This document shows, in pieces, positions 1 through 64,000 of a stretch of DNA of 64,000 bases. The stretch comes from Bilabrum cf. latius (Eukaryota). The notes under the pieces were generated by a model. The model was not told the origin of the DNA and made no database searches. It saw only the letters and a program-made list of their open reading frames with translations. A program made the translations under genes and the position numbers. The DNA lies in contig OZ237771.1 in assembly GCA_965178125.1 (NCBI GenBank), forward strand, positions 372,001 through 436,000. The letters run 5' to 3'. Within the stretch, counting starts at the first letter, position 1, and each line of letters opens with the position of its first letter.

Positions 1-1283
1 TCTTTTCCTGGCGTCTCCCTGATGAAATACTCCACTGCGGGCGGGTGCCCCTCGCGTATGCGCTGCACGGGCGATTCTGGGGCCAAAAGGAATGATTTGA
101 TGATTCGGTCCAGGGTGGAGGCGTCGCGGAATTGTTCCCTGGCCTCTGCACTGCCGGTTTCCTGGATGGCCGCAATCACGTCGCTCGGCTCGCACCCCCG
201 CTCCCCGGCACCGATGGCCACTGTGACGAGTGTGCTCAGGGCCTCCCTGACGACGTCGTCCTCCTCGTCGCCCTAGCTCCGAATCCACCGCTGGATGGCG
301 GCGGAGATGACTGTCCCTGCGCCGCCGCTGGCCCTCTGCCAGAGGCACTAGGTCGCGGCACGGTCGGCCAGCGCCTGGTGCCCAAGCTGGGAGTGTAGCT
401 GGTCTCGCCTGGCGCGCTTGTCGACCATGTGACGAGTGTACTGCGCCTCCAGCCCGTCCAGGTGCCGCAGGAATGCGATGCCCCGGACCGAGTGCGCCGC
501 TACCACTGTGACGAGTGCTCTGGCGGCACCGAAGCAGAGCCGCATGCGGTCTGGGACGTCCCAGCCGGACTGCTCTGCCTGCGCGCCTGCGCTTAGCACA
601 AGCAGAGCAGACGCTGCCTGCTGCACGATGTGAGCTGCTCCCATGGAAGCAACCCCCGCCGAGTCTGTAGGGTCTGCGCCCAGGGATCGCATGAGCTGCT
701 GCGCCCCCGCCGCCCGCCCGACAGAGCTCGCCGGCTGGGCAAGCAGCCGAAGCAGGCTGTAGACATCCATCGAACGAGGAGACATAAGAGAATCTCCAGT
801 TGAAGATGCTTCGCGGCCGTCAATTTGAGACGGCATGATCGGTGCCACAGCTTGCCGCATCGTTTCCATGCTTCGTTGGAAATAATCGAATGGCGAAAGC
901 TCTGCTGGAAGCCACTGCGTCTGCGCGACAATCTCGTCGCCGTGACAAGTCGGTACGGTTGCATAAAACAAATTAGTAGCAGTCGCATGCTCTGCAGGCA
1001 CAGACTTGGCGAGCCCGGAAGGACGTACGCGGGCATCAGCTGGCAGAGCGAACACTGCGGGGCGAGCACATGGCGACGCCTCCCCCGAAGCCTGATACGA
1101 TTGTACTGCCTACCTTGAGATCCTAGACGCATCATCTGCGGACACTCTCATGGTTCCGTGGAGCATTTTTGCTACATCAGAAGCTTTGAGGTCCGATTGG
1201 GATGCTTGCCCAAGTCCCGCATTGTATTTGTCAGCATACTGCCGTGCTTGCGCTAAAAGTGCGCGAACACGGTCTGATTCCAT
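1..1283 (-). CDS. Hypothetical protein, 3' end runs off the window; 3 in-frame TAG
   Basis: ATG at 1283 (MESDRVRALL). ORFs 1110..1307 and 348..1055 share a frame and are separated only by TAG (1110, 348, about 273). The frame stays open to base 1. Confidence 0.6.
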
Positions 1284-1525
1284 ACTTAGTATATAAATAC
1301 TAGTCACACGGGCGACCGGATTACTATATGATGCTGGAGCAGCGATGAATCAGTTGTGTTCTAGCACGACCGGCCACTGGCATCAAGGATTCATCGAACC
1401 TTCGAAATGAACGTTCCCCCAACATTGATTTTTTTTCCACGGCTTTCGGATTGATAGTCCTACGACTTGCCTGTAAAACTTCATGCGTCCGCAACTCATG
1501 CCAACAAACAATAAATCATGTGCAC

Positions 1526-3186
1526 TCAAGATACCACGCACCCTTTATCATCATCTCTGGACTCCGCGGACCCCGGAGCTCCTCCGCCCGAAGCGCCCCC
1601 CATCGGGGGCCCGCCGGCCCCACCCCCAACCCCATCCGGATTGGGAGGGCTCGCCCACCCACTCGTCACACCGTTACCCGTACCACTACTCCCAATCCCT
1701 CCTGGCGGCGGAGCGTACCAACCCTGACCCCCGGGCCCGCCATTGCCACTGCCACTACCACTGCCACTGCCACCATACGTCGCACCAGAACTCGCCCCAG
1801 ACGGACCGAGCCCGCCGCCCTGAGGTGCCCCCGGGTATGCTCTCAGATCGGGAGCCGAAGGTCCGGGATACGCGGGTGCCTACGGGGCGTACGGGTCGTG
1901 TGACGAGTATCCCGGGCCGCCTACCATCGGGGCAGATCCACCCCCCACGGCCCCGGGGTCATCGCCCCCCCATGAGGGGGTTCCCGTTCCGGCTCCGAAT
2001 CCTGCGCCCGCCGCTCCCGGGTGCTTCTTCGGCGCAGCCGATGCGGAACCTGCCTGCTGGGAGGATGGCGGAGGCGGGGCGGTCGCAAACCCTCCATCAC
2101 CGTGGTACTGGTAGGCCGAGCCAATGCTGCCTGTTGCTCCCGGCTGCGGCCGCCACCCACCCGTAGAGGGTGCTGGTGCACCGGTGCCTGCCATGTCCAT
2201 GGGCGGGTCCTCATCTCTGACCATTGGGCCGTAGGTTGCCTCTAGGATGACGACTAGGAACTCGTCCAGGGACACCTGAGTAGATCAAGCAAACACAAAA
2301 GGGCGAGTGGTAGCAGTTGATGGCGCCATCCGCAAGTAGCAGTAGAGTAAAACCTAGGCCAGTCGCAAAACCTACATATTAAGCTTACCTCGCCGTCATT
2401 GTTTCGGTCTACAACACGCATGAATGCGTCCCCATCAGCTCCGACAGCTGCCATGCCTGTCCGCAGTTCCGAAGAATCGAGCACCATGTTGCCGTCGCGG
2501 TCAAGCCGTCGAAACACAGCGATAGCATTTTCAAGCGTCGGTGTGCTGCCGCTGCTAACGCCGCAGAACAGTCGGCTTGCCTCCCGCAATTTATGTGCTG
2601 CTTCTTTTGTGAGATCATCCAGAACGGGTGGTTCAGCTCCAGTTGTCGTCAGCATTCTGGGCAAAAGAACCCGCAAGAACTCCTCCAGCTGTATCGATCC
2701 ATCTCCATTTAAATCCATTTCACGAAATAGCTAGTCCGCCTCGGAACGAGACACCCCCGGATACCGTCGCATCTCGTCAATCGAAATCTCGCCGTCTCCA
2801 TCTCCAAACTGACGATCGAGATCTCTGAATGTTTCAGCAAGCATATGATGTAATGAATCATTAATAGCAGCATCCTGTCTTCTGGCTAAACTGGACATTT
2901 CTAACTCTAAAGTGTGATCTTGGCCACCCTCGCTCACTTTCCGCGAAACCACATCGCCATCGTCACACCATTGGCAGCCTTCGCAACGTTGCAGTGCGTT
3001 CTCGTCACTACAAGAATAGACATTATACGCTGAGCTGATGCCTGTAACCTCTGCCAAAGACCATTGCACCCTCTTTACTGCCGTGGCAGTGCTCATTCCA
3101 CCCGCTTCCATTGTGATGAGGATGTCATCCACCCCGCACTCCGCACTCTGCTACAGCGGGGAGTTCTCAGCGCAGCCCCGCGGCAT
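1526..3186 (-). CDS. Multi-EF-hand Ca2+-binding protein with Gly/Pro-rich tail and C-terminal CaaX motif (CVVS)
   Basis: EF loops DGDGEISIDE, DLNGDGSIQLEE, DRDGNMVLDSSE and DRNNDGE|VSLDE. The last is completed by a GT-AG intron at 2276-2388. TAG read through at about 3151, 2731 and 1880. Ends CVVS-TGA at 1526. Start uncertain; it may be spliced to the upstream EF-hand segment. Confidence 0.7.
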
Positions 3187-3256
3187 CTGGCGATAAACGG
3201 AGAATACCCACCAGCTCACGACTTCCACATCCTCACGACTGTGTTTGAGCCGATGA

Positions 3257-4114
3257 TCACAGCGGTGTGATGGAGAACCCTCCCGCCGGCAGCTTTGCGC
3301 CCCCCTCGCCGTTGCCGCCATGCTCCGAGTCGTATTGTGCCCTGCTAGACCGAGCAGAGTCGCCCGTGCTCCGAACGCTGCTTGCCATAGACTACCGGGA
3401 CATGCGTTTGCTTGACAGCTTTCGTTGCATTACCCTGTTGTGCAGATCGTTTTCGAGAAGCTTAGCGGCGAGTGCACGCCAGTGCACGGGCGAGTACGCG
3501 GCATCGGTGCTCGCTTGCTACAAGCGCCTTTGAGCAAGCCGGCCCCAGAAACTCATACCAAAGGCGATTTTTGAAAGGTCCATCTGAGCTCGGACTGCAG
3601 GGTACATGAGTTCGCTCGAGCCTAGCATCATTTCTAAAAAGGTCGCCCTGGTGACCTTGCCATTGGGGGATGCTCGCACAGTGCGATCGACCAGCTGCTT
3701 GGCGGGCCCACTGCCCATGGCCTACTTGCCCAGGGCATCCGTAATTGCGGTCTCTAGCTCCTTTTTTGACATGTCCCCGCTCTGGTCCCGATCGTATATG
3801 TCAAATAAGAACAGAGCAAGCCCGGAGCGATCAAGTGTCATGAAGTTCCACAGCGCGAAGACAAATTCTCGAAAGTCGAGCGTGCCATCCCCATTCAAGT
3901 CAAACGCCGAGAAGGATTTTTCTATGAACGGGGTTCTGTCCATGCTCGCCCCCATCAGCAGCTCGAACAACCCAACCTTTCCTTTCTCCCCTGCCGAAAG
4001 CTTATCGTGGAGCGACGTCAAGCTTCCCACGCTACCCTACAAACCCAAAGCCTTGAGAGTAGCTCTGTTGCGTTCCAAATTTTCTGCCGCGTTCGAGCTG
4101 AGGCACATTCCCAT
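3257..4114 (-). CDS. N-acylated EF-hand protein (calcineurin-B/recoverin-like)
   Basis: Starts MGMCLSS (myristoylation-type MGxxxS with a Cys). EF loops DLNGDGTLDFRE and DRDQSGDMSKKE. TAG at 4037, 3722, 3518. Unspliced frame ends in TGA at 3257; an alternative intron 3187-3433 would join it to the downstream EF-hand CDS. Confidence 0.7.
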
Positions 4115-4292
4115 CGCGGATGCAGCGAACGCTTCTCGAAGTGAGCTTCACCTCAAATGTTCCGCACGGCTGGATTGCGCGGCGCCGCCCGTCATCGACA
4201 ACAACCGGATACACAAGCACGAGGGCTTCGTGCTGAGCGTACTATATTGTCTTATTCGGTATATAGCTTCTTCTTTATTCCTATCTTGAGCC

Positions 4293-7200
4293 ATGGACCC
4301 ACTGGATTAGTGGAGAGTGAGATCCGATATGCATCGCAGTATCAAGAACTGGCCTTGCCGTTGCGCTTCGGAAGAAATTGCCGTCTGAAGGCTGGGTAGC
4401 TTGTCAACGTGATACATATGTTGACCGTTACATGATAATACCTATGATGCGTTTGCTTCGATGCGGTGCTCTTTATATGTGCCCGGACTCGATGTGCATG
4501 CTATCTATCGTGCAAGAAAGTCCTTTCAACGGTATATCTTCACCGAGTTTACTTTGTCGCAGTTTGATGGCGACGCCGAACTTGCGCAGTGTCGCTTCGC
4601 GGATGCTGTTCGTTGCTATGACAAAGTGAGCCTTGTTGAGGACCACCACGCGTCGCAGCCCTCTAACTGCGCGCCCCCGTCATGCAGCCCCCGGCTGCGC
4701 TGCTCCATCGATCATTAAAAATATGTATATCATACATAATATCACCGCAGGCCATGTCGCGAAGCATCGAAGAGGTGGGTTGCAGCACCCGACGCATCGC
4801 CGCCCTCATCGGCTGCGGCCGGCGGCGGGACATCAGGCGGGCGCTGGAGGCGGCCGAGCGGCTTGCGACCAACAACCCCACGTGGTGCATCGCTGCCCTG
4901 CTCCTGGCCACGGCACAGGCCAAGGCGGGCCTTCCCTCCCAGGCGGTTGCAACCCTGGAGAAAGCCAGATCGCTCCTGGGCGTTGGCAGGCAGCTGGGCA
5001 TACGAGGCTACACGGACGCGGTGAGGGTCGTGACAGACGCGATCGAGGCAGCGTCCGTGTCGGCACAGGCGGCAGGGGGGCTGGGCGGGGACGTGGCAGG
5101 GCTGGAGGTGGAGGGCAAGGGACTCGGAGCCGGAAGTGCTGGAGAGGGGGGCTCGGCAGGCCCCGGGCACGAAGACAAGGAGAGGGAGGCGTGTGACGAG
5201 GACAAGGACGACGGGGCCGGGGACAGCAGCGAGGACGAGAACGAAGAATGCGCCGAGGGGGAGGAAGAGGAGGAGGTGCCCAGGGCGCCGCGCAATCTTG
5301 CGGAACTCGCCATGCTGGACGCTGTGTCGGCGGCCGCGGTCCGCGTCGCCTTGGGCCTGTCCCAGTCCGGGGGCGGCAAGCCCGTTGTTCCCTCGAGACA
5401 ATCGGGCCCATGGTGGACCGAGGAGGACGCCGCGAGAGCATCCGGAGCCACGGGTGTGACGAGTGAATCCGGAGCCCCTTCCACTGCTTCCTCCTCGGCC
5501 GCAGGAGCAGCCTCGGCAGCAGGAGCCGCCACGGAGGGGTCTTCCCATGCCGCCGCGGGACTAATGTCGGAAACCAAGACGGGAGAGGGGAACGATGACC
5601 CGGAATCAAAATTGGCCTCGTCCTCCGGTGGCGACGACGACGATGATGCGGCTTCCAAGGAGGCTGACGACGACGAGGACGGGACTTACAAAGACATGGA
5701 GTATTGGCTGCTGACTGCGGCTCCCCACAGGCCCCCGGACCACGCAGAGGTGGCCAAAGAGGCAGGCGTGGATCTTCTGAGCGACGGTGACGAGGGCGGT
5801 GCAGGCGAAGGCTCGTCTGGTGCGGGGGCAGGTGCAGGGGCTGGGACGGCAGGCGGGGCCAGCAGCAGCAGCAGCAGCAGCAGCGGTGCCGGCGCTGGTA
5901 CTGGCGGTGAAATCGTGGCGGGTGCTGCGCCAGGGGTCGAGGCCGCCCTGACGAGTGTGACGAGTGCGGCCTCTCGGCCGGGCACTGCTGCAGCCGCCGA
6001 GGAGGCCCGCCTGGCCATGGCCGACACCTCCTGGCGGCCCCCTTCAACGACCCGGAGCCATTTTCCCCACATCCACATCGTCAAGTACGGCCCGCACTAC
6101 AGGGGCGTGCATGCCGTGAGGGACGTGCCACCCAACACCCTGCTGATGTCGATCGACGTGCGGTTCCTGATTACCGTGGAGATGGGCAAGCGGACTGACA
6201 TAGGGAGACGCATGGCCCAGGCCAGGCCTCCACTGGAGCTGTCAGCTGCCAAGCACTGCTACACGGCGGTGTTTGTGATGCTAGACATGCTGAACGGGGA
6301 GTCGTTCTATCAGCCGTACTACAGGGTGCTCCCGGCTGCCTTCCCCTCCATACCCGTGTTCTGGGACGACGACGAGCTCAAGCTGCTCGCGGGGTCGTAT
6401 GTGCAGCAGCAGGTGCTCGACAGGCGCGCGAACATCGACGCGGATTACGACGAGATCGCCCGTGTGGCCCCCTCCTTCACCCGGTTCTCCAGGGAACAAT
6501 TCCTGTGGGCCAGGATGATGGTCGCGAGCCGCAACTTTGGCGTCAACATCGGGGGCCAGAAGACGGACGCGCTTGTCCCATACGCGGACATGCTGAACCA
6601 CTACCGCCCGAGGGAGACGCGGTGGACCTACAACAACTCGATGCGTTGCTTCACCATCCACTCCATCGACTCCCTCAAGGCCGGGGAGCAGATCTACGAC
6701 TCGTACGGCAAGAAGTGCAACAGCAGGTTCCTGTTGAACTACGGGTTTACGGTGGACTTCAACCGGGATGACGAGTGCAGCCAGTGCCACAACGAGGTCA
6801 AGATCGACCTCCAGCTGCTGGGTGCAGCGCACGATCCGTGGTGGGGACAGAAGAGGGCACTCCTCGAGTCTGGGGAACACAAGAGGTCGGTCAGGGTGGC
6901 GGCATACCTCTCCCACGCAGGCACCAAGGAGGCCCTCAGCTTCCTCCGGTTTGCCCACGCCCAGAGAACAGAGGTCGCAAGGCTGCCCTATCTCGGGTAG
7001 GAGCAGGACCTTGGTCGCAAGCCCATCAGGCCACTGTCCTGCCGAAACGAAGCAGAGGTGCTTGGACACCTGGCCCAGGTGTGCCGGGCATAGCTGGAGG
7101 GCTACCCGACCACCTTGGAGGAGGACGTGGCCGAGCTGGCTGCGGGGACCTACCCCGTCGGTTGCAACCGGCGGAACTGCCTGGTGCTGCTCCGCGGAGA

Positions 7201-7492
7201 GAAGGAGATCTTGGCCTTCTTCTGCAAGCTGGCAAGGGAGTGTGTGCCTTTGCTGCAGCTGCCCGGTGGCGAGCTGCACGCGGTGCTGGCCTCCGGTCAA
7301 TATGCCGGGGACAGTGACTTGGACAGGTATGTCAGGCAGGTCGTGCGTCCCCTGGTGTTCGCGGAGAGACCCCCTGAAGCGGGGGGGTTGGCCCCTGGGT
7401 CTGGTGGGGGGGAGGGTGCGGGGGGGGTGCATGCCGGTGGCCGAGGGCTTGTGGCGCAGGGGGGGGCCGCGGGGGGTGTAGCGATGAGGTGA
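4293..7492 (+). CDS. TPR + SET-domain protein methyltransferase (SETD3/Rubisco-LSMT-like)
   Basis: SET motifs RGVHAVRDV, LVPYADMLNH and YGKKCNSRFLLNYGF, followed by an LSMT substrate-binding-like region (*LEGYPTTLEED). Introns 4317-4562 (tentative) and 4626-4750 build an N-terminal TPR-like helix pair. TAG at 4308, 6998, 7091. Ends TGA at 7490-7492. Confidence 0.85.
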
Positions 7493-7749
7493 TGCGGGCT
7501 GGGCTGATCAGTGGTCACGGTTTGATTGTACAGAGGAGGGGGCCGTGTGGTGTACTGACTAGCATGTGTCTGTTTGTGAGTGTTCAACTGACATCTGTTT
7601 GCGTTTGCTTGCAGCTGCGCTGTGTGCAGTATGTGCAGGGCATTCAAGTTGCCCCCAATCGCACCTCGTCACACACAGCCACACTAGAGTCGATGCAACT
7701 TTGATGAAGCTGTAGAGTCTATATTCAAGACATTGAACGCCATTTAACC

Positions 7750-9126
7750 ATGCGAGGCGCTTTGATATGTGCTACCGTACTCACTTTGCTTTGCAGGGCA
7801 GATAAAATACCCTGCTCTGGCTCTGGAATGCTTGTAGACGGGAAGTGCAAGTGCGAGCCAGGGTTCAACGGGTCCAGCTGCTCGGCGCTAGCATCTGCTT
7901 ACCCGATCCCATTGTAGTCCGGATTTCAGATGAAGAGCAAAGGGTTTCACGTGTGGGGTTCTCAAGTGCTATTTTACCAAGGGGAGTACCACATGATCGC
8001 CAGTGTATACGACGGAGACGTGAACTTTTACGGTCACTGGCTGACAAATGGACAGGTTAGAGCCACGATGGCAGCATTATCATGCATTAAGTAATACTTA
8101 CTGCATAAACGACATATTATCATGGGCCCCAGTCCTATAGAACGCTCGCAGAATATGTACGCGTCCTCGAAATCGCCACTTGGTCCGTTCGAACCCGGCC
8201 CCATTGTTCTCCCCTATAATGACGGGCCTGCTGGCGCCGGTTCAGGCCCAGCCCCATGGGATCGGAACGCCATGAACCCGAAGTTCCTGCTCATCGAGGG
8301 AGCCGGGCACGAGGCTGCGAGGCTTTGGGGCCCGAGCGCTGGTGAAGGCTCGAGCACTGGAGCAGGTGCTCCATCCCAGGATCTGTTCCTGATCTATTAC
8401 ACGGGTGACACTTACAACTACTCGAGGCCGAACGCCACCGACCCTAGCCCTGCCAGCACGTGGATTCCATAGGCCACGCAGCGCGTGGGCCTGGCCTACA
8501 GCACGGCCGGTCCCAGAGGGCCGTACAAGCGCCTCCCGCACCCCGTCCTGCAGCCGAGAGATCAGCCCTACTGGGATTCTAGAATCGTGACGAACGCGGC
8601 AGTGACGCAGATGCCCGACGGGCGCATGCTAATGGTGTACAAGGGGTCGAATCCGCCGGGTGCATTCAACAAGCAGACGCAGGTGTGCATCGGCGTAGCC
8701 ATCGCGCAGAACTGGTCGCAACCATTCGTCAGGGCGCGCAGTGATCCGATCATTCCGTGTCCCAAGGACTCGTTCGACTTTGAAGACCCCAGCGTGTGGT
8801 ACGACAGGAACACGCGAGTCTACCACATGATCCTGAAAGACGCTGCCGGCACTGTCACCCACGAAGGGTACTCCGGTGCCCATGCCGTGTCTACTGACGG
8901 GATGTCCTGGTCCTTCACAGACCCGCCGCTGGCATACCTCCCAAAGCACGTATGGGCCGACGGGAAGGTTCGCGCCATGCACAGGCAAGAGAGACCGCAG
9001 GTTCTGCTGGACCCGACTGACGGATCGCCCCTTGCCATGTACTTTGCCACAGACACGGACCTGGACGGGACGGCAGAGGGGCTTTTCTGGAACATGGTGT
9101 GGCCGTTGAGGGATGGAATGGCGTGA
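7750..9126 (+). CDS. Secreted EGF-like + five-bladed beta-propeller glycoside hydrolase (GH43/GH117-like)
   Basis: Signal-like N-terminus, CKCEPGFNGSSC EGF-like motif, then HVWG, NP, FEDPSVW and ERPQVL motifs. Intron 8056-8151. TAG at 7915 and 8470. Ends TGA. Confidence 0.75.
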
Positions 9127-9945
9127 TTTTAGCTAACTTAGATGTTTGGACTAGCTTGCCAGCCAAAATTGGTTGCCACGAATCGCGATTCGCTAGCCAG
9201 CGATATCCTCATTTTTGTGTTATATCACGCATCCAGTTACACTTTGTGCACATCGCAACACGGCAAAGAGTGGAGGTTGGCATTTCTCCAGTCAATCGCC
9301 TCCATTCGGGATGGAAGAGCTCAGGACTGACAGATCATCTTAAATTATTTTCCCACCCGCCCGGGCGCGGAGAACTCAAGTTCAGGTCAATCACGAAGAG
9401 GACCCAGGCCGTCTTCCAGGACTTTGTTGTTCTACCAACGGGGGGCCTGGTAAGTGGGGCGCGGGGGCTGCTGCGCGTGTTGGCCCGCATCCGCCGGAAG
9501 CGGATGGGAAGGGCCCGTAGTTTGCCAGGGGAGGCCCAGATCATGATTCAATTCAACCTTACGGTGCGGAACATGTCAGGGCTTCAGGGAACGAGAGTGG
9601 CAAAGGAAACGGGTTCAGCAGGAGCTGGGACCCCCGAGGAGGCGCAAGCGGCAGCACAAGCGGAAGTAGTGCAGGCCGCGAACCCGATAGGAGTGCTACC
9701 AGTTGAAGGGGTTGGAAGCGCTGTGGACGAGGCAGATGCCCTTGAGCCGGACCATGACGATAAATGCCACGGAGGTTTAGCCTTGGACGAGAGTCTGGTG
9801 CAAGATCTCGGAGAAGATGATGATGATTGAATGCAACGATACGACTTTTCTTTGCATCTTTGAATCGTATCAGATCTTGAAATAGGCTATAGGCCCTAGC
9901 GAAGAAGTACCCATCCATCTACGCCATGCCGCGATCTGAGTAGCC

Positions 9946-11268
9946 TCACTCCCGCGATGGGGGCACATATGGCATTAAATTCCTCACCTCTCCCTTAAAC
10001 TGATCGCAATACGACCACATCGTCGCCTCGAAGGCAGCCGCGTAGTGCCCGCCGTGCACGTCCAGCACTGGAGGAGGGAAATTGTACCGGGCTGCCATGG
10101 CCACGACCTGCCGAAACATGGTGGAGTGCATGCCTCCCACGATGGGCCAGCCCTCCGACATGATCTGCATCGTTGCCAGCATCAGGCTCGCCTCATCAAA
10201 GTCCATCAGGTGCTCGCTTTCGGGGCAGTCTCGGGACATTTGGTCCTCCTTTGATACATCCGCAAGAATGTCCGATACGATAGCACCCGGTTTGTGGTAC
10301 TTTAATGCCCTGAACAGGCACCGGGGGATCTCAATCCATTCAAAATCTGGAGCAAGCTGTCTCAATGCGTGCATGCCACGATTGGCGTCCGACTCGATGA
10401 GGACCCTCTTGGGTCCTCCAAGTGAGTGCAGCGCAAGTCGCAAGGCACGAACATGTCGATTCGGAGTTTGTGGATTTTGTTCATGCTTGGCAATTAACCC
10501 AAACCGGGCGTGCACCACTGCGAATCCACGCCCATCGTCGAGCCCGAGCATCTGCTTCAGCTGAGCAACAAGCTCTGTGACTTTCGGCTTCATCGCGAAT
10601 AGGTGCCACATCACTGCTGCATGTGCCAGCTGCGATCCCTGCAGCGGGTGCCCTGAGAGAACGTCCGCCTTGAATCTAGGACCTGCCCATGGCCCTTCCG
10701 CAATATAGCACTAGTCGCCTTTCCACACTTCCGAAACGGCCAGGAATGCCACTCGAGATTCAGAGCGCAAGTTCGCACTAATATTTAGGCGTTCCAGCGA
10801 TCTCATCGTACCCCCCGCCACAATCTGTTCTGTTGGTAATTCGCACGTCGTTGGAATGCTCATGTAGCAGTCAATCGAGGGTGGCGAGCAGCTGCTATAT
10901 GGACCTAAACTCGGCACTTCGTGTACAACAGGTATACGACCAGTTGTGCGAGAAAGCCAATACCATACCCAAAACTACTCTAGTATTGCTCCGAGGCCCA
11001 AACCTTCTATGTACGAACCACCTATGAGCGCAAGATCACCCTTCGTGCACTGCTGGCCGTCGGACAGCCATTGGATGTATGAATCTGCAATCGACTCCAG
11101 AACATGCGGCAAGTCTGATCGATTGTCGTGCCCGTGGCTGATAACAGCTGTATTCGGGAGGTGCAAGCCCACACCTCCACGATCTATCCTTGCCTAGCAA
11201 ACGTACAGCAGCACAAATGCTGCAAGTGACCGAGCAACAAGCAACGACGAAACATAGTATGTGCACAT
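9946..11268 (-). CDS. Fucosyltransferase-like protein (FUT8/GT23-like fold)
   Basis: Hydrophobic N-terminal anchor from ATG 11268. Motifs GLGAILE*F, AVVHARFG, VLIESDA and IVGGMHSTMFR resemble GT-B fucosyltransferase motifs. Three ORFs joined in frame by TAG (about 11194, 10975, 10711). Ends TGA. Confidence 0.6.
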
Positions 11269-12370
11269 TGAATTGTTACCTTTTGCCTGTATGCGATCCG
11301 GATAGGCTCCTGCTACCCCTACTAGACTAACAGCTTGCAAAGGCATTGTTGGTCAAGAAAATCTGGATAAAAATGCATCATGAGAGTCATCATGTCATGG
11401 TCGATACGGTACACGCCACAATTCCAAAGTGGGGGGGGGGGGGGGGCGGCGTCGACCCCCTAGATCTATCCATTGGCCGTACCTCCCCCCCCAATGAATC
11501 TGAATTAAATGGATCACACCAATTGACCTATCTCGTCATCAGCGCAAAATCAGACCTTTCCACAGACCCCCGGACTGTCAGGGGCTCAAAATCCACTGAT
11601 GGTCCGGGGACCCCTCAGGTCCCCTGTCCGGGGGCCAAAAGTAAAACCCTGAATGGTAAGGTGTCTGGAACTTCCAAACACAAGAGGGAAAGGACCTAAG
11701 CCCGCCACCTATGAGTTTGGAGATGGGAGCGGGTGGCGGGCTGGGTAGCGGGAGTGGAGAGCTGCCGTCGCGTGCCGGCCCGGGGGGTCGCAGCCTGGCG
11801 CCAGCGATGTCGATGGTCGCAAGCAGCAGAGTGTCAGGCACAATGGGCGCACCCGCCGCGATGGAGGCCAAACAGAGTTAGGCGATGCATCCCAGCAGTT
11901 GACTGCAACTGGCTGCCGCCGTGGTGTTGTGTGCTGCTGCAGCCGGGGTGCTGGAAGTGTCAGCTTGCAGTTGACAGCGCGATGTGTGAGCTCACGAGGT
12001 ACAGAGTGCCTGCCGGCGGTCAGCGGCAGCGGCGGCGAAGGAACATGTTTTGAAAGGCCCTATAGAGATGATTGTGGCAGTGTCCCGCCCTCTCCCTGAA
12101 GCCTGGATCGCTTCCGCGCTCGGGATTCAGCAGCGGCAGGGGTAAGGGAGGGCGAGCCGGCCGCTTGGAGCCCTCCCTCCCCAATCAAAGCAGCAGCGCA
12201 CGCAATCCGATCGAATCGATAGCTATCCGGATGTCATACCTTGAGTCCGAAAACCTGCTTTCAAATGTGATTTCGAGCGCTTTTGAGTTGATATCAGATA
12301 CGCCTCCTCGAGCGTTCGCCGACAACCCACGGTCAATTTTAGAAGGAAAAAGAGTGATTTGAACGTGCAC

Positions 12371-15300
12371 TCAACTAGACCCGCTACTACCCCTGGAAGA
12401 GCGACGGTGCAGCTTGCGCCTAGACTTCCTCGGTTCACCTGCCCCTGCCCCTGCCATTGCACTGCCGTGCGATGCAACCTGATACTGCGCGGATGGTTCC
12501 CTGCTCCCCCCGCTCCCACGAGGCGGCGCCTTCCCCGCACCTACCCCTGCCGCAGCCCCGGGCCGCAGCCCCCACCCCCCGGCCCGCCCAAGCAAGGACA
12601 GCGACCCGAGCTGGCCCATCCCCGCACTCGTCACACCAACGCTCGTCACACCCACACCCCTGACCCTGGCTCCCGCCTTGGCCGCCATCGCCAGTCGACG
12701 GGCGGCCGCCCGCTTGGCCAGCGCCGGGTTGCCACCGTGCCGCCTCCCACTCAGGTCCAAAAGCGAAGAAGAAGATGACCCGCCGGGCGTGGCTGTCTCG
12801 ATTACCACCAGGTCTGAGGGCGCGGAAGCAGCCACGGGTGGATTGGGGTGTGACGAGTGCGACGCACCGCCGGCCTCCTTCCCGCGATGCTCCCGGCCGG
12901 TGTCGCGACGAGGACCGCGCCGAGCCGCCGGTGATTTCGACTCCGAGTCGCTTCCTTCAGCCCCAAGTGGGGGTGGAGATAGGCCCCTAGGTAGCTGGGG
13001 GTCGCCCAGCGATAGCCCCAGAAGCATGCTGCCCTCACTCGTCACACCACCATCCCCCGCATCCGTTGCAGCATTGAGCCTGCCCAGCCGCGCCGACCAC
13101 CCAGCCCCCCCACGCGAAGCACTCGTCACACTGCGGCCCGCCAAACCTGGGCTCATGCCGGCAGCGGGAGAGCCCATCGTCACGCCGTCAGCCTCTGCCG
13201 GCACGCCAGCGTACGGCGAACCGAACGATGCGTCGTACGGCGACCCAGCCCGCCGGCGATTCCGTCGTACGCTATCCGAGTCGGACTCGTGACCCCCCCT
13301 ACCGCCCCCTCGCGGAGATCCGGGACCCCTACCCCACAGTGGGGACACAGCAGTCCCCGACGGTGACTCGTACCCCGCATGCAGTGCATCGCCAGGGTGC
13401 ACCGCACTGTGGCGACGGGCTGCCGTGCCGTCGCCGGGTGCTCCGATCATGCCAGGGGGTTGCCTGCCTGTGAGCAAGTTGATGACCCGGCCATCGTGAC
13501 CCGCTGACGTGGTGGGCGCGATGGTGGCGCGCACCAGCCCTCCGCCGCTGTTTGCACCAGGCGTGCTTGAAGACGATGCGCTGCCGTGCAATGCACTCGT
13601 ACCTTGCTTCTGCCGGTCCTGCTGCGAGGGCCGGCCAGCACCCGAGTCGTCGCTGCCTGACGACGAATCGCTCGCGCTATGTGACGAGTGCGTCCAGCCA
13701 CGATTCCGAAGCAGGGGTGACCCGTCTGGCGGCACAGCCTCTGTCGTATTCCGTGCATTGGTGCCACTGACGTCATTTCTAACATCACCACCTTGACCCG
13801 TGACCCCACGCGCGTGCTGTGCACCGCCATTGTCATCTTCATCTTCGAATGCGTTGTACGCATCCCGCATGGTGGAGTCCACCGGTGGATCCCTCGCCCT
13901 CAGGCCGTCCACCCGTCGGTGGAATGACTCCAGCTCGGAAGGGGTAGGGGAGGGGGGCGATGGCCGTCCACTCCCATTTCCACTCCCGCTCCCTGCCATA
14001 CCTCTCTATCCGACCCCCACCGCGTCGACGACATCGACATCCTTGGTCCCAGCGCAAGAGCCAGAGGCAGCATGGCCCCCCGTGCCATGCCCCCCCGCAG
14101 CCCCTTCACCCCTATCATCATCATTGACCATGCCTGCCTGCCCTGCTTCGTGTTTTCCGACTCCCTTGCTCCCTAGTGAAGGTTCCCTGGTCCCCAGCAG
14201 CGAAGCTTCGTTGTCGACATCACCCACTTCCCCCCCCCAGGGAGCAACAAGCATATCACTCCAGTGCAGTGCACCCAGCGCCCTGTCCACTACATAGGCG
14301 CAAGGAGCAGCAGACATCACTACACCACTGGCGTGCTTTATGGCTCCGGATCGCATCCGTCGCTCCCTCCCGCGCGCCGCCGCCGCGAGCTGCAGCAAAT
14401 CCCGGGGCGCCACACTCGTCACGGCAGCATCCCCCCCAGCCAGCGCCACCACGTCACACGCAAGGGAAGTGCAGTCTCCTGCAGACGATGCTGCCCTCTG
14501 CCCCTCATCACTCGTCACACCGTGTCTAGGGTCCCCAACGCAGGCCACGGCACTAGCCCCAGTTGTCAGCGCCAGGCGCGCTGCCTCGGCGTGCGACACT
14601 GCCTCACTCGTCACACCTCCCGACTACCCCAGCCGCAGCCTGTGAGACATCCCCGCACGCGTACTGCTCTAGCCCGCGCCGTGTCCTGATTTGCTCCCTG
14701 AGGTGGCCCTCGCCCAAGCATCCAGCGCGGCGTTCAAGATCGAGCCTTCGCGAGCCTTGTCCAGCAGGCCGTCCCCAGCACCTCCATGCAATGCACTTGT
14801 ACCGTCCCCGGCAGCAGGCTCATCCCTGGAGGGGCGGCCTCGACGGCGCTTGCGACCGGCGAGCGACGGCTTTCCGTGGTGTGACGAGTGCAGTTCGAGA
14901 TCAAGACGAGCGCAGAGCTGCAAAGCCGGCAGCTGTAAGTGTTGCGATGTCCCGTCCTGGGTCCCGGTTGCAACCTAGCCACCGGTTGCAACCTAGCCAC
15001 CGCTGCTCCCACCGGTGTGGCAGAGCCATATGCCACCCTCGCTGGCACCTGCCGCCGTTGTACCTTCGCCGGATTCAATCGTCACACACGTATCGTCACT
15101 TCCCCAAGGCGTCCTCGCGGCAAGCGAGTTTGGATCGATGCTCCCACCGGCCCCGCGCGGTCCCGCGTGTGCCCTGGCCCCGCCCTCTGCCACCAGCACG
15201 GCCCTGGGGCATGGTGACCCGCCGCGAGCGGCCACCTCGGATGCAAGTGTGACGAGTGAGACGGGGCGCTACTGCAGCGCCCGCTGCATCCCCGGGTTGC

Positions 15301-15706
15301 TCATCTCGCAGCTTAGGCGAGCATCGAGCAGCTGCTCCAGCTGGTCCAACTCCTCGGCGAGGCCTTTCGAACTGGTCGCAACTCCGTCGGCGATCGCAGC
15401 AGCGCGTTCGTACCGAGCAACGGACGCACGGACATGTTTCGGCGGGCGGGCCTAGCTGCTAGTGTGACGAGTTCCGCTGGCCCCTACGCTCTGGCTCCCA
15501 TCGGCCGTCCGTCGTCGTCGAGCCGGAGAGGGTGTGGCAGCTGGATCCAACTGTGACTGCGCCCCAGCAGCACGCGAGCTCAGGGCCAGTTTTGAGGGCC
15601 TACTGCTGGTGATCATAGAGGGGAAAGGGTTCTGCAACAGCGCAGGCTAGCACTCGGCAGAATGGCTGCGGGGCAAGTTGAGGAGAAGCACCAAAACCAG
15701 TTGCAT
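12371..15706 (-). CDS. Large low-complexity (Gly/Ser/Ala-rich) hypothetical protein, about 1100 aa
   Basis: ORFs 15452..15637, 14993..15235, 14669..14923, 14006..14614 and 12371..13999 are all in one frame and separated only by TAG. Ends TGA at 12371. Start uncertain. Confidence 0.6.
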
Positions 15707-16237
15707 TCACATGCATGCTGAAGCGCCGCTGCCAAGTTACCTGCAAACTCACAGACCAAAGTTTTTGCTATTGTGATGGGCAAATACGCCGGACTGGGAC
15801 AGAACTCTAAGCAGATCATCAAGCTACCCCGCTTCGTCGTCAGATTGGCACAGTAAGCTGCAAATAGACTCTATACTGGCTCTTCCACTTGTACCAGCCC
15901 CTATTAATGCATCGGCGATTGTCTACAAGCTAATATTCAGGCGGCTGCTATTCAGATTCATCGCCAACCGGCCACTACAATGAATGTTGATCCTGCAATG
16001 GTCCTGATCAACGCATTGTTTGGTACGTATTCCCCAAGATCTTGCACAAGACGTAAGACAGATGTCAGCTCTATGAATCAGTGAAAACAACTACGACGGG
16101 CGACCGTATGAGTATTGGGAGCGCCTAATTCGCGGGATCCGTGATGAATGCGATTAAGCAGGAAGCTCCTTGTAGTACACGTTACTAAATGTCGAAGGCA
16201 ACTCCGCCACAAATTGAACCGTTTAGAGTCTCCTATC

Positions 16238-18024
16238 ATGCAGATAGCTCCCATCGTATCAAGCGTACTAATAATATCATGTGCGTTTGCCAAGATGTCC
16301 GTCGATCCTGACCGAAACCAGTTCGTTGATAGCGAGACAGGCCAGTATGTGCTGTTTCACGGTACAGCAGTTGAAAATGCCGCTGCCCCCGCGTACTTGG
16401 CTGATCAGCAGCTGGATATGATGAAAAAATGGGGATTTAACGTTCTCAGGGTCGGCTTTCACTGGCATTTGTACGAGACAGCCCCTGGTGTCTGGAATGA
16501 AACATACTTGGAGCAGGTTGCAGACCTCGTGAAACGCGTGGGAGAGCGCGATATGCTCGTTTTTCTCGACATGCACCAGGATTCATGGTCACCATTGTAC
16601 TGCGACGGGCACGGCATCCCATGGTTCTACGCTACGCCGTCAAACGACAGCGTGTACTGGGCCCCGAGCGGCAACCTAACTTTCCCGTGGCCCATCGCGG
16701 AGCCAGCGTACGCGAACCCACCCGACTGCTACGATGAGGCAGGTCACTGGTGCCGCGTGTCTGACTGCAGCAACGTGTCGAGCAGCATATTCAGCTGGGC
16801 GGGCACATACGCCACCGCGGCCCTCTCCTCCGGCGCCCAGCGCCTGTACTCGGATCACGCCGTCACGCAGGCATTCCTCGAGTTCTGGACGCGGGTCGCG
16901 AAGCGATTCCGGCAGCCCGACGTCGCCCCCCACATCCTCGCATACGAGCTCATCAACGAGCCGTGGCTCGGGGACATTTACGCGAACGTCTCGCTCCTAA
17001 TCCCGGGAGAGGCGGACAAGACCAACCTGCAGCCATTCTACGACACAGTGTCGGAGTCACTCCGAGAAACTGACCCCGACACAATATTGTTCTTTGAGCC
17101 CGCCACGGGCGGCAACATCCTGGACGCTCCCCCCGCAGGGCTGTCCCACCCGCCTGGAGGCATGGAGCATGCAGGCAAGAGCGCACTGAGCTACCACATC
17201 TACTGCCTTCTACTTGAGGCAGACATGCCAGTGAATCCCGTGAGTTGTAGATTGGTTACATTGCTCTGGATTTTGCACGGCTGTGCTCATACATATTCAG
17301 GGCCAGCCGGCCGGTTATAGTGCATGTTCCGGCCCCAGACCCATCCGCACTCGTCATCTTCTCATGCCCCCGCTCCCCACCGCAGCACCCAGGGAACAGC
17401 TCCACGGCGTGGCTGGAGTACGAAGCATGCGAATGGGGGAACAACATCCAGTTCAATGTCCGGCACAAGGACGTCAAGAAGCTTCGAGTGGCCGGTTTCC
17501 TTTCGGAGTTCGGTGCGGTGCGCGAGGCACCGCAGACCATCGACGTCCTCAGGTACACCACCCAGGCCATGGACGATCAGCTGACCAGCTGGGCCTACTG
17601 GCTCATCACGCCGTCCATGAACTCGTCACACCCCAACTGGGAGCCCAAATGGCTCTCGCGCACATACCCCCGCCGCAGCCCCGGCCCGCTCGTGGCGGTG
17701 AACTTCAACGATTCCACCGGGCACTTCAACTGCACCTTCCAGCCTAGTTCCTAGGCTAACATTGAAACCAGTGGCGACGGCGATTCATCTTCTGCTCTAG
17801 TTCGTGAGCTTGAGCTGTACGGCTCGAGCGAGTTCTACTATCCCCACGGGATTCAGTGGTCTGTCTCGCCCGCCGGTGCTCTGTCTATGGCCAGGCCATT
17901 CAATGCCAGCACGGGTTTGGCCACCTTCGCGCTTAAGGAAGGTGTGACGAGTGATGTCACGCTGACGGTGTGGCCGGCAGCCAGCTCGGCCGGTCGGGAC
18001 TACGAAAAGAAGCGGCGCAGCTGA
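16238..18024 (+). CDS. GH5 endoglycoceramidase-like hydrolase, secreted
   Basis: Signal peptide, WGFNVLRVGFHW, LDMHQD, AYELINEPW (acid/base) and FLSEFG (nucleophile). Intron 17240-17385. TAG at 17752 precedes a C-terminal beta-domain-like segment (ELYGSSEFYYPHG). Ends TGA at 18022-18024. Confidence 0.85.
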
Positions 18025-18258
18025 AGATGATCGGAGAGCAGCTGGTCGGCTTGATTGAAAGGGGCTGGGGGGTCTCTAGTGCCTCGGTGCCCTCGGGATC
18101 CCCACCTTATTGCTTGGAGTACGTGTCTGCTTGCGCAAATCAAAAATTGAATTGTTGCTTTTGAATGAAGATGAAGATTATAATGGCAACCTGCCACTTC
18201 CGGTGTGGCTGGAACGCTGTCGCTGTCGAGCTATTCCCGCCTGTAGTTCGACCGGATC

Positions 18259-21258
18259 ATGTCCGGTGGATTCTAGGATCTTGGCCTCTTGCCAGAACTC
18301 GTACGGGCGACATAGGATCTGGGATGGCTGTGAGAATAGTGGGTTGATTCTGCACCACGAGTGATTACGATGTTTTCCTATCTTGCATCTATCGAGCGTA
18401 GAATCACCTCGCGCAGGCTTCCAGCAGACGTCCAGGACGAAGCTATCCCCTTAATCATGGGAGGTGGAGATGTTCTCGTGGCTGCAGAGACGGGGAGCGG
18501 CAAGACTGGCGCTTTTGCACTGCCCGCTATCCATTTGGCTCATGAAATCAGACGCACGGCGAGGGACCGGGCACGAAAACCAAAAGAACTCCCTGCTGAA
18601 ATAAAGGCAGATGAGCCTAAGCCTGCTGCAGCCTCAGCCTCACCGGGCCGTGCCGACGACATGAGCTCAAAGCTTCGTCTCTCCCCAGATGACCGTAGCC
18701 CTCTGCTCGCCATCGATCCGTCAGGCCGAGTGTGCCAGTGCAGGCATCCCCACAACTGGGGCGGGGCCCGCTCCCAAGCAGGCCTGCGATGGGGCAAGGT
18801 CTATTTCGAGGCCAAGGTGGAAGACGAGGGGCTGGCTCGGGTGGGGTGGAGCACGGCAGCAGGATCGCTCGATCTGGGCACAGACAGGGCGGGGTGGGGT
18901 TTCGGGGGGACGGGGAAGAAGAGCCACGGGCGCCGGTTTGATGCGTACGGAACCGCCTACGGCCTTGGGGACGTCATCGGGTGCCTGTTGGACGTGAGAC
19001 AAGACGGATCCGGCGGCAGCGTCTCATTCAGTCGCAACGGGGAGTGCTTCGGGGAGGCATTTTCACTCCCCCAAGGGACGGGCGTGCTGTATCCTACAGT
19101 GTGCATGAAGAACGCGCAGCTGAAACTGTCGTTCGGCGGTCCGTAGGGCGGAGCTTTGGCGCATGAGCAGGCAGCGAGGGACATGGGGTATGTTCCGCTC
19201 GGGGACCCGGAATCGATGCGCGGCACCGCTGCGGAACTATCCGCGAGCCGCCCATCGGGTGCCGGCGCTGCCCATGGGGGCAAATCAGCCGGTGGAGGCG
19301 CCGCCTCTGGTTCTCTGCAGAGGTCCCCACTCGTGCTGATCCTCGAGCCGTCCAAGGACTTGGCAGAGCAGACGTACCGGGTGTGCCAGCAGCTGGCAGC
19401 TCATGTCAGCGACCCGCCCGTGCGATCTGTGCTTGCAGTTGGCGGCGGAGACACGAAGGCAGTGACCCGGAGCCTGAGGGAGGGGGTGGAGATTGTGGTG
19501 GGCACGCTTGGCAAACTCATGGATCTTGTCGGTGCGGGGCGGTCTGGCCGGCGGGGGGGTGGGGAGGGGAGAGGCGGCGGGGGCAGTAAGGGGGGTGGTG
19601 CCCCCCTGCTGGATCTGAGCGCCATTCGGGTGTTTGTCCTGGATGAGGCGGACAGGCTGTTCGGAGATTCGGAGGCGTCCGAGCAGGTGAGCCAGCTGTT
19701 CGATCGCATGGACAAGGGGGTGAGAACAGAGGGGGGTGCCAAGGAACGGCTGCAGGTCTGTTTCTTCAGCGCGACTCTGCATGCGCCCACCGTGCGTGAG
19801 GCAGCAGACAGCATGTGCCAGAACCCCGTGTGGGTAGATCTCAAGGGAAAAGATGCGGTCCCAGACACGGTGCACCACGTGGTTGTGCCTGTGGATCCGT
19901 ACATGGACTAGGGTTGGGCGAGACCCGATCACCAGGTCGTCACGGATGCGATGCACCGCCGTGACAAGGTGCGAGGTCGTTCTGGTGACTCCAAACTGAC
20001 GCCGGAAGAGGCCAGCGAAGGGCTCAAGCGGCTCAAGCCGGCCATGCTGGTGAGCCTGCTGGACCAGTTCAGCATGCCGCAGTGCATCGTGTTCTGCAGG
20101 ACGAATCTGGATTGCAGCAACCTGGAGAAATACCTCGTCGGGGCCTCTGGGGGCCGCAAGTTTCGGGGGCAGCAGGAGAAGGGTGCGGAAGGCAGGTACA
20201 GCTGCGCCGTTGTGGGCGGGAGGCGCTCCACGTCAGAGCGGCGCAAGGCGTTAGAGGCCTTCCGCAGCGGTGACGTCAGAGTGCTGATCTGCACGGACGC
20301 GGCAGCTCGTGGGATTGATGTCAAAGAGCTCCCCTTCATGGTGAACATGACTCTGCCGGATGAACCGGAGAACTACATTCACCGGATCGGCAGGGTGGGC
20401 CGCGCCGATCGCATGGGTCTTGCCATCAGTCTCGTATCGGCGGGTCCGCCCGAGAAGGTGTGGTTCTTCAAGGACAGGAAAGAAGACTACACAAACACGA
20501 AGCTCTGGCACAAGGGGGGTGGTGCCATCTGGTATGACGAGTGCAGGTGCCTGCGGGCAATCGAGCGCAGGATCGATTCCGGGAGGGCCGAAGAGGAGCC
20601 CGAAGCCGAGCTGAAGCACGGTGTGAAGGGAGGGGCAGGGGAGGGGGCCGCGTCATCGTCATCATCGCCGTCATCGTCATCGGCGGCAGCAGCTGCAGCA
20701 GGAACAGCAGCAGAGCCCATCCCCCGTATGCCTGGCAGGCCAAGCGGGGCACATGTCCACAGCGGCGGGGCAGTATTTTCCTCCTACAAATACACCCCAC
20801 CTCCGCACTTGCTCGCAGGGGGGTAGTACGGCGAGGAGAAAGCAGTGCAGGAAGGCCCCTCCACCCACGTGCTCTCCATCCAGGAGCAGGTGCAGTGCCT
20901 TGCGGGGATGGAGGTGCAGTCGCAGCTGTCCTACTTGGCCCTGTCCCGGTTTGTTCCCTCCAGGGAACAAGAGCCCCCGGAGCTCGTGTCGGAGGTGGTG
21001 GTGGGTGGACATGACCCTGGTGCAGCGCATGGGGGTGCGGGGACGGCCGGAGCCGCTGCTGTCAGCCAAACCGGTTCGTTCGGGGTAATTTCCAGCCGCG
21101 GTGGGGGTGCATTGCATGTCGGTGCACCGGCGTGGATGGGTGGCCGCGGGGCACTGGCGGGTGCGCCCGTTGGCGTTGAGGGCTTGGGGACCTACTCGAT
21201 CGCTGCTTCAGAGGGTGGGCCGAGGTAGGCCAAGCGAGCCAAGGTCGGGTACGATTGA
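18259..21258 (+). CDS. DDX1: DEAD-box RNA helicase DDX1 (with SPRY insertion)
   Basis: GWL|LPADVQDEAIPLIMGGGDVLVAAETGSGKTGAF, SPRY domain, LDEAD, SAT, ARGID and YIHRIGRVGRADRMGLAISLV. Intron 18330-18416. TAG at 18274, 18313, 19144, 19909, 20824, 21226. Ends TGA. Confidence 0.93.
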
Positions 21259-21467
21259 TATAACATATCACAAGAATCTGTGAATCTAGCTGGGTTACAG
21301 ACGCTGTGCATGTTTGCAAATTTCCGGCATGGGGCCGCGGTTCCGGTTTAGTACTCGCTGTTCAAGAACGACAACAAAACACATCAATATTAGACAAATT
21401 CTGACATTGACGCCTTTCAGTTGTGATCTAATTGGACATCTTACGTAGACATTCAATTCTACTCGGA

Positions 21468-24035
21468 ATGGGCGATGTAATCAAAGATTTGGTCAATCGG
21501 ATGCAATCGATGACTGTTGCAGAGCTTGGAGCAGCTCTAGCGGATCCGTTCGTACTCGAGAATATCGATGCAATTGATCAGGCGGTATGATGGATGCTTA
21601 ATGTCGTGTGATTGTTGCAAACCTCGAGCATGTGGATTGTCGAATTGGTTTTGCCCCATGCAAGCACCACGCAGTCTTGCATGAACATTCTGATGTCTTG
21701 CGTCATTTTCAACAGACTTGAGCTTGCAACAATGGTATTGAGTCATGGTGCAAATCCGAACCTGCAGAGTGTAAGTACCTGATAGTAGTACCGGCCTGTA
21801 GTTCATGGAATCCGATCCTTGCCTACATCTACTGTTTAGTCGACAATCGCACATGATTTAATACGTTCGGGTCGCTGCAGGATTCTTTCGGATCGCCTGT
21901 GTACGCGTGCTGCTCACGGAGGCGCTTGAAAGACCCTCTTCCTATGCTTCGTGTGCTCGTACGATGGGGTGCGAACGTCAACCAAGTCAACTATGTGAGG
22001 TCTCTGCTGAATGAGTAAACCTACCAATGACTTGATTTGTGCGAATAGAGCCATGAATCAGAACAGGATTGCAGGAGTATGCTCGCAGGGGTCATCCCTG
22101 CTCGCTCATGCCATGACAGCTGGGAGTGCTGGTGTTGTTGCGTACCTCGTATCGGTAGGGGCAAAAGTGGAATCCGTCTCTATGGTGAGCTTGGTATCCC
22201 CAACTTGAATGGTTGAAACAGCCATTTAAACAAAGGCGGGCTCCGAACACGCCTCCCAACCGCTTCGCTCATCCAAGTCATACAAGGTCGGCAGCTGCCA
22301 GCAGCTCCCCTTGTCCCGGCAATGCCTCCATGGCCTGCCCCCGACGCTGTGCCGCCCGTCACAGGTATATGGACACCCCACGCGGAAAATGGCATATGAT
22401 TACGCCGCACGATCGATGCGTGGCATTGCAAGAGCCATGAAACAGCATCCCGATGACCCAAAGAAGTGCATTCAGGCGATGCTAAAGTTTTGCAACTCCA
22501 GACAGCGGATCCAGATATAGAAAGCCATTGTCCACATTTCGACCCGTAGCGTCGTGCTATGCCTGTTTCGGCGAGCTGCGGACTGCAGGCGCGACTCTCA
22601 ACTTGTGTTCCAGGCAGCGAGCGAGGGCAGGCCGATGGAACTGGCGAGGCGAGTACGGCTAGGCTCGCTTGGGGGTGCGTTGAGCAGCTGTCAAGCACTG
22701 GACAACTGGCAATCGGCGCCCATCCTCACTGCACTGAGACCACACATCCCTGTTGCACATGGAGTCGCTTAGAGTGGCCCCACGGCGCAGGCTGTGCCTC
22801 GTAGGGGCACAGTTGGGGATGATGATTTTTGCATTCGATGCACGCCCCTCATCGCGGCAATGGTGGGGGGTCACGATGAGTGCGTGTCCGAGCTGCTCAC
22901 GGCAATTGTATCACTAGCCGCTGTAAGGAGCCGCAAGCTGCCCCCACCGAAAGATGTGGATGCAGCTAAGCTACACTGGCATCAGTCCAAGAGCGAGAGG
23001 CTAGCTAGTGCAATCGCAGATCTTGTGCAAGATCAACATGCAGTGGTGCCTGGAACAGGGCCTTCAATGCGCATGCCGGACCCGTCTGGCTGTTGCTTCA
23101 GGATTGATCGAGAGGAGGCGGAACCAGGGCCAGCACGTGGGGCCTCGATGGCGTCGGAGGGCGTTCATAAACATCGCCTTCGCCGGATAGGCATTGCCGA
23201 TGTGGCAGACATTCTTCGACGCAGCGGTAAGCCGTGCCCTTCCTTTGACGCCTGGGTCTCTAGGGAGCTTGCACCACGAGCCGAAGCTTCCATGTAGCAC
23301 CTTTGCACCTGCATGTAGCAGCATGAGCAGGCTCGCAGAACGATGACTGAGGCTATCGCAGTTGATGAAGCCCTACAGGCCGAACGGCCCATGCAGGAGG
23401 CGGAGCTCGAGAGATTCGGTCTTAAGATCCAAAGGCTTCGGCTCGAGCTGGCCCAGGCCAAGAAGGAGCAGCGTCGACTCCAGCAGAGCGTCAAGAAAGC
23501 AGAAGCCGCAGCGCTTGCAAGCCGCACAACAAAGACCACGGAGAGTGATGCTTTCAAGAAGCTGGAATCTGCATCATCTACGGCCGATACATTGCTTGGA
23601 ATGGTACAGAGAACTGCTGGGTCCAGTAGGTCAGGTGAGAACAAAACGATCTATGGATACCAAGGGAATAGCTCTTGCGTACCAGTGTGCTGATGAAGTC
23701 GCAAACAGTGCATGCAACCCTGTCGCGTCAGGTTCATGAAAATGTCTGGATCGTGGCCTTGCATATCCAGATGTAACGCGCTCACTACTAGCCCTCTGTG
23801 TCTACATTTCCCTTGTGTTGCAGACACTGCCCACCCTAGTGCCCGCAAGCTAGCTGCCGAGACAGTGGAGGCTGCTTCCTCTCGCCAGAGTATGACAGCA
23901 GCGGGTTCAGATGTTCCTCCTATGCCCGCTCTTTGCGCTATTAGATTGGAGGATCACTTCGAAGAGTTGACCGCGCGGATCCGGGCCAGGAGTGACCCTG
24001 CAGGGAGGGGGGACGGCGAAAGCACGACGTCATGA
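21468..24035 (+). CDS. Ankyrin-repeat protein with coiled-coil region
   Basis: Ankyrin-like segments LVRWGANVN, GSSLLAHA...LVSVGA and TPLIAAMVGGHDECVSELL. Predicted introns 21585-21880, 21995-22088, 22185-22364 and 23635-23823. TAG at 22518, 22770, 23295 and about 23316. Confidence 0.65.
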
Positions 24036-24189
24036 ATCTACAAGGTTTCACGACGCCAATCGCATCGGATTGTGATACTCCTATAGGTACCAGATCCGGG
24101 ATCGGATGACAAGATCTAGCCGCAGGTCAAGATCCAATTTGGATCCGGTGCGCCGTCTGGAGCTCAAGGATCGGATGCTACGTAGGCTG

Positions 24190-24236
24190 GCTGCGCAGGG
24201 GTCACGCTGCCTAGGGGTCACGCTGCGTAGGGGTCA
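24190..24236. repeat. Three tandem copies of a 16-bp unit GCTGCGYAGGGGTCAC in an intergenic region
   Basis: Seen directly: gctgcgcaggggtcac / gctgcctaggggtcac / gctgcgtaggggtca. Confidence 0.85.
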
Positions 24237-24356
24237 TGGAAGAATATAGAATTGTGGATCCCCAAGAAATAAATATAAGGGCACTATGATCCAATCGAGG
24301 CTACGAGCGTGTTCCACAACCTGCGGTACACTTTCCAGAGCATACAAGCTCGGAGA

Positions 24357-27300
24357 TCAAGTCTCATCGGCGCTCCTAAGATCGTCTTCCGCCCCATGCA
24401 CCAGCCCAGGCGTTTCTCCACCACCCGTCGGCGTCTCTACGCCACCGGAGCCGGTGGAAAGCTGGGACATATCCATAGACGGCCGAGTGCTCCTCGCCAT
24501 CAGCCCGCCGCCCTCGTCCTTGTCCTTGTCGCCACCACCATGCTGATCCTGATCCTGATCCTCTTCGCCTCGGGAGCTGCCAACTCCACCCATCCCGTCC
24601 CCTGCCATTTCATACCCCTCTGGAGGACCCCTTCTCCTGCCGTCCTCTCCACCATGCCGCCCACCTGCAGGCCCAAGGTCCTCCATCCCAAGCTCGTGCT
24701 CCAGCGTCCTCCGATGGTCCGTATCCTGAAGAGCCACGAACCGCATGTTGCCCGCCTGCCACAAGATCCACTCGCTGATCCTGCGCCTTTGAAGCCACGC
24801 GTAGTACCCCAGCCCAGCCAGAGCCGCCAAAGGCACCGCAACCGCGATCAGCACGATCCACCACGCCGCCCCATTCCTCCCGGGAGAGCCGTCGCCGCCA
24901 CCGCTCGCCGATTGCCGCACAACCGGCTCGAAGGTGGGGTCGATGTAAGGAGCATACGCCTTGCCATCTGCGTAGAGGGCACCACTCGTGGCCGCGACAA
25001 GCTCCACTAGCCTCCTCGCCAGCTCGGGGGCAGGCCTATCCAAGCCGTCGTAAGCATCAGCGAGGGCCTGCCTATCCAGGCTGGAGTGTTCTTGTCCAAA
25101 GAGACTGGAGCCATCGGGGACAGGCGCTCCTGCCATCGATCTTCCCTCTCGCAAGGCACACCGGGTTAGCAGCCGCCGACCGTGCTCGTGCACTGTTCGG
25201 CCAGAGACAGGGACAGGCCCAGGCCTAGTCCCAACATTCGCCAGAGCTAGTCGCCTCCTACTCCTCCTCGTACTCGTGCTACTGCTACTGCCGTCTGCTT
25301 GTCCCGCAGCATCGGCTGCAGCCGATCGCCCCACGGGGAGCAGTACCACTGTGACGAGTGCGGATGTCCCCCCCTGTGCCGGAGCCACCGCATCCACGGC
25401 CACACGATCGCCCTGCTCGTCACCCAGACCCAGCACGTCCTACTATACCAGATCTGCACGCAACCCTCGCGCGAACATCTGCCCCGACTCGGTGGACGGG
25501 TCGATCGCCTGGGGCAGCAGGCACATCCTCACAGTTACCTGCACCGAATCTCTGGCCACGCCGCTGTCCTGGGACCCGGCGATCAGCACCGTCAGGTTGG
25601 CAGAACCACCCGCCCCCTGGCCCCCGTCGAACCCGATCCCTGTTCCCTGGGGAACAAGAACCATGTCCAAAGATTCAACCCCCTCGGCCCTGCCGTCGTC
25701 CAGCAGCTCTAGTTCAACGATGCGCACGCCGGACTCGCCCGCTGGCCAACGGAGCAACACGTCACCCGACACCCCTCCCCCTTGCCCCTACGTCTCCTCA
25801 TCCTCATCGTCTTGCGCGCTGTCTGCCCCCGCCCCCCTGCAGAGAAAATCGCTCCCCTGCTGTGCCGTAAGTCCCACACACTTGATCGCCACCTCAATTG
25901 CCCCAAGGTTCTCCTTCAGTCGATTCAGAGTCACGTTCACTGGCACTGTTCCCTGGTCCTCCGACACCCTCAGCACGCTGCCCCCACCCCAGGACACGGT
26001 TGCGTCGAGCTCGGAAGGCGGCCGGCTGCAGTAATCCCCAGACCAGCCCCCCTGGCACTGGCACCGCGGCAGTGCCCCGGAACCTGAGGTTCCGCTGGGA
26101 GGCGCCGCGCAACTCCCGTGCCCGTGGCAGTCGTAGGGGCAGTGCAGCACGGAGCACGAGTCACCCGTCCAGCCCTCGAAGCACTGGCACTGCGGAACCG
26201 CGTCCGGCGCCGCGCCCTGGCCCCTGGTGCACAGCCCGTTCCCGTTGCAAGGAACGTTCCTCGAGTCCAAGGGACAGGTCGTGTTGCAGCTGGCCCCGCC
26301 CCAGCCAGCCATACAGGAGCATGCCCCGGTGGACGAGTCACACCCGCCGTGGTTGCTGCATGGCTCGAGTGCTCCCCCGGGGCATTCTCGCTGGCACGCC
26401 TGCCCCCAGTAGCCCCTTTGGCACCTGCAGATGGCGGTGCTGTCGTCCGAGGTGGGCAATGGCTGCTTACCAGTGACATGTTCCTGGCCTGGGCTGGCCC
26501 GCACACCGGCATTGCTCTGCCTCTCATGGTGGTCCTGGCGCTGTACCACACCTCCAGCATGATCGTGCGCTGCATGCTGCCAACTGGTGCTATACAGTGC
26601 CTAATCTGGAGCGGTGCAGGATCCGTGTGACGAGCATTCCGCGGAACAGCCACCTTCTCCGCATCCGCTGGACCCGGGGCACGGCAGCTCGCACGATGGC
26701 CCAGCGTACCCCGTCGTGCACAGGCACGCCGCGCCTTGCGAGTCCTAGTCGTACACGCAGCGGCCGCGGTCTGGCCCGCCGCACGGACTCCCTGCCTGTT
26801 GACCCGATCCTTGATCCGATCCTTGATCCGATCCCTCGCCGCTTGAGGTCGGGCAGCTCGCCTGGCAGGCCTCCCCCACCCAGCCCTCGTCACACACACA
26901 CCTCCCCTCCGAGGCGCACCTCCCGTGCCCGGAGCAAGGAACAAGGGCGTCCTCCACCAGTGGATTGGACACGAACGAGGGGCCCCCCCTCGGGCACGGC
27001 TGGTCGCAAGCCGGACCGTAGTACCCTTCCCTTGCGTCACACGCACACCCGATGTCCTCGCAGCTGCCCCTACCGCTGCACACCAGGGAACAGCCTGGCG
27101 AGCCCGGGGATCCGCCGCTGGGGTCGCATTCCCATGTGCCCGGGCAAAGTTGCGTGCAGTTTGGGGCGATATATCCCGGGGCACAGTGCTCCTCGGCCGG
27201 TTGGTCGCAAGCGGCCCCCTCCCATCCCGGAAGGCACGTGCACCGTCCCGACGACTGGTCGCACACCCCCTGATCCGATCCTCCGCATGGTTGACCACCC

Positions 27301-28157
27301 TCTGACGTGGGGCACTGGCTGCAACCGCCACTGCCCCCGGCACCACCCCCGGGACACGTGCACGCAGGCAGACCCCCTGCCAGGCTGCATTCGCCCACGG
27401 TCAACGGACACGTGCGCTCGTCACACCGGAAGAACGAAACGAGGGAGAAAGACCCTTCTGGCGTCCACGAAGAGTTCCCGTCCACATCGGGCCCGCCCCC
27501 GACCAGAGACAACGACACGGTGGCATTGACCACCAGGCTCCCGTTAGATCCGGATCTTTGGGCGGCGAAGGCCGCAGGCACGGGGCAGTCGATCGCCCCG
27601 GAGCCGACGAAGGTTCCTTGCAGTTCCACGGGGCTCATCGTGCCGAGAGGAACGTTCGTAAGGTCGCCGTCGATACCGCGCCTCGCCGCTGCAGCTGCTA
27701 GCGGGGTCCATCGGCAGGTGATGCGGCCCGTGTCCTGGAAGCGCTGGCCGAACAGTGTGACGAGTGTGCGGTCTGCCCACCGGGGCTGGAACATGCTCAC
27801 CTGGGCGGGTCTCACACTCGTCACCTCGTAGGTCCCCTTGTCGGTGCACTTGAGCTCCGGGCAGCTGTCGCACTCCTGCTCGCAGTCGCACGGGTGGCCC
27901 TGGTCCTGGTGGCAACACGTGCACGCGGGCGCGCACCAACAGTCGTCACACGTACCGCCAGAGTTAGCAGGGCACGAAAATGCAAAGTAGACTGCGCATT
28001 CCCGATCGTAGCACGTCTTGCACGCCGTCTGGCGGCAGTTGCAGGGGGTCGGGACTGCGAGATCGGAGTGACGCAGTATAGATGCAGAAAGTAACACCAC
28101 GCTCTAAGTATGACTTATGATAAAGCAACAGAAATACCACACTTGGATGCTGGCCAT
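24357..28157 (-). CDS. Single-pass membrane protein: Cys-rich N-terminus, IPT/TIG-like domain, multiple EGF-like repeats, Calx-beta domain, TM helix
   Basis: Repeated CSGHGxC...CxCxxGWxGxxC units. VTSVRP...VTLFGQRF (IPT-like). VSEDQGTVPVNV...TAQQGSDF...LLDDGRAEGVES (Calx-beta). TM WWIVLIAVAVPLAALAGLGYYAW. One frame joined by TAGs, including tandem TAG-TAG at 25440-25445. Ends TGA. Confidence 0.85.
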
Positions 28158-28455
28158 TGATGTATTATTAAGGAGGGCCAGTGCCAAGAATAGATGGGTA
28201 CGTCAACTGCAAGTTTCCCGGAATGCACCACAAGAAATCTTACCTTCTTCCTCTTTATAGCAATGGGTTGGCTACCCAATCGCTACACAAATACAACATA
28301 ACACCAAAACAACAAATTTTGTTCTCATGAATACCATGAAAACTGACAGAGTGTGATCGAAACCGAATCCGAGTTTCAAACGATTAGTACCGTGATATTT
28401 CAAAATGCATTGCACTTCTTTCTTGTCGATCAGGAATCACGTAGGGGCGCTCGAA

Positions 28456-31400
28456 ATGTCAGGCCGTCGGGCTGGCTCCAAACGTGGTCGTTCGCAAATG
28501 TCTACTTCTATCGGACCGGATACAATCACTGGCCTGAGCATCGATGGGTCCAGCGAAAAGGGCCTGGGAATCGCAGATCCAGCTTCCGGTTCACAAATGA
28601 CAATGGAACATCTCACAAAGCCGATTAAGAACGTAGCTGACAAGTGGACGTTGTTGCCGGCATTTCTGAAGGTGCGTGCGGAGCTGACTGATCGAACGGA
28701 CGTGTGCACCTTAATTTTGATGCTCGTATGCTTCAGCCCAGTTGCATCGCTGCAGGCATCATTTGACCCCGTTGATAGACTAAAGTGTTGCTTCCTAGTT
28801 CCATTTACCGATTGAACTCCGCAGGTTCGTGGCTTGGTGCAGCAGCACATCGCGTCCTACGATCATTTCGTGTCTGTCGAGATGGGCAAGATTATCGAAG
28901 CCAACAGGGAGCTGCAGAGCGAGGTGGACCCGAGCTACAGGCTGCAATTCCTTGGGGTAAAAGTTGGCAAGCCGGTGGCGGTGGAACGATCTGGGGGCCT
29001 GTCCGACAAGGTCACCCCGCACGAGTGCAGGCTAAGAGACATCACCTACGCGGCGCCCATCCTGGTAGACATGCGGTACCCAAGGGGCAACGTAGACGTC
29101 AACAAGCGCAACATCGTGATAGGATACCTCCCCGTTATGCTCAGGTCCAAGGTGTGCAGGCTCAGGGGGCTATCCCCCGCCGAGCTGGTCGATTCGTAGG
29201 AATGTCCCCACGACCCTGGGGGGTACTTTATCGTCAAGGGGGTGGAGAAGGTCATCCTGTCGCAGGAACAGCTCAGTAAGAACAGGGTCATCGTGGAGGA
29301 GGACTCCAAAGGGGCACTGGGAGCGAGTGTGACGTCAGCCACGCACGAGCGGAAATCCAGGACGGCGCTCGTGTACAAGAACGGGAGGTTCTACCTCAAG
29401 CACAACACCGTGGGTGACGACGTGCCGGTGGCGGTGGTCTTCCGCGCCCTCGGTGTGACGAGTGACCTGGACATCGTGACGATGGTGGGCTGCGAGCCGG
29501 AGCTTCAGGACGCGATGGCGCAGTCTCTCGAAGAGGCTGTGGAGCTGGGCGTGTTCACAGAGGCGGCCGCGCTGCACCTGATCGGGGGCCGGATCAAGGC
29601 GAAGCGGGCCGCGTCTGCGACCACCCTGCAGCGAGCAAGTGCCTACTCCCGCGAGGAAGAGGCGAGGAACGTTCTCCGGACGGTGGTTCTCTCCCACATC
29701 CCCCCCAGCGGCAGGTCCCTGCGAGCCAAAGCCATCTACCTCGCCTACATGATAAGGAGGGTTCTGCTCGTGCAGCAGGGCAAGGCCAAGCTGGACGACA
29801 AGGACTACTACGGGAACAAGCGGCTCGAGCTGGCGGGGCAGCTTCTTTCCCTCCTGTTCGAGGACCTGTTCAAGCGCTTCACCAGCGAGCTCAGAAGGCA
29901 GGTGGACGTCTATCTGAGCCGGAAGCGGGCGCAGTTCTTCGATCCCGCCAGGCTCATACGGCAGGATTTAATCACCATGGGCATGCAGCAGGCGATCTCC
30001 ACGGGAAACTGGACGCTGAAGCGGTTCAGGATGGACAGGGCGGGCGTGTCCCAGCAGCTGACCCGGCTGAGCTACATCTCCGCACTGGGCATGATGACCC
30101 GGGTGACGTCACAGTTCGAGAAGACACGGAAGGTGTCGGGCCCCCGCGCCCTGCAGCCCTCTCAGTGGGGCATGCTTTGTCCCTCAGACACGCCCGAGGG
30201 GGAAGCCTGCGGCCTCGTGAAGAACCTAGCGCTGCTGACACACGTCACCACGGATGAGCCCCCTTCCCCGGTGAGGCGGTTGGCCATGGACCTGGGCACA
30301 GAGGACATCGAGACGCTCACGGGAGAGGAATATAACTCCGGGTCGTACCTGGTGCTGCTCAACGGATCTATCGTGGGGGTGCACCGGCGGCCAGACTGGT
30401 TCGCGCAGTGCTTCCGGCACCTTCGGCGGCTGGGGCTCGTGGGCGAGTTTGTGTCCGTGTACGTGGACGACGTGCAGAAGGCAGTGCACCTGGCTTCGGA
30501 TGGAGGCAGGGTGTGCAGGCCGCTGGTGCTGGTGGATCCCGCCACCCGCCGGCCCCGTGTGACCGACAAGCTGATCGCAGACCTCAAGGCGGGCACGAGG
30601 GATTTCCACTCCATGCTGGCAGAGGGCTGCATCGAGTACGTGGACGTGAACGAGGAGAACAACTGCCTGGTGGCGCTGACTGAGGATGGCATCACGGGCG
30701 ACACCACCCACATGGAGATTCACCCCGTGACCATCCTCGGGGCCGTGTCCGGTCTCATCCCGTACCCTCACCACAATCAGTCCCCCCGCAATACATACCA
30801 GTGCGCCATGGGCAAGCAGGCCATGGGCATCATATCATACAATCAGTTGCAGAGGATCGACACGGTGCTGTACATGCTGCTGCATCCCATGAAGCCCATG
30901 CTCAGGACACGGATCCTGGATCTACTGAGGTTTGACGAGATCCCAGCCGGCCAGAACGCCATCGTGGCGGTGATGAGCTACTCAGGGTACGACATTGAAG
31001 ATGCAGTCATCCTCAACAGGAGCAGTCTAGACAGGGGATTCGGGCGCTGCTTCGTCATGAAGAAATACGTGACCCACCTGAGGACGTACGACAACCAGAC
31101 ATGCGACATGATTGCCGCCAAGCCAGACCTGGATGCCATCAGCGAGGTCTTTGCCCAGCAGAAACAGCGGTACACCGCGCTGGACCCCGATGGCATCGCG
31201 GGAGTCGGCGCGACGGTCGCATCGGGCCAGATCCTGGTCAACAAGAAATCGCCCAAGGACACCACCACCGCGCTGGCTGACCCGAGCCACCCGCCCAGCG
31301 GGTACAGAGACACTCCCCTGGTGTACAAGGCCCCCATGAAGGGCAGGGTGGACAGAGTTCTCGTGACCAGCTCGCACGCGAACCGCATGATGGTCAAAGT

Positions 31401-32157
31401 GGGCGTGCACCAGTTCAGGAGGCCAGAGCTTGGCGACAAGTTCTCCTCCAGGCACGGGCAGAAGGGCGTGTGCGGGCTCATCGTGCAGCAGGCCGACATG
31501 CCCTTCAACGACACCGGGGTGTGCCCCGATCTGATCATGAACCCCCACGGGTTTCCCTCCCGCATGACTGTGGGCAAGATGATCGAGCTGCTCGGGTCCA
31601 AGGCCGGCGTGCTGGACGGGTACAGGCGGTACGGGACCGCGTTCGACGGTGACAGTCCAGAGTCAATCGCGGAGGCGCTGGTGAGGCAGGGCTTCCACTA
31701 CGCCGGAAAAGAGGCGCTGTACTCGGGTATCACGGGGGAGCCCCTGCGGAGTTACGTGTTCTTTGGGCCGGTGTATTACCAGAAGCTGAAGCACATGGTA
31801 ATGGACAAGATGCACGCCAGGCCGAGGGGCCCGAGGGCGAGCCTAACCAGGCAGCCAACGGAGGGCAGGTCCAGGGACGGTGGCCTCCGTCTGGGTGAGA
31901 TGGAGCGAGATTGCCTGATAGGATACGGTGCATCGATGCTGCTGCAGGAACGACTCATGATCAGCTCCGACGAGTACGAGGCGGAGGTGTGCACGGGCAG
32001 CAAGTGCGGTGGGCTGCTCGTCTGGGGCGGCTGGTGCCAGCTCTGCCAGTCGGGCAGGCACGTCAAGCGTGTCCGCATGCCGTACGCCTGCAAGCTGCTG
32101 CTGCAAGAACTGCAGGCCATGAATGTAGTGCCCAGGCTGCAGCTTGCCGATGTGTGA
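28456..32157 (+). CDS. POLR3B: RNA polymerase III second-largest subunit (RPC2)
   Basis: [57 protein letters not shown] and [18 protein letters not shown]. Intron 28672-28824. One in-frame TAG at 29197. Ends TGA. Confidence 0.96.
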
Positions 32158-32344
32158 GTGACATTGTGTATTTAGACATTTTTCCAATCTGTAGCCACAA
32201 ATTCGGATCTTCAGAATTCTAAACGAACCCCAAAGAAGTATATGATAACGTGAAGCAATGGTTTGGTTGTGCAAATCATCAGGATTGCCAAGTTGCTTGA
32301 ATTTCAATGCAACAAGCTGAGCCCATTTCAGTGACCTCCAGCTC

Positions 32345-35070
32345 TCACCTCACCCTCCGGATGACCCTGCCCTCACTCATCACTTCCACCTCCGCGCGCA
32401 GCCGCATCACCCGCAAAGCCCTCTCCACCTCTACTGCTGCGAACCCGCCCCTCATCAGCTGGTCCTTCACCCGCCTCGCCGATGCGGTCTGCCCCATGGG
32501 AAGCAGGGCCTGGATCCTCGTCTCGGCCTTCTGCACCTGCTGCCTCTCCTCCGATGACAGCTGCTCCGCCCCCACGCCGGACTTGGCCGCATCCAGGGTA
32601 GACACCTCGAACAGCCGTACCGCCTCCCGCACGTGCTCGGGGCCCGCCTCCGTCGCCAGCTGCACCTTGGCCACAGATTCCGACAGGCGGATCAGAGCCT
32701 CCAGCTGACGCACCGTGATGGGAATCACGCTGTCCTTCTAGGAGGCGGCCCTGCCCTCCTCCTCGGCCTTCTTCGTCTTGAGCTGGTGCCTGATCCTGAC
32801 GTACTTGTCCCGGAGGGCCTGCGCCCCTTCAGCCGTTAGCCGTGGCGCGCACCTCGACCGAGCGTACGAGATGTACCGCTTCATGAACGCAAGATCCACC
32901 TCGGCACCCACCCCCGCGCGCTTGGTCCCCGACGCCTCGTCTGCCTTGGCAAGGGCAGGCACCTCGCCAGAGATGCCCCCCATGACACCTGCGACCGCTG
33001 CATCGCCAGAGGTCACAGCCTCTGCCCCCGCCGACACGTGCACGCCCATGACGTGCCTTGCAATGTCCATGTCGCGCGCCTCATCCCGCACGTCTCGCAC
33101 GATGAAGATGAGGTCGAACCGCGACAGGATACTGGGCAGGAAATCGATGTTCTCCGCTGCAGAACGTTCGTCGTCGTACCTCCCGTACACCGGGTTGGCC
33201 GCAGCGAGGACCGCCGACCTGCTGTTGAGCACCGTGGTGATCCCTGCCTTCGCCACCGAGATGGTCTGCTGCTCCATGGCCTCGTGGATGGCCACCCTGT
33301 CCTCCTCTCTCATCTTGTCGAACTCATCGATGCATACCACACCGCCGTCCGCCATGACCATGGCCCCGCCCTCGAGGTAGAATTCGCCCCGCTGGTCGCG
33401 CACCACCGAGGCCGTCAAACCGGCTGCACTCGACCCCTTCCCGCTCGTGTACACGCCGACGGGAGCCACCTTCTCCACGAACTTGAGGAACTGGGACTTG
33501 GCCGTTGAGGGATCTCCCAGCAGCAGCACGTTGATGTCTCCACGGAGCCTCATCCCGTCAGGCAGCATCTTCCTGGACCCAGCAACCAGCAAGGACAAGA
33601 TCGCCCGCTTGATGTCCTTTGTGTAGTCGCCGTAGATCGATGGCGCCACGCTCTCGGCCAGCCGGTCGTACACGCCTGGCTGCTGGGAGAATGCCCTGTA
33701 GTCGTTCTCCTCCTCTGGGGTGAACCGCTGGGACGCCCGCCCCGCCGCGTCGTCCTCCGCCTCAAGGCCGATCACACGGATGTAGGGCGTGCGCACTGCA
33801 CCTGCCGCGCTGCCCCTGCCCCTTTGTGCCCTGGGGCGGGTCACCGACGCCACTCCGATGACCGACACTCTCGTCCCCGGCGACACCCGGTCCACGAGCC
33901 GCCTCTCGCATGAGATGAGCACGTGCCTGGGCATCTCACCCGTGGGCACCTCCTCCGGCGCCTCCTGCAGCTTGATGGTCTGCTGGTCCACGTAGGCACT
34001 GCGGTCCCCCATCACGATGTAGGGATCCAGGGGGCATTTCTGAGAGGTCGCAACGCCGTCCCCCATCTCCTCGGATGGTCGCAGTGCCATGCACTGCCTC
34101 GGCATGGTGAAGGTCCCAAAGCCAGGCGCCACGGGAAGCACCTTGAGGTCGCCGCAGTTGGTGCACCTGATGCATACCTCCTGCGCCTTGGGGGTTGATC
34201 GGCTGGCGTTCACGACGATCCCGGGGACCCGGATGAGGGTGTTGACGTGATGGGCGGACATCTCCCGAATGGGCACAGCCCGGAGCGTCCTACCTCCGAT
34301 GATGGTCTGCACGGCCGGTGTCTCGGCCACCTTGGCGGGGTCCGTGTGGTCCTCTCCCCTCTGCTGAGTGAGCAGGTCGCGGGCGGCGTGCTCCAGCTGC
34401 GGTGTGGTGTCAATATTCAGTAAAGAGCTTTGCGTGTGTAGGGCATGGGAGACACGTAAACTTGATTCGGCTCAGGCAGCGGGGGAGGGACACGGGGAGG
34501 AGGACTCTCAGGGGTACGCGGCAGTAGCGCACCGCGGCACAACTTGCGCACCCGCAGTGATTAATAAAGCCACAATACATATGCCGTAGGTAGTACGCTG
34601 CCATTCGGATTTCAGCTCAAGCACGCCTAGATGCGAATCGATAGATTGCACGAACGACGAACCTGGATAAGCGGGCTACTCACAATTGGCAGGTAAATAT
34701 CAGGGTGCTGGGTGATTAAATCATGCAATTCGCTGCTATATCCACGTAGCTGTTCCAGTTCTAGAGCAAGCACGGGTGATCCCTCTCGGTATGTTGAGAG
34801 CAAGGCATCACTGCGGTGTCGGGAGACTATACAGAGGATCACTTTGCAAACGCCAGCTTAGGCACTGCCAAGTAACGAGTAAGTACACAACAACTATTTC
34901 ATACGGCCTCACCGAAGCACAAAGTTGCCACGCTCCTGGTACTGAGACAGGAACTTCCTGAACTCTTCAAAAGCAACTCGTTGTGACGTGCCAGATCCCG
35001 CATCCCTTGCACCCTATATAACCAGTCCTTGTGACGATGTTGTGATTGATCCTGTATCCCAATCACTCAT
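32345..35070 (-). CDS. MCM5: DNA replication licensing factor MCM5
   Basis: KCPLDPY, LRGDINVLLLGDPSTAKSQFLK, IDEFDKM, SRFD and IPITVRQLEA. Introns 34811-34912 and 34397-34683. TAG at 35014 and 32738. Ends TGA. Confidence 0.95.
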
Positions 35071-35396
35071 GATTGCGTTGCTGCACACGGAGAGCAGTTG
35101 TACGAGCGGGAGGCTGGAACTGTGTACATGGTTCGATCGAGCCCGAAAGAGCTTGGCATGTGCCAATGGAATTACAGTTCCGGACATAGGATTATAGTTG
35201 ATATATTTGCAACACCATTGAGACAACTTACGAATAATCGGATGAGGTCTGGCAGGGATCTTGGCTAAGACTACCTGTGGCTCGCTCGGCGATTGTGGAT
35301 TTGGGGAACGTTCGCACGAGTTCGTTTTCCGTGGTTAGGGCCTAAGCGTAATGGAACACACATACGCAACTCGTTTGTCACATAAACGCATGATTG

Positions 35397-36587
35397 TTAA
35401 GTACGAGTTGCTGCAACCAGTTCCTGCCTGTACCTAACGACTTCCTCGTCGTCCATGGCCCAGATCTGCCCCTTTTCCTCCTCCCGGGCTCGCACCAGCG
35501 AGACCGCCTGGTCCTCTGTCAGGCCGAGCAATTGCCGCCCAATCGTTTTGCTCGCTTCCATAGGGTCAATGGGAAGGCCGTCTGGCGCTATCCGCTCGCC
35601 ATCCTCCTCCTCTGCTGCTGCACTGCTACTGCTACTGCTTGACGTGCCTCGTTTGGACCCAACGGCACCGCCTGCCCCCCCCACAGACCCCCCCACAGAC
35701 CCCCCCACAGACCCCCCCACAGACCCCCCCACAGACCCCCAGTCCAGCCTCCCAAGGGGATCCGAGGGAAGCAGCGCAGCGCGGGCCAGAAGCTCGCAAG
35801 CGCCCGCCATCTCTTCACTCGTCACACCGAACGCGGCCGGCCAGAACGTCTCGCGCGGCGTCGGAGCCCCGATGCAGGCGGCGGCGAGCTCCAGTGATGC
35901 GCAGGCGACGGCCGAGTGCCTGTACCTCAACGAGGACCCAAGTCGGTGGCTGTCCTGGGCCAGCGTCCATGCGAGGGCGAGCGCTCCGGCCGGCAGGTCG
36001 AGCAGGTGCGCCATGAAGACGAGCAGGGAATGCGGCGTTGCGCCCTGCTGCGGGAAATCAAATCCGCAAGACGCGATCGTGTCACGTTCGCAGCGCAATA
36101 CTGCTAGAGAGCGGCGCTAGTAGGACTGGCAGTGCCTCGTGAGGGGAGCATCCTTTGCTTGTCGTCGTGATGCATCGGACATGTGCTGTGCTTGCACCAC
36201 TGAGGCCATGTCGACGGGACATTCCAGGAGCTTGGACGCAAGAAATATTGCTGATGCGGCAATTGAACTTGAGAGTGGCACCGTGATGTGTCTGCCTTTC
36301 GCGAGGAAGCTCGCTGCCAAACAGGAAGCTGTCTCAACAACCGCAGCAGACCTGCGCTCAGAATGGAATGGAATCCTTGTCATATGCCTCGGTGTTGGTT
36401 TCAAGATTCAGTCCTTGTACAATTTGATTCATACGCACGCTCACTGTCCGAGCAATGCTGCAATATCCAGAATATGATCTGCGGTCGTGCACAACGCAAC
36501 AGTGTCGAGGTGCTGCAACGAATGCAAACTTGCTCTGCCATGCAGCCCATCCGGGATGTGCGATACCAGTTTTTGGGCAGCCACCAT
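35397..36587 (-). CDS. Transcription-type cyclin (cyclin L/K/T-like)
   Basis: Cyclin-box motifs AASAIFLASKLLECP, LRCERDTIASCGFDF and YRHSAVACASLELAA. Intron 36352-36444. TAG at 36117. Terminates at TAA 35397-35399. Confidence 0.75.
35674..35740. repeat. 12-bp tandem repeat (CCCCCCACAGAC, about 5 copies) encoding GGSV repeats
   Basis: Seen directly, inside the cyclin-like CDS. Confidence 0.9.
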
Positions 36588-36670
36588 ACGAGAATTTATT
36601 GTGCGTTAACTATATCTAGTCTCTTGAAAGCTGTGAAACAGTGTGACGACTGTATTGCTTGCTAGCAATA

Positions 36671-36751
36671 AGTAGGCTGGAACCGTAGAGTTGATCTCAA
36701 AGTGCTTGATACTTTTGAATCGGCTGTTAAGCTTGCTGTGCGGTACCTACT
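36671..36751 (+). ncRNA. Putative structured RNA, copy 1 (family unknown)
   Basis: Long imperfect hairpin: AGUAGG/CCUACU, ACCGUA/UGCGGU, AGUUGAU/AUCGGCU, UCAAAGU/ACUUUUGA. Shares motifs with 37038-37120. Confidence 0.4.
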
Positions 36752-37037
36752 CAATGAAGTAAAAATAATGAATACAAATATCACAATTGAAATTGAACAG
36801 GAGTATTTTCAGGTCGCACCAAGCCGGCGCTACAAATAGTAAAGTAAGCTAAAACCAGTGGACTAGTTTTGTGATTGACTAAAGTGTCACGGCGGGTGTG
36901 GTCCACTGGCAGAAATCATCAAGTGAAGGTGCGCCATCCTAAACCACTGAAGAGGATGCCAGCGGTCGCATTGCCAATACCAGCACCAAAAAAAAAAAAA
37001 AAAAAAAAGCCTAGGTTTACTACATAAAAAATGAATA

Positions 37038-37120
37038 AGGGGCTGGAACCGGAGTTGTTTCAGGGTGAACTGACTTCAAGTAAGAAGGTGCCTTATCGGC
37101 TAGCTGTGCGGTTCCTGACA
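37038..37120 (+). ncRNA. Putative structured RNA, copy 2 (family unknown)
   Basis: Shares GGCTGGAACCG, GAGTTG, ATCGGCT and GCTGTGCGGTWCCT with copy 1. The closing stem differs in sequence but still pairs. Confidence 0.4.
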
Positions 37121-37630
37121 AGAGAGTCTAAACTAGGTATTAAAAAAAAGATCGAATGGGCCTAGTGTATCTACATTTGAAATCGCTGCCGCTAGAACCC
37201 GGTCACACCCCAGCCCAAAGCCGAGGAAAGCTGATGATTGTATCAGGGAAGCGGGCAGTCTCGTTCGCTTAGGAGCCCCCCCCCCCGCCCATTTCCACCT
37301 TTGGCCCTGGACATCATGTACTCACACGGCCGCTACGGGGATCCAGGGTGGGCCCTGGGTGGCAAACGCGATTGATGTGTACCGTGACGTGACGAAGCCC
37401 CTGACTGGCAGCTGAAGTGGCATCAAGGAACCTAGAGCCGTGGCCCTCTCCAAACTACAGTCCCCGACTATGTTTGGTCTTTCTCTTCCCCTCTAGCTGC
37501 GAGATTCATTGCACGCAGTCGAGACCGGCGCATGCGTACCGTGCCGTAGCCTCATCTAACTGAGTACCCGCCACAACACGCTGGCTGCTGGGGCACCGGC
37601 TATCTGCATCACGCTGCACTGCCACTGCGC

Positions 37631-40600
37631 TCATCCATGCGCCGAGGGTATCGACAGAAGAGCGTAGCAATGCCTCAGGGTCAGTAGCCCGGCTGGGTTC
37701 ACCGGTGGCAGCGCACCGACGTCATTGAGTGGGGCAGAGCTGCATGCCTCATCTTTTGCCGCCTCCTGTAACTCGACCTCTTCAGCTGCCTCATCTCCTG
37801 CTGCCATGCTGCCCCCAGTGGAAACATTCTACGGCAAGATGGTATCTTCACGGTGCTCCTGCGCTGGAAATCCAAGCTTGGACAGGTGCAAGTCGCCAGA
37901 GAGCGCCCGCTCTGTCTCTCGCACAGGAATCCCGAACACGATGGCCAGGGAGGAAGCCAAAAAATCTGCTGGCCTGGCAGTCATGATCGCGCTCCAATCG
38001 AGCTGGAAGCCGGCGGGGAGGGGCAGTTGGTGCGGTAGGGACAGGGCATCGATGGCTGCCAGCAGCCAGGACATTCCTACGCCTGCGGTTCCCCTTGTCA
38101 AAGCACCCAGGTTCACCCAGTAAAAGTACACGAGGAGGGCCCAGGCAGCAACCCGAATCAGTTGCTCCCTAGGGCTTCCCACCGGGTCTCGAACCTGGGA
38201 TCTCGCGGCCTCATCCAGCCGCTGGAAGCAGAAGCTTAGCTCCTCTGCGATGTGCCTCCACCGCTTGGGCGTACCGGCGGTGCGGATCGTAAAGTCACAG
38301 CCGAAGATGGGCTTGGCCTGCAGCGTGACGCGCGTGCCCTCGTAGATCCGACCGCTGCCAGAGTCCTCTGAAGTAGCGTGCACATTGCCGCCCGCCCCAT
38401 TCTCGTCCTCGCCCTCCGCATGCCTTGCTTCCTGCCTCCTGGCTTCGCCGTCCATGTCCAGCTGCTGCATCGCTGCAATCGACGCAAGCACGCCGTCGTC
38501 ATCATCGTCGGTGTCGGTATCATCGTCGTCGATACCAGGGCGGTCGTCACCGTCGGTTTTCTTGCCTTCGTGGCCGCCTGCACCACTGGCACTGGGGCCG
38601 CGTGCACCGGTTCCATCTGCAGCAGCGCGACGATCTGACCCCGCCCTGTCGTCAGAATCCACCGATGGATACTTGGTGCTGTGGCATTCCGTGGACACCC
38701 ACATGTCCCTTTGAATGATCCTGTACACCTCAACGGGATTGTCTGCCTCCAGCACGCGCCTCCTGTCCTCTGGTGTCAGCGCGCTTCCCTTCGAGACCAA
38801 GTCCTTAAACACACGGAACACCCGCGGGAACTGCGAGTAGTACCTTGGGATCCGCTGCTGCCCGCTGATCAGAGGAGTCTGCAGTCCGAAGCCCTATTCA
38901 AATGCAGCGGGGGTCAGCCCGTCCAAGTAGAACACCGGGTCGAAAGGTTCGCTCACCTGCCTCCACCGCACGAGGATGTCAAAGGCATCGCGCCATACGA
39001 ACCAGTGATAGCTCTTCGGCAGAGCACCTTCAAGGCCCAAATCTGTGCCGCCCTTGCCCTTGCCCTTGCCCTTACCATTGAAGACGCCCATGCTTTCTTC
39101 CTTCATCCAGCCGGTCTGCGGCACGAAGGCACTGCTGCCTGCATCTGGTACTGCCATGTGATGGCTCACAGAACGACCTTGTGCAGATTCGTCATCGCCT
39201 GCACCACGGGAGATGCCCGAACCTCCCACACCGCTGCTGCTGGCCCAGGGCACTCTCGCTCTTCTAGTGCCCCACCAGTGCTGCCTGAGGGCCTATGCCA
39301 GCTCGATTGCAGCGAGGCCGCACTGCCGATGCTGCCTTGCGTTGGTGCTGAACGCCTTGCACCTGTACTGCATCAGGGCCCCGCGCCGGTCGGCATCAAG
39401 TGCAAGAGAGAGGGGGGCCTGCGGCAGGATGGCGAGGAGATGGGAACTGGCATCATCTGAAGACCCGGGGATCGATGGCGCAGATCCCCCCGCAGAAAGC
39501 GCCAAAGGCCATGCTGCTGGATCGCCCTGCTATGCGCGGCATACCGCCTAGAGCCCGCCCGCGCGGATCACAGGGTCCCAATGCTTCGCGCACACGCCCA
39601 CGTCGGGCAAACCACTCGTCACACCATCCCCGCTAGCACTCATCACACCGGAATCGCCATACCCCACCAGAGGGGCGGGGATGGTCCTGCAATCCGCCCT
39701 CCCCATCCACAGCATCGCACGCGGATGCATCCAGCCATGCTCAAAGGACTCGTATCTTGCCCTGGCTAGCCGCTGCGACTTTACTCCCGGGCTGCCTGCA
39801 GCGCCTGGGCCGGACGACGCATCCAGCTGCAGAGGAGGCAACCGCCCGAACCTGTGCCTGCAGTCAGGTGCCGCCAGCTCGCCGTGCAGCTGGGTGGGCG
39901 CCATTTCCAGATCGCCCCTGCAGCCCACCATGTTGGCTTCTAGCAGGCCGTCAGCAAGCGCCGCCTCCGACCGACGGCCCGAGCCAGAGGCTGGCGCCAC
40001 CGAGGATGACGAGTGTTTTCCATGGTGGTGTGACGAGTGCGTATGGCGTGTCGCACCGGCAGCCAATCTGCCAGCGATGGCAGGCGACACGGGCACCGGG
40101 ACGGAGTCAGGCCTCACTGCAGCCAGGGGCGGGTCCCTGAACCCAGCGGGGCGCTGGCTCTTTCCCAATCGCTTTGCGAAGCACTCCTTCACCAGCGGCG
40201 CAGTGGAAGAATCCAGGCTGCAGGATGCCACGGGCTCGTCCAGTTTGGCCCCCATGGCCGCGGCCCACGCCATCTGGTGGTATCCGACATGCTTGTCGTC
40301 GGTCGCAAACGCCATCGCGTACACGTGGAGGGCAGCGCGGATGCGTCCCATGGCGTGCATGCACATTGCCCTGAGGAACAGCACCTCCCGCTCCTGCTGC
40401 AGCATCTTCTCTCCGCTCTCCAAGAGGGCTGCCATCCCAGGCTGCTGCAGCCTGCTCCTGAGGTGCTGCGCCCGGGACCTGACCACGTCTTCCGCAATCC
40501 TGACCGATGCCTGCAGGTTGCTGTACGTGAAGGGGAGCGAGTCGGGCGAGGAGGAAGCGGAGCTCGCGTCCGGTGGACTCCCCGGCTGCAGAGCGGGCAC

Positions 40601-43600
40601 CGCCAGAGACGCCAGATCCAGGTATGCCTATGCATCCACTGCAGGTCGGGAAACAGTGGGAGAGGGCGCGGGTGCGCCATCACCAAGCGTGGGCGGTACC
40701 TTAGCGGAGATGACCATGTACCCCGCGCATCGGAATGCAGCGTCTCTGGCATGAGCACTGTCCACGGCTGCGTCTGTCTAGACCGCAACAGGATGCAGCT
40801 GCTCTTGTTGCTGACTAACGTTTGCTCTTGATACAGCTTCGGGGCCGTGGGATGTGCCCACGCCTGCCCCTGCCCCTGTTCCTGCGCCTGCACCTGGCGA
40901 CACTTCGCCGGTTACGATGGTCGCGGCTTCGCCCCGCGCTTCGGAAGGTGTGGACACATCCCCTGCAGGCAAGGTACCGCTATCCATGCGTCCGTGCCTG
41001 CCCCGTCCCTTTCCCTTGCGTCGCCTGGTACCGCCTGACCTCCTGAGTGGCGGGCTCGATGTGGCAGGGACGCTGCTGCTGCTGCTCGCAGTACCACCTT
41101 TTGAATTTGCGGGTGTGCCCCCGGAGCCCGTCTTGGCAGATGTACCTGCCGCATGGGTGTTTTCCAACGAGCTGGCTGCTTCTTGACTACTCATCACACC
41201 GCTGTACATGGCACCGAGGGCCCGTCTGCTGGCCATGGCCGCGTCCTGCACACGCACCCCACTCTTCCCATCCACATGCCATCTGAGACCATTCTGCGGC
41301 GATGCCCCTGCCGCGAGTGCCTAAGCACCTGCAGCACCTGCACCTGCAGCACCTGCACCTGCAGTAGCACCAGCAGTCTGCTCCTGTCCGGCGGAAGCGC
41401 TCCCCCCACCGGCCTCCGCCCCGCCGCCTCCTTGCCCGCGGGCAGTCCTACCGGCCCGTCCCCTCCGACGCACCCCCTCACTCGTCACACTTCTCCACGC
41501 CACCTTGGGGTCGGACAGGCGGGAGGAAGGCAGCCTGCCCGCGCTGGTGGCCGCCCGGTGCCTCTTGACCAAGGGGGTGAGATCACCCCCCATGTCAACG
41601 CATCTGACTGCCTCCAGGACGCATCCGTCCCCCGTGGCATCCGCGATCAGCTGAAGACACGAGTCACAGTCATGTAGGGACATATAGTGCTGTCCCCTGG
41701 TGTGACGAGAGAGGGCCCGCTGGTAGAAGAGGTCGATGGCTTCGATGTGGTGGTTGCAACCGAGGGTCAGAAGAGCCTCGCTCTCCCCGAAGCGTCCCCC
41801 CGTCCGGAGGGCCCCTGCGTACCTGCTCAGCAGACGACGGGTGTGAGCCGCACCAACCCTGAGGGCATCCGCCATGGCCCAGGCAACCTCGAAGGCAGCC
41901 CACGCGGCCTCATGTCGCCCCGTCTCAGCGAGGCAAGTCCCCAGGCTCTCCCACCCGTTGAGCAGCTCCACGTCCTGGGGCTGCTGGTGCTGGCTGGGCT
42001 CGGGCCTGCCAGTGTCCAGCTGCACGAACCTGTGCGGCGGCGGTCTCGTCTCCCTGGCCTTCTGCCGCTTGGGGTCACTGTCCGCCCGCTCGTCTTCCTT
42101 GGCCTGCGCGTTGTGTCGCTCGCGGGCTCTCGGGTCCATGGGGCAGCCGATCCTCAGCAAGGCCCTCTCCTCCATGGCAGCGTCCTGGTCTTCAAGCATC
42201 TCTGTGTCCGTCACTGGCATCAGCCGCATGGCTCGACGGATCTGCACGCCGCTCAGCCAGCGGGTCTGTTGTTGGGAGCCAAAGCCCGATGCCCAGGGCA
42301 TGGTCCAGTTGGGCTGGTACAGTCCCGGCAGCATCACGTGACCTCGCTCCGCCCGTGTGACCCACTGGTTCTTGCGCCAGGTGCCGTCCCCGCACAGTAC
42401 GCTAGGTGCGGCCAGCTGCTCCACGGGAAGAAACTCCCGTTTCCTCGCTTCGATCGGGCTGAACGGCGCGTCGATGCACGAGTATCTGTCCCTGTGGCAC
42501 CCGTCCATCCACTCCTCCAGCCGAGGGTCACCCTCCCAGTCAGCCTGCCCGCACCCGTACGCCACGATCCCGCGGGCGTCGCGCAGGGGCTCCAGGGGCG
42601 GCGTGAAGCCTCCGCTGCTGCTGTTGCTGGGCTCTGCCGACATGGTGCTCATCTACTACCTGATGGAAGATTCGTCGCCTTCTCCGTCCCACGTGTGCCG
42701 CATGAGCCCTGGGGGAGTGGAGTACACCGTCATCCAGTCGGTTCGCTTGGCCTTGGTCCACACGGCCTCGACCGCCGGGTCCTCTAGCCTGGTGTAGCGC
42801 CTGTCGCCGGCGTTCATCTTCACGAACAGGTCGGGGATCCCCCTCGCCCTGTCCCTCTTGTGCTGCATGCCCCAGGGAACAACGATCCCCAGATCGGTCT
42901 GGGTCTCAGCGTACATGTGCAGCACCTGCGAGTTCTGGCACGCGTTCAGCAGCACCCACGCGCCCGGCACGTCCACCGCCCGCCGCAGCCTCACGGCGGG
43001 CACTTTGAGACCGAGAGCCACCTCGTAGTCGGTGATGGCCGCCTCGTAGTCCTTGAGCGAGAGCAGCAGCCGGGCGCGGAAGAGTCGGTAGAATGGCACG
43101 CGGGGCGCCATGCGGACACACATGGTCACGTCGGCCAGGGCCTGGGGCAGCCTCTGCAGGGCAAAGTGGGCTTGGGCCCTGTGGGACCACGCATCTAGAC
43201 TCGTCACATCGAGGCGGATCGCAAGGGTTAGGTCAACCAGAGCCGCCTGGTACTTTTCTTGCATGCTGAGCGCGGTGCCGCGTGTGACGAGTGCGTCGTG
43301 TAGCAGGGGGGCCTCCCGCAGGAGCTTGTTGAGCCCCGATATGCACTGGTCCAGCCGACCGAGAACCAGCAGCTGCTTGCAGACCTTCGCTTTGGCGAGG
43401 GCCTGCTTGAGATCGAGGCTGGCGGTGCCCCCGTACTTGATGGCGGCAAGCACCACCTGATTCACGTACTTCCCGGTCGCGTGCTCCTCGTCTGGCGGGT
43501 GCTCCGTGATCTGGGGCAGGTCGAGGAGCTCGAAGCTCCGTGCTTCTTCGTGGAACACACTATCCGGTCCATTCAATTTGGAGATGGTTGCAAACAGGCC

Positions 43601-46600
43601 GTGCTGCGCATTGACCGACAGCGGGAGGACGCGCATGCCGCCGTTGCCCAGTTTCTGATCGCGATCGTACCGCTCGAACGTTCGCTAGGCCTGGGACGGC
43701 TCAGGGGCGTGGATGCCCCTCTCCCGCCACTCGCTCGCATCTGCCGGCACTTCCCCCATGCTCTTGAGCATCGCTTCCTGTAGGGACGCGGGGCGCCCGA
43801 ACTGCCTCTGCTGGAACCCAAAGGACCCTTGCGGGCCCTGATGGCCCTACGGCTGCTCGGGAAATGAGAAGAACCTGGCCCTAGGCACGTAGGGGCCGAA
43901 GGTGTGCGCCTTGTGGTGCCAGCGGGCGTCTGACTTGTCCATGGCAAACGCTGCGAGGTTCATGCTTCTCTTCACCATGGATGGCAGGTTGTCTCCGCTT
44001 TCCTGCTGCCTTCGCAAGTACAGCGCGATGCTGACTGCGGCCCGATCGCTGCCTAGGATGTGCGGCATGATGACTCGCATGTTGGCGAACCTGTAGTCGT
44101 GCCACTGAATCTGCTGCTCCATGAGAGCCTGCTGTTCCGATGCGGTCATTCGGTGCCCAAACATCTTCTCGTGTTCGGCAATCACGTCCTGGCTGACGAC
44201 GGGAGGGAGCCCTCTTCGTATCCTGTCAAGTTCTGCCGCGAGCTGGACCGACTTGGTACACACAGATGCAATCTCCGAGCGGAGCTTGACCGGGGCAGGG
44301 GACGGGGACGGGGACGGGCCGGATCTGGAGTTGTTCCAGGTCTCTTGGTCATCGGCTACGATGTACTGGCTGTCATCGAGCTTCAGATGATCCATCGCGA
44401 CTTTGATGATCCGATGCAGGGGGTTGCAAAGCACGTGGGCGTCGCTGCGCTGGTCGACCCCCACAGGCACGATGGGCAGCTCACACACCATCGGGCGGTC
44501 GCCCTTCATCACAAGCCCATGAATAATCGTCTCGAGCATTGCCGGGTTCGCAAATCCGTTGCGCGTCAGAGCGGCGAACACATCAGCAAGTGCAGACTCG
44601 GTGTCATCGGGCGCGGGGGCGGCAGCTGCGCTGGAAGCATCCATCGGGTACAGCTCTGCCTCCACCCGTGGGAAATGGATCTCCGCCAGCCTGATCTGCT
44701 TGAGCGCAAAGTTGTACTCGCGCAGTGTTGCGTCCAGCGCTGCTTCTTCCACAGGCGCAGACGGCAGCTTAAAGATTCCCATGCCGCTCGCCTCTGTCAC
44801 CTGCGCCAGCGCCGTGGTGGACTTGATCGAACCCTTCTGCCTACTCGCAGTACTCGCGCCGATCCCGAGCTCTCCCAATACCGCGGTACGGCCAATATCA
44901 GTGAGCCGCTACTGCCTGTACATGGTCAGCGCGACAGAGAGGGCGCGGGCGACGAGCGTCTGGCCCTCGGGCTGCCCCGCACCGGGGCCCATGGCGGCAG
45001 ACCCGCGGCCGTCCAGCGGCTCATTGGGACGGCCTGCGAGCGCGCTGACACGGTCAGCGGCTCGGCTAGCCAATAGAGACACCCGCTGCCCTGTTGTCGG
45101 GTCAGGCACCGCATACTACCAGGTGCTGCTCGCCTGATGCTAGTGCTCTCCATCTTCATGGCCGGAGACAGCCGCTGGCAGGGCCCGCTGGTGCTGGTAG
45201 ACCAGGTCGAGCTGTGCTGGTGCGACAGGGGCTTGCTTGGGACCCGCATGCGGGATCGGGTCGCTTCCCATCGGGACAGCGGGTGGTGCTCCGATTCGAA
45301 GTGGCGCGAACTCGCCGAGCCCTCCGTCAGTCCCTGTCCCCACCAGCCGACGGATGGTCTGAAACCCCGCGGCCACCTTCGCGTTCTTCGTGTGGATCCC
45401 CACTGGGTTCCTGGTCTTTGTGAACCAGTCCTGCTGCCCAAGTGCAAGCGTCCTGCCCTCGTCTAGCAGGCGGTATGATGGATCATCCTGCCACACGATC
45501 GATGGAAGCGGCTCGCCGGGCTTCGTAATGGGAACCGTCTCCACCACGCCCCGTAGCAACGACGAAAATCGGGCGGCGGCAGCATACGTGCGCTGATCCA
45601 CGGGCTGCCAGCACAGCCCCGGGATCTGCTGTGCCACCTGCAGCCCCCCACCCCTGCGAGGGGCAGGCGGCCTGGCTGCTCCAGCGGGCGGAGTAACTGC
45701 TGTTGATGCTGGTGCTGTCGATTCTGCCTGTATGGGTGCAGCCGAACGAAGCTTAGGCTCCAGGTCGGGCTCCAGATTGGAAGACTGTACCGGCGCTGGC
45801 GCTGGCGCTGGTGCTGGCGCTGGTGCTGGCGCTGGTGCTGGCGCTGGTGCTGGCGCTGGTGCTGGTGCTGGTGCTGGCGCTGGCGCTGGCGCTGGTGCTG
45901 GTGCTGGTGCTGGTGCTGGTGCTAGCGCAGGTGCTGGCGCAGGTGCTAGCGCAGGTGCTGGTGCTAATACCGGCGCTGGCGCAGGTGCTGGCGCAGGTGC
46001 TGGCGCAGGTGCTGGCGCAGGTGCTGGCGCAGGTGCTGGCGCAGGTGCTGGCGCAGGTGCTGGCGCAGGTGCTGGCGCAGGTGCTGGCGCAGGTGCTGGC
46101 TCAGGTGCTGGCGCAGGTGCTGGCGCAGGTGCTGGCGCAAGCCCTGCCATAGGTTCTGCCGGTCGTGGCCGAGTCCCGATCTCAGCATTTGCCTTCATTG
46201 AGCCTGCTATGTTGCTTGATGATTGCAGTTCACCTTCTGCGTCCCCTTTCTTGCTACCCGGACTTCTATGCTGGCGTACCTCTGGCTGCGCCGAATCGGT
46301 CGCCAGCGTTTCAGGAGCGTCTAAATCATACAACATCTGCTAAAGACTCATAACAGCCGAAACTGATGAACCAGGAGACGCAGCTCTCAAACCATCATGC
46401 AAGGCTTGAATGGCCTGTGTTGTTTTGCCTCGTTTTCGCTCCCCTCGAGCAACGACCAGGTAGGCGTCCAATAAATCTCTAGATAACGCGATCGCGGCTT
46501 TGCCATCCGTAATTGCCCTTCGTGTCATGCCCCTTCCCAAGTACGAGTTTGCGCGATGAACCAATACATTTGCGCGCACACTGTCGCTGTGGCCTGGCTC

Positions 46601-46702
46601 AGCGAGCGAAGCTGTCAGCTATCTCACTGCCTCTGCGTATGAGCCGCGGGCACCGGCCATGATACCCTACACTATACTACTTCCATCGTGAGCAGCCGCC
46701 AT
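37631..46702 (-). CDS. Giant TPR protein of the TTC13 / SRFR1 family (about 3020 aa)
   Basis: Twelve listed ORFs lie in one frame, separated only by 18 TAGs, with no TAA or TGA over 9 kb. TPR repeats. C-terminal family motifs [38 protein letters not shown] and [14 protein letters not shown]. Ends TGA at 37631. Confidence 0.85.
45791..46140. repeat. 6/12-bp tandem repeat encoding a long (Ala-Pro)n tract
   Basis: (gctggc/gctggt)n followed by (gcaggtgctggc)n, within the TTC13-like CDS. Confidence 0.95.
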
Positions 46703-47227
46703 TGGGGCAAGCTGTGGCCAACGAATCAATCGGAGGGTAGAGAGCAAGATGAAGACCAAAAAAAGAGCAACTTTCAGATGCTGGCATTTGGCAAGTATGT
46801 CAGGGATTCGAATGAAGAATAGCACTGTTGTATCCGTAGCTATCATTGGAATCATATATGCTGCGCTCCGAATGCAGAATAGCATGTCCCAGGAACGCCC
46901 GGACAAACAAAGGTAATACACTATTGTCCGCTTGAAACTTGTCCCGTTGTCCAGCTTTAGTATGACTTGTGGTTTACTCCAGTTTGATCCAATTTCACAG
47001 ATAGCATGTTCTGTCCCTGAAAGACTAGGTAGCCAGTCAAGGGGCCAGACAGCCAAAACTGCAGGCAAGGCAGGCCGCGGCAGCAAGTGCACCTGCTCGT
47101 GGCGGCGGCTCGCAGGTGATTCTCGCAGTGAAGCCGAAGCCAGCCCAGCCAGTATTTGATGAAGGACTTGGTGATGGTTCAAATAGAAGATAATGCATCG
47201 TGGACTGTGTTTGTGTCTCTCAGCCAG

Positions 47228-47669
47228 TCAACTACTGCCAGGCGGCCGAGCACCAGATTCTTCATCGCCACCAATGCCACTACCAGCAGAAGAACCATCC
47301 TATTCGCCAGAGCGATTTGTCTGAATGAGCTCTCCAGTGGCATCACACCCTAGCCTCTCCAGCTCGATCAAAATCTCCGCCTGTGGGACGGGAGCAGCGG
47401 CCCGCAGCCCGAGCCTCGCCCTCGCCGCCTGCCTGGCGTCAAACCTTCGCCGAGCGGCGAGAATCTCGCGGTCGCTCGTCCATCGCTCGTTCATGTCACG
47501 AACCTCGACAGCCCCTGGGTCTGCACCAGACTTTTTGGGTGCATCGGACTGTAGTGCATCGCCTCTACCCTGGGGGTTCGGCTGCTGCACTGTACCCCCG
47601 TCTGCGGATCCAGCACCAGCCAAGCTCGACGCCGTTGCATCGTCTCCAGAAACTATGCCGCCTTCGGCC

Positions 47670-47712
<43 letters not shown>

Positions 47713-48352
47713 TTGCTCCTGCTCCTGCTCCTGCTCCTGAAGCAGCAGCTCCTGCCCTCCTCCTCAATGCCTCCTCTTTCAGTTGTGCCGATGTTGCCAC
47801 CAGCACGCCCTCTTCCACCTGATCGCCCCTCTGCTCACGTATACGCTGCTATTCTACCTTCCGGGCCTAGGCCTTAGCGAGCAGTTTGCCAATATACCGG
47901 CTTTGGGGTTTCCCAGTCCCAGCTTTGCCTAATTCTGCCGGCTTGCCAAGCGACAATCCGTTGGCTATCGAGCTGTGAAGCCCGCTCGAATCTGCTGCAA
48001 AATGACTGGCCGTAGATGCCCGTGTCTATTGCGGTAATGTCTACGGCAAACTAGGCGCAGAGATCGCTGGGGACGGTGCACCGGGAAGGCCCCCCGAGAC
48101 AAGCGGAAGCGCCTTTGACATCATATCTCGCGGACGTTTCAAGCCCGGTTTACTTGTAGATTTCGTAGTTGATGGTTTACTGGTGCGCTGCTGAAATGAG
48201 CTGGCTCCAAGCTTTCGTATGGGCTTGGCTGCAGCTAGTTTTGGTCTTTGGGCTTTAATTGCCTGCTATCGTCGTTTGTTAAACAATGGACCAGCATCAT
48301 CATCACTATCGGAATCACCAGTTCCAAATACACTGGCTAAACCTTTCTTCAT
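47228..48352 (-). CDS. NSRP1/CCDC55-like (DUF2040) nuclear speckle splicing regulator
   Basis: MKKGLASVFGTGDSDSDDD start and KPQSRYIGKLLAKA*ARKVE*QRIRE, resembling the KPKYIxxLLKA..RKKEQE motif. Six TAGs hide most of it from the ORF track. Ends TGA at 47228. Confidence 0.65.
47670..47737. repeat. 6-bp tandem repeat (CCTGCT)n encoding (Ala-Gly)n
   Basis: Seen directly, inside the NSRP1-like CDS. Confidence 0.9.
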
Positions 48353-48444
48353 GTTATTTATGTTGTAATCGCTTGCCGCCGTCCGCTCTCCGCCAATTCA
48401 CTCCACAGACCGGAACACGCCGAACTGGGGCCACCCACCCAGAT

Positions 48445-51400
48445 TCAGGTGCTGCCGCTAGAGCTGCCGGTGAGGCATATCCAAGTTGCTTCTCCGGACT
48501 ATTGCCCGTGCTAGCCTCCAAGAAAAGGTGCACCAGAGCTCCCAGCAGCAGAACCAGCACCACGCCGTTTCTCTGCCCGAGCAGCGGCAGCGGCAGCAGC
48601 AGCACCTGCCCTGACGTTGTGCCTGTGCGCTGCGAACACAAGGGCAGCAAACCCCGTCTGTTCGCTCTCTGTGACGCCTTCCACGCTCGTCCTATCCAGC
48701 ACCAGGGCATTCCCATCACCATCGCCAGCCTTCGTGTTCTCAGCCTCGCCGTCTATTCCCCTTCGCCCTTCTACTCGGCTCGATGCACCCGCTATCTTGA
48801 CATCCACTCTGCCCCTGGCGCCGCTGGCTGCTCGTTGAAGCACATCGGACCATGCAACTTCGGCCAATTTCACCTGCGATGCATTGCAAGGGGTGTACAT
48901 ATCAGGCGGATACTGTGGGCCAGGAACAGGGGTAGCACAGCCTCTGCAAGGACAACAGTGCAGCACGATAATGTCTCACGTCTTTTCGCTTGGCCAGCAT
49001 ATTGAGAGCATGCTGTAGCCTCTTCCTATACTGGGTGATGATCTGGGACATGCCGGCGGGGGCATGCATTGCTGCGGTGGCGCGCGAGGGGCCGGCGGTC
49101 GGCTTGGTCGGTGTGGCACCGCTGGGCCTGTGTCCCTGATCTGCCGACGCAGACGATGATGACGCTGACGACGAGGCTATGTGCTGAGCATCTCGCAACT
49201 GACCGCTAGTTTGAGTCGAATCACCACCCGCATTCTGGGCCCTCAGCACCGCGGCAAGTTCCTACTGAAGCCTTGACTCGAGAGCACTGGCCTGCTATCC
49301 GGCGGCAGCAGCCGACTCCAGCTCATCCCCACCCGCGATCACGTTCGCCGTGTGGCTACCACCTGAAATCTTTCCGGCCCCATTATCTTGCACGGCATCC
49401 CCTGCCGCTTCCAGCAGTGCCTCGAGCGCATCGAAGTCCAGCCCTTCGAGTGCGCCATCAAAGTCAATGTCAGCATCGACACAGTCCTCGCCGGCCGGCT
49501 CCGAAGTGGCACTAGCTGCACACGCAATGCCCGCAGTAGCCGTAGTTGACGCCTGAAAAGGTGCGGATTCCGCAAGTACCTCTGGCCTGGGCTGTGCATG
49601 CTGCGCATACTGCTGGTGCGACTGCTCTGGCTTGAGGCTGCTGATCAGCTGTGTCACTGACACAGGTGCGACGCTGGCAGAGGACCCGATATCAATCACC
49701 TCCACCTCGTCCCCATCATCATTGTCGTCTTCGTCGTCCATCATCGCGGCCAGTGCAGCAAGGTCGTCCAGCTCTGCTGCATCTGCACCTGCATGCGGCC
49801 GCTGTGCTTGGCCGCTCACTGTAGCATGCCCCGCGCGTGGGAGTGCTGCGGCTGAAGTGGGGGTGATTGCTTCTATATGCCGGTCTGAATACCTCGTGCT
49901 GATAGACTACCGCATCTACAGCAGCACTTGTTCCGCGATGCTGCCTCCTTGTCCCGAGACCGGCACAGGGGTTCTGCCTGCAACCGCGACGGCGTCCGCC
50001 CAGGCCACGTGACCCGGCCTGTCATGCGCTGCAATAACCCCACGGTTGCGCCGCCACACAAGGGACGGCATCTCTTGTTGGAGCCCGGCCATACATGCCC
50101 AGCTCACTCCCTTCGGAAGAGCAGATCGCCAACCGTCAGGCCTGCATGCATCCTGCAGCGTCTCTAGCCTCGCCCGCATCCTTCGGGCCTGCTTCTCCTT
50201 CGCGCCCGACCGCGACCCAGGGCGTGCAACGGCGGGTGCCTCATCGATCGCAGCATGAATGATGCTGCACTCCGTTTCTGCCAGCACAACCTCTACTGCT
50301 CGAGGGTCCGGGGCCTCTGCCCAATCGGCTGTGCTGTCTCGCTGCCCAAAGCCAACCTAGGTCGTGTCATCCTCAGGGGCTTTAGGCCCACCCAATCGAA
50401 TCTTGTAAGGCAGCGGCAGCTTTGCAATCTCTAACTGCAGCTCCCTCCGTCTTCTTGTCCTGTCCGCCTGCCTCGGCAGGATGAGCCGCTTGGCTTTCGG
50501 TGCCGCTCGTGTCTGGTCCTCCGTGACTCGCCGCGCTGATGCTGCCCTACTGCCACGGATTCCAAACATGGCAATGCGGAGTGGGTACCGTAGCCGGTTG
50601 ACATCACTCTTATGGTCATCATTTCTATTCAAAGGCGAGCTGGAGGGTTCCTCGGCTGCACTGCCGGTCCCATCGCCACGAGGTCCATTGGACAGGTCTA
50701 GGCGCTGCTCGTCGTCCTCATCATTAGCTGATGTCATAGCCATTGACTAATCACCCACCATACCTTTGCTTGGCGTGGCTTTGGGGGCGCCTTCCTCTCG
50801 GCCGCTGTGGCTGCGTCTGCCGGCGCGACCCCTCTTGCCACGGCGCACTGCCACGCGGGCCCGCACACCATCGCCTGCACGATCACGGCCTCCATCGCCT
50901 GCACGATCACGGCCTCCATTGCCGTGTGCTGATGCATCGCCTGTATCACCGACCGTTGTAGTGGTGATACCCGGGTGCTCCATGACTCCGTCGCTGGGAG
51001 GCTTCTCTGTCCCATCTATCATGGCTGCTTGGCCTGTGCTGGCTGCGCTCGGCTGCTCCTGCCCCGTGCCGCATGACCGATCAACGTCTTCAACTATATC
51101 ACGGGTTCTACTGGGTACTCCATTGCTCCTCTAGACTACTTTCATGCTGCGGTACATGCTATCAAGCCGTGGTTCCAGCTCCTGCATGTCGCTGCTCACC
51201 TGCCCCATCACTGCCTTGCACGCTCGATCGACTGAATCGACTGAGACAGCTGCTGCAGACTCGCTCCATGGCGCAGTACCGCGCTGCACCGCTTCCCTAG
51301 AATCACCAAAGCCTTTAGACGCAGCAGATGGCTGCGGCCTAGCCAGTGTATCAGCTCCTCTTCCCTCACCAGCAGCCGCCGCCCCAACCACGGCATTATG

Positions 51401-52165
51401 ATCCTGCCGACCCCTCCAGTGCTCCCTGAGCATGGCGGACACCGCCCTATCGTCGATGCTCTGGAGCACAGTATCCGTGCCTGCCTGCGTCTCGGCAGAT
51501 GCCACGATCGCATCCGCACTTAGGTCCATCAGGACGGAGCGGTTCACCCGAGCTGTCACGGCAGACAGCTGCTCGCTCATGCGGTTGAGGCAAGTGTCTT
51601 GCGAATGCTCGGCGGCGGATGACTCGCTGATTGGGGATCCATCAATACACGCGCCAGCTCCTGATGGAGCCTGCTTACTGTTATCTTGGTTGGCAGCGCC
51701 AAGCACCTATTCGTTTGACTCCTACTAGGTGGCGTCACCCAAACATGCCTGCATCCACGCCACTGCTTCTGGGTTTGAGTGCGTACCAACGGGGAGCAGT
51801 CCAATTGTTTCCAGCGAAACAAACGGTTCTGGAATTGCATCTTCTGTGATGCTTGCATCGGATGTCATTTTTTTGAGCTAAGCTTTGCCTGTGTCGCTCT
51901 CCCTCTAGTTGTGCTCGTCGTTTGCCTCACCACGCATCAACGCAGAGATTCGCTTCGTTGCACGCCGCATGGAAGCAGTGTGGCGGCTCATCATTGTTTC
52001 AAGAGATGATGCCAGCCGCACGCCTTCGTCAAATGATAGGCTGCGAGCCTCTACTAGAACCTGAATTGAACTAAGCATTTGCTCATCCACCTCCTGAAGG
52101 GATTTCCTCCCTGAAACTGAGAGTCGTTTCTCTATACTAGCAATATTATAGTACATAGATGACAT
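48445..52165 (-). CDS. Large hypothetical protein (about 1200 aa, largely low-complexity)
   Basis: ORFs 51905..52165, 51131..51706, 50747..51022, 50357..50743, 49916..50287, 49295..49819 and 48902..49249 share a frame joined by TAGs. A predicted intron at 48874-48979 links to the 48511..48966 frame. Ends TGA at 48445. Both ends uncertain. Confidence 0.6.
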
Positions 52166-52336
52166 TTCCTTTAGGTATATTGCGCAGAAAGGCTGCAGTC
52201 TCCTGTGATAGGTGAATCCATCCGGACCTAGAAGCTTCCTTTTGTAGCTTCATCTTTCATAAATTGAGCAAGCCTGACTGCCGCCAAGCGCGAGGCTATT
52301 ACTGTGCGTCCTACCATCCGTAGCAGCCAGTCTGCA

Positions 52337-55300
52337 ATGCAACTTGACACAGATTCAGTGTTAAATCTCCCAGCTGACGATGTGATCAGCCTCTTGGAAA
52401 CAGATTCAGCCCAAGGTCTCCAGCAATCTGCTGTGGAAGCCAAGGTGCAGCGATACGGAAACAATGTAGTCGAAACCGGGGATGACGACTCGTTGATCAT
52501 GAAGTTCCTCGAGTAGTTTCAAGATCCAATGATTATCCTGCTGCTGGTATCTGCTGGCATCAGCTTTCTTCTCGGCTAGTGGGATGACGCGCTGTCGATC
52601 TGCTTGGCAGTTCTTATCGTTGTGGTCGTGGCCTTTATCCAAGAGTGGAAGAGTGATCAGAGCTTGGAAGCGCTGAAGCACCTAGCACCGCCTGTGTCAA
52701 ATGTAATTCGAGATGGCAGAGAAATGCAGCTGAAAGCCGAACATGTGAGCCGCAGCAACACCGAAAGCCAGCGTGAATCTGCACAAGTAGCGAGGCTTTC
52801 GCGTAGCTGCTATAGTGCTCGCTCCGTGGTAGCACCACGTTTCAAATATCATAACGCGCATACACACGCACCCTCCCCCGACGCTGAGCCATCCCCCTTT
52901 CACCCTTTCCCTCGCCGCAGCTCGTCCCGGGAGATATCATTCGGCTCCGGATGGGCGACAGGGTCCCAGCCGACGCTCTCCTGCTGGACACGGTCTGGCT
53001 CCGGTGTGACGAGGCCTCGTTCACGGGGGAATCGCACGCGGTGGAGAAGCAGGGTATCCGCAGCAACGACAAAGGGGCGGTGCAGCCCCAGCACGGCGAC
53101 GGCATGCCGCTCCCCCCCAAGGCTAGCACTCGTCACACTGACACCGAGGAGGGGCGCACCGGCCCCAGCAGGCGCAGGGTACCCCCCGGGCCCGGTGGGC
53201 TGTCGTCGTCGTCGGCGGCGACGGCGGGGGCGGGGGCATCAGCAAGCGGCCTGGATTGGAAGGCCTCGCACCCCTCCATGTCCGACCTGGTTGCAACCGC
53301 CTCGCAATCGGGGGCGACGGGCGCCGCGCGGTAGGGGCTCGGAGTTGCCAGCGGAACCGGTTCGCCCGCGCCCGCCCTCCAGGATGCGGAACTTGCGCGG
53401 CGCCGCCGCGAACATCTCGCCCTCATGTCCACCCTGGTGGTGGCGGGGGAGGGAACCGCCGTGGTGGTTGCAACCGGTGCTGGCACGAGGCTGGGTCAGC
53501 TGGTGCAGGACGTGGAGGAGGCGGAAGAGACGAAAACGCCCCTGCAGGAGCGGATGGCCGACCTGGGCAAGCAGCTGACGATCGCATCCTTCCTCGTGAT
53601 CTTCGTCATCGGCGGGATCGGCACACTGCAGGGGAAATCCCTCCTGCAGATGCTGACCATTGGGGTGTCCCTGGCCGTGGCAGCCATCCCAGAGGGGCTG
53701 CCCATCGTAACGGTCGTCACGCTGGCGCTCGGGGTGCAGCGCCTTGCGGTGCGCAAGGCGGTGGTGAAGCGCCTCCCCGCCACCGAGGCCCTGGGCAGCA
53801 CGCAGGTGCTGTGCTGCGACAAGACGGGCTGCCTCACGGAGAACAAGATGAGCCTTGTTTCGGCGTTCGCGCCCGGCATCATGCCCGCCTCCAAGGTTTC
53901 AGGTGTGACGAGTGATGGAGGTGTGACGAGTGCGAAGAGGCGGCCGCGCCCTGGTGACGAGGAGGCGCGCGTCAGGACCATGCTGGAGGGCGGGGCCATG
54001 ATCGCGTTCACCAGCGGGAGCAGCGGCAGCAGCAGGGGGACACCTGGGGACCACGGGGAAAGTGGCAGCGGAACCGTGCAGCGAGGCGCCGCGCAAACTA
54101 GGGGGTTCGCCAGGATCGCGGAATCGGGTCGAAAGGCGGGTTTATCAGCCCCAGTGGACGCCTGCAGCTGCCCGCAGGCCGGGGCGCTGCTCGAGGCAGC
54201 GTCCGTGTGCAGGTCGAGTGCATTGCACGGTGGTGCAGACGGCGCCGAGGACGGAGGGCACTCGGAGGAACAGTCGCACTCGTCACACGAAGCTCCCGCG
54301 CCTCCGCAGGGCAGTCCCTTGGAGCGCATGATCGGACCAGCCGCCGCCAAGCTGGGTCTCGCGGGGGTCAGTCGTCGCTATGACGTCACCGGGATGCTCC
54401 CCTTTGACCCGCTGCGGAAGTACATGGCGGTCAGAGTCAGGGCTCGTCCGGACACGCACGGGATGTGGGGGTTGCTGCACCCGCCAGGCGTGCCGCAGCC
54501 CGGTGGTGTCGGCGCTGTGGCCGGGGGAGGACCGGATGATGGTGGTGCATCAGCCGGCGGGCAGGCAGCCTCCGAGGAGCACCACACTCGTCACACCCAT
54601 GGACCCATTTCACCTTACTCTTCCGCCCCCCAAGCCGGGGAACAACAGCAAGGGGCCTCCAGCGCGCCCCCCACCCCGCTCAACAGCGACCACCAGGCCA
54701 AGATGGCATCCAGGGGACAGGCACCGCTGCCGCCCCCCACGGCTGCCCCTGCCGCAAGGGCAGTCCCCACCCCCCTCAGCACAGAGCCCTCCGCGGGGGA
54801 GGCCTACGTGGGCTGGATGCCCCCACCGGGGAGGCAAGCACAGGCTGCCTCGAAGCACCGGCACCCAGACACGGCCACAGCCACCGACACAGCCTCCCCC
54901 CGGGAGTTTTACTTCGTCAAGGGGGCCTTTGAGCGGGTCCTGCCCATGTGCGACAGGGTTGTTCTGCCCAGGGGGTCACCCTACTCCGGTTCCGCAGTGT
55001 GCGCGGCGCCACGGCGGATCGGGTGGGAGGAGTACAGGGCCATCGATGGGGTGCACGCCCAGATGTCCTGCGAGGGGCTCCGGGTCATCGCGGTTGCAAC
55101 CGGTTGGAGGGTGCCGGCGGGGGAGGCGGCAGAGGCGGAGGCTCGCGCCATGCGTGCTGCGTCGTCCTCGCAGCTCGAAGCGGGTGGGGCGGGGTATACG
55201 AGGGCCGGGCCATCGATGCCTCGGTGGCTGGGCGACGACAGGCAGGGCGCGCTGCCTGGGGGTGCATCGCACGGTGGTGTCGAAGGCCTCGTGTTCCTCG

Positions 55301-56973
55301 GCCTCCTCGGGTTCATGGATCCGATCCGATCCTCTGTGCCCCGAGCGGTCCGTCAGCTGCACGGGGCGGGCATGCGGGTCATCATGATCACGGGAGACGG
55401 GAAGCTGACCGCCGCCGCGATCGCCAAGCAGGCCGGCATCTTGCCGCAGGTCATGCAGGGGGAAGAGGGAAGGCGGCAGCTGGAGCGGCTGGCCCTGATG
55501 CCGGCCATGGCGGAGCGACGAGCGGCGAGTCAGGGGCAGCCGGGGCAGGACGGTCAGGAGGAGGACGAGAAGAAGGACGAGCATGCGCTGGCAGCTGCGG
55601 AGGCGGCGGCAGCGGCGCTCGCGGGTGGCATGCAGGTCACGACCGCGGACATCGAGGCCGGGCGGGCCGCCAGAGCTCTCGTGGGGGGAGAGGAGGTGGA
55701 GCGGATGGATGACGTGGAGCTGTCCAACGCGGTGGCTCTGGGCGCGGTGTTCTACCGCACGTGGCCCAAGCACAAGCTGAGGATCGTGCGGGCGCTTCAG
55801 AGGAGGGGGCAGGTGGTGGCCATGACCGGAGACGGCGTGAACGACGCGGCTGCGCTGCGACAGGCCAACATCGGGATCGCCATGGGCAAAGGCGGCACGG
55901 CGGTGGCCCGAGAAGCGGCTGACGTTGTCCTACTGGAGGACGATTTCGACAGCATCGTGGCGGCGGTGAGGGAGGGGCGGGGCATCTTCGACAACATCCT
56001 GGCCTTCGTCCGATTCCAGCTTACCACCAGCGTCGCGGCTCTGGGGCTGATCGCGGCGGCGTATGCCATCGGTTTGCCCACCCCTTTGAACGCCTCCATG
56101 GTGCTGTGCATCAACCTGATCATGGACGGCTTCCCCGCGCAGTCTCTCGGTGTCGAGCCCGTGGCCCCCGATGTGATGAGGAGAGCCCCCCGGAGCCCCT
56201 CCCAGGCCGTGGTGAGTGCCCCCATGTTGGGGTCAATGGTGTTCACCGCGGGGGCGGTGCTGGGGGTGACTCTGTACGTGTTCCTCACTGAGATTGCAGC
56301 CGACGGTCAGGTTACTAGGCGGGACACCACCATGACCTTCGTGGCGTTTGTAACGAGCGATTTGGTATTGGCGCTGTCCTGCCGCAGCACAACGAAGAGC
56401 GTGCTGGAGCTGGGTCTGCTGTCCAACCCTTTCTTCCTCGTTGCGATCGGGGCCAGCTTCCTCGGCCAGGTCCTCATCGTGTATGCCCCGCCCCTGCAGG
56501 CTGTCTTCAAGACCGAGGCCATCAGCGCTTGGGACTTCGCCTGGGTGAACCTTCTCTCGCTTTCGGTGCTTGGGGTGGATGAATTGAGGAAGGCGTTGGA
56601 GAGAGCGGGCGTTCTGCGGATGCCGCAGAGTTTTCCCGGTGCTTGCGTGACTGCGTGGGACGGTGTGCAGTGGGGCGGTGACAGGGTCATCGGAGTGACG
56701 TGGGGGTTTTCCCAGCGGGCGTGGGGCGTGTGTGCGTGGGTGTGCACGTGCGGGGGCTGCTGCTGCAACGGGGGGAAGGGAAGGGGCAGCAACAAGAAGC
56801 ATGCGGAAGAGGAGCAGGGGGCCCTGGGGGAGGCGGAGGGGGACGGCGTGGGCCTGCTGGCGGGGCAGGGGCACGGGTCCCGGGGTGTTCACGAAGATTC
56901 GCTGCGGAACATTGGCGGGCTTGCTCTCGGCGGAAGTCCCGGGGCAGGGGCAAAGTCGGACAGGGACGTGTGA
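52337..56973 (+). CDS. P2A-type Ca2+/Mn2+ ATPase of the secretory pathway (SPCA/PMR1/ATP2C-like)
   Basis: FLE*FQDPMIILLL, LG*WDDALSI, TGES, AAIPEGLP, DKTG, KGAFE, MITGD, MTGDGVNDA, FQLTTS, INLIMDG and TRRDTTMTF. Intron 52745-52920. TAG at 52514, 52577, 53332. Ends TGA. Confidence 0.95.
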
Positions 56974-57457
56974 CGAGTGTGCAGTGCGCTGCTCGAGGGG
57001 ACCACGCGTGCAGCTACCTGCCAGTGAGGTCCTCCGCGCTGCCAAAAGGCCGGGATGTGGCGGGCGTTTGGCCCACTTGACTGCAATTTGCGAGTGCCCA
57101 TGTATCGTCTCTTCTTGTTGTTAGATGCTCATGGGCCGAGACATGCAGTCCGTGCAAAGCGATGTGACGAACGCACTTGATTCGCGTCACGATTGATTAC
57201 GCTTCACATCGTCGATACTGGCATGTCCATCGATACGTACAGCGGACTTCTTATACTATGCGACTCTAATTCCAAATTCTCAAAGGTTTGGGGGCACGCA
57301 GTTGTTAGTTTGCTGAAGAAAAATGACAAGCAATGTGAGACGCCGAACCAAGGCTTGGTGCAAACCCTTCGAAATAGTGACGACCGACTATCGAAAATGC
57401 GTGCAACCTCTAGTTTTTTCTGCAGTTTTGATGCAATTTAGGCCGTATGACTCTGAT

Positions 57458-57733
57458 ATGGCAACCGACAAGCAGAAAGAAGGCTATCAAATTGCGCTTG
57501 GTGGCGGTGATGCTGTCGGCTTCTCCCCAGTGAGTCGTATACCTGGCTCACGCAACTATTTAAATCATGTAATATAAGTAGAGGTCATATTTTTTCCTAG
57601 CCTGGTTTCGTAGGCAGAGAAGGCTGCGCTATGGCCATACGCGAAGCTATGCTTCTCGAACGACCGGCAGTTCAGCCATTTCCGCTCGTTGCTGTCGAAA
57701 TTAAATCGTCATGCACGAATTCAAATGCTTAGA
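57458..57733 (+). CDS. Possible small spliced gene (first two exons only; end unresolved)
   Basis: ATG 57458, donor GTGAGT at 57530, acceptor at 57613, open exon to a second GTGAGT donor at 57734. No recognisable homology. Confidence 0.3.
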
Positions 57734-58086
57734 GTGAGTACAGCATGCATATTTAGCTCATTGCTGGTCCATCAAAATTGCAATCGTCACACGTAAAATA
57801 AAGAGAGTTTAAAATAGGGCGGTCGCAACGCGGCGACCAACGAAACGGCGACGACTTTCGCGCATTTGGCGACCAATTCGAGGAGGCCAAACCTACCGCC
57901 GGGACGTATCTGCCGTTGTGGTTGTTGAGGATATATCAAACAGGTTGTCTGGCTCTCTGGAGTATAATTTAGTGCTGCTCAGTCCCCTGAAACTAGCCTT
58001 GCTGTTTGAGCGACTCGAAGAAGACTGGAGGCAACTTTTACTTCCTGGTCTCGTTTGAACGCAAGAGCGGATCGCGTTGCACAGCT

Positions 58087-61000
58087 ATGGATCCCAATCA
58101 GCATTTATACGGACATGGCGGTGGATAGCACAATGTGATTCAGTTTGGTGGTGGCGGAGGAGGCCACGACAACCAGATGGCATCGGGCGGGTTTACAGGC
58201 CCGGCTCACCACCAGACGTTCGTTCTCGGTAGCGAGCACATGATCGATCCATCAGGGCCTACATTCTATCAAGCCACCGATTCTCATGGAAGAGTGGTCG
58301 CTCAGAGCGCCCAGATGGGAGTACCCGGTGCTAACTACGTTGCTGTTTCCCAGCCCATGCATTACTCCTCTCCACGGCAGGAAACCATGCGACAGGACTT
58401 TAGACTGAACCCGGGGCAGCTTCCCCCCATGGAACCAGGCCGCAGGCCCACTCCGGCGGTGGCAGCCGAGGAATCGCACTCGACGCGTGGTCGAGGCAGC
58501 GCGGGCGGCCAGCCGCGCCCCATGCAGCTTCAGCTCGTGGGACACCAGCACCAGCACCAGCACATGCCACTCTCCGCGCAGGCTGCGTCCATGGCACGAG
58601 GCCACATCGTGGCCACGAGCGGGATGCGCATCCCCGGGGGCGGCGGCATGCTGGTGCTGCCCCCGGGAAGCAGCGGCGGGATGGGGATGGGAGTGGGCGT
58701 GTCGTCGGGAGTGGGGCCGGTGGCCAGCCCCCAGGGGTCGGAGAAGGCGTTTCACTTTGACGGAGGATCAGGCGGCGGCAGCAGCAGCAGCGGCCCCCAG
58801 AGGCACAGCTCGAACGGGTCCATGGGCGGGGGGGGTACCCTCATGGATGTCCCCGACATGGGGGGGGATGGCGAGGGGGGCATGGGGGGGAGCCCCGACC
58901 TAGAGGGACAGCTGCCCATGGACGGCTCCCATGGGTTCCACTCTTCATCTTCATCATCGTCTTCATCTTCATCTTCATCCCAGCATGCGCCCATCCAGGC
59001 ATCCCGGTTCCTTGGGCTAGTGCAGCAGGGGGGCGGGGCTGGAGGACCCTCGGTGATGCAGCTGCAGCAGCAGCAGCAGCAGCAGCAGATGGCTCAGATG
59101 GCTCAGATGCACGCGCAGATGCAGGCACAGGCGGGATAGGTCCAGGCACCCCAGGGGACAATCCTGATGCGATCCTCGTACGCCATGCAGCAAGACCCCT
59201 CCATGGGGCAGACCCTCTCTGTTCCCCAGGGGGTCTCCCAGGGAGTCATGCAGGGGCAGACACTCATCATTCCGCAGCAGGTGCAGATACACCCCGTGAG
59301 CGGGGTCATTAACCTCCCCGCGGCACCCCCCCCGCCCCCGCACTCGTCCATGGGAGGAGGCACCGCGGGGGGGCAGGAGCAGGGGCAGGGGCAGGGGCAG
59401 GGCAGAGGGGGGGGGCGGTACGGAGGCATGCAGCAGCAGATGTCCGCTGCGCAGGCGGCTGCGGCTGCGCTTGCCCAGCACTCGGCGCAGGCTGGGGGTG
59501 CAGGGCACGGTGGTGCATCGACAGGCGCCCAGAGCACGTCACAGCGCGGGGCGGGGGCGGGGGCTGGGGCGGGGGCTGGGGGCGGGCCAAGGTCTAGATC
59601 AAGCGGTGGGGGCCGGCGTGGAAGTGGAGCCGGCTCCTCGTCCAAGGTGGGGAACAAGCGATCTAGGCAGCAACGGGAGCAGGAGGAGGGACAGGGACAG
59701 GTCCCAGGGAACAGCGCGGGCCACGACATCGATCAGGCCGCCGTGGCAGCAGCCGCCATGGTGAGCGAGGCCAGGATGGCAATGTCCAACAGCAGCAGAG
59801 TAGGAGGAGGAGGAGGAGGAGGAATGGGGGGTATGCCTGCATCGGCTTCGTCTGTCCCCACGGTGGACATTCCTGCTGCCCGCGGGCGTAAGGATCCGGG
59901 GTCCGGGGGCCCCCCCGCGCCCAAGCGGTACCGCCGGGGGGGGGGCGGAGAGCGGCACTTCAACGAGCGGGCCGAGATTTCAAAGGCGCTGGCGGAGGGC
60001 AAGGACCTGGGGCAGACCACGGCCGAGCTGCTGAAGCGGCCTGAGAAGCAGAGGCGGCTGGGGAAGAAGGCCTCCCTGCTGGTGGGGAACGTGTACGTGG
60101 GTAGGTCGGGCAAGGTCAGCACCCGAGCCATCAAGAACAGGCCGGAGCTGTTCGGACACGCAGACGGCGCAACGGACCCGCCCTTGGCCGGACTGCTGGG
60201 CGAGAAGACGTGCCACTCGTGCCACTACCGGCGAGCACTCGTCATCGACTGTGCGTGGGCGTCACTCAACAAAGGCAGGCACAGCTACTGCGCCAACTGC
60301 CTCCGTCGCCGCATGAACGTCGATTTCCATGCCATTCGATGCGGTTTCGTCAAGTACCACTGCCCGGTGTGCGAAGGCCTGTGCCCGTGCTCCAGTTGCA
60401 AGAAGAAGAACGGCGGGGTGAAGCCCTTCCCCTTTGAGTACGCACCGTGCGTTGACAGGACGAGGCTCAGCAGCAAGTCGGGGGGCACACTCGAGGCTGC
60501 CCCTGCGGACCCTGTCATGTACCCCGGGTGTGCTGCCCAGTACCCAGGAGGTTCCGTCAACGGCACGGTGGGTTTACCGGATGCTGCCCCCTCGGCTGCA
60601 GCCGGCGGGGCGTCGGTGACCATGCCCAAGCCACCCGCCATGGGAGCTGCGGACCTCTCTGCAGCCGCGAGCAAGGCCGCTTCGCAGGGAACAACGACAA
60701 CCGCGACGTCATCTTCCTCGGCCTCATCTTCATCTTCATCTTCCTCCTAGGCAGATGCACTCAAGGACTCCAAGTAGAGCAAGCACGGCAGCGGCAGTCC
60801 ACCGAACACCGAAGAGACCATCGCCACAGCCACTCGGGTGGCTGAAGAGGTGAGAAAAATGGCGGGCCAGGGAACAACGGGGGAACAGCAGCAGCAGCGG
60901 AAGGAGGCGGAGGGCAGCAGCCATGTGATGAGTGCGGCCGCCGCGGCAGCCGCCGCCGCAGCCGCCGCCGCAGCCCGCAGCACCCCGGGCACTGACCCAA

Positions 61001-61710
61001 GCCTCACCCGGGCTGCGGAGGTTGCCGCTGTGGCCGCCGCATCCGGCGCCGTGGGCCCCCCACCCGTACCCTCGTCTTCATCTTCATCTTCATCCCACGC
61101 GGTACCTCCTCCGGTGGCCCTTGGTCCGGTGAGCCTGAGCACGTCCGTGTACGCCGACAAGCAGGCGGTGAAGCCCCCCCAGGCCGCGCTTAGGCAGGGT
61201 GCCAGGGCTGCCCCCGGACCCCTGGCACCCGGTGGACTCGTGCATGAGGGCGGGGAGGATATGGTTCCGCAAACCGGGGCGGGGCACATGGTGACGAGTC
61301 GTACCAAGGGCAAGGGCAGGGGCAGGGGCAAGAAGGGGGGTGGAGCCAAGGCGGGTGGCCAGGCGACCACCAGCAGCAGGGGGGGTGGGCTTAGGCTGAC
61401 TCCGGCCTCCGCTGCTGCTGCTGCGGCGGCGGCAGCGGCGGGGGCAGCGAATGCCGCAGCGGCCGCTGAGCTCACCGCACCGCAGGTGTCCTCGACGACT
61501 GCTGCTGCTGCGGCGGGGTCTTCTTCTGCTTCCGGTGATGGTGCAAATCAAGATGGGGAAGGGGAAGGGGAGTCGTCGAAGGGCGAGTGGATGGGACAAG
61601 GGACGCAACAGCCAGCGGCCAAGGGCACCTCTGCCCCTGCCTCTGCCCCAGCTGCAGCTGCTTCTGGTGCCGCAGCTGATGACTAGGCTGACGGCAAGGA
61701 AGAGAGCTGA
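58087..61710 (+). CDS. Gln/Gly/Ala-rich protein with zf-4CXXC_R1 (CDCA7-type) zinc finger
   Basis: KTCHSC...C...HSYCANCLRRR...YHCPVCEGLCPCSSC. Three long ORFs joined by TAG (58126, 59137, 60748, about 60775, 61684). Ends TGA at 61708-61710. Confidence 0.8.
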
Positions 61711-61971
61711 AGGAACTGCCCCTTCCAGTGAGCAGAAGGGCGATTAGGGGAATGGATATGACCAGGGCAAGTAAATTGCAAGCCCGCTTGTACACGTACA
61801 TACTAGAGTACCTGTCAAATCCTCTGGTTGGGGCGCCAGCCACAGCGTGTGGCTGAATTGCGCTGAAGTGCAACATTCCGAACGACCTGACGCGTCGACG
61901 GATCAATGAATACTGTACGAACTTACAAGGCCAGCATGAGCTGCAGAAAAAAATATTATTTAAGCGGGGAC

Positions 61972-63279
61972 ATGCGTGCGAAGAGCGCGGTCACAGGGGT
62001 GATAGCGGTCCTGGCAGCCTCCCAATGCGTAGCTCTAAACAACGGCCTCGGCCACCTGCCCCCCATGGCGTACAGCACCTGGAATGCGTTTGGCCCTTGG
62101 CTCAACCAGACGCAAATCCTATAGAACGCTGCAATCATCAAGAACCGCGGCCTGTACGAGGCGGGATACCGAGGCATTCACATCGACGAGGGGTGGATAG
62201 CGAGCAACCGGTCGAAGGATGGCAAACTTGTGGTTGATCAGGCCAAATTTCCATCCGGGATGGAGAGCTTTGGTAAAAGTGTCAAATAGCTCGGATTTAA
62301 GCTGGGATTGTACACCTCGAGAGGAACAGAGCAGTGCGGCGCGGCGAAGGGGTACCATGCCCCGGGTTCGCACGGCTTCGAGGAGCAGGACGTGTCTTAG
62401 ATGGCGTCTTACGGGGCCACGTTCATCAAAGTCGATTCCTGCACGGGATCTTAGAACCACTCTCAGGCGTATGCCGACTATTCCAAGTTCAGAGACGCGA
62501 TGGCAAAGCAGCCGCAGCCCATCTTTCACTCCCTCTGCGGATGGAACGAATGGTATACCCCCGTGGGGTATTCTCTCGGCAACTCGTGGCGGGTGGCAGG
62601 CGACTGCAGCCAGTACGACCACTTCCTGAATGTGGTTGACGCCATGGCCGCCGCGGTGCAGTGGTCAGGGCCGGGGGGCTGGAACGACGCGGACTTGCTG
62701 ATTACCGAGCACACGCCGGCTGTGGGCGGATTCGATGCTCCTCAGCAGAGCCGCCTTTAGTTCAGTCTGTACTGCGTGATGAGTGCGCCGCTGATTATAT
62801 CCGTTGACCTCCGGCAGCAGACCGAGTACGCCTTCGAGACGTATTCCAACAAGGAGGCTATCGAAGTGAACCAGGACGACATCGCCAGGCCGGGGTTCCG
62901 GTTATTGGGGGGTGACGTGGGGCCGTCGGTGGCAGGTGATGGTACTGCTAGGAAGAACTAGAACCAGCAGCGATCGGACCGGGTGCAGGTGCAGACTTAG
63001 GGTAGCACAAACATCTGGGCCAAGCCACTGGCCGATGGGTCCATCGCGATGGTGTTTGCCAACTTCGGGAACGGCTCGGGTGTGACGATTGAGTGCCCGC
63101 TGCAGGGGTGCCTGGACCAGCTGGGCATCGGAGCGGGGACCAGGGTGGCTGTCAGGGATCTGTGGGCTCACTCGGACAATGGAACGTTCGTCGGTCACGA
63201 GGGCCTGTCTGTGCGCGTGGAGGATCCAACTGCGGGAGTGATGGTGCGGCTGACACCGGAGTGGGCATACGTCCGGTGA
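61972..63279 (+). CDS. GH27 alpha-galactosidase / alpha-N-acetylgalactosaminidase, secreted
   Basis: Signal peptide, LNNGLGHLPPMAYSTWN, IHIDEGW, KFPSGM, FIKVDSC, NSWRVAGD, GPGGWNDADLL, APLIIS, VNQD and VRDLW. Seven in-frame TAGs (62122, 62287, 62398, 62452, 62758, 62959, 62998). Ends TGA. Confidence 0.93.
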
Positions 63280-63460
63280 GGGTGAGGGCGAACGTGTGGT
63301 CTACCATTGAATGGCGTGTTGTATGCTAGAAATGTGGTACGGGGCAGGCAGGCCAGCTGCACCCGGATGCAGATCCACCGGTTGACGATCGATCGGAGCA
63401 ATGCTCGTGAGGCATGCGATCCGTTCGGGCTGACTTGGGATAGTATACAAGCTTCTAACA

Positions 63461-64000
63461 ATGGAGCAATTCCAGAGGCGCACGCTCAGAGTCACTAGAT
63501 CAACAAGACCAGAAATGCTCCTCTCGCATACCCGGGTATCACTCATGGAACGAACCACAAAAGCAAGAAGGAAGAACCGAACAGACCGGCGAAGACCTGT
63601 ATACGACGGTAGCTTTGGCAAACCAAAATTTCTGGGTGCAGGTGATCCGTATGATCCCCCTAAAAGCTCAACTTAGTTTTTCAGCCGCCCAGGCTCAGCG
63701 CTTCGCGTGGGCCGGGCAGGGGCAGGTGCTCGATCGACCAGCAGCCTCCCGCGGGTGAGACTGCAACCCCCTGGATAATCACTCAGTTTCACATCATTTT
63801 TCCGTACTATTCGTCATGTACACAATGTGCTTGATTCCACACGGATCGCAGGGAACTCGGCCACTGTCTGCTTCGGGGACAGGCGGCAGGTATTCAGAGA
63901 GCAAGGGCCAGGAGCCAGGCGACCATGATGCTCGCCCGACCAGCCGAGCAAGTGCCGGTGCGCGCAGGCGGCCGCAAAGCGCCGGCCCTAGAGGTCGCCG
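63461..64000 (+). CDS. Possible 5' part of a hypothetical gene running off the window
   Basis: ATG 63461, frame continues through TAG at 63674 to a GTGAGA donor near 63755, with a CGCAG acceptor near 63851. No homology recognised. Confidence 0.3.

Follow-up and report, generated by a model that had tools for sequence, protein, structure and literature searches.

Nuclear codes in which UAG is read as glutamine while UAA is kept as a stop are already known from Iotanema and some ciliates. In the sections of PMC11687900 consulted, UAG = Gln with UAA as a stop is described for Iotanema spirale (Fornicata; credited to Panek et al. 2017) and for Protocruzia tuzeti and two phyllopharyngean ciliate lineages, and the logic proposed for the UAG-only ciliates is that a tRNA with a CUA anticodon is unable to read UAA. 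The same sections assign both UAA and UAG to glutamine (table 6) in many ciliates, Hexamita, Streblomastix, Ulvophyceae and Amoeboaphelidium, and give as other UAG-only cases the rhizarian exLh (Leu), Scotinosphaera (Ser) and Oligohymenophorea sp. PL0344, in which UAG is Glu and UAA is Lys. They record no stramenopile case. An earlier sequence-only reading of the DNA analyzed here had known of no such nuclear code in a stramenopile-like lineage, we found no nuclear code change described for stramenopiles in the literature searched, and a nuclear case in this group appears to have gone unreported before.

The sample examined is a single 64-kb stretch of DNA (the window), which is gene-dense and has a GC content of approximately 0.61 (Table 1). 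We took as coding 21 frames, each delimited by TAA or TGA; they contain 97 in-frame TAGs among 17,712 codons, and some of these TAGs fall in upstream non-coding or unverified stretches of the stop-to-stop frames. This recount agrees with the 90-100 TAGs that had been counted by hand, and the claim that essentially every gene is affected holds for all 21 frames, each of which has at least one TAG (0/21 without). The ten positions quoted in the sequence-only reading (25440, 29197, 32738, 35014, 42653, 51722, 52514, 52577, 59137 and 62758) are each an in-frame TAG on the strand it gave, and the tandem TAG-TAGs that it placed at 25440, 42653 and 51722 are present on the - strand (CTACTA when read on +). 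The TAG rate per codon is 0.0055 in-frame as compared to 0.0058 off-frame; TAG is therefore not avoided in coding frames. TAG accounts for approximately 11% of glutamine codons, and the most conserved genes show the lowest TAG use.

Table 1. Features of the window, with the in-frame TAGs that they carry.
Feature	Position	Strand	Pfam domains	In-frame TAGs	End
SETD3 / Rubisco-LSMT-like SET-domain methyltransferase	4667..7492	+	SET, Rubis-subs-bind	6998, 7091	
DDX1 helicase, three exons	18262..21258 (18262-18329, 18417-20844, 20914-21258)	+	DEAD, SPRY, Helicase_C	18274, 18313, 19144, 19909, 20824, 21226	TGA
Exon of unnamed gene	22364..23631	+		22518, 22770, 23295, 23316	
EGF/teneurin-like membrane protein (Pfam)	24357..28202	-		six, including tandem 25440-25445	
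RPC2 (RNA polymerase III second-largest subunit), main exon	28823..32157	+	seven Rpb2 domains	29197	TGA
MCM5, three exons	32345..35070 (32345-34396, 34684-34810, 34913-35070)	-	MCM, MCM_OB, MCM_lid, MCM5_C	32738, 35014	TGA
Giant TPR-containing protein, ~3020 codons from first ATG	37631..46702	-		18, including tandem 42653-42658	
Frame without assigned function	48902..52249	-	no family match	12, including tandem 51722-51727	
P-type Ca2+ ATPase, SPCA/PMR1 type	52337..56973 (exon 1 52337-52744, exon 2 from 52921)	+	Cation_ATPase_N, E1-E2_ATPase, Cation_ATPase_C	52514, 52577, 53332	
Low-complexity zinc-finger protein	57991..61710	+	zf-4CXXC_R1	six	
GH27 alpha-galactosidase, single exon	61972..63279	+	Melibiase_2, Melibiase_C	62122, 62287, 62398, 62452, 62758, 62959, 62998	TGA

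In-frame TAGs are present in genes with strong Pfam or PDB matches, namely RPC2, MCM5, DDX1, the SPCA-type ATPase, the GH27 enzyme and the SETD3-like methyltransferase. The window RPC2 is matched by human RPC2 with 1445 bits (residues 3-1111). RPC2, MCM5 and DDX1, which had been named as essential genes affected, have one, two and six TAGs, with the first exon needed to reach the DDX1 total. The reported 9-kb open frame, that of the giant protein, was also recovered: on the - strand, no TAA or TGA closes it between 37631 and 47227, and the part that begins with the first ATG (46702) has 18 TAGs. At the off-frame TAA + TGA rate of 0.021 per codon, the chance of its 3198 open codons is approximately 1e-29.

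A rival explanation is that these TAGs go untranslated, as errors of assembly, as parts of unspliced introns or pseudogenes, or as mRNA sites edited to CAG. We found no support for this explanation. Four runs from four studies match the window at every covered TAG, and none of the 5 differing places listed is at a TAG. Contigs in the RNA runs X5 and X7 (two studies) skip introns, with GT..AG or CT..AC ends at 13 of the 15 joints listed, and these spliced contigs carry TAGs unchanged, consistent with the expectation that UAG is kept in mRNA. Between 18001 and 38000, 11 of 20 in-frame TAGs are inside the X5 and X7 pieces listed, with no other letters, and several of these are in intron-skipping contigs. 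RPC2, with its TAG 29197, is covered by spliced contigs in both X5 (28823-32193) and X7 (28823-31954) with no other letters; DDX1 TAGs 20824 and 21226 are within a spliced X5 contig, and the EGF/teneurin-like TAGs 25440, 25443, 26601 and 26745 are within X5 or X7 pieces, again with no other letters. For the unnamed gene, an X5 record joins 22364-23631 to 23821-24279 with no other letters and keeps all four TAGs. The exon joints of DDX1 are GT..AG in X5, and the MCM5 introns, set from CT..AC joints in X5, leave an open spliced frame. Because this RNA evidence consists of assembled contigs, from which rare variants are dropped, minor variants are hidden and there is still room for partial editing. 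However, residues flanking the TAGs align gap-free to homologues, essential genes are affected, and in another species, too, TAGs occupy conserved glutamine positions. The window TAGs are neither errors, introns nor editing sites; TAG is a sense codon, and we consider it extremely improbable that the TAGs go untranslated.

To score the residue that TAG encodes, we summed log2 odds over the 12 match-state TAG sites that could be aligned to profiles. Glutamine scores +19.5 bits and glutamate +0.9, and these are the only positive values (H -2.3, N -6.0, S -6.4); when the ATPase sites are left out (10 sites), Q is +11.9 and E is +3.5. In a control with the same tally, 56 of the 57 sense codons with n≥5 were assigned their true residue. 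At TAG sites Gln scores 1.19 on average, close to the 0.86 at CAG sites and unlike the -2.11 at GAG sites. Taken one by one, most TAG sites fall in variable columns in which another residue is more common than Gln. UAG could be a sense codon for a residue other than glutamine, most plausibly glutamate, with leucine, serine and tyrosine as further options known from other reassignments of UAG. Glutamate comes next after glutamine in the tally and equals it under HMMER default entropy weighting with raw probabilities, and Glu ranks first or second in the columns of two TAG sites in DDX1 and one in MCM5 (DDX1 exon-1 TAG columns, E 0.52 and 0.47, Q 0.03 and 0.08; MCM5 32738 column, G or E). In contrast, the mean Glu score per site is 1.94 at true GAG codons and 0.35 at TAG sites, and under a flat model Leu and Tyr fall 17.6 and 31.9 bits below the best residue.

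The comparison with a close relative, the metagenome contig L007, also speaks against another residue. Its RPC2 is identical to that of the window at 712 of 791 residues (78% nucleotide identity, GC 0.54), and at all three TAG sites found in the two genes the other species has CAA or CAG, never GAG or GAA. Window TAG 29197 is opposite CAA in L007 and the two L007 TAGs are opposite CAG in the window, one of them at the NQ of the segment 'YNQ.RIDT', where human and yeast RPC2 have Q. For TAG 29197, the sequence-only reading was correct that the codon is in frame; however, the residue opposite it is Asn, not Gln, in human and yeast RPC2 (and in human RPB2), and Gln is found there only in L007. 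Together with the tally, the three L007 pairs bear out the assignment of UAG to glutamine, which is the best-supported residue; it is highly improbable that UAG encodes another one.

At single sites in other genes the residues vary. The expectation from SPCA/PMR1 motifs that Q belongs at ATPase positions 52514 and 52577 was confirmed, as human SPCA1 has Q at both when the query has X there. At these exon-1 columns Q is present in 120 of 150 and 88 of 150 representatives, proportions in which Q is enriched because the search query carried Q at the TAGs. A putative GT..AG intron (52745-52920), placed by homology, follows this exon. The GH27 motif had predicted Q or H at 62758, and among 120 homologues we found H in 57 and Q in 53, while the 62398 column has T, W or L. 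In the SETD3-like gene, TAGs 6998 and 7091 align with D and L of human SETD3. The TAG at 59137, described as part of a Gln-rich run, is in frame within the zinc-finger gene.

Of 20 frame ends, 19 are TGA and one is TAA. UGA terminates: RPC2 and MCM5 end in TGA just where their homologues end. UAG could be ambiguous, read as Gln inside genes and as a context-dependent stop at some ends, as in Condylostoma and karyorelict ciliates. DDX1 TAG 21226 is ten codons upstream of the TGA in an unconserved tail and may terminate there, and homology fixes just two or three gene ends. However, the homology-fixed ends are TGA, as are nearly all frame ends, and three TAG tandems are inside frames; we give ambiguous UAG only a slim chance.

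The sole TAA end is the putative one of the frame at 35397. Among 403 TAA triplets, 3 have open, coding-like flanks and all of these are antisense to known genes; in the 64-kb window we found no sense-strand TAA in recognized genes and no homology running across a TAA. If both UAA and UAG were glutamine (table 6), TAA would merely be rare in a GC-rich genome. Among Gln codons, CAA is in the minority (9 CAA to 134 CAG in homology-confirmed CDS, 136 to 612 in all frames), hence sense TAA is expected to be uncommon, and TAA is found at just one frame end. However, approximately 6-22 sense TAAs are expected if TAA:TAG tracked CAA:CAG, as compared to none in the sense frame of recognized genes, and the L007 RPC2 (799 codons) has 2 TAGs and 0 TAA. 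We regard a table 6 code as slightly less probable even than ambiguous UAG. TAA very probably also still terminates, based on one frame end and the absence of sense TAA in a small sample. TGA behaves as a stop and TAA very probably does, which fits a table-15-type code rather than table 6. Taken together, these data make it highly likely that UAG was reassigned from stop to glutamine in the nucleus of a bicosoecid-related stramenopile that uses TGA as its usual stop, which matches NCBI table 15.

The lineage had been guessed to be stramenopile-like. In the MCM5 tree (IQ-TREE), the stramenopile clade has an SH-aLRT of 99 and the query falls in a 15-row clade with Cafeteria roenbergensis (SH-aLRT 98); FastTree agrees with this single-gene placement. 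In the DDX1 tree, also of a single gene, the query is in the half holding ochrophytes. The MCM5 placement supports the guess, and we take the organism to be a stramenopile with bicosoecids as its relatives. Among 77 other RPC2 loci, 28 are terminated by TAG, 25 by TAA and 24 by TGA, and in the next nearest relative (approximately 64% RPC2 identity) the gene is still terminated by TAG. We put at about even the chance that this is the first nuclear code change in Stramenopiles, a UAG-only change to Gln in a bicosoecid-related lineage of at least two species (those of the window and L007), which would have arisen after the split from these TAG-stop relatives. Its origin would be young and independent, in a genome rich in GC whose main stop is TGA and not TAA.

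By analogy with other UAG-only codes, a tRNA-Gln with a CUA anticodon, one mutation from the CUG isoacceptor, would read UAG and not UAA, and an eRF1 that had lost UAG recognition would keep recognition of UAA and UGA. There are no tRNA genes in the window, L001, L002, L004 or L007, and the eRF1 gene is absent from the 64-kb window. The organism is present in several public runs and may therefore be cultivable.

Changes of the nuclear genetic code are rare, and those confined to UAG even more so. An independent origin that is new, and for which both a sister species and a near outgroup with TAG as a stop exist, is an evolutionary test case; it opens the questions of how UAG uncouples from UAA, what alterations of eRF1 and tRNA go with reassignment, and whether GC-rich, mostly TGA-terminating genomes are predisposed to UAG reassignment. 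Standard-code pipelines cut this organism's proteins short; a public 59-residue gene call terminates exactly at the ATPase TAG, and the organism's genes are therefore mis-annotated publicly and under-represented in phylogenomic sets.

Compared with the codes described in the consulted sections of PMC11687900, that of the window resembles the code of Iotanema, which is also nuclear and in which UAG alone is reassigned, to glutamine; however, Iotanema belongs to Metamonada, an unrelated supergroup, whereas the window organism is a GC-rich stramenopile in which TGA, not TAA, is the dominant stop. Protocruzia and the phyllopharyngeans share the reassignment of UAG alone to Gln, with independent and recent origins, but are ciliates, a phylum with frequent code changes. 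The table 6 lineages share the change from stop to glutamine; in contrast to the window, where no sense TAA and one TAA end were found, TAA is a sense codon there. In exLh, Scotinosphaera and PL0344, UAG is uncoupled from UAA as in the window, but the residue differs, with Leu, Ser and Glu all scoring far below Gln here.

In-frame TAGs occur in every coding frame of the window. We found 97 of them among 17,712 codons in 21 frames delimited by TAA or TGA (frames without TAG, 0/21), which agrees with the roughly 90–100 across essentially every gene estimated in the sequence-only reading; some of these TAGs lie in upstream non-coding or unverified parts of the frames. All ten of the TAGs that reading had placed, including three TAG-TAG tandems, are TAG codons on the strand assigned to them (10/10), and the six it had counted in DDX1 are present when the first exon is included. 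The long open frame it had described extends on the – strand over 37631–47227, comprising 3198 codons and 18 TAGs, and the chance of 3198 open codons is about 1e-29 at the off-frame TAA plus TGA rate of 0.021 per codon. Since TAG is as frequent in frame (0.0055 per codon) as off frame (0.0058), coding frames do not shun it.

The window has a GC content of 0.56–0.65 and carries densely packed eukaryotic genes on both strands, which we identified by a Pfam search of translations with TAG masked as X. On the – strand at 45700–46100, the giant TPR gene encodes a very long Pro-Ala dipeptide run, and in the P-type Ca2+ ATPase gene the conserved domains are separated by large low-complexity insertions (53000–53330 and 54000–55200) that are either coding or unrecognised introns. 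An Rfam scan of the window gave zero matches, and a tRNA scan found no tRNA gene in the window or in four metagenome contigs carrying related RPC2 loci (L001, L002, L004 and L007).

Genes identified in the window and example sites of the recurring 12-mer
Feature	Position	Strand	Source
RPC2	28816–32157	+	Pfam
MCM5	32345–34471	–	Pfam
DDX1	18334–21258	+	Pfam
EGF/teneurin-like protein			Pfam
Giant TPR protein			Pfam
P-type Ca2+ ATPase			Pfam
4CXXC zinc-finger protein			Pfam
GH27 alpha-galactosidase			Pfam
SET / Rubisco-LSMT-like protein			Pfam
GH5 cellulase			Pfam
EF-hand proteins			Pfam
GTGTGACGAGTG	5454, 12625, 29453, 53903, 53921, 56968		

The stretch is contained in 11 sequencing-run rows from six studies, and we aligned four runs (X1, X5, X7 and X8) to window 18001–38000. 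X1 and X8 behave like DNA, with zero joints. Although no run with the stretch was listed as RNA, X5 and X7, which come from two further studies and had been guessed to be RNA, contain contigs that skip short introns: among the joints listed, 13/15 have GT..AG or CT..AC ends, and the remaining two, with 21–22 letters on the shorter side, look chimeric. Across the four runs, departures from the window are confined to five places, none of them at a TAG. At least 11 of the 20 in-frame TAGs of 18001–38000 lie inside the X5 and X7 pieces listed, with no other letters at these sites. The RPC2 TAG at 29197 is found, in both X5 and X7, within contigs joined across the 28670–28822 intron, and the DDX1 TAGs at 20824 and 21226 lie within one contig joined across 20845–20913. 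Editing of the TAGs to CAG, their removal by splicing and errors of the consensus, which had been named as ways the reading could fail, are not what the contigs of these four runs show, with the proviso that assembled contigs may hide minor edited forms.

The residue is settled as Gln by comparison with a close relative. A scan of metagenome contigs yielded 80 RPC2 loci, and one of them, L007 (GC 0.54), is identical to the window RPC2 at 712/791 residues (78% nucleotide identity). The window TAG at 29197 corresponds to CAA in L007, both of L007's own TAGs correspond to CAG in the window, and one of the latter two lies at a Gln conserved also in human and yeast. No in-frame TAG is aligned to a residue in the other 79 loci. 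Where the gene end is present (77 loci), RPC2 terminates with TAG in 28, TAA in 25 and TGA in 24; in L004, from the next nearest group (64% identity), a TAG closes the gene precisely where its homologues end. From the L007 exchanges and the L004 stop, it follows that the reassignment is common to at least two species and appears to be absent one step further out. L001, L002 and L004, the closest relatives in RPC2 beyond L007 (64% identity, GC 0.69–0.72), may be Cafeteria-like bicosoecids with the standard code. In run X8, short contigs with a depth of about 250 match a conserved RPC2 piece (30778–30827) with 3–7 differences and probably represent the RPC2 gene of a different organism that is abundant in X8.

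Single TAG sites compared with homologues are mostly uninformative because they are located in variable columns. Opposite the RPC2 TAG, human RPC2, yeast RPC2 and human RPB2 have Asn; the DDX1 columns hold P, R or a V/K mix, so that the column tally alone is uninformative there; the MCM5 column at 32738 holds G or E; and human SETD3, a single distant homologue of little weight, has D and L opposite two SET-gene TAGs. The sites that are informative favour Gln. For the Ca2+ ATPase TAGs (52514 and 52577), the proposed match to conserved Gln positions of SPCA/PMR1 pumps was borne out in human SPCA1, which has Q opposite both when the query carries X. Listeria LMCA1 has T and E, and Q fills 120/150 and 88/150 representatives in the two columns, counts biased by a query that carried Q. 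In GH27, the proposed (Q/H) alternation at 62758 holds, with H in 57/120 and Q in 53/120 homologues; at 62452, the nearest homologues have Q.

From the sets of homologues we made profiles and summed, over the match states aligned to TAG, the log2 odds of each residue. Q and E came out equal when raw probabilities were used under default entropy weighting; the tally given here uses log-odds from unweighted columns and was checked on sense codons. Over 12 sites, Q scores +19.5, E +0.9, H –2.3, N –6.0 and S –6.4, and over the 10 sites without the ATPase, Q scores +11.9 and E +3.5. The same tally on three genes decoded 56/57 sense codons with n≥5 correctly, the sole failure being CAA (n=8), and the scores at TAG sites resemble those at CAG sites.

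Frames that end inside the window close with TGA (19/20) or TAA (1/20), partly unconfirmed as gene ends; in RPC2 and MCM5 the frame closes where homologues do. Open, coding-like 40-codon flanks surround 54/875 TAGs at threshold 0, 3/403 TAAs and 17/1723 TGAs, as judged by a codon-usage classifier that is weak in GC-rich DNA and gives false positives in antisense frames. All three passing TAAs are antisense to known genes, and 6–22 sense TAAs would be expected if TAA:TAG tracked CAA:CAG. TAA is thus probably still a stop, the sample being small. The DDX1 TAG at 21226, in an unconserved tail, may be read or may terminate. The TGA closing the – strand frame 9946–11352 has stop-free, coding-like sequence to either side of it (scores 12.4 and 6.6) and may mark an intron boundary or an adjoining exon in the same frame.

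The stramenopile-like lineage that had been guessed is supported by MCM5, which falls within a stramenopile clade (SH-aLRT 99; FastTree and IQ-TREE), in a 15-row sub-clade (SH-aLRT 98) where Cafeteria alone carries a name. The best named match to MCM5 is Cafeteria roenbergensis (58% identity). In the DDX1 tree, the query joins the ochrophyte-containing half, within an unnamed clade, and the best named matches by identity are green algae. Cluster look-ups gave a single organism name, a partial 'Symbiodinium sp. KB8' DDX1 in one cluster of this clade, which may be contamination or a pointer to alveolate neighbours in that tree. Each tree is built from one gene and contains many rows without names, and an atlas search with RPC2 gave zero lineage information.

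A 12-mer, GTGTGACGAGTG, recurs at 25 exact sites on both strands (44 with at most one mismatch vs 0.32 expected from shuffles). Its sites have unique contexts, genic and intergenic, and in coding frames often encode Gly-Val-Thr-Ser; a palindromic motif guessed to lie behind these 'GVTS' peptides showed mild enrichment (5 vs 0.5 expected), the actual motif being the 12-mer. Among the 80 RPC2 loci the 12-mer occurs in L007 only, as one copy at the same RPC2 position, and it may serve as a signal for protein binding or recombination. At 22605–22645 and 26800–26836, several X1, X5 and X7 contigs break or match with loose ends, and the 41-base piece 22605–22645 matches other contigs with 4 differences; both are probably short dispersed repeats.

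Our data show that UAG is translated, and as Gln, presumably through a tRNA-Gln(CUA) that would read it. The public protein P0272 (59 residues) is 95% identical to the ATPase N-terminus (52337–52513) and stops exactly at TAG 52514; therefore, standard-code gene calling truncates proteins of this lineage in public collections. We found no nuclear code change in stramenopiles in the open-access literature covered, nor a nuclear stramenopile case in passages of PMC12152300, PMC12560768 and PMC11412368; labyrinthulean mitochondrial codes are present as a reference-list entry. UAG-only reassignments named in passages of PMC11687900 are to Leu in a rhizarian, Gln in Iotanema spirale, Ser in Scotinosphaera, Gln in Protocruzia, and Gln twice, and Leu too, in phyllopharyngean ciliates, with stramenopiles absent from those named. 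This code is already known, and as far as these portions of the literature reach, the lineage appears to be new to it.

Follow-up and report, generated by a model that had tools for sequence, protein, structure and literature searches.

A hyper-abundant, nearly letter-perfect DNA word dispersed through coding sequence in a 64-kb stretch of a stramenopile-affiliated nuclear genome

Introduction

The locus described here raises the question of why a single short word should recur, in either orientation and almost without misspelling, inside the genes of a eukaryote. Hyper-abundant, letter-perfect words kept against codon preference are the hallmark of a few bacterial systems, namely uptake sequences, HIP1 and Chi, and each of these revealed a DNA-handling machine. 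A limited literature search found neither a report of a comparable word inside eukaryotic exons at ~0.6 per kb nor a described eukaryotic counterpart of an uptake-like word, and we know of no function for sites so dense inside eukaryotic exons. Here we describe the word in the window, by which we mean the whole 64-kb stretch of DNA that was analysed, and weigh the explanations for it.

Results

The word and its enrichment

The original prediction listed 37 starts for the 9-mer GTGACGAGT. All proved to be exact matches to it or to its complement, and the window holds no further copies (Table 1). With 20 copies on the plus strand and 17 on the minus strand, the density is 0.58 per kb (37 copies in 64 kb), of the order of one per kb. 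The figure of about 0.5 copies predicted by chance agrees with the zero-order expectation of 0.49. In 100 dinucleotide shuffles the copy number averaged 0.32, never exceeded 3 and thus in no case attained 37, and Markov chains of order 1 to 5, trained with the copies masked, gave 0.3 to 1.6. For the 62 longest non-overlapping ORFs, 300 synonymous-codon shuffles led to an expectation of 1.45 copies (maximum 5) and codon-order shuffling to 0.28, versus 32 observed there. Codon-preserving and Markov backgrounds had been named beforehand as checks on the enrichment, with its loss under a dicodon-aware null as the refuting outcome; the excess persisted under the codon-preserving and Markov nulls, and the proposed refutation failed.

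The fuller form of the word is (R)GTGTGACGAGTG, with the consensus R-G-T-GTGACGAGT-G. It is not a palindrome, since GTGTGACGAGTG becomes CACTCGTCACAC on the opposite strand. The 12-mer GTGTGACGAGTG is the top-ranking 12-mer of the window, with 25 copies, hundreds-fold above chance. For the 11-mer TGTGACGAGTG there are 30 exact copies and, as had been claimed, one-mismatch copies, 18 in number, against 1.21 expected for both classes together. The mismatch spectrum of the 12-mer falls from 25 copies at zero mismatches (x750) and 19 at one (x71) to 15 at two (x2.6) and 53 at three (x1.1), so that strong enrichment is limited to copies with no more than one mismatch. Altered bases in the variants lie mostly at the word ends, and the edges are graded in the manner of a binding-site logo: a purine at -3 in 31 of 37 copies, G at -2 in 28, T at -1 in 34 and G at +9 in 32. 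The preferences at -2, -1 and +9 are identical in the 20 copies in the VTS frame and the 17 others. The claimed preference for GC-rich surroundings held in part, the 60-nt flanks of the copies having 69% G+C versus 61% for the window. The methyltransferase suggested in the original prediction stays a hypothetical reader of the word; CpG O/E was 0.85.

Table 1. The 37 exact copies of the 9-mer in the window, with strand, reading and context
Copy	Position	Strand	Reading and context
1	223..231	+	TRH antisense, 273-aa minus ORF
2	429..437	+	HSSH antisense, 273-aa minus ORF
3	508..516	+	TRH antisense, 273-aa minus ORF
4	1661..1669	-	HSSH antisense, 229-aa plus ORF
5	1900..1908	+	VTS sense, 229-aa plus ORF
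6	5456..5464	+	VTS sense, SET-domain ORF; copy precedes the domain itself
7	5957..5965	+	VTS sense, SET-domain ORF; near-copy 10 nt upstream
8	12626..12634	-	VTS sense, low-complexity 544-aa minus ORF; one-mismatch copy at 12640
9	12850..12858	+	HSSH antisense, low-complexity 544-aa minus ORF
10	13037..13045	-	VTS sense
11	13121..13129	-	VTS sense
12	13681..13689	+	HSSH antisense
13	14414..14422	-	VTS, 205-aa minus ORF; opens triplet at 96-nt spacing
14	14510..14518	-	Within unbroken X5 contig 14500-15665
15	14606..14614	-	Within unbroken X5 contig 14500-15665
16	14881..14889	+	Within X5 contig 14500-15665; VTS, 231-aa plus ORF
17	15249..15257	+	Within X5 contig 14500-15665
18	15464..15472	+	Within X5 contig 14500-15665
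19	17621..17629	-	Antisense, GH5 gene exon 2; spliced contig (intron 17240-17385 removed)
20	17944..17952	+	GH5 spliced contig of copy 19; beyond the end of ORF 17283-17747, therefore probably 3' UTR
21	25351..25359	+	Within unbroken contigs X5 24259-25752 and X8 24262-25671
22	27757..27765	+	Antisense (LVT), minus-strand EGF-like gene; spliced contig
23	27816..27824	-	Sense (VTS), EGF-like gene and spliced contig of copy 22
24	29455..29463	+	RNA polymerase III RPC2; GGT GTG ACG AGT GAC = conserved GVTSD; gapless versus 20 homologs
25	35817..35825	-	Covered by two 239-aa ORFs on opposite strands
26	39614..39622	-	CpG-to-TpG near-copy 24 nt off, at 39637
27	40030..40038	+	Sole candidate for the CDE frame
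28	41480..41488	-	VTS sense, 443-aa minus ORF
29	43199..43207	-	VTS sense, end of first 34-residue TPR unit
30	43284..43292	+	LVT antisense, start of first 34-residue TPR unit
31	53128..53136	-	Upstream of long ATPase ORF
32	53905..53913	+	ATPase residues SGVTSDGG; gapless alignment to homolog's VTGVGYNGN
33	53923..53931	+	18 nt past copy 32; spacer different
34	54278..54286	-	HSSH antisense, lineage-specific loop, ATPase N domain
35	54586..54594	-	TRHT antisense, ATPase stretch of ~150 residues without counterpart in homolog
36	56970..56978	+	TGA of copy closes ORF 53425-56973
37	61291..61299	+	VTS sense, 302-aa plus ORF

Copies lie within exons

Contigs from runs X5 and X8 have GT..AG introns spliced out, and the genes include RPC2, MCM and an SPCA-type ATPase, which marks the window as nuclear DNA of a eukaryote. 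The RPC2 of the host groups beside oomycetes plus ochrophytes. The seven introns defined by joints in contigs begin GTGAG, GTAAG or GTGCG and end CAG, and none of the seven begins or ends with the word. Because five copies lie inside spliced contigs, within exons, the word belongs to exons, and a spliceosomal splice signal was rejected. At the four copies testable by alignment (RPC2, the ATPase copy at 53905 and two in a canonical 34-residue TPR unit), no indel was found in any, so that these four arose by point substitution, with use of rare codons, and not by insertion.

The word overrides codon preference

In the ORF-based gene models, 32 of the 37 copies lie inside long ORFs and 5 outside. 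Copies occur on both strands and in every frame without the word's own TGA. Either orientation and the readings VTS, LVT, HSSH and TRH had been predicted, and all are seen; CDE is nearly absent, with at most one among the sense copies. When each copy is read in the longest ORF that spans it, about 20 of the 37 give VTS; about 15 are antisense, spread over three different frames. Single genes carry the word both ways, with three sense and two antisense copies in the ATPase gene and one of each in the EGF-like and GH5 genes. By the ORF-based models alone, the RPC2 and MCM ORFs have 1 copy in 4.5 kb and the low-complexity ORFs 13 copies in 2.9 kb.

Within long ORFs, the word is the source of 13 of 21 VTS, 7 of 8 HSSH and 5 of 6 TRH peptides; such peptides in the window are mostly by-products of the word. 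Those 13 VTS tripeptides are encoded GTG-ACG-AGT, and AGT makes up only 10% of Ser codons. GGT, also used by the word, is likewise rare. The copies override codon preference and are nearly letter-perfect. Rare-codon VTS, together with flank preferences that are the same in and out of the VTS frame, sustains the view that the signal is at the DNA level and not the protein level. We put the one-frame excess of sense copies (about 20 VTS) down to tolerance of the encoded peptide, and a coding component could be hidden in it. The claimed overlap with a stop codon is borne out, the TGA of the copy at 56970-56978 closing ORF 53425-56973; it is the putative ATPase stop, homology ending near residue 1061 of 1182.

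Orientation, spacing and flanks

From the first copy to the last the orientation of the word flips 21 times, in many cases between copies only 100-400 nt apart, and strand polarity over long stretches is absent across these 37 copies. Neighbours are 18 to 9844 nt apart. The copies show homotypic clustering within the window (variance/mean of 2.3 in 2-kb bins), with variable spacing and mixed orientation. Another copy or near-copy often lies 10-24 nt away, with pairs at 10, 15, 18 and 24 nt and one triplet at 96-nt spacing; where adjacent copies are separated by 15-24 nt, their spacers differ. In-register flank identity is 0.294 versus 0.267 for random positions, and at the level of 120-nt flanks all 37 copies are solitary and unrelated to any array. 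None of the 19 Tandem Repeats Finder rows for the window contains the word, and there are no head-to-tail arrays of the unit. Rfam gave no family in the window, and the word by itself does not fold. Several neighbouring copies form inverted pairs, among them 27757/27816, with 23-nt arms that are 83% complementary, and 43199/43284.

The word beyond the window

Eleven metagenome contigs whose composition resembles that of the window carry the same word, again scattered and again in the GGTGTGACGAGTG context. These contigs, and the arrays in them, were chosen by a two-copy search pattern; with the seeded pairs set apart, their 49.7 kb hold 10 further dispersed copies versus about 0.4 expected. 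Arrays with the word in the unit have periods of 15 (L003), 18 (L117 and L071) and 22 (L047). Because of the dispersed metagenome copies, confinement to the window and an assembly artefact, both raised beforehand as ways in which the signal could dissolve, can be set aside. Logan contigs of four separately filed runs, from four studies, have 0 differences to the stretch in every listed piece of at least 300 nt; they span copies of the word, and none has a listed difference at a copy. Copies stand in frame within conserved proteins, as in RPC2, where the conserved G-V-T-S-D is encoded without indel, and the word recurs in unrelated metagenome assemblies. No support was found for an artefact of assembly, adapter or contamination, and we regard its probability as negligible.

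Discussion

The original prediction likened the word to uptake sequences, HIP1 and Chi. The first analogy fits its anatomy, in density and occurrence on both strands and, as far as ORF-based models go, probably also in the placement of its coding copies. In PMC2817400 and in general background, the USS of Pasteurellaceae and the DUS of Neisseria are words of 9-12 nt at about one per kb that occur in either orientation, also within coding regions, where more than one frame is used; they raise the frequency of the encoded peptides, are commoner at poorly conserved positions and accumulate by substitution, not insertion. The present host, however, is a eukaryote with spliceosomal introns and not a competent bacterium with an uptake receptor, and the driving step of preferential uptake plus recombination is without evident counterpart in it. 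Neither HIP1 nor Chi fits, the former because the word is non-palindromic and the latter because strand polarity is absent. HIP1 of cyanobacteria (GCGATCGC) is a palindromic octamer, hyper-abundant and dispersed through genes. It shares with the present word its abundance as a short word in genes, upkeep at the nucleotide level and a suspected tie to a DNA-modifying or DNA-binding protein, but the present word is a 12-13-mer, lacks the palindrome and belongs to a eukaryote. Chi and similar polar words of bacteria, likewise over-represented and read on DNA by a protein machine (a reader that is putative here), show strong co-orientation with replication; the present word changes orientation over distances below a kilobase. 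Among eukaryotes, the pairing-centre and X-enriched 12-mer motifs of C. elegans also occur in very many clustered copies in both orientations and are read by zinc-finger proteins for a chromosome-scale function, but they are regional and largely non-coding, whereas the present copies are in exons, conserved cores included. The coding sequence of Eimeria is populated by CAG and telomere-like heptamer repeats, another DNA-level repeat invading protist coding sequence in several frames; those are tandem low-complexity tracts, in contrast to the solitary, exact copies with unrelated flanks found here.

We give roughly even chances to the reading that this is a lineage-specific word of duplex DNA, recognised by a putative protein with specificity for the sequence and built up through selection or a bias in transmission, much like the USS and DUS of bacteria. 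Such a protein, to which the logo-like edges and the homotypic clustering point indirectly, would read about 12-13 bp of double-stranded DNA, and sequences nearing the word would therefore fix more often than be lost. Coding constraint would filter the sites, leaving few in cores of the RPC2/MCM type and many in low-complexity stretches. The source of the fixation bias may be split roughly 60:40 between organism-level selection and pure transmission bias. The larger share would be selection on the sites for a role in the chromosome, for example in chromatin organisation or in chromosome pairing and recombination; the smaller would be a motif-directed bias in gene conversion or repair, a eukaryotic analogue of uptake-sequence drive. 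That the word is a true eukaryotic counterpart of uptake/HIP-type words, a dodecamer that motif-directed transmission bias spreads across the entire nuclear genome and also into exons, is unlikely in our judgement. If so, the sequence-specific protein would skew gene conversion or repair towards the word, and the proteome would pay in odd peptides and rare codons.

Mechanisms that copy the word bodily have points in their favour. Patches of 12-13 nt might overwrite prior sequence from another copy or an abundant template, through ectopic conversion of short patches or through templated repair, with neutral decay thereafter. The collapse of enrichment from zero or one mismatch to x2.6 and x1.1, as if copies were born perfect, agrees with this, as do the 0 of 4 testable sites with indels and the frequent companions 10-24 nt away. 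We nevertheless hold it to be improbable: the word edges are graded, not sharp, no template RNA or Rfam family was found in the window, and eukaryotic recombination normally needs far more homology than twelve bases. Alternatively, the word could be the conserved seed of mini-satellites born by slippage, which spread locally and decayed to single copies. The metagenome arrays with their periods of 15, 18 and 22, and the close pairs and 96-nt triplet of the window, point that way, but the arrays came from selection by the two-copy pattern, no tandem repeat listed for the window contains the word, spacers and flanks are unrelated, and the RPC2, TPR and ATPase cores carry copies without change in length; we consider such an origin quite improbable. 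Mobile-element debris, in the form of transposon or MITE footprints, termini or target sites, would account for the inverted pairs. However, arm orientation and spacing are inconsistent, flank identity is close to the control, none of the four alignable copies has an insertion relative to homologs, and spliced contigs cross the pairs uninterrupted inside exons, which makes this source most improbable.

At least five copies, and probably 11 of 19 in the stretch compared, are in transcript-derived contigs, as expected if an RNA-binding protein or small RNA recognised the word in transcripts. With both orientations inside the ATPase, EGF-like and GH5 genes, however, an RNA reader would meet two unrelated sequences, and neither a fold nor an Rfam match marks the word; we think an RNA-level element very improbable. 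Preference for one peptide (G-V-T-S-D/E) or for certain codon pairs would explain the VTS majority, but the synonymous and codon-order shuffles refute a coding or compositional by-product, as far as ORF-based gene models allow. The rare GGT and AGT codons, the antisense copies in three frames and the 5 copies outside long ORFs also stand against it, and we find it scarcely credible.

Should the word prove genome-wide, it would point to a new sequence-specific DNA reader in a poorly sampled, stramenopile-affiliated lineage and would allow the reshaping of proteins by a force acting on DNA to be measured cleanly. Were motif-directed drive its cause, it would represent a new class of eukaryotic molecular drive and a new determinant of protein sequence. 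In practical terms, the word can serve as a lineage marker that picks the contigs of this organism from metagenomes. The tetranucleotide correlation of the metagenome contigs with the window is 0.63-0.84, and that of 3-kb pieces of the window itself 0.68-0.80.

Copy number and consensus of the word

Every one of the 37 exact copies originally claimed for the 9-mer core GTGACGAGT was recovered where it had been placed, 20 on the plus strand and 17 on the minus strand. Dinucleotide-preserving shuffles (n = 100) gave a mean of 0.32 copies and a maximum of 3, and Markov models (orders 1 to 5), fitted to the window after masking of the word copies, give expected counts of 0.3 to 1.6 for the 9-mer and 0.007 to 0.06 for the 12-mer. 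When the 37 copies are aligned on their own strands, the column before the core is T in 34, the position two bases 5' is G in 28, the position three bases 5' is a purine in 31, and the base directly 3' is G in 32; no further notable columns were found outside this extended word. The commonest 12-mer of the window is GTGTGACGAGTG (n = 25), which exceeds CAG runs and one tandem array. A second source of frequent 12-mers, unrelated to the word, is an array of 28.5 tandem copies of GGCGCAGGTGCT at 45792-46139, which has a high plus-strand coding score.

The many one-mismatch copies first reported are also present. The 11-mer TGTGACGAGTG occurs 30 times exactly and 18 times with one mismatch, against 1.21 expected jointly, and the CpG-to-TpG variant makes up only 2 of these 18. 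The CpG observed/expected ratio is 0.85. With local triplet shuffles as background, the 12-mer is found 25 times without mismatch (750-fold), 19 times with one mismatch (71-fold), 15 times with two (2.6-fold) and 53 times with three (1.1-fold); beyond three mismatches its variants are at background level. Variant positions are chiefly the first and the last three. The word is kept nearly perfect, and under a simple mutation-fixation balance the final three steps that lead to it would carry scaled advantages of about 1, 3 and 2.4.

Reading frames and codon use

The original prediction of a DNA-level excess holds up under a codon-aware null model. The 62 longest stop-to-stop ORFs that do not overlap one another, 48.9 kb in all, served as a coding proxy and contain 32 of the 37 copies. 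Synonymous shuffling within each ORF, with the proteins and each ORF's codon usage kept, left a mean of 1.45 copies (maximum 5 in 300 trials) against these 32, and shuffling of codon order left 0.28; the two shuffles effectively exclude a coding by-product. In the proxy ORFs, GTG-ACG-AGT spells 13 of 21 VTS tripeptides, where codon usage (GTG 51%, ACG 31%, AGT 10%) predicts about 1.6%, and the complement of the word encodes 7 of 8 HSSH and 5 of 6 TRH peptides. The different phases that had been described, namely VTS in sense and HSSH, TRH(T) and LVT in antisense, were all seen. One sense frame of the word contains TGA, and all five remaining frames are used; sense copies read VTS about 20 times and CDE at most once. 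Flank preferences are equal in the 20 VTS-frame copies and the 17 others. The shuffle, peptide-spelling, frame and flank results therefore place the signal in the nucleotides. The word overrides codon preference, and occupies both strands and all open frames.

Genes of the window and affiliation of the host

Genes and contig-skipped segments of the window
Feature	Coordinates	Strand	Basis
RPC2, RNA polymerase III subunit	29242-32157		Pfam
MCM	32738-34330	minus	Pfam
SET-domain ORF			Pfam
GH5 glycosidase			Pfam
Helicase C domain			Pfam
TPR repeats			Pfam
EGF-like repeats			Pfam
P-type ATPase ORF, secretory-pathway Ca/Mn (ATP2C/PMR1) kind	53425-56973	plus	Pfam; kind by best named matches
ORF with CDCA7-type 4CXXC_R1 zinc finger	59167-60750	plus	Pfam, E 3.5e-08
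Skipped segment	17240-17385		run contigs
Skipped segment	21771-21880		run contigs
Skipped segment	21995-22088		run contigs
Skipped segment	22184-22363		run contigs
Skipped segment	23632-23820		run contigs
Skipped segment	28055-28243	minus	run contigs
Skipped segment	28670-28822		run contigs

CDCA7-type proteins go along with maintenance of cytosine methylation, and the CDCA7-type ORF thus bears on possible methylation of the CpG in the word.

Among 5.8 billion proteins searched, the closest to the window's RPC2 (P0001) is merely 69% identical. A quick maximum-likelihood tree places it in a clade of 15 sequences whose sister is oomycetes plus ochrophytes (SH-aLRT 100). On the strength of these protein comparisons, we infer that the host is a poorly sampled, stramenopile-affiliated protist. 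The sole named member of the clade, P0001, is labelled as a dinoflagellate (Symbiodinium sp.); given its grouping, contamination of the assembly it comes from may explain the label.

No close relative of the ATPase turned up in the protein collection, where the best local identity was 55%. ATPase residues about 167-295 and 338-491 (some 130 and 150 residues) have no counterpart in the homolog, and the ATPase reads DKTGC where the homolog reads DKTGT. Since the single GT[AG][AC]G donor candidate of the insert region (53880-54950) is located inside a word copy, the inserts are treated here as putative coding loops.

Introns and run contigs

Positions 12301-32300 of the window were compared with contigs of four public sequencing runs (X4, X5, X7 and X8); no RNA-labelled run was among the matches of the run search. 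Contig pieces of at least 300 nt show 0 differences to the window in every one listed, and the only listed differences, at 22314, 22321, 30792 and 30795, are near no word copy. An assembly or adapter artefact had been named as what might undo the prediction. The run contigs match the window, word copies included, and together with the gap-free RPC2 copy they effectively exclude an artefact. Coverage by X5, X7 and X8 is sparse in parts of 12968-14301.

Seven short segments (see table) are skipped by X5 and X8 contigs and retained in an X4 contig. Their 5' ends read GTGAG, GTAAG or GTGCG and their 3' ends CAG. These segments are spliceosomal introns, and the contigs that skip them stem from spliced RNA, despite the run labels. 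The spliced contigs contain five word copies (17621, 17944, 27757, 27816 and 29455). Six more (14510, 14606, 14881, 15249, 15464 and 25351) fall within X5 contigs that run unbroken and show no joint, and these contigs could in principle be of DNA origin; the copy at 25351 is covered by an X8 contig too. The presence of copies in spliced contigs, and the absence of the word from the start and end of all seven introns, rule out both a splice signal and an intron element.

Origin of the copies and rival explanations

Four copies lie where a protein alignment allows their origin to be judged. The RPC2 copy, GGT GTG ACG AGT GAC, encodes G-V-T-S-D without a gap against 20 homologs, which have the column block G-[VAMIL]-x-[SCT]-[DA] at this place; its codons include the uncommon GGT (18% of Gly) and AGT (10% of Ser). 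The ATPase copy gives SGVTSDGG opposite VTGVGYNGN in the homolog, again with no gap at the copy. Two further copies are located within one canonical 34-residue TPR unit, at its start and its end (match at residues 114-143, next unit from 148). All four testable copies were thus made by substitution, without change of length. RPC2 homologs are too conserved to reveal a peptide footprint of the word in relatives.

Several other sources of copies were weighed. Transposon debris would make the copies remnants of a longer element; over 60-nt flanks, however, the 37 copies have an in-register identity of 0.294 against 0.267 at random positions. Their flanks resemble one another as little as random positions do, so the copies are not fragments of a longer repeat. 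Mini-satellite seeding and unit-wise templated conversion are further rivals. Several copies have another copy or near-copy at a distance of 10-24 nt, and three stand at an exact 96-nt spacing; adjacent copies, however, have differing spacers, and Tandem Repeats Finder reported no word-containing array in the window. As for an RNA element, one and the same gene carries the word in both orientations, and Rfam gave no family at gathering score within the window.

Distribution in the window and a possible reader

The copies are clustered (variance/mean 2.3 for counts per 2-kb bin), with thirteen at 12.6-15.5 kb and none at 44-53 kb. The RPC2 and MCM ORFs together contain one copy only, and the word appears to be thinned in conserved cores. 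The flanks are richer in G+C than the window (69% against 61%) and show a slight surplus of G on the strand of the word; apart from this G+C and G-rich composition, the 100-nt flanks contain no secondary motif. Orientation switches over distances of less than a kilobase, ruling out a replication-polar word.

With its graded edges, frame independence and homotypic clusters of variable spacing, the word resembles binding sites. By this analogy, the simplest reader would be a sequence-specific DNA-binding protein. Such a reader would recognise duplex DNA over about 12-13 bp and bias fixation towards the word. Selection for a chromosomal function seems somewhat the better candidate for the source of this bias, with a selfish transmission bias a serious competitor.

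Known frequent motifs offer partial parallels. The pairing-centre and X-enriched 12-mers of Caenorhabditis elegans are regional or non-coding, and the coding repeats of Eimeria are tandem, both unlike the word. Bacterial uptake sequences in coding regions are described as making the peptides they encode more frequent and as preferring poorly conserved positions (PMC2817400); the anatomy of the word agrees on raised peptide frequencies and, judged on ORFs, apparently on poorly conserved positions. The defining features of uptake sequences, however, are bacterial competence and an uptake receptor, and these do not apply to the word. Among the matches listed in a search of the openly accessible literature, none described such a word in eukaryotes or thraustochytrids, and those listed for the motif strings were primers and guide sequences only.

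Occurrence beyond the window

The evidence base for the word is 64 kb plus contigs selected by a two-copy pattern. Metagenome contigs were scanned for pairs of copies within 30 nt. This gave at least 118 loci, mostly tandem repeats of an unrelated kind, whose DNA has 30-74% G+C. The word is not confined to the window: among the matches listed, eleven metagenome contigs show the GGTGTGACGAGTG context, nine under one name prefix (L003, L006, L025, L035, L043, L047, L051, L071 and L117) and two under another (L074 and L104). These contigs are 53-62% G+C, and their tetranucleotide correlation with the window is 0.63-0.84, against 0.68-0.80 for the window's own 3-kb pieces. Besides the seeded pairs, their 49.7 kb contain ten dispersed copies against about 0.4 expected. 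On L025, an SMC gene is split across several minus-strand ORFs, as in a eukaryotic gene. Over about 2 kb, L035 and L104, one from each prefix, share 99.9-100% identity apart from a repeat at which their lengths differ by about 40 nt, so one organism is present in two samples. None of the fetched loci has an orthologous overlap with the window. A related environmental genome thus shares the word with the window.

In viral contigs, a scan turned up 2 loci with one and the same GT/GA-rich tract of low complexity, which is a different phenomenon. The prokaryote scan, with one genome per species, gave 79 loci. None of the eight whose sequence was inspected has the dispersed GGTGTGACGAGTG pattern; in these, the heptamer GTGACGN is arrayed in tandem or the match is a local repeat. 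The heptamer arrays, found on prokaryote genome contigs that include L122, L132, L147, L172 and L188, are a repeat family separate from the word. Degenerate (GTGACGN)n arrays recur in contigs of 33-37% G+C of one Odoribacter-labelled assembly. Eight Chthoniobacterales/Spartobacteria loci, known from the locus list and with their sequence uninspected, are each a 25-nt two-copy match.

The contigs of the four runs gave further observations. All four show a jump in summed contig depth at 20305-20971 (X4: 2117 against about 18 nearby), a CAG/CAA-rich tract close to the helicase ORF and probably a polyglutamine-type repeat common to many loci. The summed depth of X4 is also raised at 12301-12967, where it reaches 67 compared with about 18 nearby. 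Short-sided joints in X4 contigs often adjoin word copies (12625, 13052/13676, 14521, 14623 and 29450), a hint that word-bearing 20-29-mers are shared with sites elsewhere in the genome.

Follow-up and report, generated by a model that had tools for sequence, protein, structure and literature searches.

Coordinated changes of UAA and UAG are recorded in at least 13 cases, and splits between the two codons in few lineages, according to the part of the literature drawn on here (PMC5304391). The locus analysed here raises the question of whether such a split is present in a further nuclear genome: TAG codons lie inside its long reading frames, TAA codons seem to be kept out of them, and a cyclin-like gene on the minus strand appears to close on TAA. 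The answer depends on whether TAG is a sense codon, on the amino acid it stands for, on whether TAA is truly excluded from coding, and on whether TAA still terminates translation.

Gene content and read support

The window (the whole stretch of DNA that was analysed, 64 kb) has a GC content of about 60% and consists of gene-dense eukaryotic nuclear DNA with short introns; GC3 in the coding regions is 0.76. Pfam matches were obtained for RPC2 (Pol III subunit 2, named after the source annotations of its homologues; 28816-32154), MCM5 (32348-34471), a DDX1-like SPRY/DEAD helicase (18334-21255), a P-type ATPase, a GH27 alpha-galactosidase, a SET/Rubisco-LSMT protein, GH5, as well as EF-hand proteins and EGF-rich proteins. 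One gene runs past the window edge, and the gene models outside 17.7-37.7 kb are built from open reading frames (ORFs) and Pfam matches only. No tRNA genes and no Rfam families were found in the window using ARAGORN and Rfam, and no eRF1 gene is present among its ORFs.

No sequencing run is on record as RNA, and three runs labelled 'RNA?' yielded spliced contigs. Their joints (GT..AG or CT..AC) define 12 introns of 69-287 nt, and the bases of the contigs are identical to those of the window. Although its label is 'RNA? (probably DNA)', run X5 carries GT..AG joints that are absent from the DNA run X1. The features on which the argument relies are collected in Table 1.

Table 1. Positions in the window of the codons, exons, and introns discussed in the text
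Feature	Positions	Strand	Remarks
DDX1-like gene, in-frame TAG	20824..20826	+	Q in L001; X5 contig 20599-20844, 0 differences
Alpha-galactosidase, in-frame TAG, mostly-Gln column	62452..62454	+	Q 73/120
Alpha-galactosidase, in-frame TAG, conserved Gln column	62758..62760	+	Q 105/120, M 15/120
In-frame TAA between same-frame ORFs 7708-8091 and 8095-9123	8092..8094	+	within predicted intron 8056-8151
RPC2 (Pol III subunit 2), TGA stop	32155..32157	+	Rpb2_7 domain reaches residue 1109/1113
MCM5, TGA stop	32345..32347	-	yeast MCM5 alignment reaches query residue 680/683
MCM5, first coding exon	34913..35080	-	RNA contigs X5 and X6, joints 34396->34684 and 34810->34913, both end at 35080
MCM5, start ATG	35070..35068	-	from translation; in-frame TAG at 35016..35014
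Cyclin L/K/T-like gene, TAA stop	35397..35399	-	first in-frame TGA/TAA of ORF 36407..35400
Cyclin L/K/T-like gene, last coding exon	35400..36349	-	316 codons, in frame from 36347
Tandem repeat in the cyclin-like exon, unit of 12 nt, 5.4 copies, coding for (SVGG)n	35676..35740	.	
Cyclin-like gene, intron (edges ambiguous by 2 nt)	36350..36442	-	joint 36349->36443, CT..AC (cut +2), one X5 contig, depth 22
Cyclin-like gene, upstream coding exon	36443..36587	-	translated across the RNA-supported joint

TAG as a sense codon

When TAG is read as a sense codon, the ORFs reach lengths of up to 3,198 codons and carry eukaryotic Pfam domains, including those of RPC2, MCM5, DDX1, the P-type ATPase, GH27, and SET/LSMT. 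ORFs of 1,000-3,198 codons hold up to 18 TAGs each, with neither TGA nor TAA inside. The 18 long stop-to-stop ORFs together contain 90 TAG, 0 TAA, 591 CAG, and 121 CAA codons. At least two of these 90 TAGs (18337 and 28106) fall in RNA-verified introns. At least 13 in-frame TAGs, on the other hand, lie within spliced RNA contigs (judged by the contig pieces listed), with 0 base differences, namely those at 20824, 21226, 22518, 22770, 23295, 23316, 25445, 25442, 26747, 26603, 29197, 32740, and 35016. As the TAGs stand unchanged in spliced RNA contigs, neither splicing nor editing removes them; TAG is a sense codon that is kept in the mRNA.

The amino acid that TAG stands for was approached through conserved positions. 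The alpha-galactosidase was aligned with all 120 listed homologues (34-46% identity), and two of its seven TAGs fall in columns dominated by glutamine (Table 1), while the remaining five columns are variable and uninformative. A metagenome scan furthermore provided an environmental relative, represented by two loci (L001 and L002); their DDX1 shares 74% and 60% identity with the one in the window, and their GC content is 55-57%. When the two DDX1 proteins are compared, TAG faces Q at three sites, TAG at one, S at one, and T at one, and one of the DDX1 TAG sites is occupied by Q in human DDX1 too. Six in-frame TAGs occur in the relative itself, and no TAA. In PDB alignments of DDX1 and MCM5 the TAGs stand mostly at variable positions, where the amino acid is not indicated. 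Judged by the aligned proteins, UAG is glutamine in this code.

TAA in reading frames and at gene ends

After trimming of UTRs and introns, the curated coding segments comprise 15,588 codons with 83 TAG, 0 TAA, and 0 TGA, and the same segments hold 78 out-of-frame TAAs. The segments that carry RNA joints and/or Pfam domains, together with a long TPR ORF, form a first tier of 11,865 codons (49 TAG, 0 TAA, 0 TGA), and further long ORFs form a second tier of 3,723 codons (34 TAG, 0 TAA, 0 TGA). If TAA were synonymous with TAG, 18.8 TAA codons (7.3 + 11.5) would be expected from the CAA/CAG ratio, and the probability of finding none is about 7e-9; the GAA/GAG or AAA/AAG ratios lead to an even higher expectation. 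The absence of TAA could be produced artificially if TAA itself had been used as an ORF boundary, but TGA forms both boundaries of 13 of the 18 long ORFs, and the absence is therefore not an artefact of this kind.

One in-frame TAA (8092-8094) deserves closer attention, as it lies between two same-frame ORFs that resemble a single gene with a signal peptide, an EGF module, and a GH43/GH159-like propeller. This codon lies within a predicted 96-nt GT..AG intron whose 3' end, CTCGCAG, also occurs in the RNA-verified intron 21995-22088. The segment has a GC content of 0.44 (flanks 0.52 and 0.62; verified introns 0.44-0.67) and a codon score of -0.29, compared with +0.12 and +0.22 in its flanks. 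An RNA-verified in-frame intron, 69 nt long, is known from DDX1. Homology searches of the PDB returned a 22-residue GH159/GH43-like match for exon 1 (E 0.019-0.12) but no usable match for exon 2, and Pfam returned the EGF module only for the gene at 7708-9123, so that the exon junction is not confirmed by homology. On the combined signals, this TAA very probably lies in an intron, which is predicted rather than confirmed by RNA.

Gene ends could be resolved in 19 cases, of which 18 are TGA and one is TAA. The ends of RPC2 and MCM5 are delimited by domain and alignment (Table 1); the alpha-galactosidase also reaches its expected C-terminus at TGA, and both gene ends in the locus L001 of the relative are TGA. 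No further convincing coding ORF closed by TAA was found in the inter-gene gaps of the window. A strong preference for TGA is expected because GC3 is 0.76, and 19 ends are too small a sample to show that UAA is under-used. In two of 18 genes, DDX1 (21226) and a zf-CXXC gene (61684), a TAG stands no more than 10 codons ahead of the TGA; about 0.9 such 3'-proximal TAGs are expected by chance in 18 genes x 10 codons.

The uncoupling of UAG (sense, glutamine) from UAA (not sense) is strongly supported. It had been proposed in an earlier sequence-only reading of this DNA, and the codon counts, the Q-dominated columns, and the RNA contigs that retain the TAGs bear it out. The same reading had reported about 100 internal TAGs and no internal TAA despite the use of CAA, which agrees with the counts given above (90 TAG, or 83 after trimming), and its statement that every other resolved end is TGA matches 18 of the 19 ends.

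The cyclin-like gene that ends at TAA

The letters at 35397-35399 are 'tta' on the plus strand and thus spell a TAA codon on the minus one (35399..35397). A contig of the DNA run X1 spans 33267-35705, and thus this codon, with 0 differences. The last coding exon contains one in-frame TAG (36119..36117) and a (SVGG)5 repeat. The start codon is probably the ATG at 36587..36585, as suggested by the translation. The 5' leader holds an in-frame TAA six codons upstream of this probable ATG.

The protein's own Pfam match, to Cyclin_C, stays below threshold (E=0.003-0.005; 17-18 bits, cut-off 22), and a word-based homologue search with the exon gave no match. An exhaustive search with the exon, however, returned 155 homologues (E<=1e-3) that cover query residues ~2-260, and in the nine best homologues scanned, Cyclin_N was found in seven and CycT2-like_C likewise in seven. 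The N-terminal cyclin repeat is only partly contained in the exons found. By its homologues, the gene closed by TAA is probably a divergent cyclin of the transcription type (L/K/T-like).

Among the best stretches listed, the last 56 residues of the protein are touched only by P0122, an orthologue of 173 aa on a metagenome contig of 6,019 nt. In BLASTP, P0122 matches residues 115-315 of the 316-residue exon product (E=1e-24), with the last 17 residues included, and its C-terminus lies five residues past the end of the alignment. The aligned tails read DDEEVVRYRQELVAATR in the cyclin-like protein and DDESEQERYTMEIRAATR in P0122. The composition of the exon changes about 16 codons upstream of the TAA, where GC3 drops from 0.9 to 0.4 and the GC content, at first 0.68, declines to 0.48 and subsequently to 0.47. 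The alignment of P0122 through the tail shows that these last 16 codons of low GC3 are coding, and its end five residues later shows that the family stops at this point. The sequence downstream of the TAA has a GC3 of 0.40-0.55 and a negative codon score.

Two ways of depriving this TAA of its role were considered and rejected. A splice at AG|GTACAG (35437) would make the TAA intronic, but the residues past this site are conserved in P0122. None of the contigs listed has a splice joint spanning 35397. Read-through of the TAA would add 110 codons up to a TGA at 35069-35067, but this extension has a negative codon score and overlaps the MCM5 start codon. The gap between the cyclin TAA and the first coding exon of MCM5 measures at most 317 nt.

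UAA is thus probably an active terminator, a conclusion that rests on one gene and one orthologue. The sequence-only reading had placed the end of the cyclin gene at this TAA, and the minus-strand codon indeed ends the ORF. Its description of a shift towards AT-rich sequence is right as to the shift but not as to the location, as the change begins before the stop. Its claim of UAA termination was based on a single terminus, and although it is still a single gene, the C-terminus of the orthologue and the loss of coding signal now add to it.

Lineage

RPC2 is matched best by metagenome proteins and by one contig from an assembly that its source labels Symbiodinium sp. KB8 (61-68% identity), and oomycetes follow with 58-59% identity. 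A tree of RPC2 was built with FastTree (LG+gamma, midpoint-rooted) from the query and 49 of the 120 listed matches, with 71 omitted; the sample of 49 comprises 22 named and 27 unnamed sequences and is free of fornicate and ciliate sequences. In this tree the query falls within the clade of metagenome and Symbiodinium sp. KB8-labelled sequences, which is sister to ochrophytes and oomycetes. This single-gene result is a lead, not a placement, and it suggests that the organism of the window may stand near the stramenopiles. No nuclear UAG reassignment for a stramenopile or labyrinthulomycete was found in the literature that was searched, most subscription journals lying outside its scope.

Comparison with known codes

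The closest precedent is Iotanema spirale (Fornicata), which has a nuclear code with UAG as glutamine and with UAA and UGA as stops (Panek et al. 2017, PMC5304391). For Iotanema, a tRNA-Gln(CUA) that cannot pair with UAA has been proposed, together with changes in eRF1 such as T32G (PMC5304391). The window resembles Iotanema in that UAG alone is reassigned to glutamine, UAA and UGA are never internal, and UAA probably ends one gene or more. It differs in stop usage, as UAA ends 104 and UGA 15 of 119 Iotanema genes (PMC5304391), whereas one TAA and 18 TGA were counted here among 19 ends at a GC3 of 0.76. It also differs in lineage, as RPC2 falls in a clade sister to ochrophytes and oomycetes in the tree, which contains no fornicates. 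The same code is found in the phyllopharyngean ciliates Hartmannula sinica and Trochilia petrani (UAG=Gln; McGowan et al. 2024, PMC11687900), where, like here, only UAG is reassigned; UAA is still a stop in these ciliates, as it probably is in the window. The sequence-only reading had cited Iotanema correctly as a precedent and left these ciliates out. The window, by comparison, carries many genes on its 64 kb, contains spliceosomal introns, and has a GC content of 60%, and its RPC2 groups in the clade sister to ochrophytes and oomycetes (again in a tree without ciliates).

UAG has also been separated from UAA in Rhizaria sp. exLh (PMC5304391) and in three TARA phyllopharyngeans (PMC11687900), where it stands for leucine and UAA is a stop. 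The window shares with these the uncoupling and the use of UGA, and probably of UAA, as terminators, but the conserved TAG columns are occupied here by Q (105/120 and 73/120) instead of leucine. In one ciliate, UAA and UAG are reported to stand for different amino acids (PMC10553269). Both codons encode glutamine (UAR=Gln, NCBI table 6) in many ciliates, hexamitin diplomonads, oxymonads, and some ulvophytes (PMC5304391). The code of the window has in common with these a stop codon presumably captured by a glutamine tRNA and UGA as a terminator, but UAA is not sense here, as 0 of 15,588 codons are TAA where at least 18.8 would be expected. NCBI table 15 ('Blepharisma macronuclear', TAG=Q) is formally identical, with TAA and TGA as stops, but it is a table and no organism: its attribution to Blepharisma is erroneous (PMC5304391), and it has also been applied to some phages (PMC9523058). 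In the described UAG-only cases for which these sources give counts, UAA is the preferred stop. The type of code is therefore already known, and the lineage and the UGA-dominated stop usage appear to be new.

In ambiguous codes of the Condylostoma and Blastocrithidia type, all stop codons occur internally, and towards the 3' ends of genes the reassigned codon acts as a stop as well. In the window, TGA and TAA are never internal, and 3'-proximal TAGs are about as frequent as expected by chance.

Alternative readings of the code

The reading that we favour, and that we hold to be likely, is a nuclear code in which UAG encodes glutamine, UGA is the usual terminator, and UAA is barred from coding and ends at least one gene (cyclin-like, 35399..35397). 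Its main rival takes UAA to be in effect unassigned: GC pressure and an eRF1 that handles UAR poorly would have expelled it from reading frames and gene ends alike, leaving UGA as the sole regular terminator and the cyclin TAA as a rare and possibly leaky leftover. The single TAA among 19 ends and the two TGA ends of L001 fit this, as does the contrast with Iotanema and its 104 of 119 UAA ends (PMC5304391), and TAA is rare overall, with 403 occurrences on both strands where 567 are expected from dinucleotides. Nonetheless, the cyclin orthologue ends at most five residues from the TAA, so that termination seems to occur there, and at this GC3 a preference for TGA is to be expected in any case and the sample of ends is too small to reveal under-use; we therefore regard an unassigned UAA as unlikely. 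Considerably less probable is a dual, context-dependent UAG that would encode glutamine within genes and act as a stop near 3' ends, as in Condylostoma and Blastocrithidia. TAGs at most 10 codons before TGA in DDX1 and the zf-CXXC gene, where the C-termini of the tails are not conserved, would suit it, but two such cases are unremarkable against the chance expectation, and in RPC2, MCM5, and the alpha-galactosidase the expected C-terminus is closed by TGA and has no TAG close to it.

About as improbable, and if anything slightly more so, is that UAA and UAG both encode glutamine (NCBI table 6) and that TAA is merely rare through high GC. In its favour, two ORFs of one gene are connected in the same frame by the TAA at 8092-8094, and codons with a final A are disfavoured (CAA/CAG 0.15-0.34). 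Yet at least 18.8 TAAs are expected and no more than one is seen, so that P is ~1e-7 even with 8092 included, and the segment that holds this codon runs from GT to AG, has the GC of an intron, and scores negatively as coding sequence. The cyclin protein, moreover, ends at TAA as its orthologue does. Finally, we see hardly any chance that TAG is not sense at all and that the TAGs are introns, pseudogene lesions, RNA-edited sites, or assembly errors. The two of the 90 first-counted TAGs that turned out to be intronic are the kind of case it would explain. It is contradicted by the 13 or more TAGs in spliced RNA contigs identical to the DNA, by ORFs of 1,000 codons and more with many TAGs and no TGA or TAA, by the Q-dominated columns, and by a relative in which TAG likewise stands in frame, once at an identical site.

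For the favoured code, with UAG as glutamine and UAA as a stop, the predicted mechanism is like that of Iotanema. A tRNA-Gln with the anticodon CUA, pairing with UAG and not with UAA, would supply the new meaning, and an eRF1 whose recognition of UAG is lost or weakened would keep UGA and UAA (after Panek et al. 2017, PMC5304391). The sequence-only reading had proposed an eRF1 that reads UAA and UGA and not UAG, which is reasonable in the light of that paper. That this code arose independently near the stramenopiles, as an origin so far unreported and shared by at least one environmental relative, in a GC-rich setting with UGA as the working terminator and UAA nearly extinct, is quite conceivable, with the balance tipping slightly against it. 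A GC-rich genome with UGA as the working stop and UAA nearly extinct is the situation that codon capture under GC pressure predicts.

Implications

Each new split between UAA and UAG is a test of where their coupling comes from, that is, from wobble decoding or from eRF1. The present case is GC-rich and UGA-terminated, unlike the described ones, and UAA is accordingly rare for compositional reasons, which allows the retention of UAA as the main stop to be separated from its retention because a tRNA(CUA) cannot read it. On the practical side, most proteins of this organism and of its relatives will be cut short by gene callers set to the standard code, given the 83 TAGs in about 20 genes here. 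If an independent, stramenopile-related origin is true, the lineage would offer a natural system in which to study whether the recognition of UAG by eRF1 can disappear while that of UAA is retained.

Gene ends and introns

The 5′ end of the MCM5 gene lies next to the TAA that closes the cyclin-like gene. On the minus strand, MCM5 contigs assembled from two runs labelled 'RNA?' end at 35080, immediately past a CAG acceptor, one of them carries 15 extra unaligned letters there, and a GTAAGT consensus donor is found upstream of the exon at about 35231-35226. The contig ends, the unaligned letters, and the donor together suggest that MCM5 has a 5′-UTR intron of about 150 nt or is trans-spliced. 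Given a 5′-UTR intron, transcription of MCM5 would start at most about 170 nt from the cyclin stop.

A 389-codon ORF (48397..47231) and the 3,198-codon TPR ORF (47227..37634) share a common frame on the minus strand, one TGA apart. Downstream of this TGA, about 175 codons free of TGA and TAA precede the likely start of the TPR protein (MAAAHDG...) near 46,700. The frame match could be due to chance, which would produce it in one case out of three, or it could alternatively reflect an intron or read-through of the TGA.

One intron in the DDX1-like gene, 69 nt long, keeps the reading frame and contains no stop, so that the unspliced ORF continues across it; it is detectable only through the RNA joint.

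Features in the window, with strand and basis where reported
Feature	Coordinates	Strand	Basis
Secreted protein with teneurin-like EGF module and five-bladed-propeller-like domain	7750-9123	plus	
DDX1-like intron, 69 nt	20845-20913	plus	RNA joint
Candidate MCM5 5′-UTR intron, ~150 nt	35081-35231	minus	RNA contig ends at CAG acceptor; GTAAGT donor
Coding tandem repeat, 12-nt unit, 5.4 copies, (SVGG)5, cyclin-like gene	35676-35740		
Coding tandem repeat, 12-nt unit, 28.5 copies, long Ala-Pro run, giant TPR protein	45792-46139		
Lone TGA between the 389-codon ORF and the TPR ORF	47228-47230	minus	ORF reading
Coding tandem repeat, 6-nt unit, 11.7 copies	47670-47739		

Homologues and the code change

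Weak matches of the secreted protein were confined to GH159 and GH43, with E values of 0.019-1.6, and its propeller-like domain is covered by no Pfam family. Among the matches listed, the named RPC2 nearest to the query is P0271, which is 68% identical; the contig that encodes it is 46.7 kb long and belongs to an assembly that carries the label Symbiodinium sp. KB8. In the RPC2 tree, which is without an alveolate reference, P0271 groups with the query and metagenome sequences and not with any alveolate; the contig may be a non-dinoflagellate one within that assembly.

An environmental relative is represented by two metagenome loci (L001 and L002, GC 55-57%), whose DDX1 is 74% and 60% identical, respectively, to that of the window. 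Its reading frames contain six in-frame TAGs, one at the same site as in the window, and no in-frame TAA was seen in them; both gene ends observed are TGA. The code change is therefore common to more than one organism.
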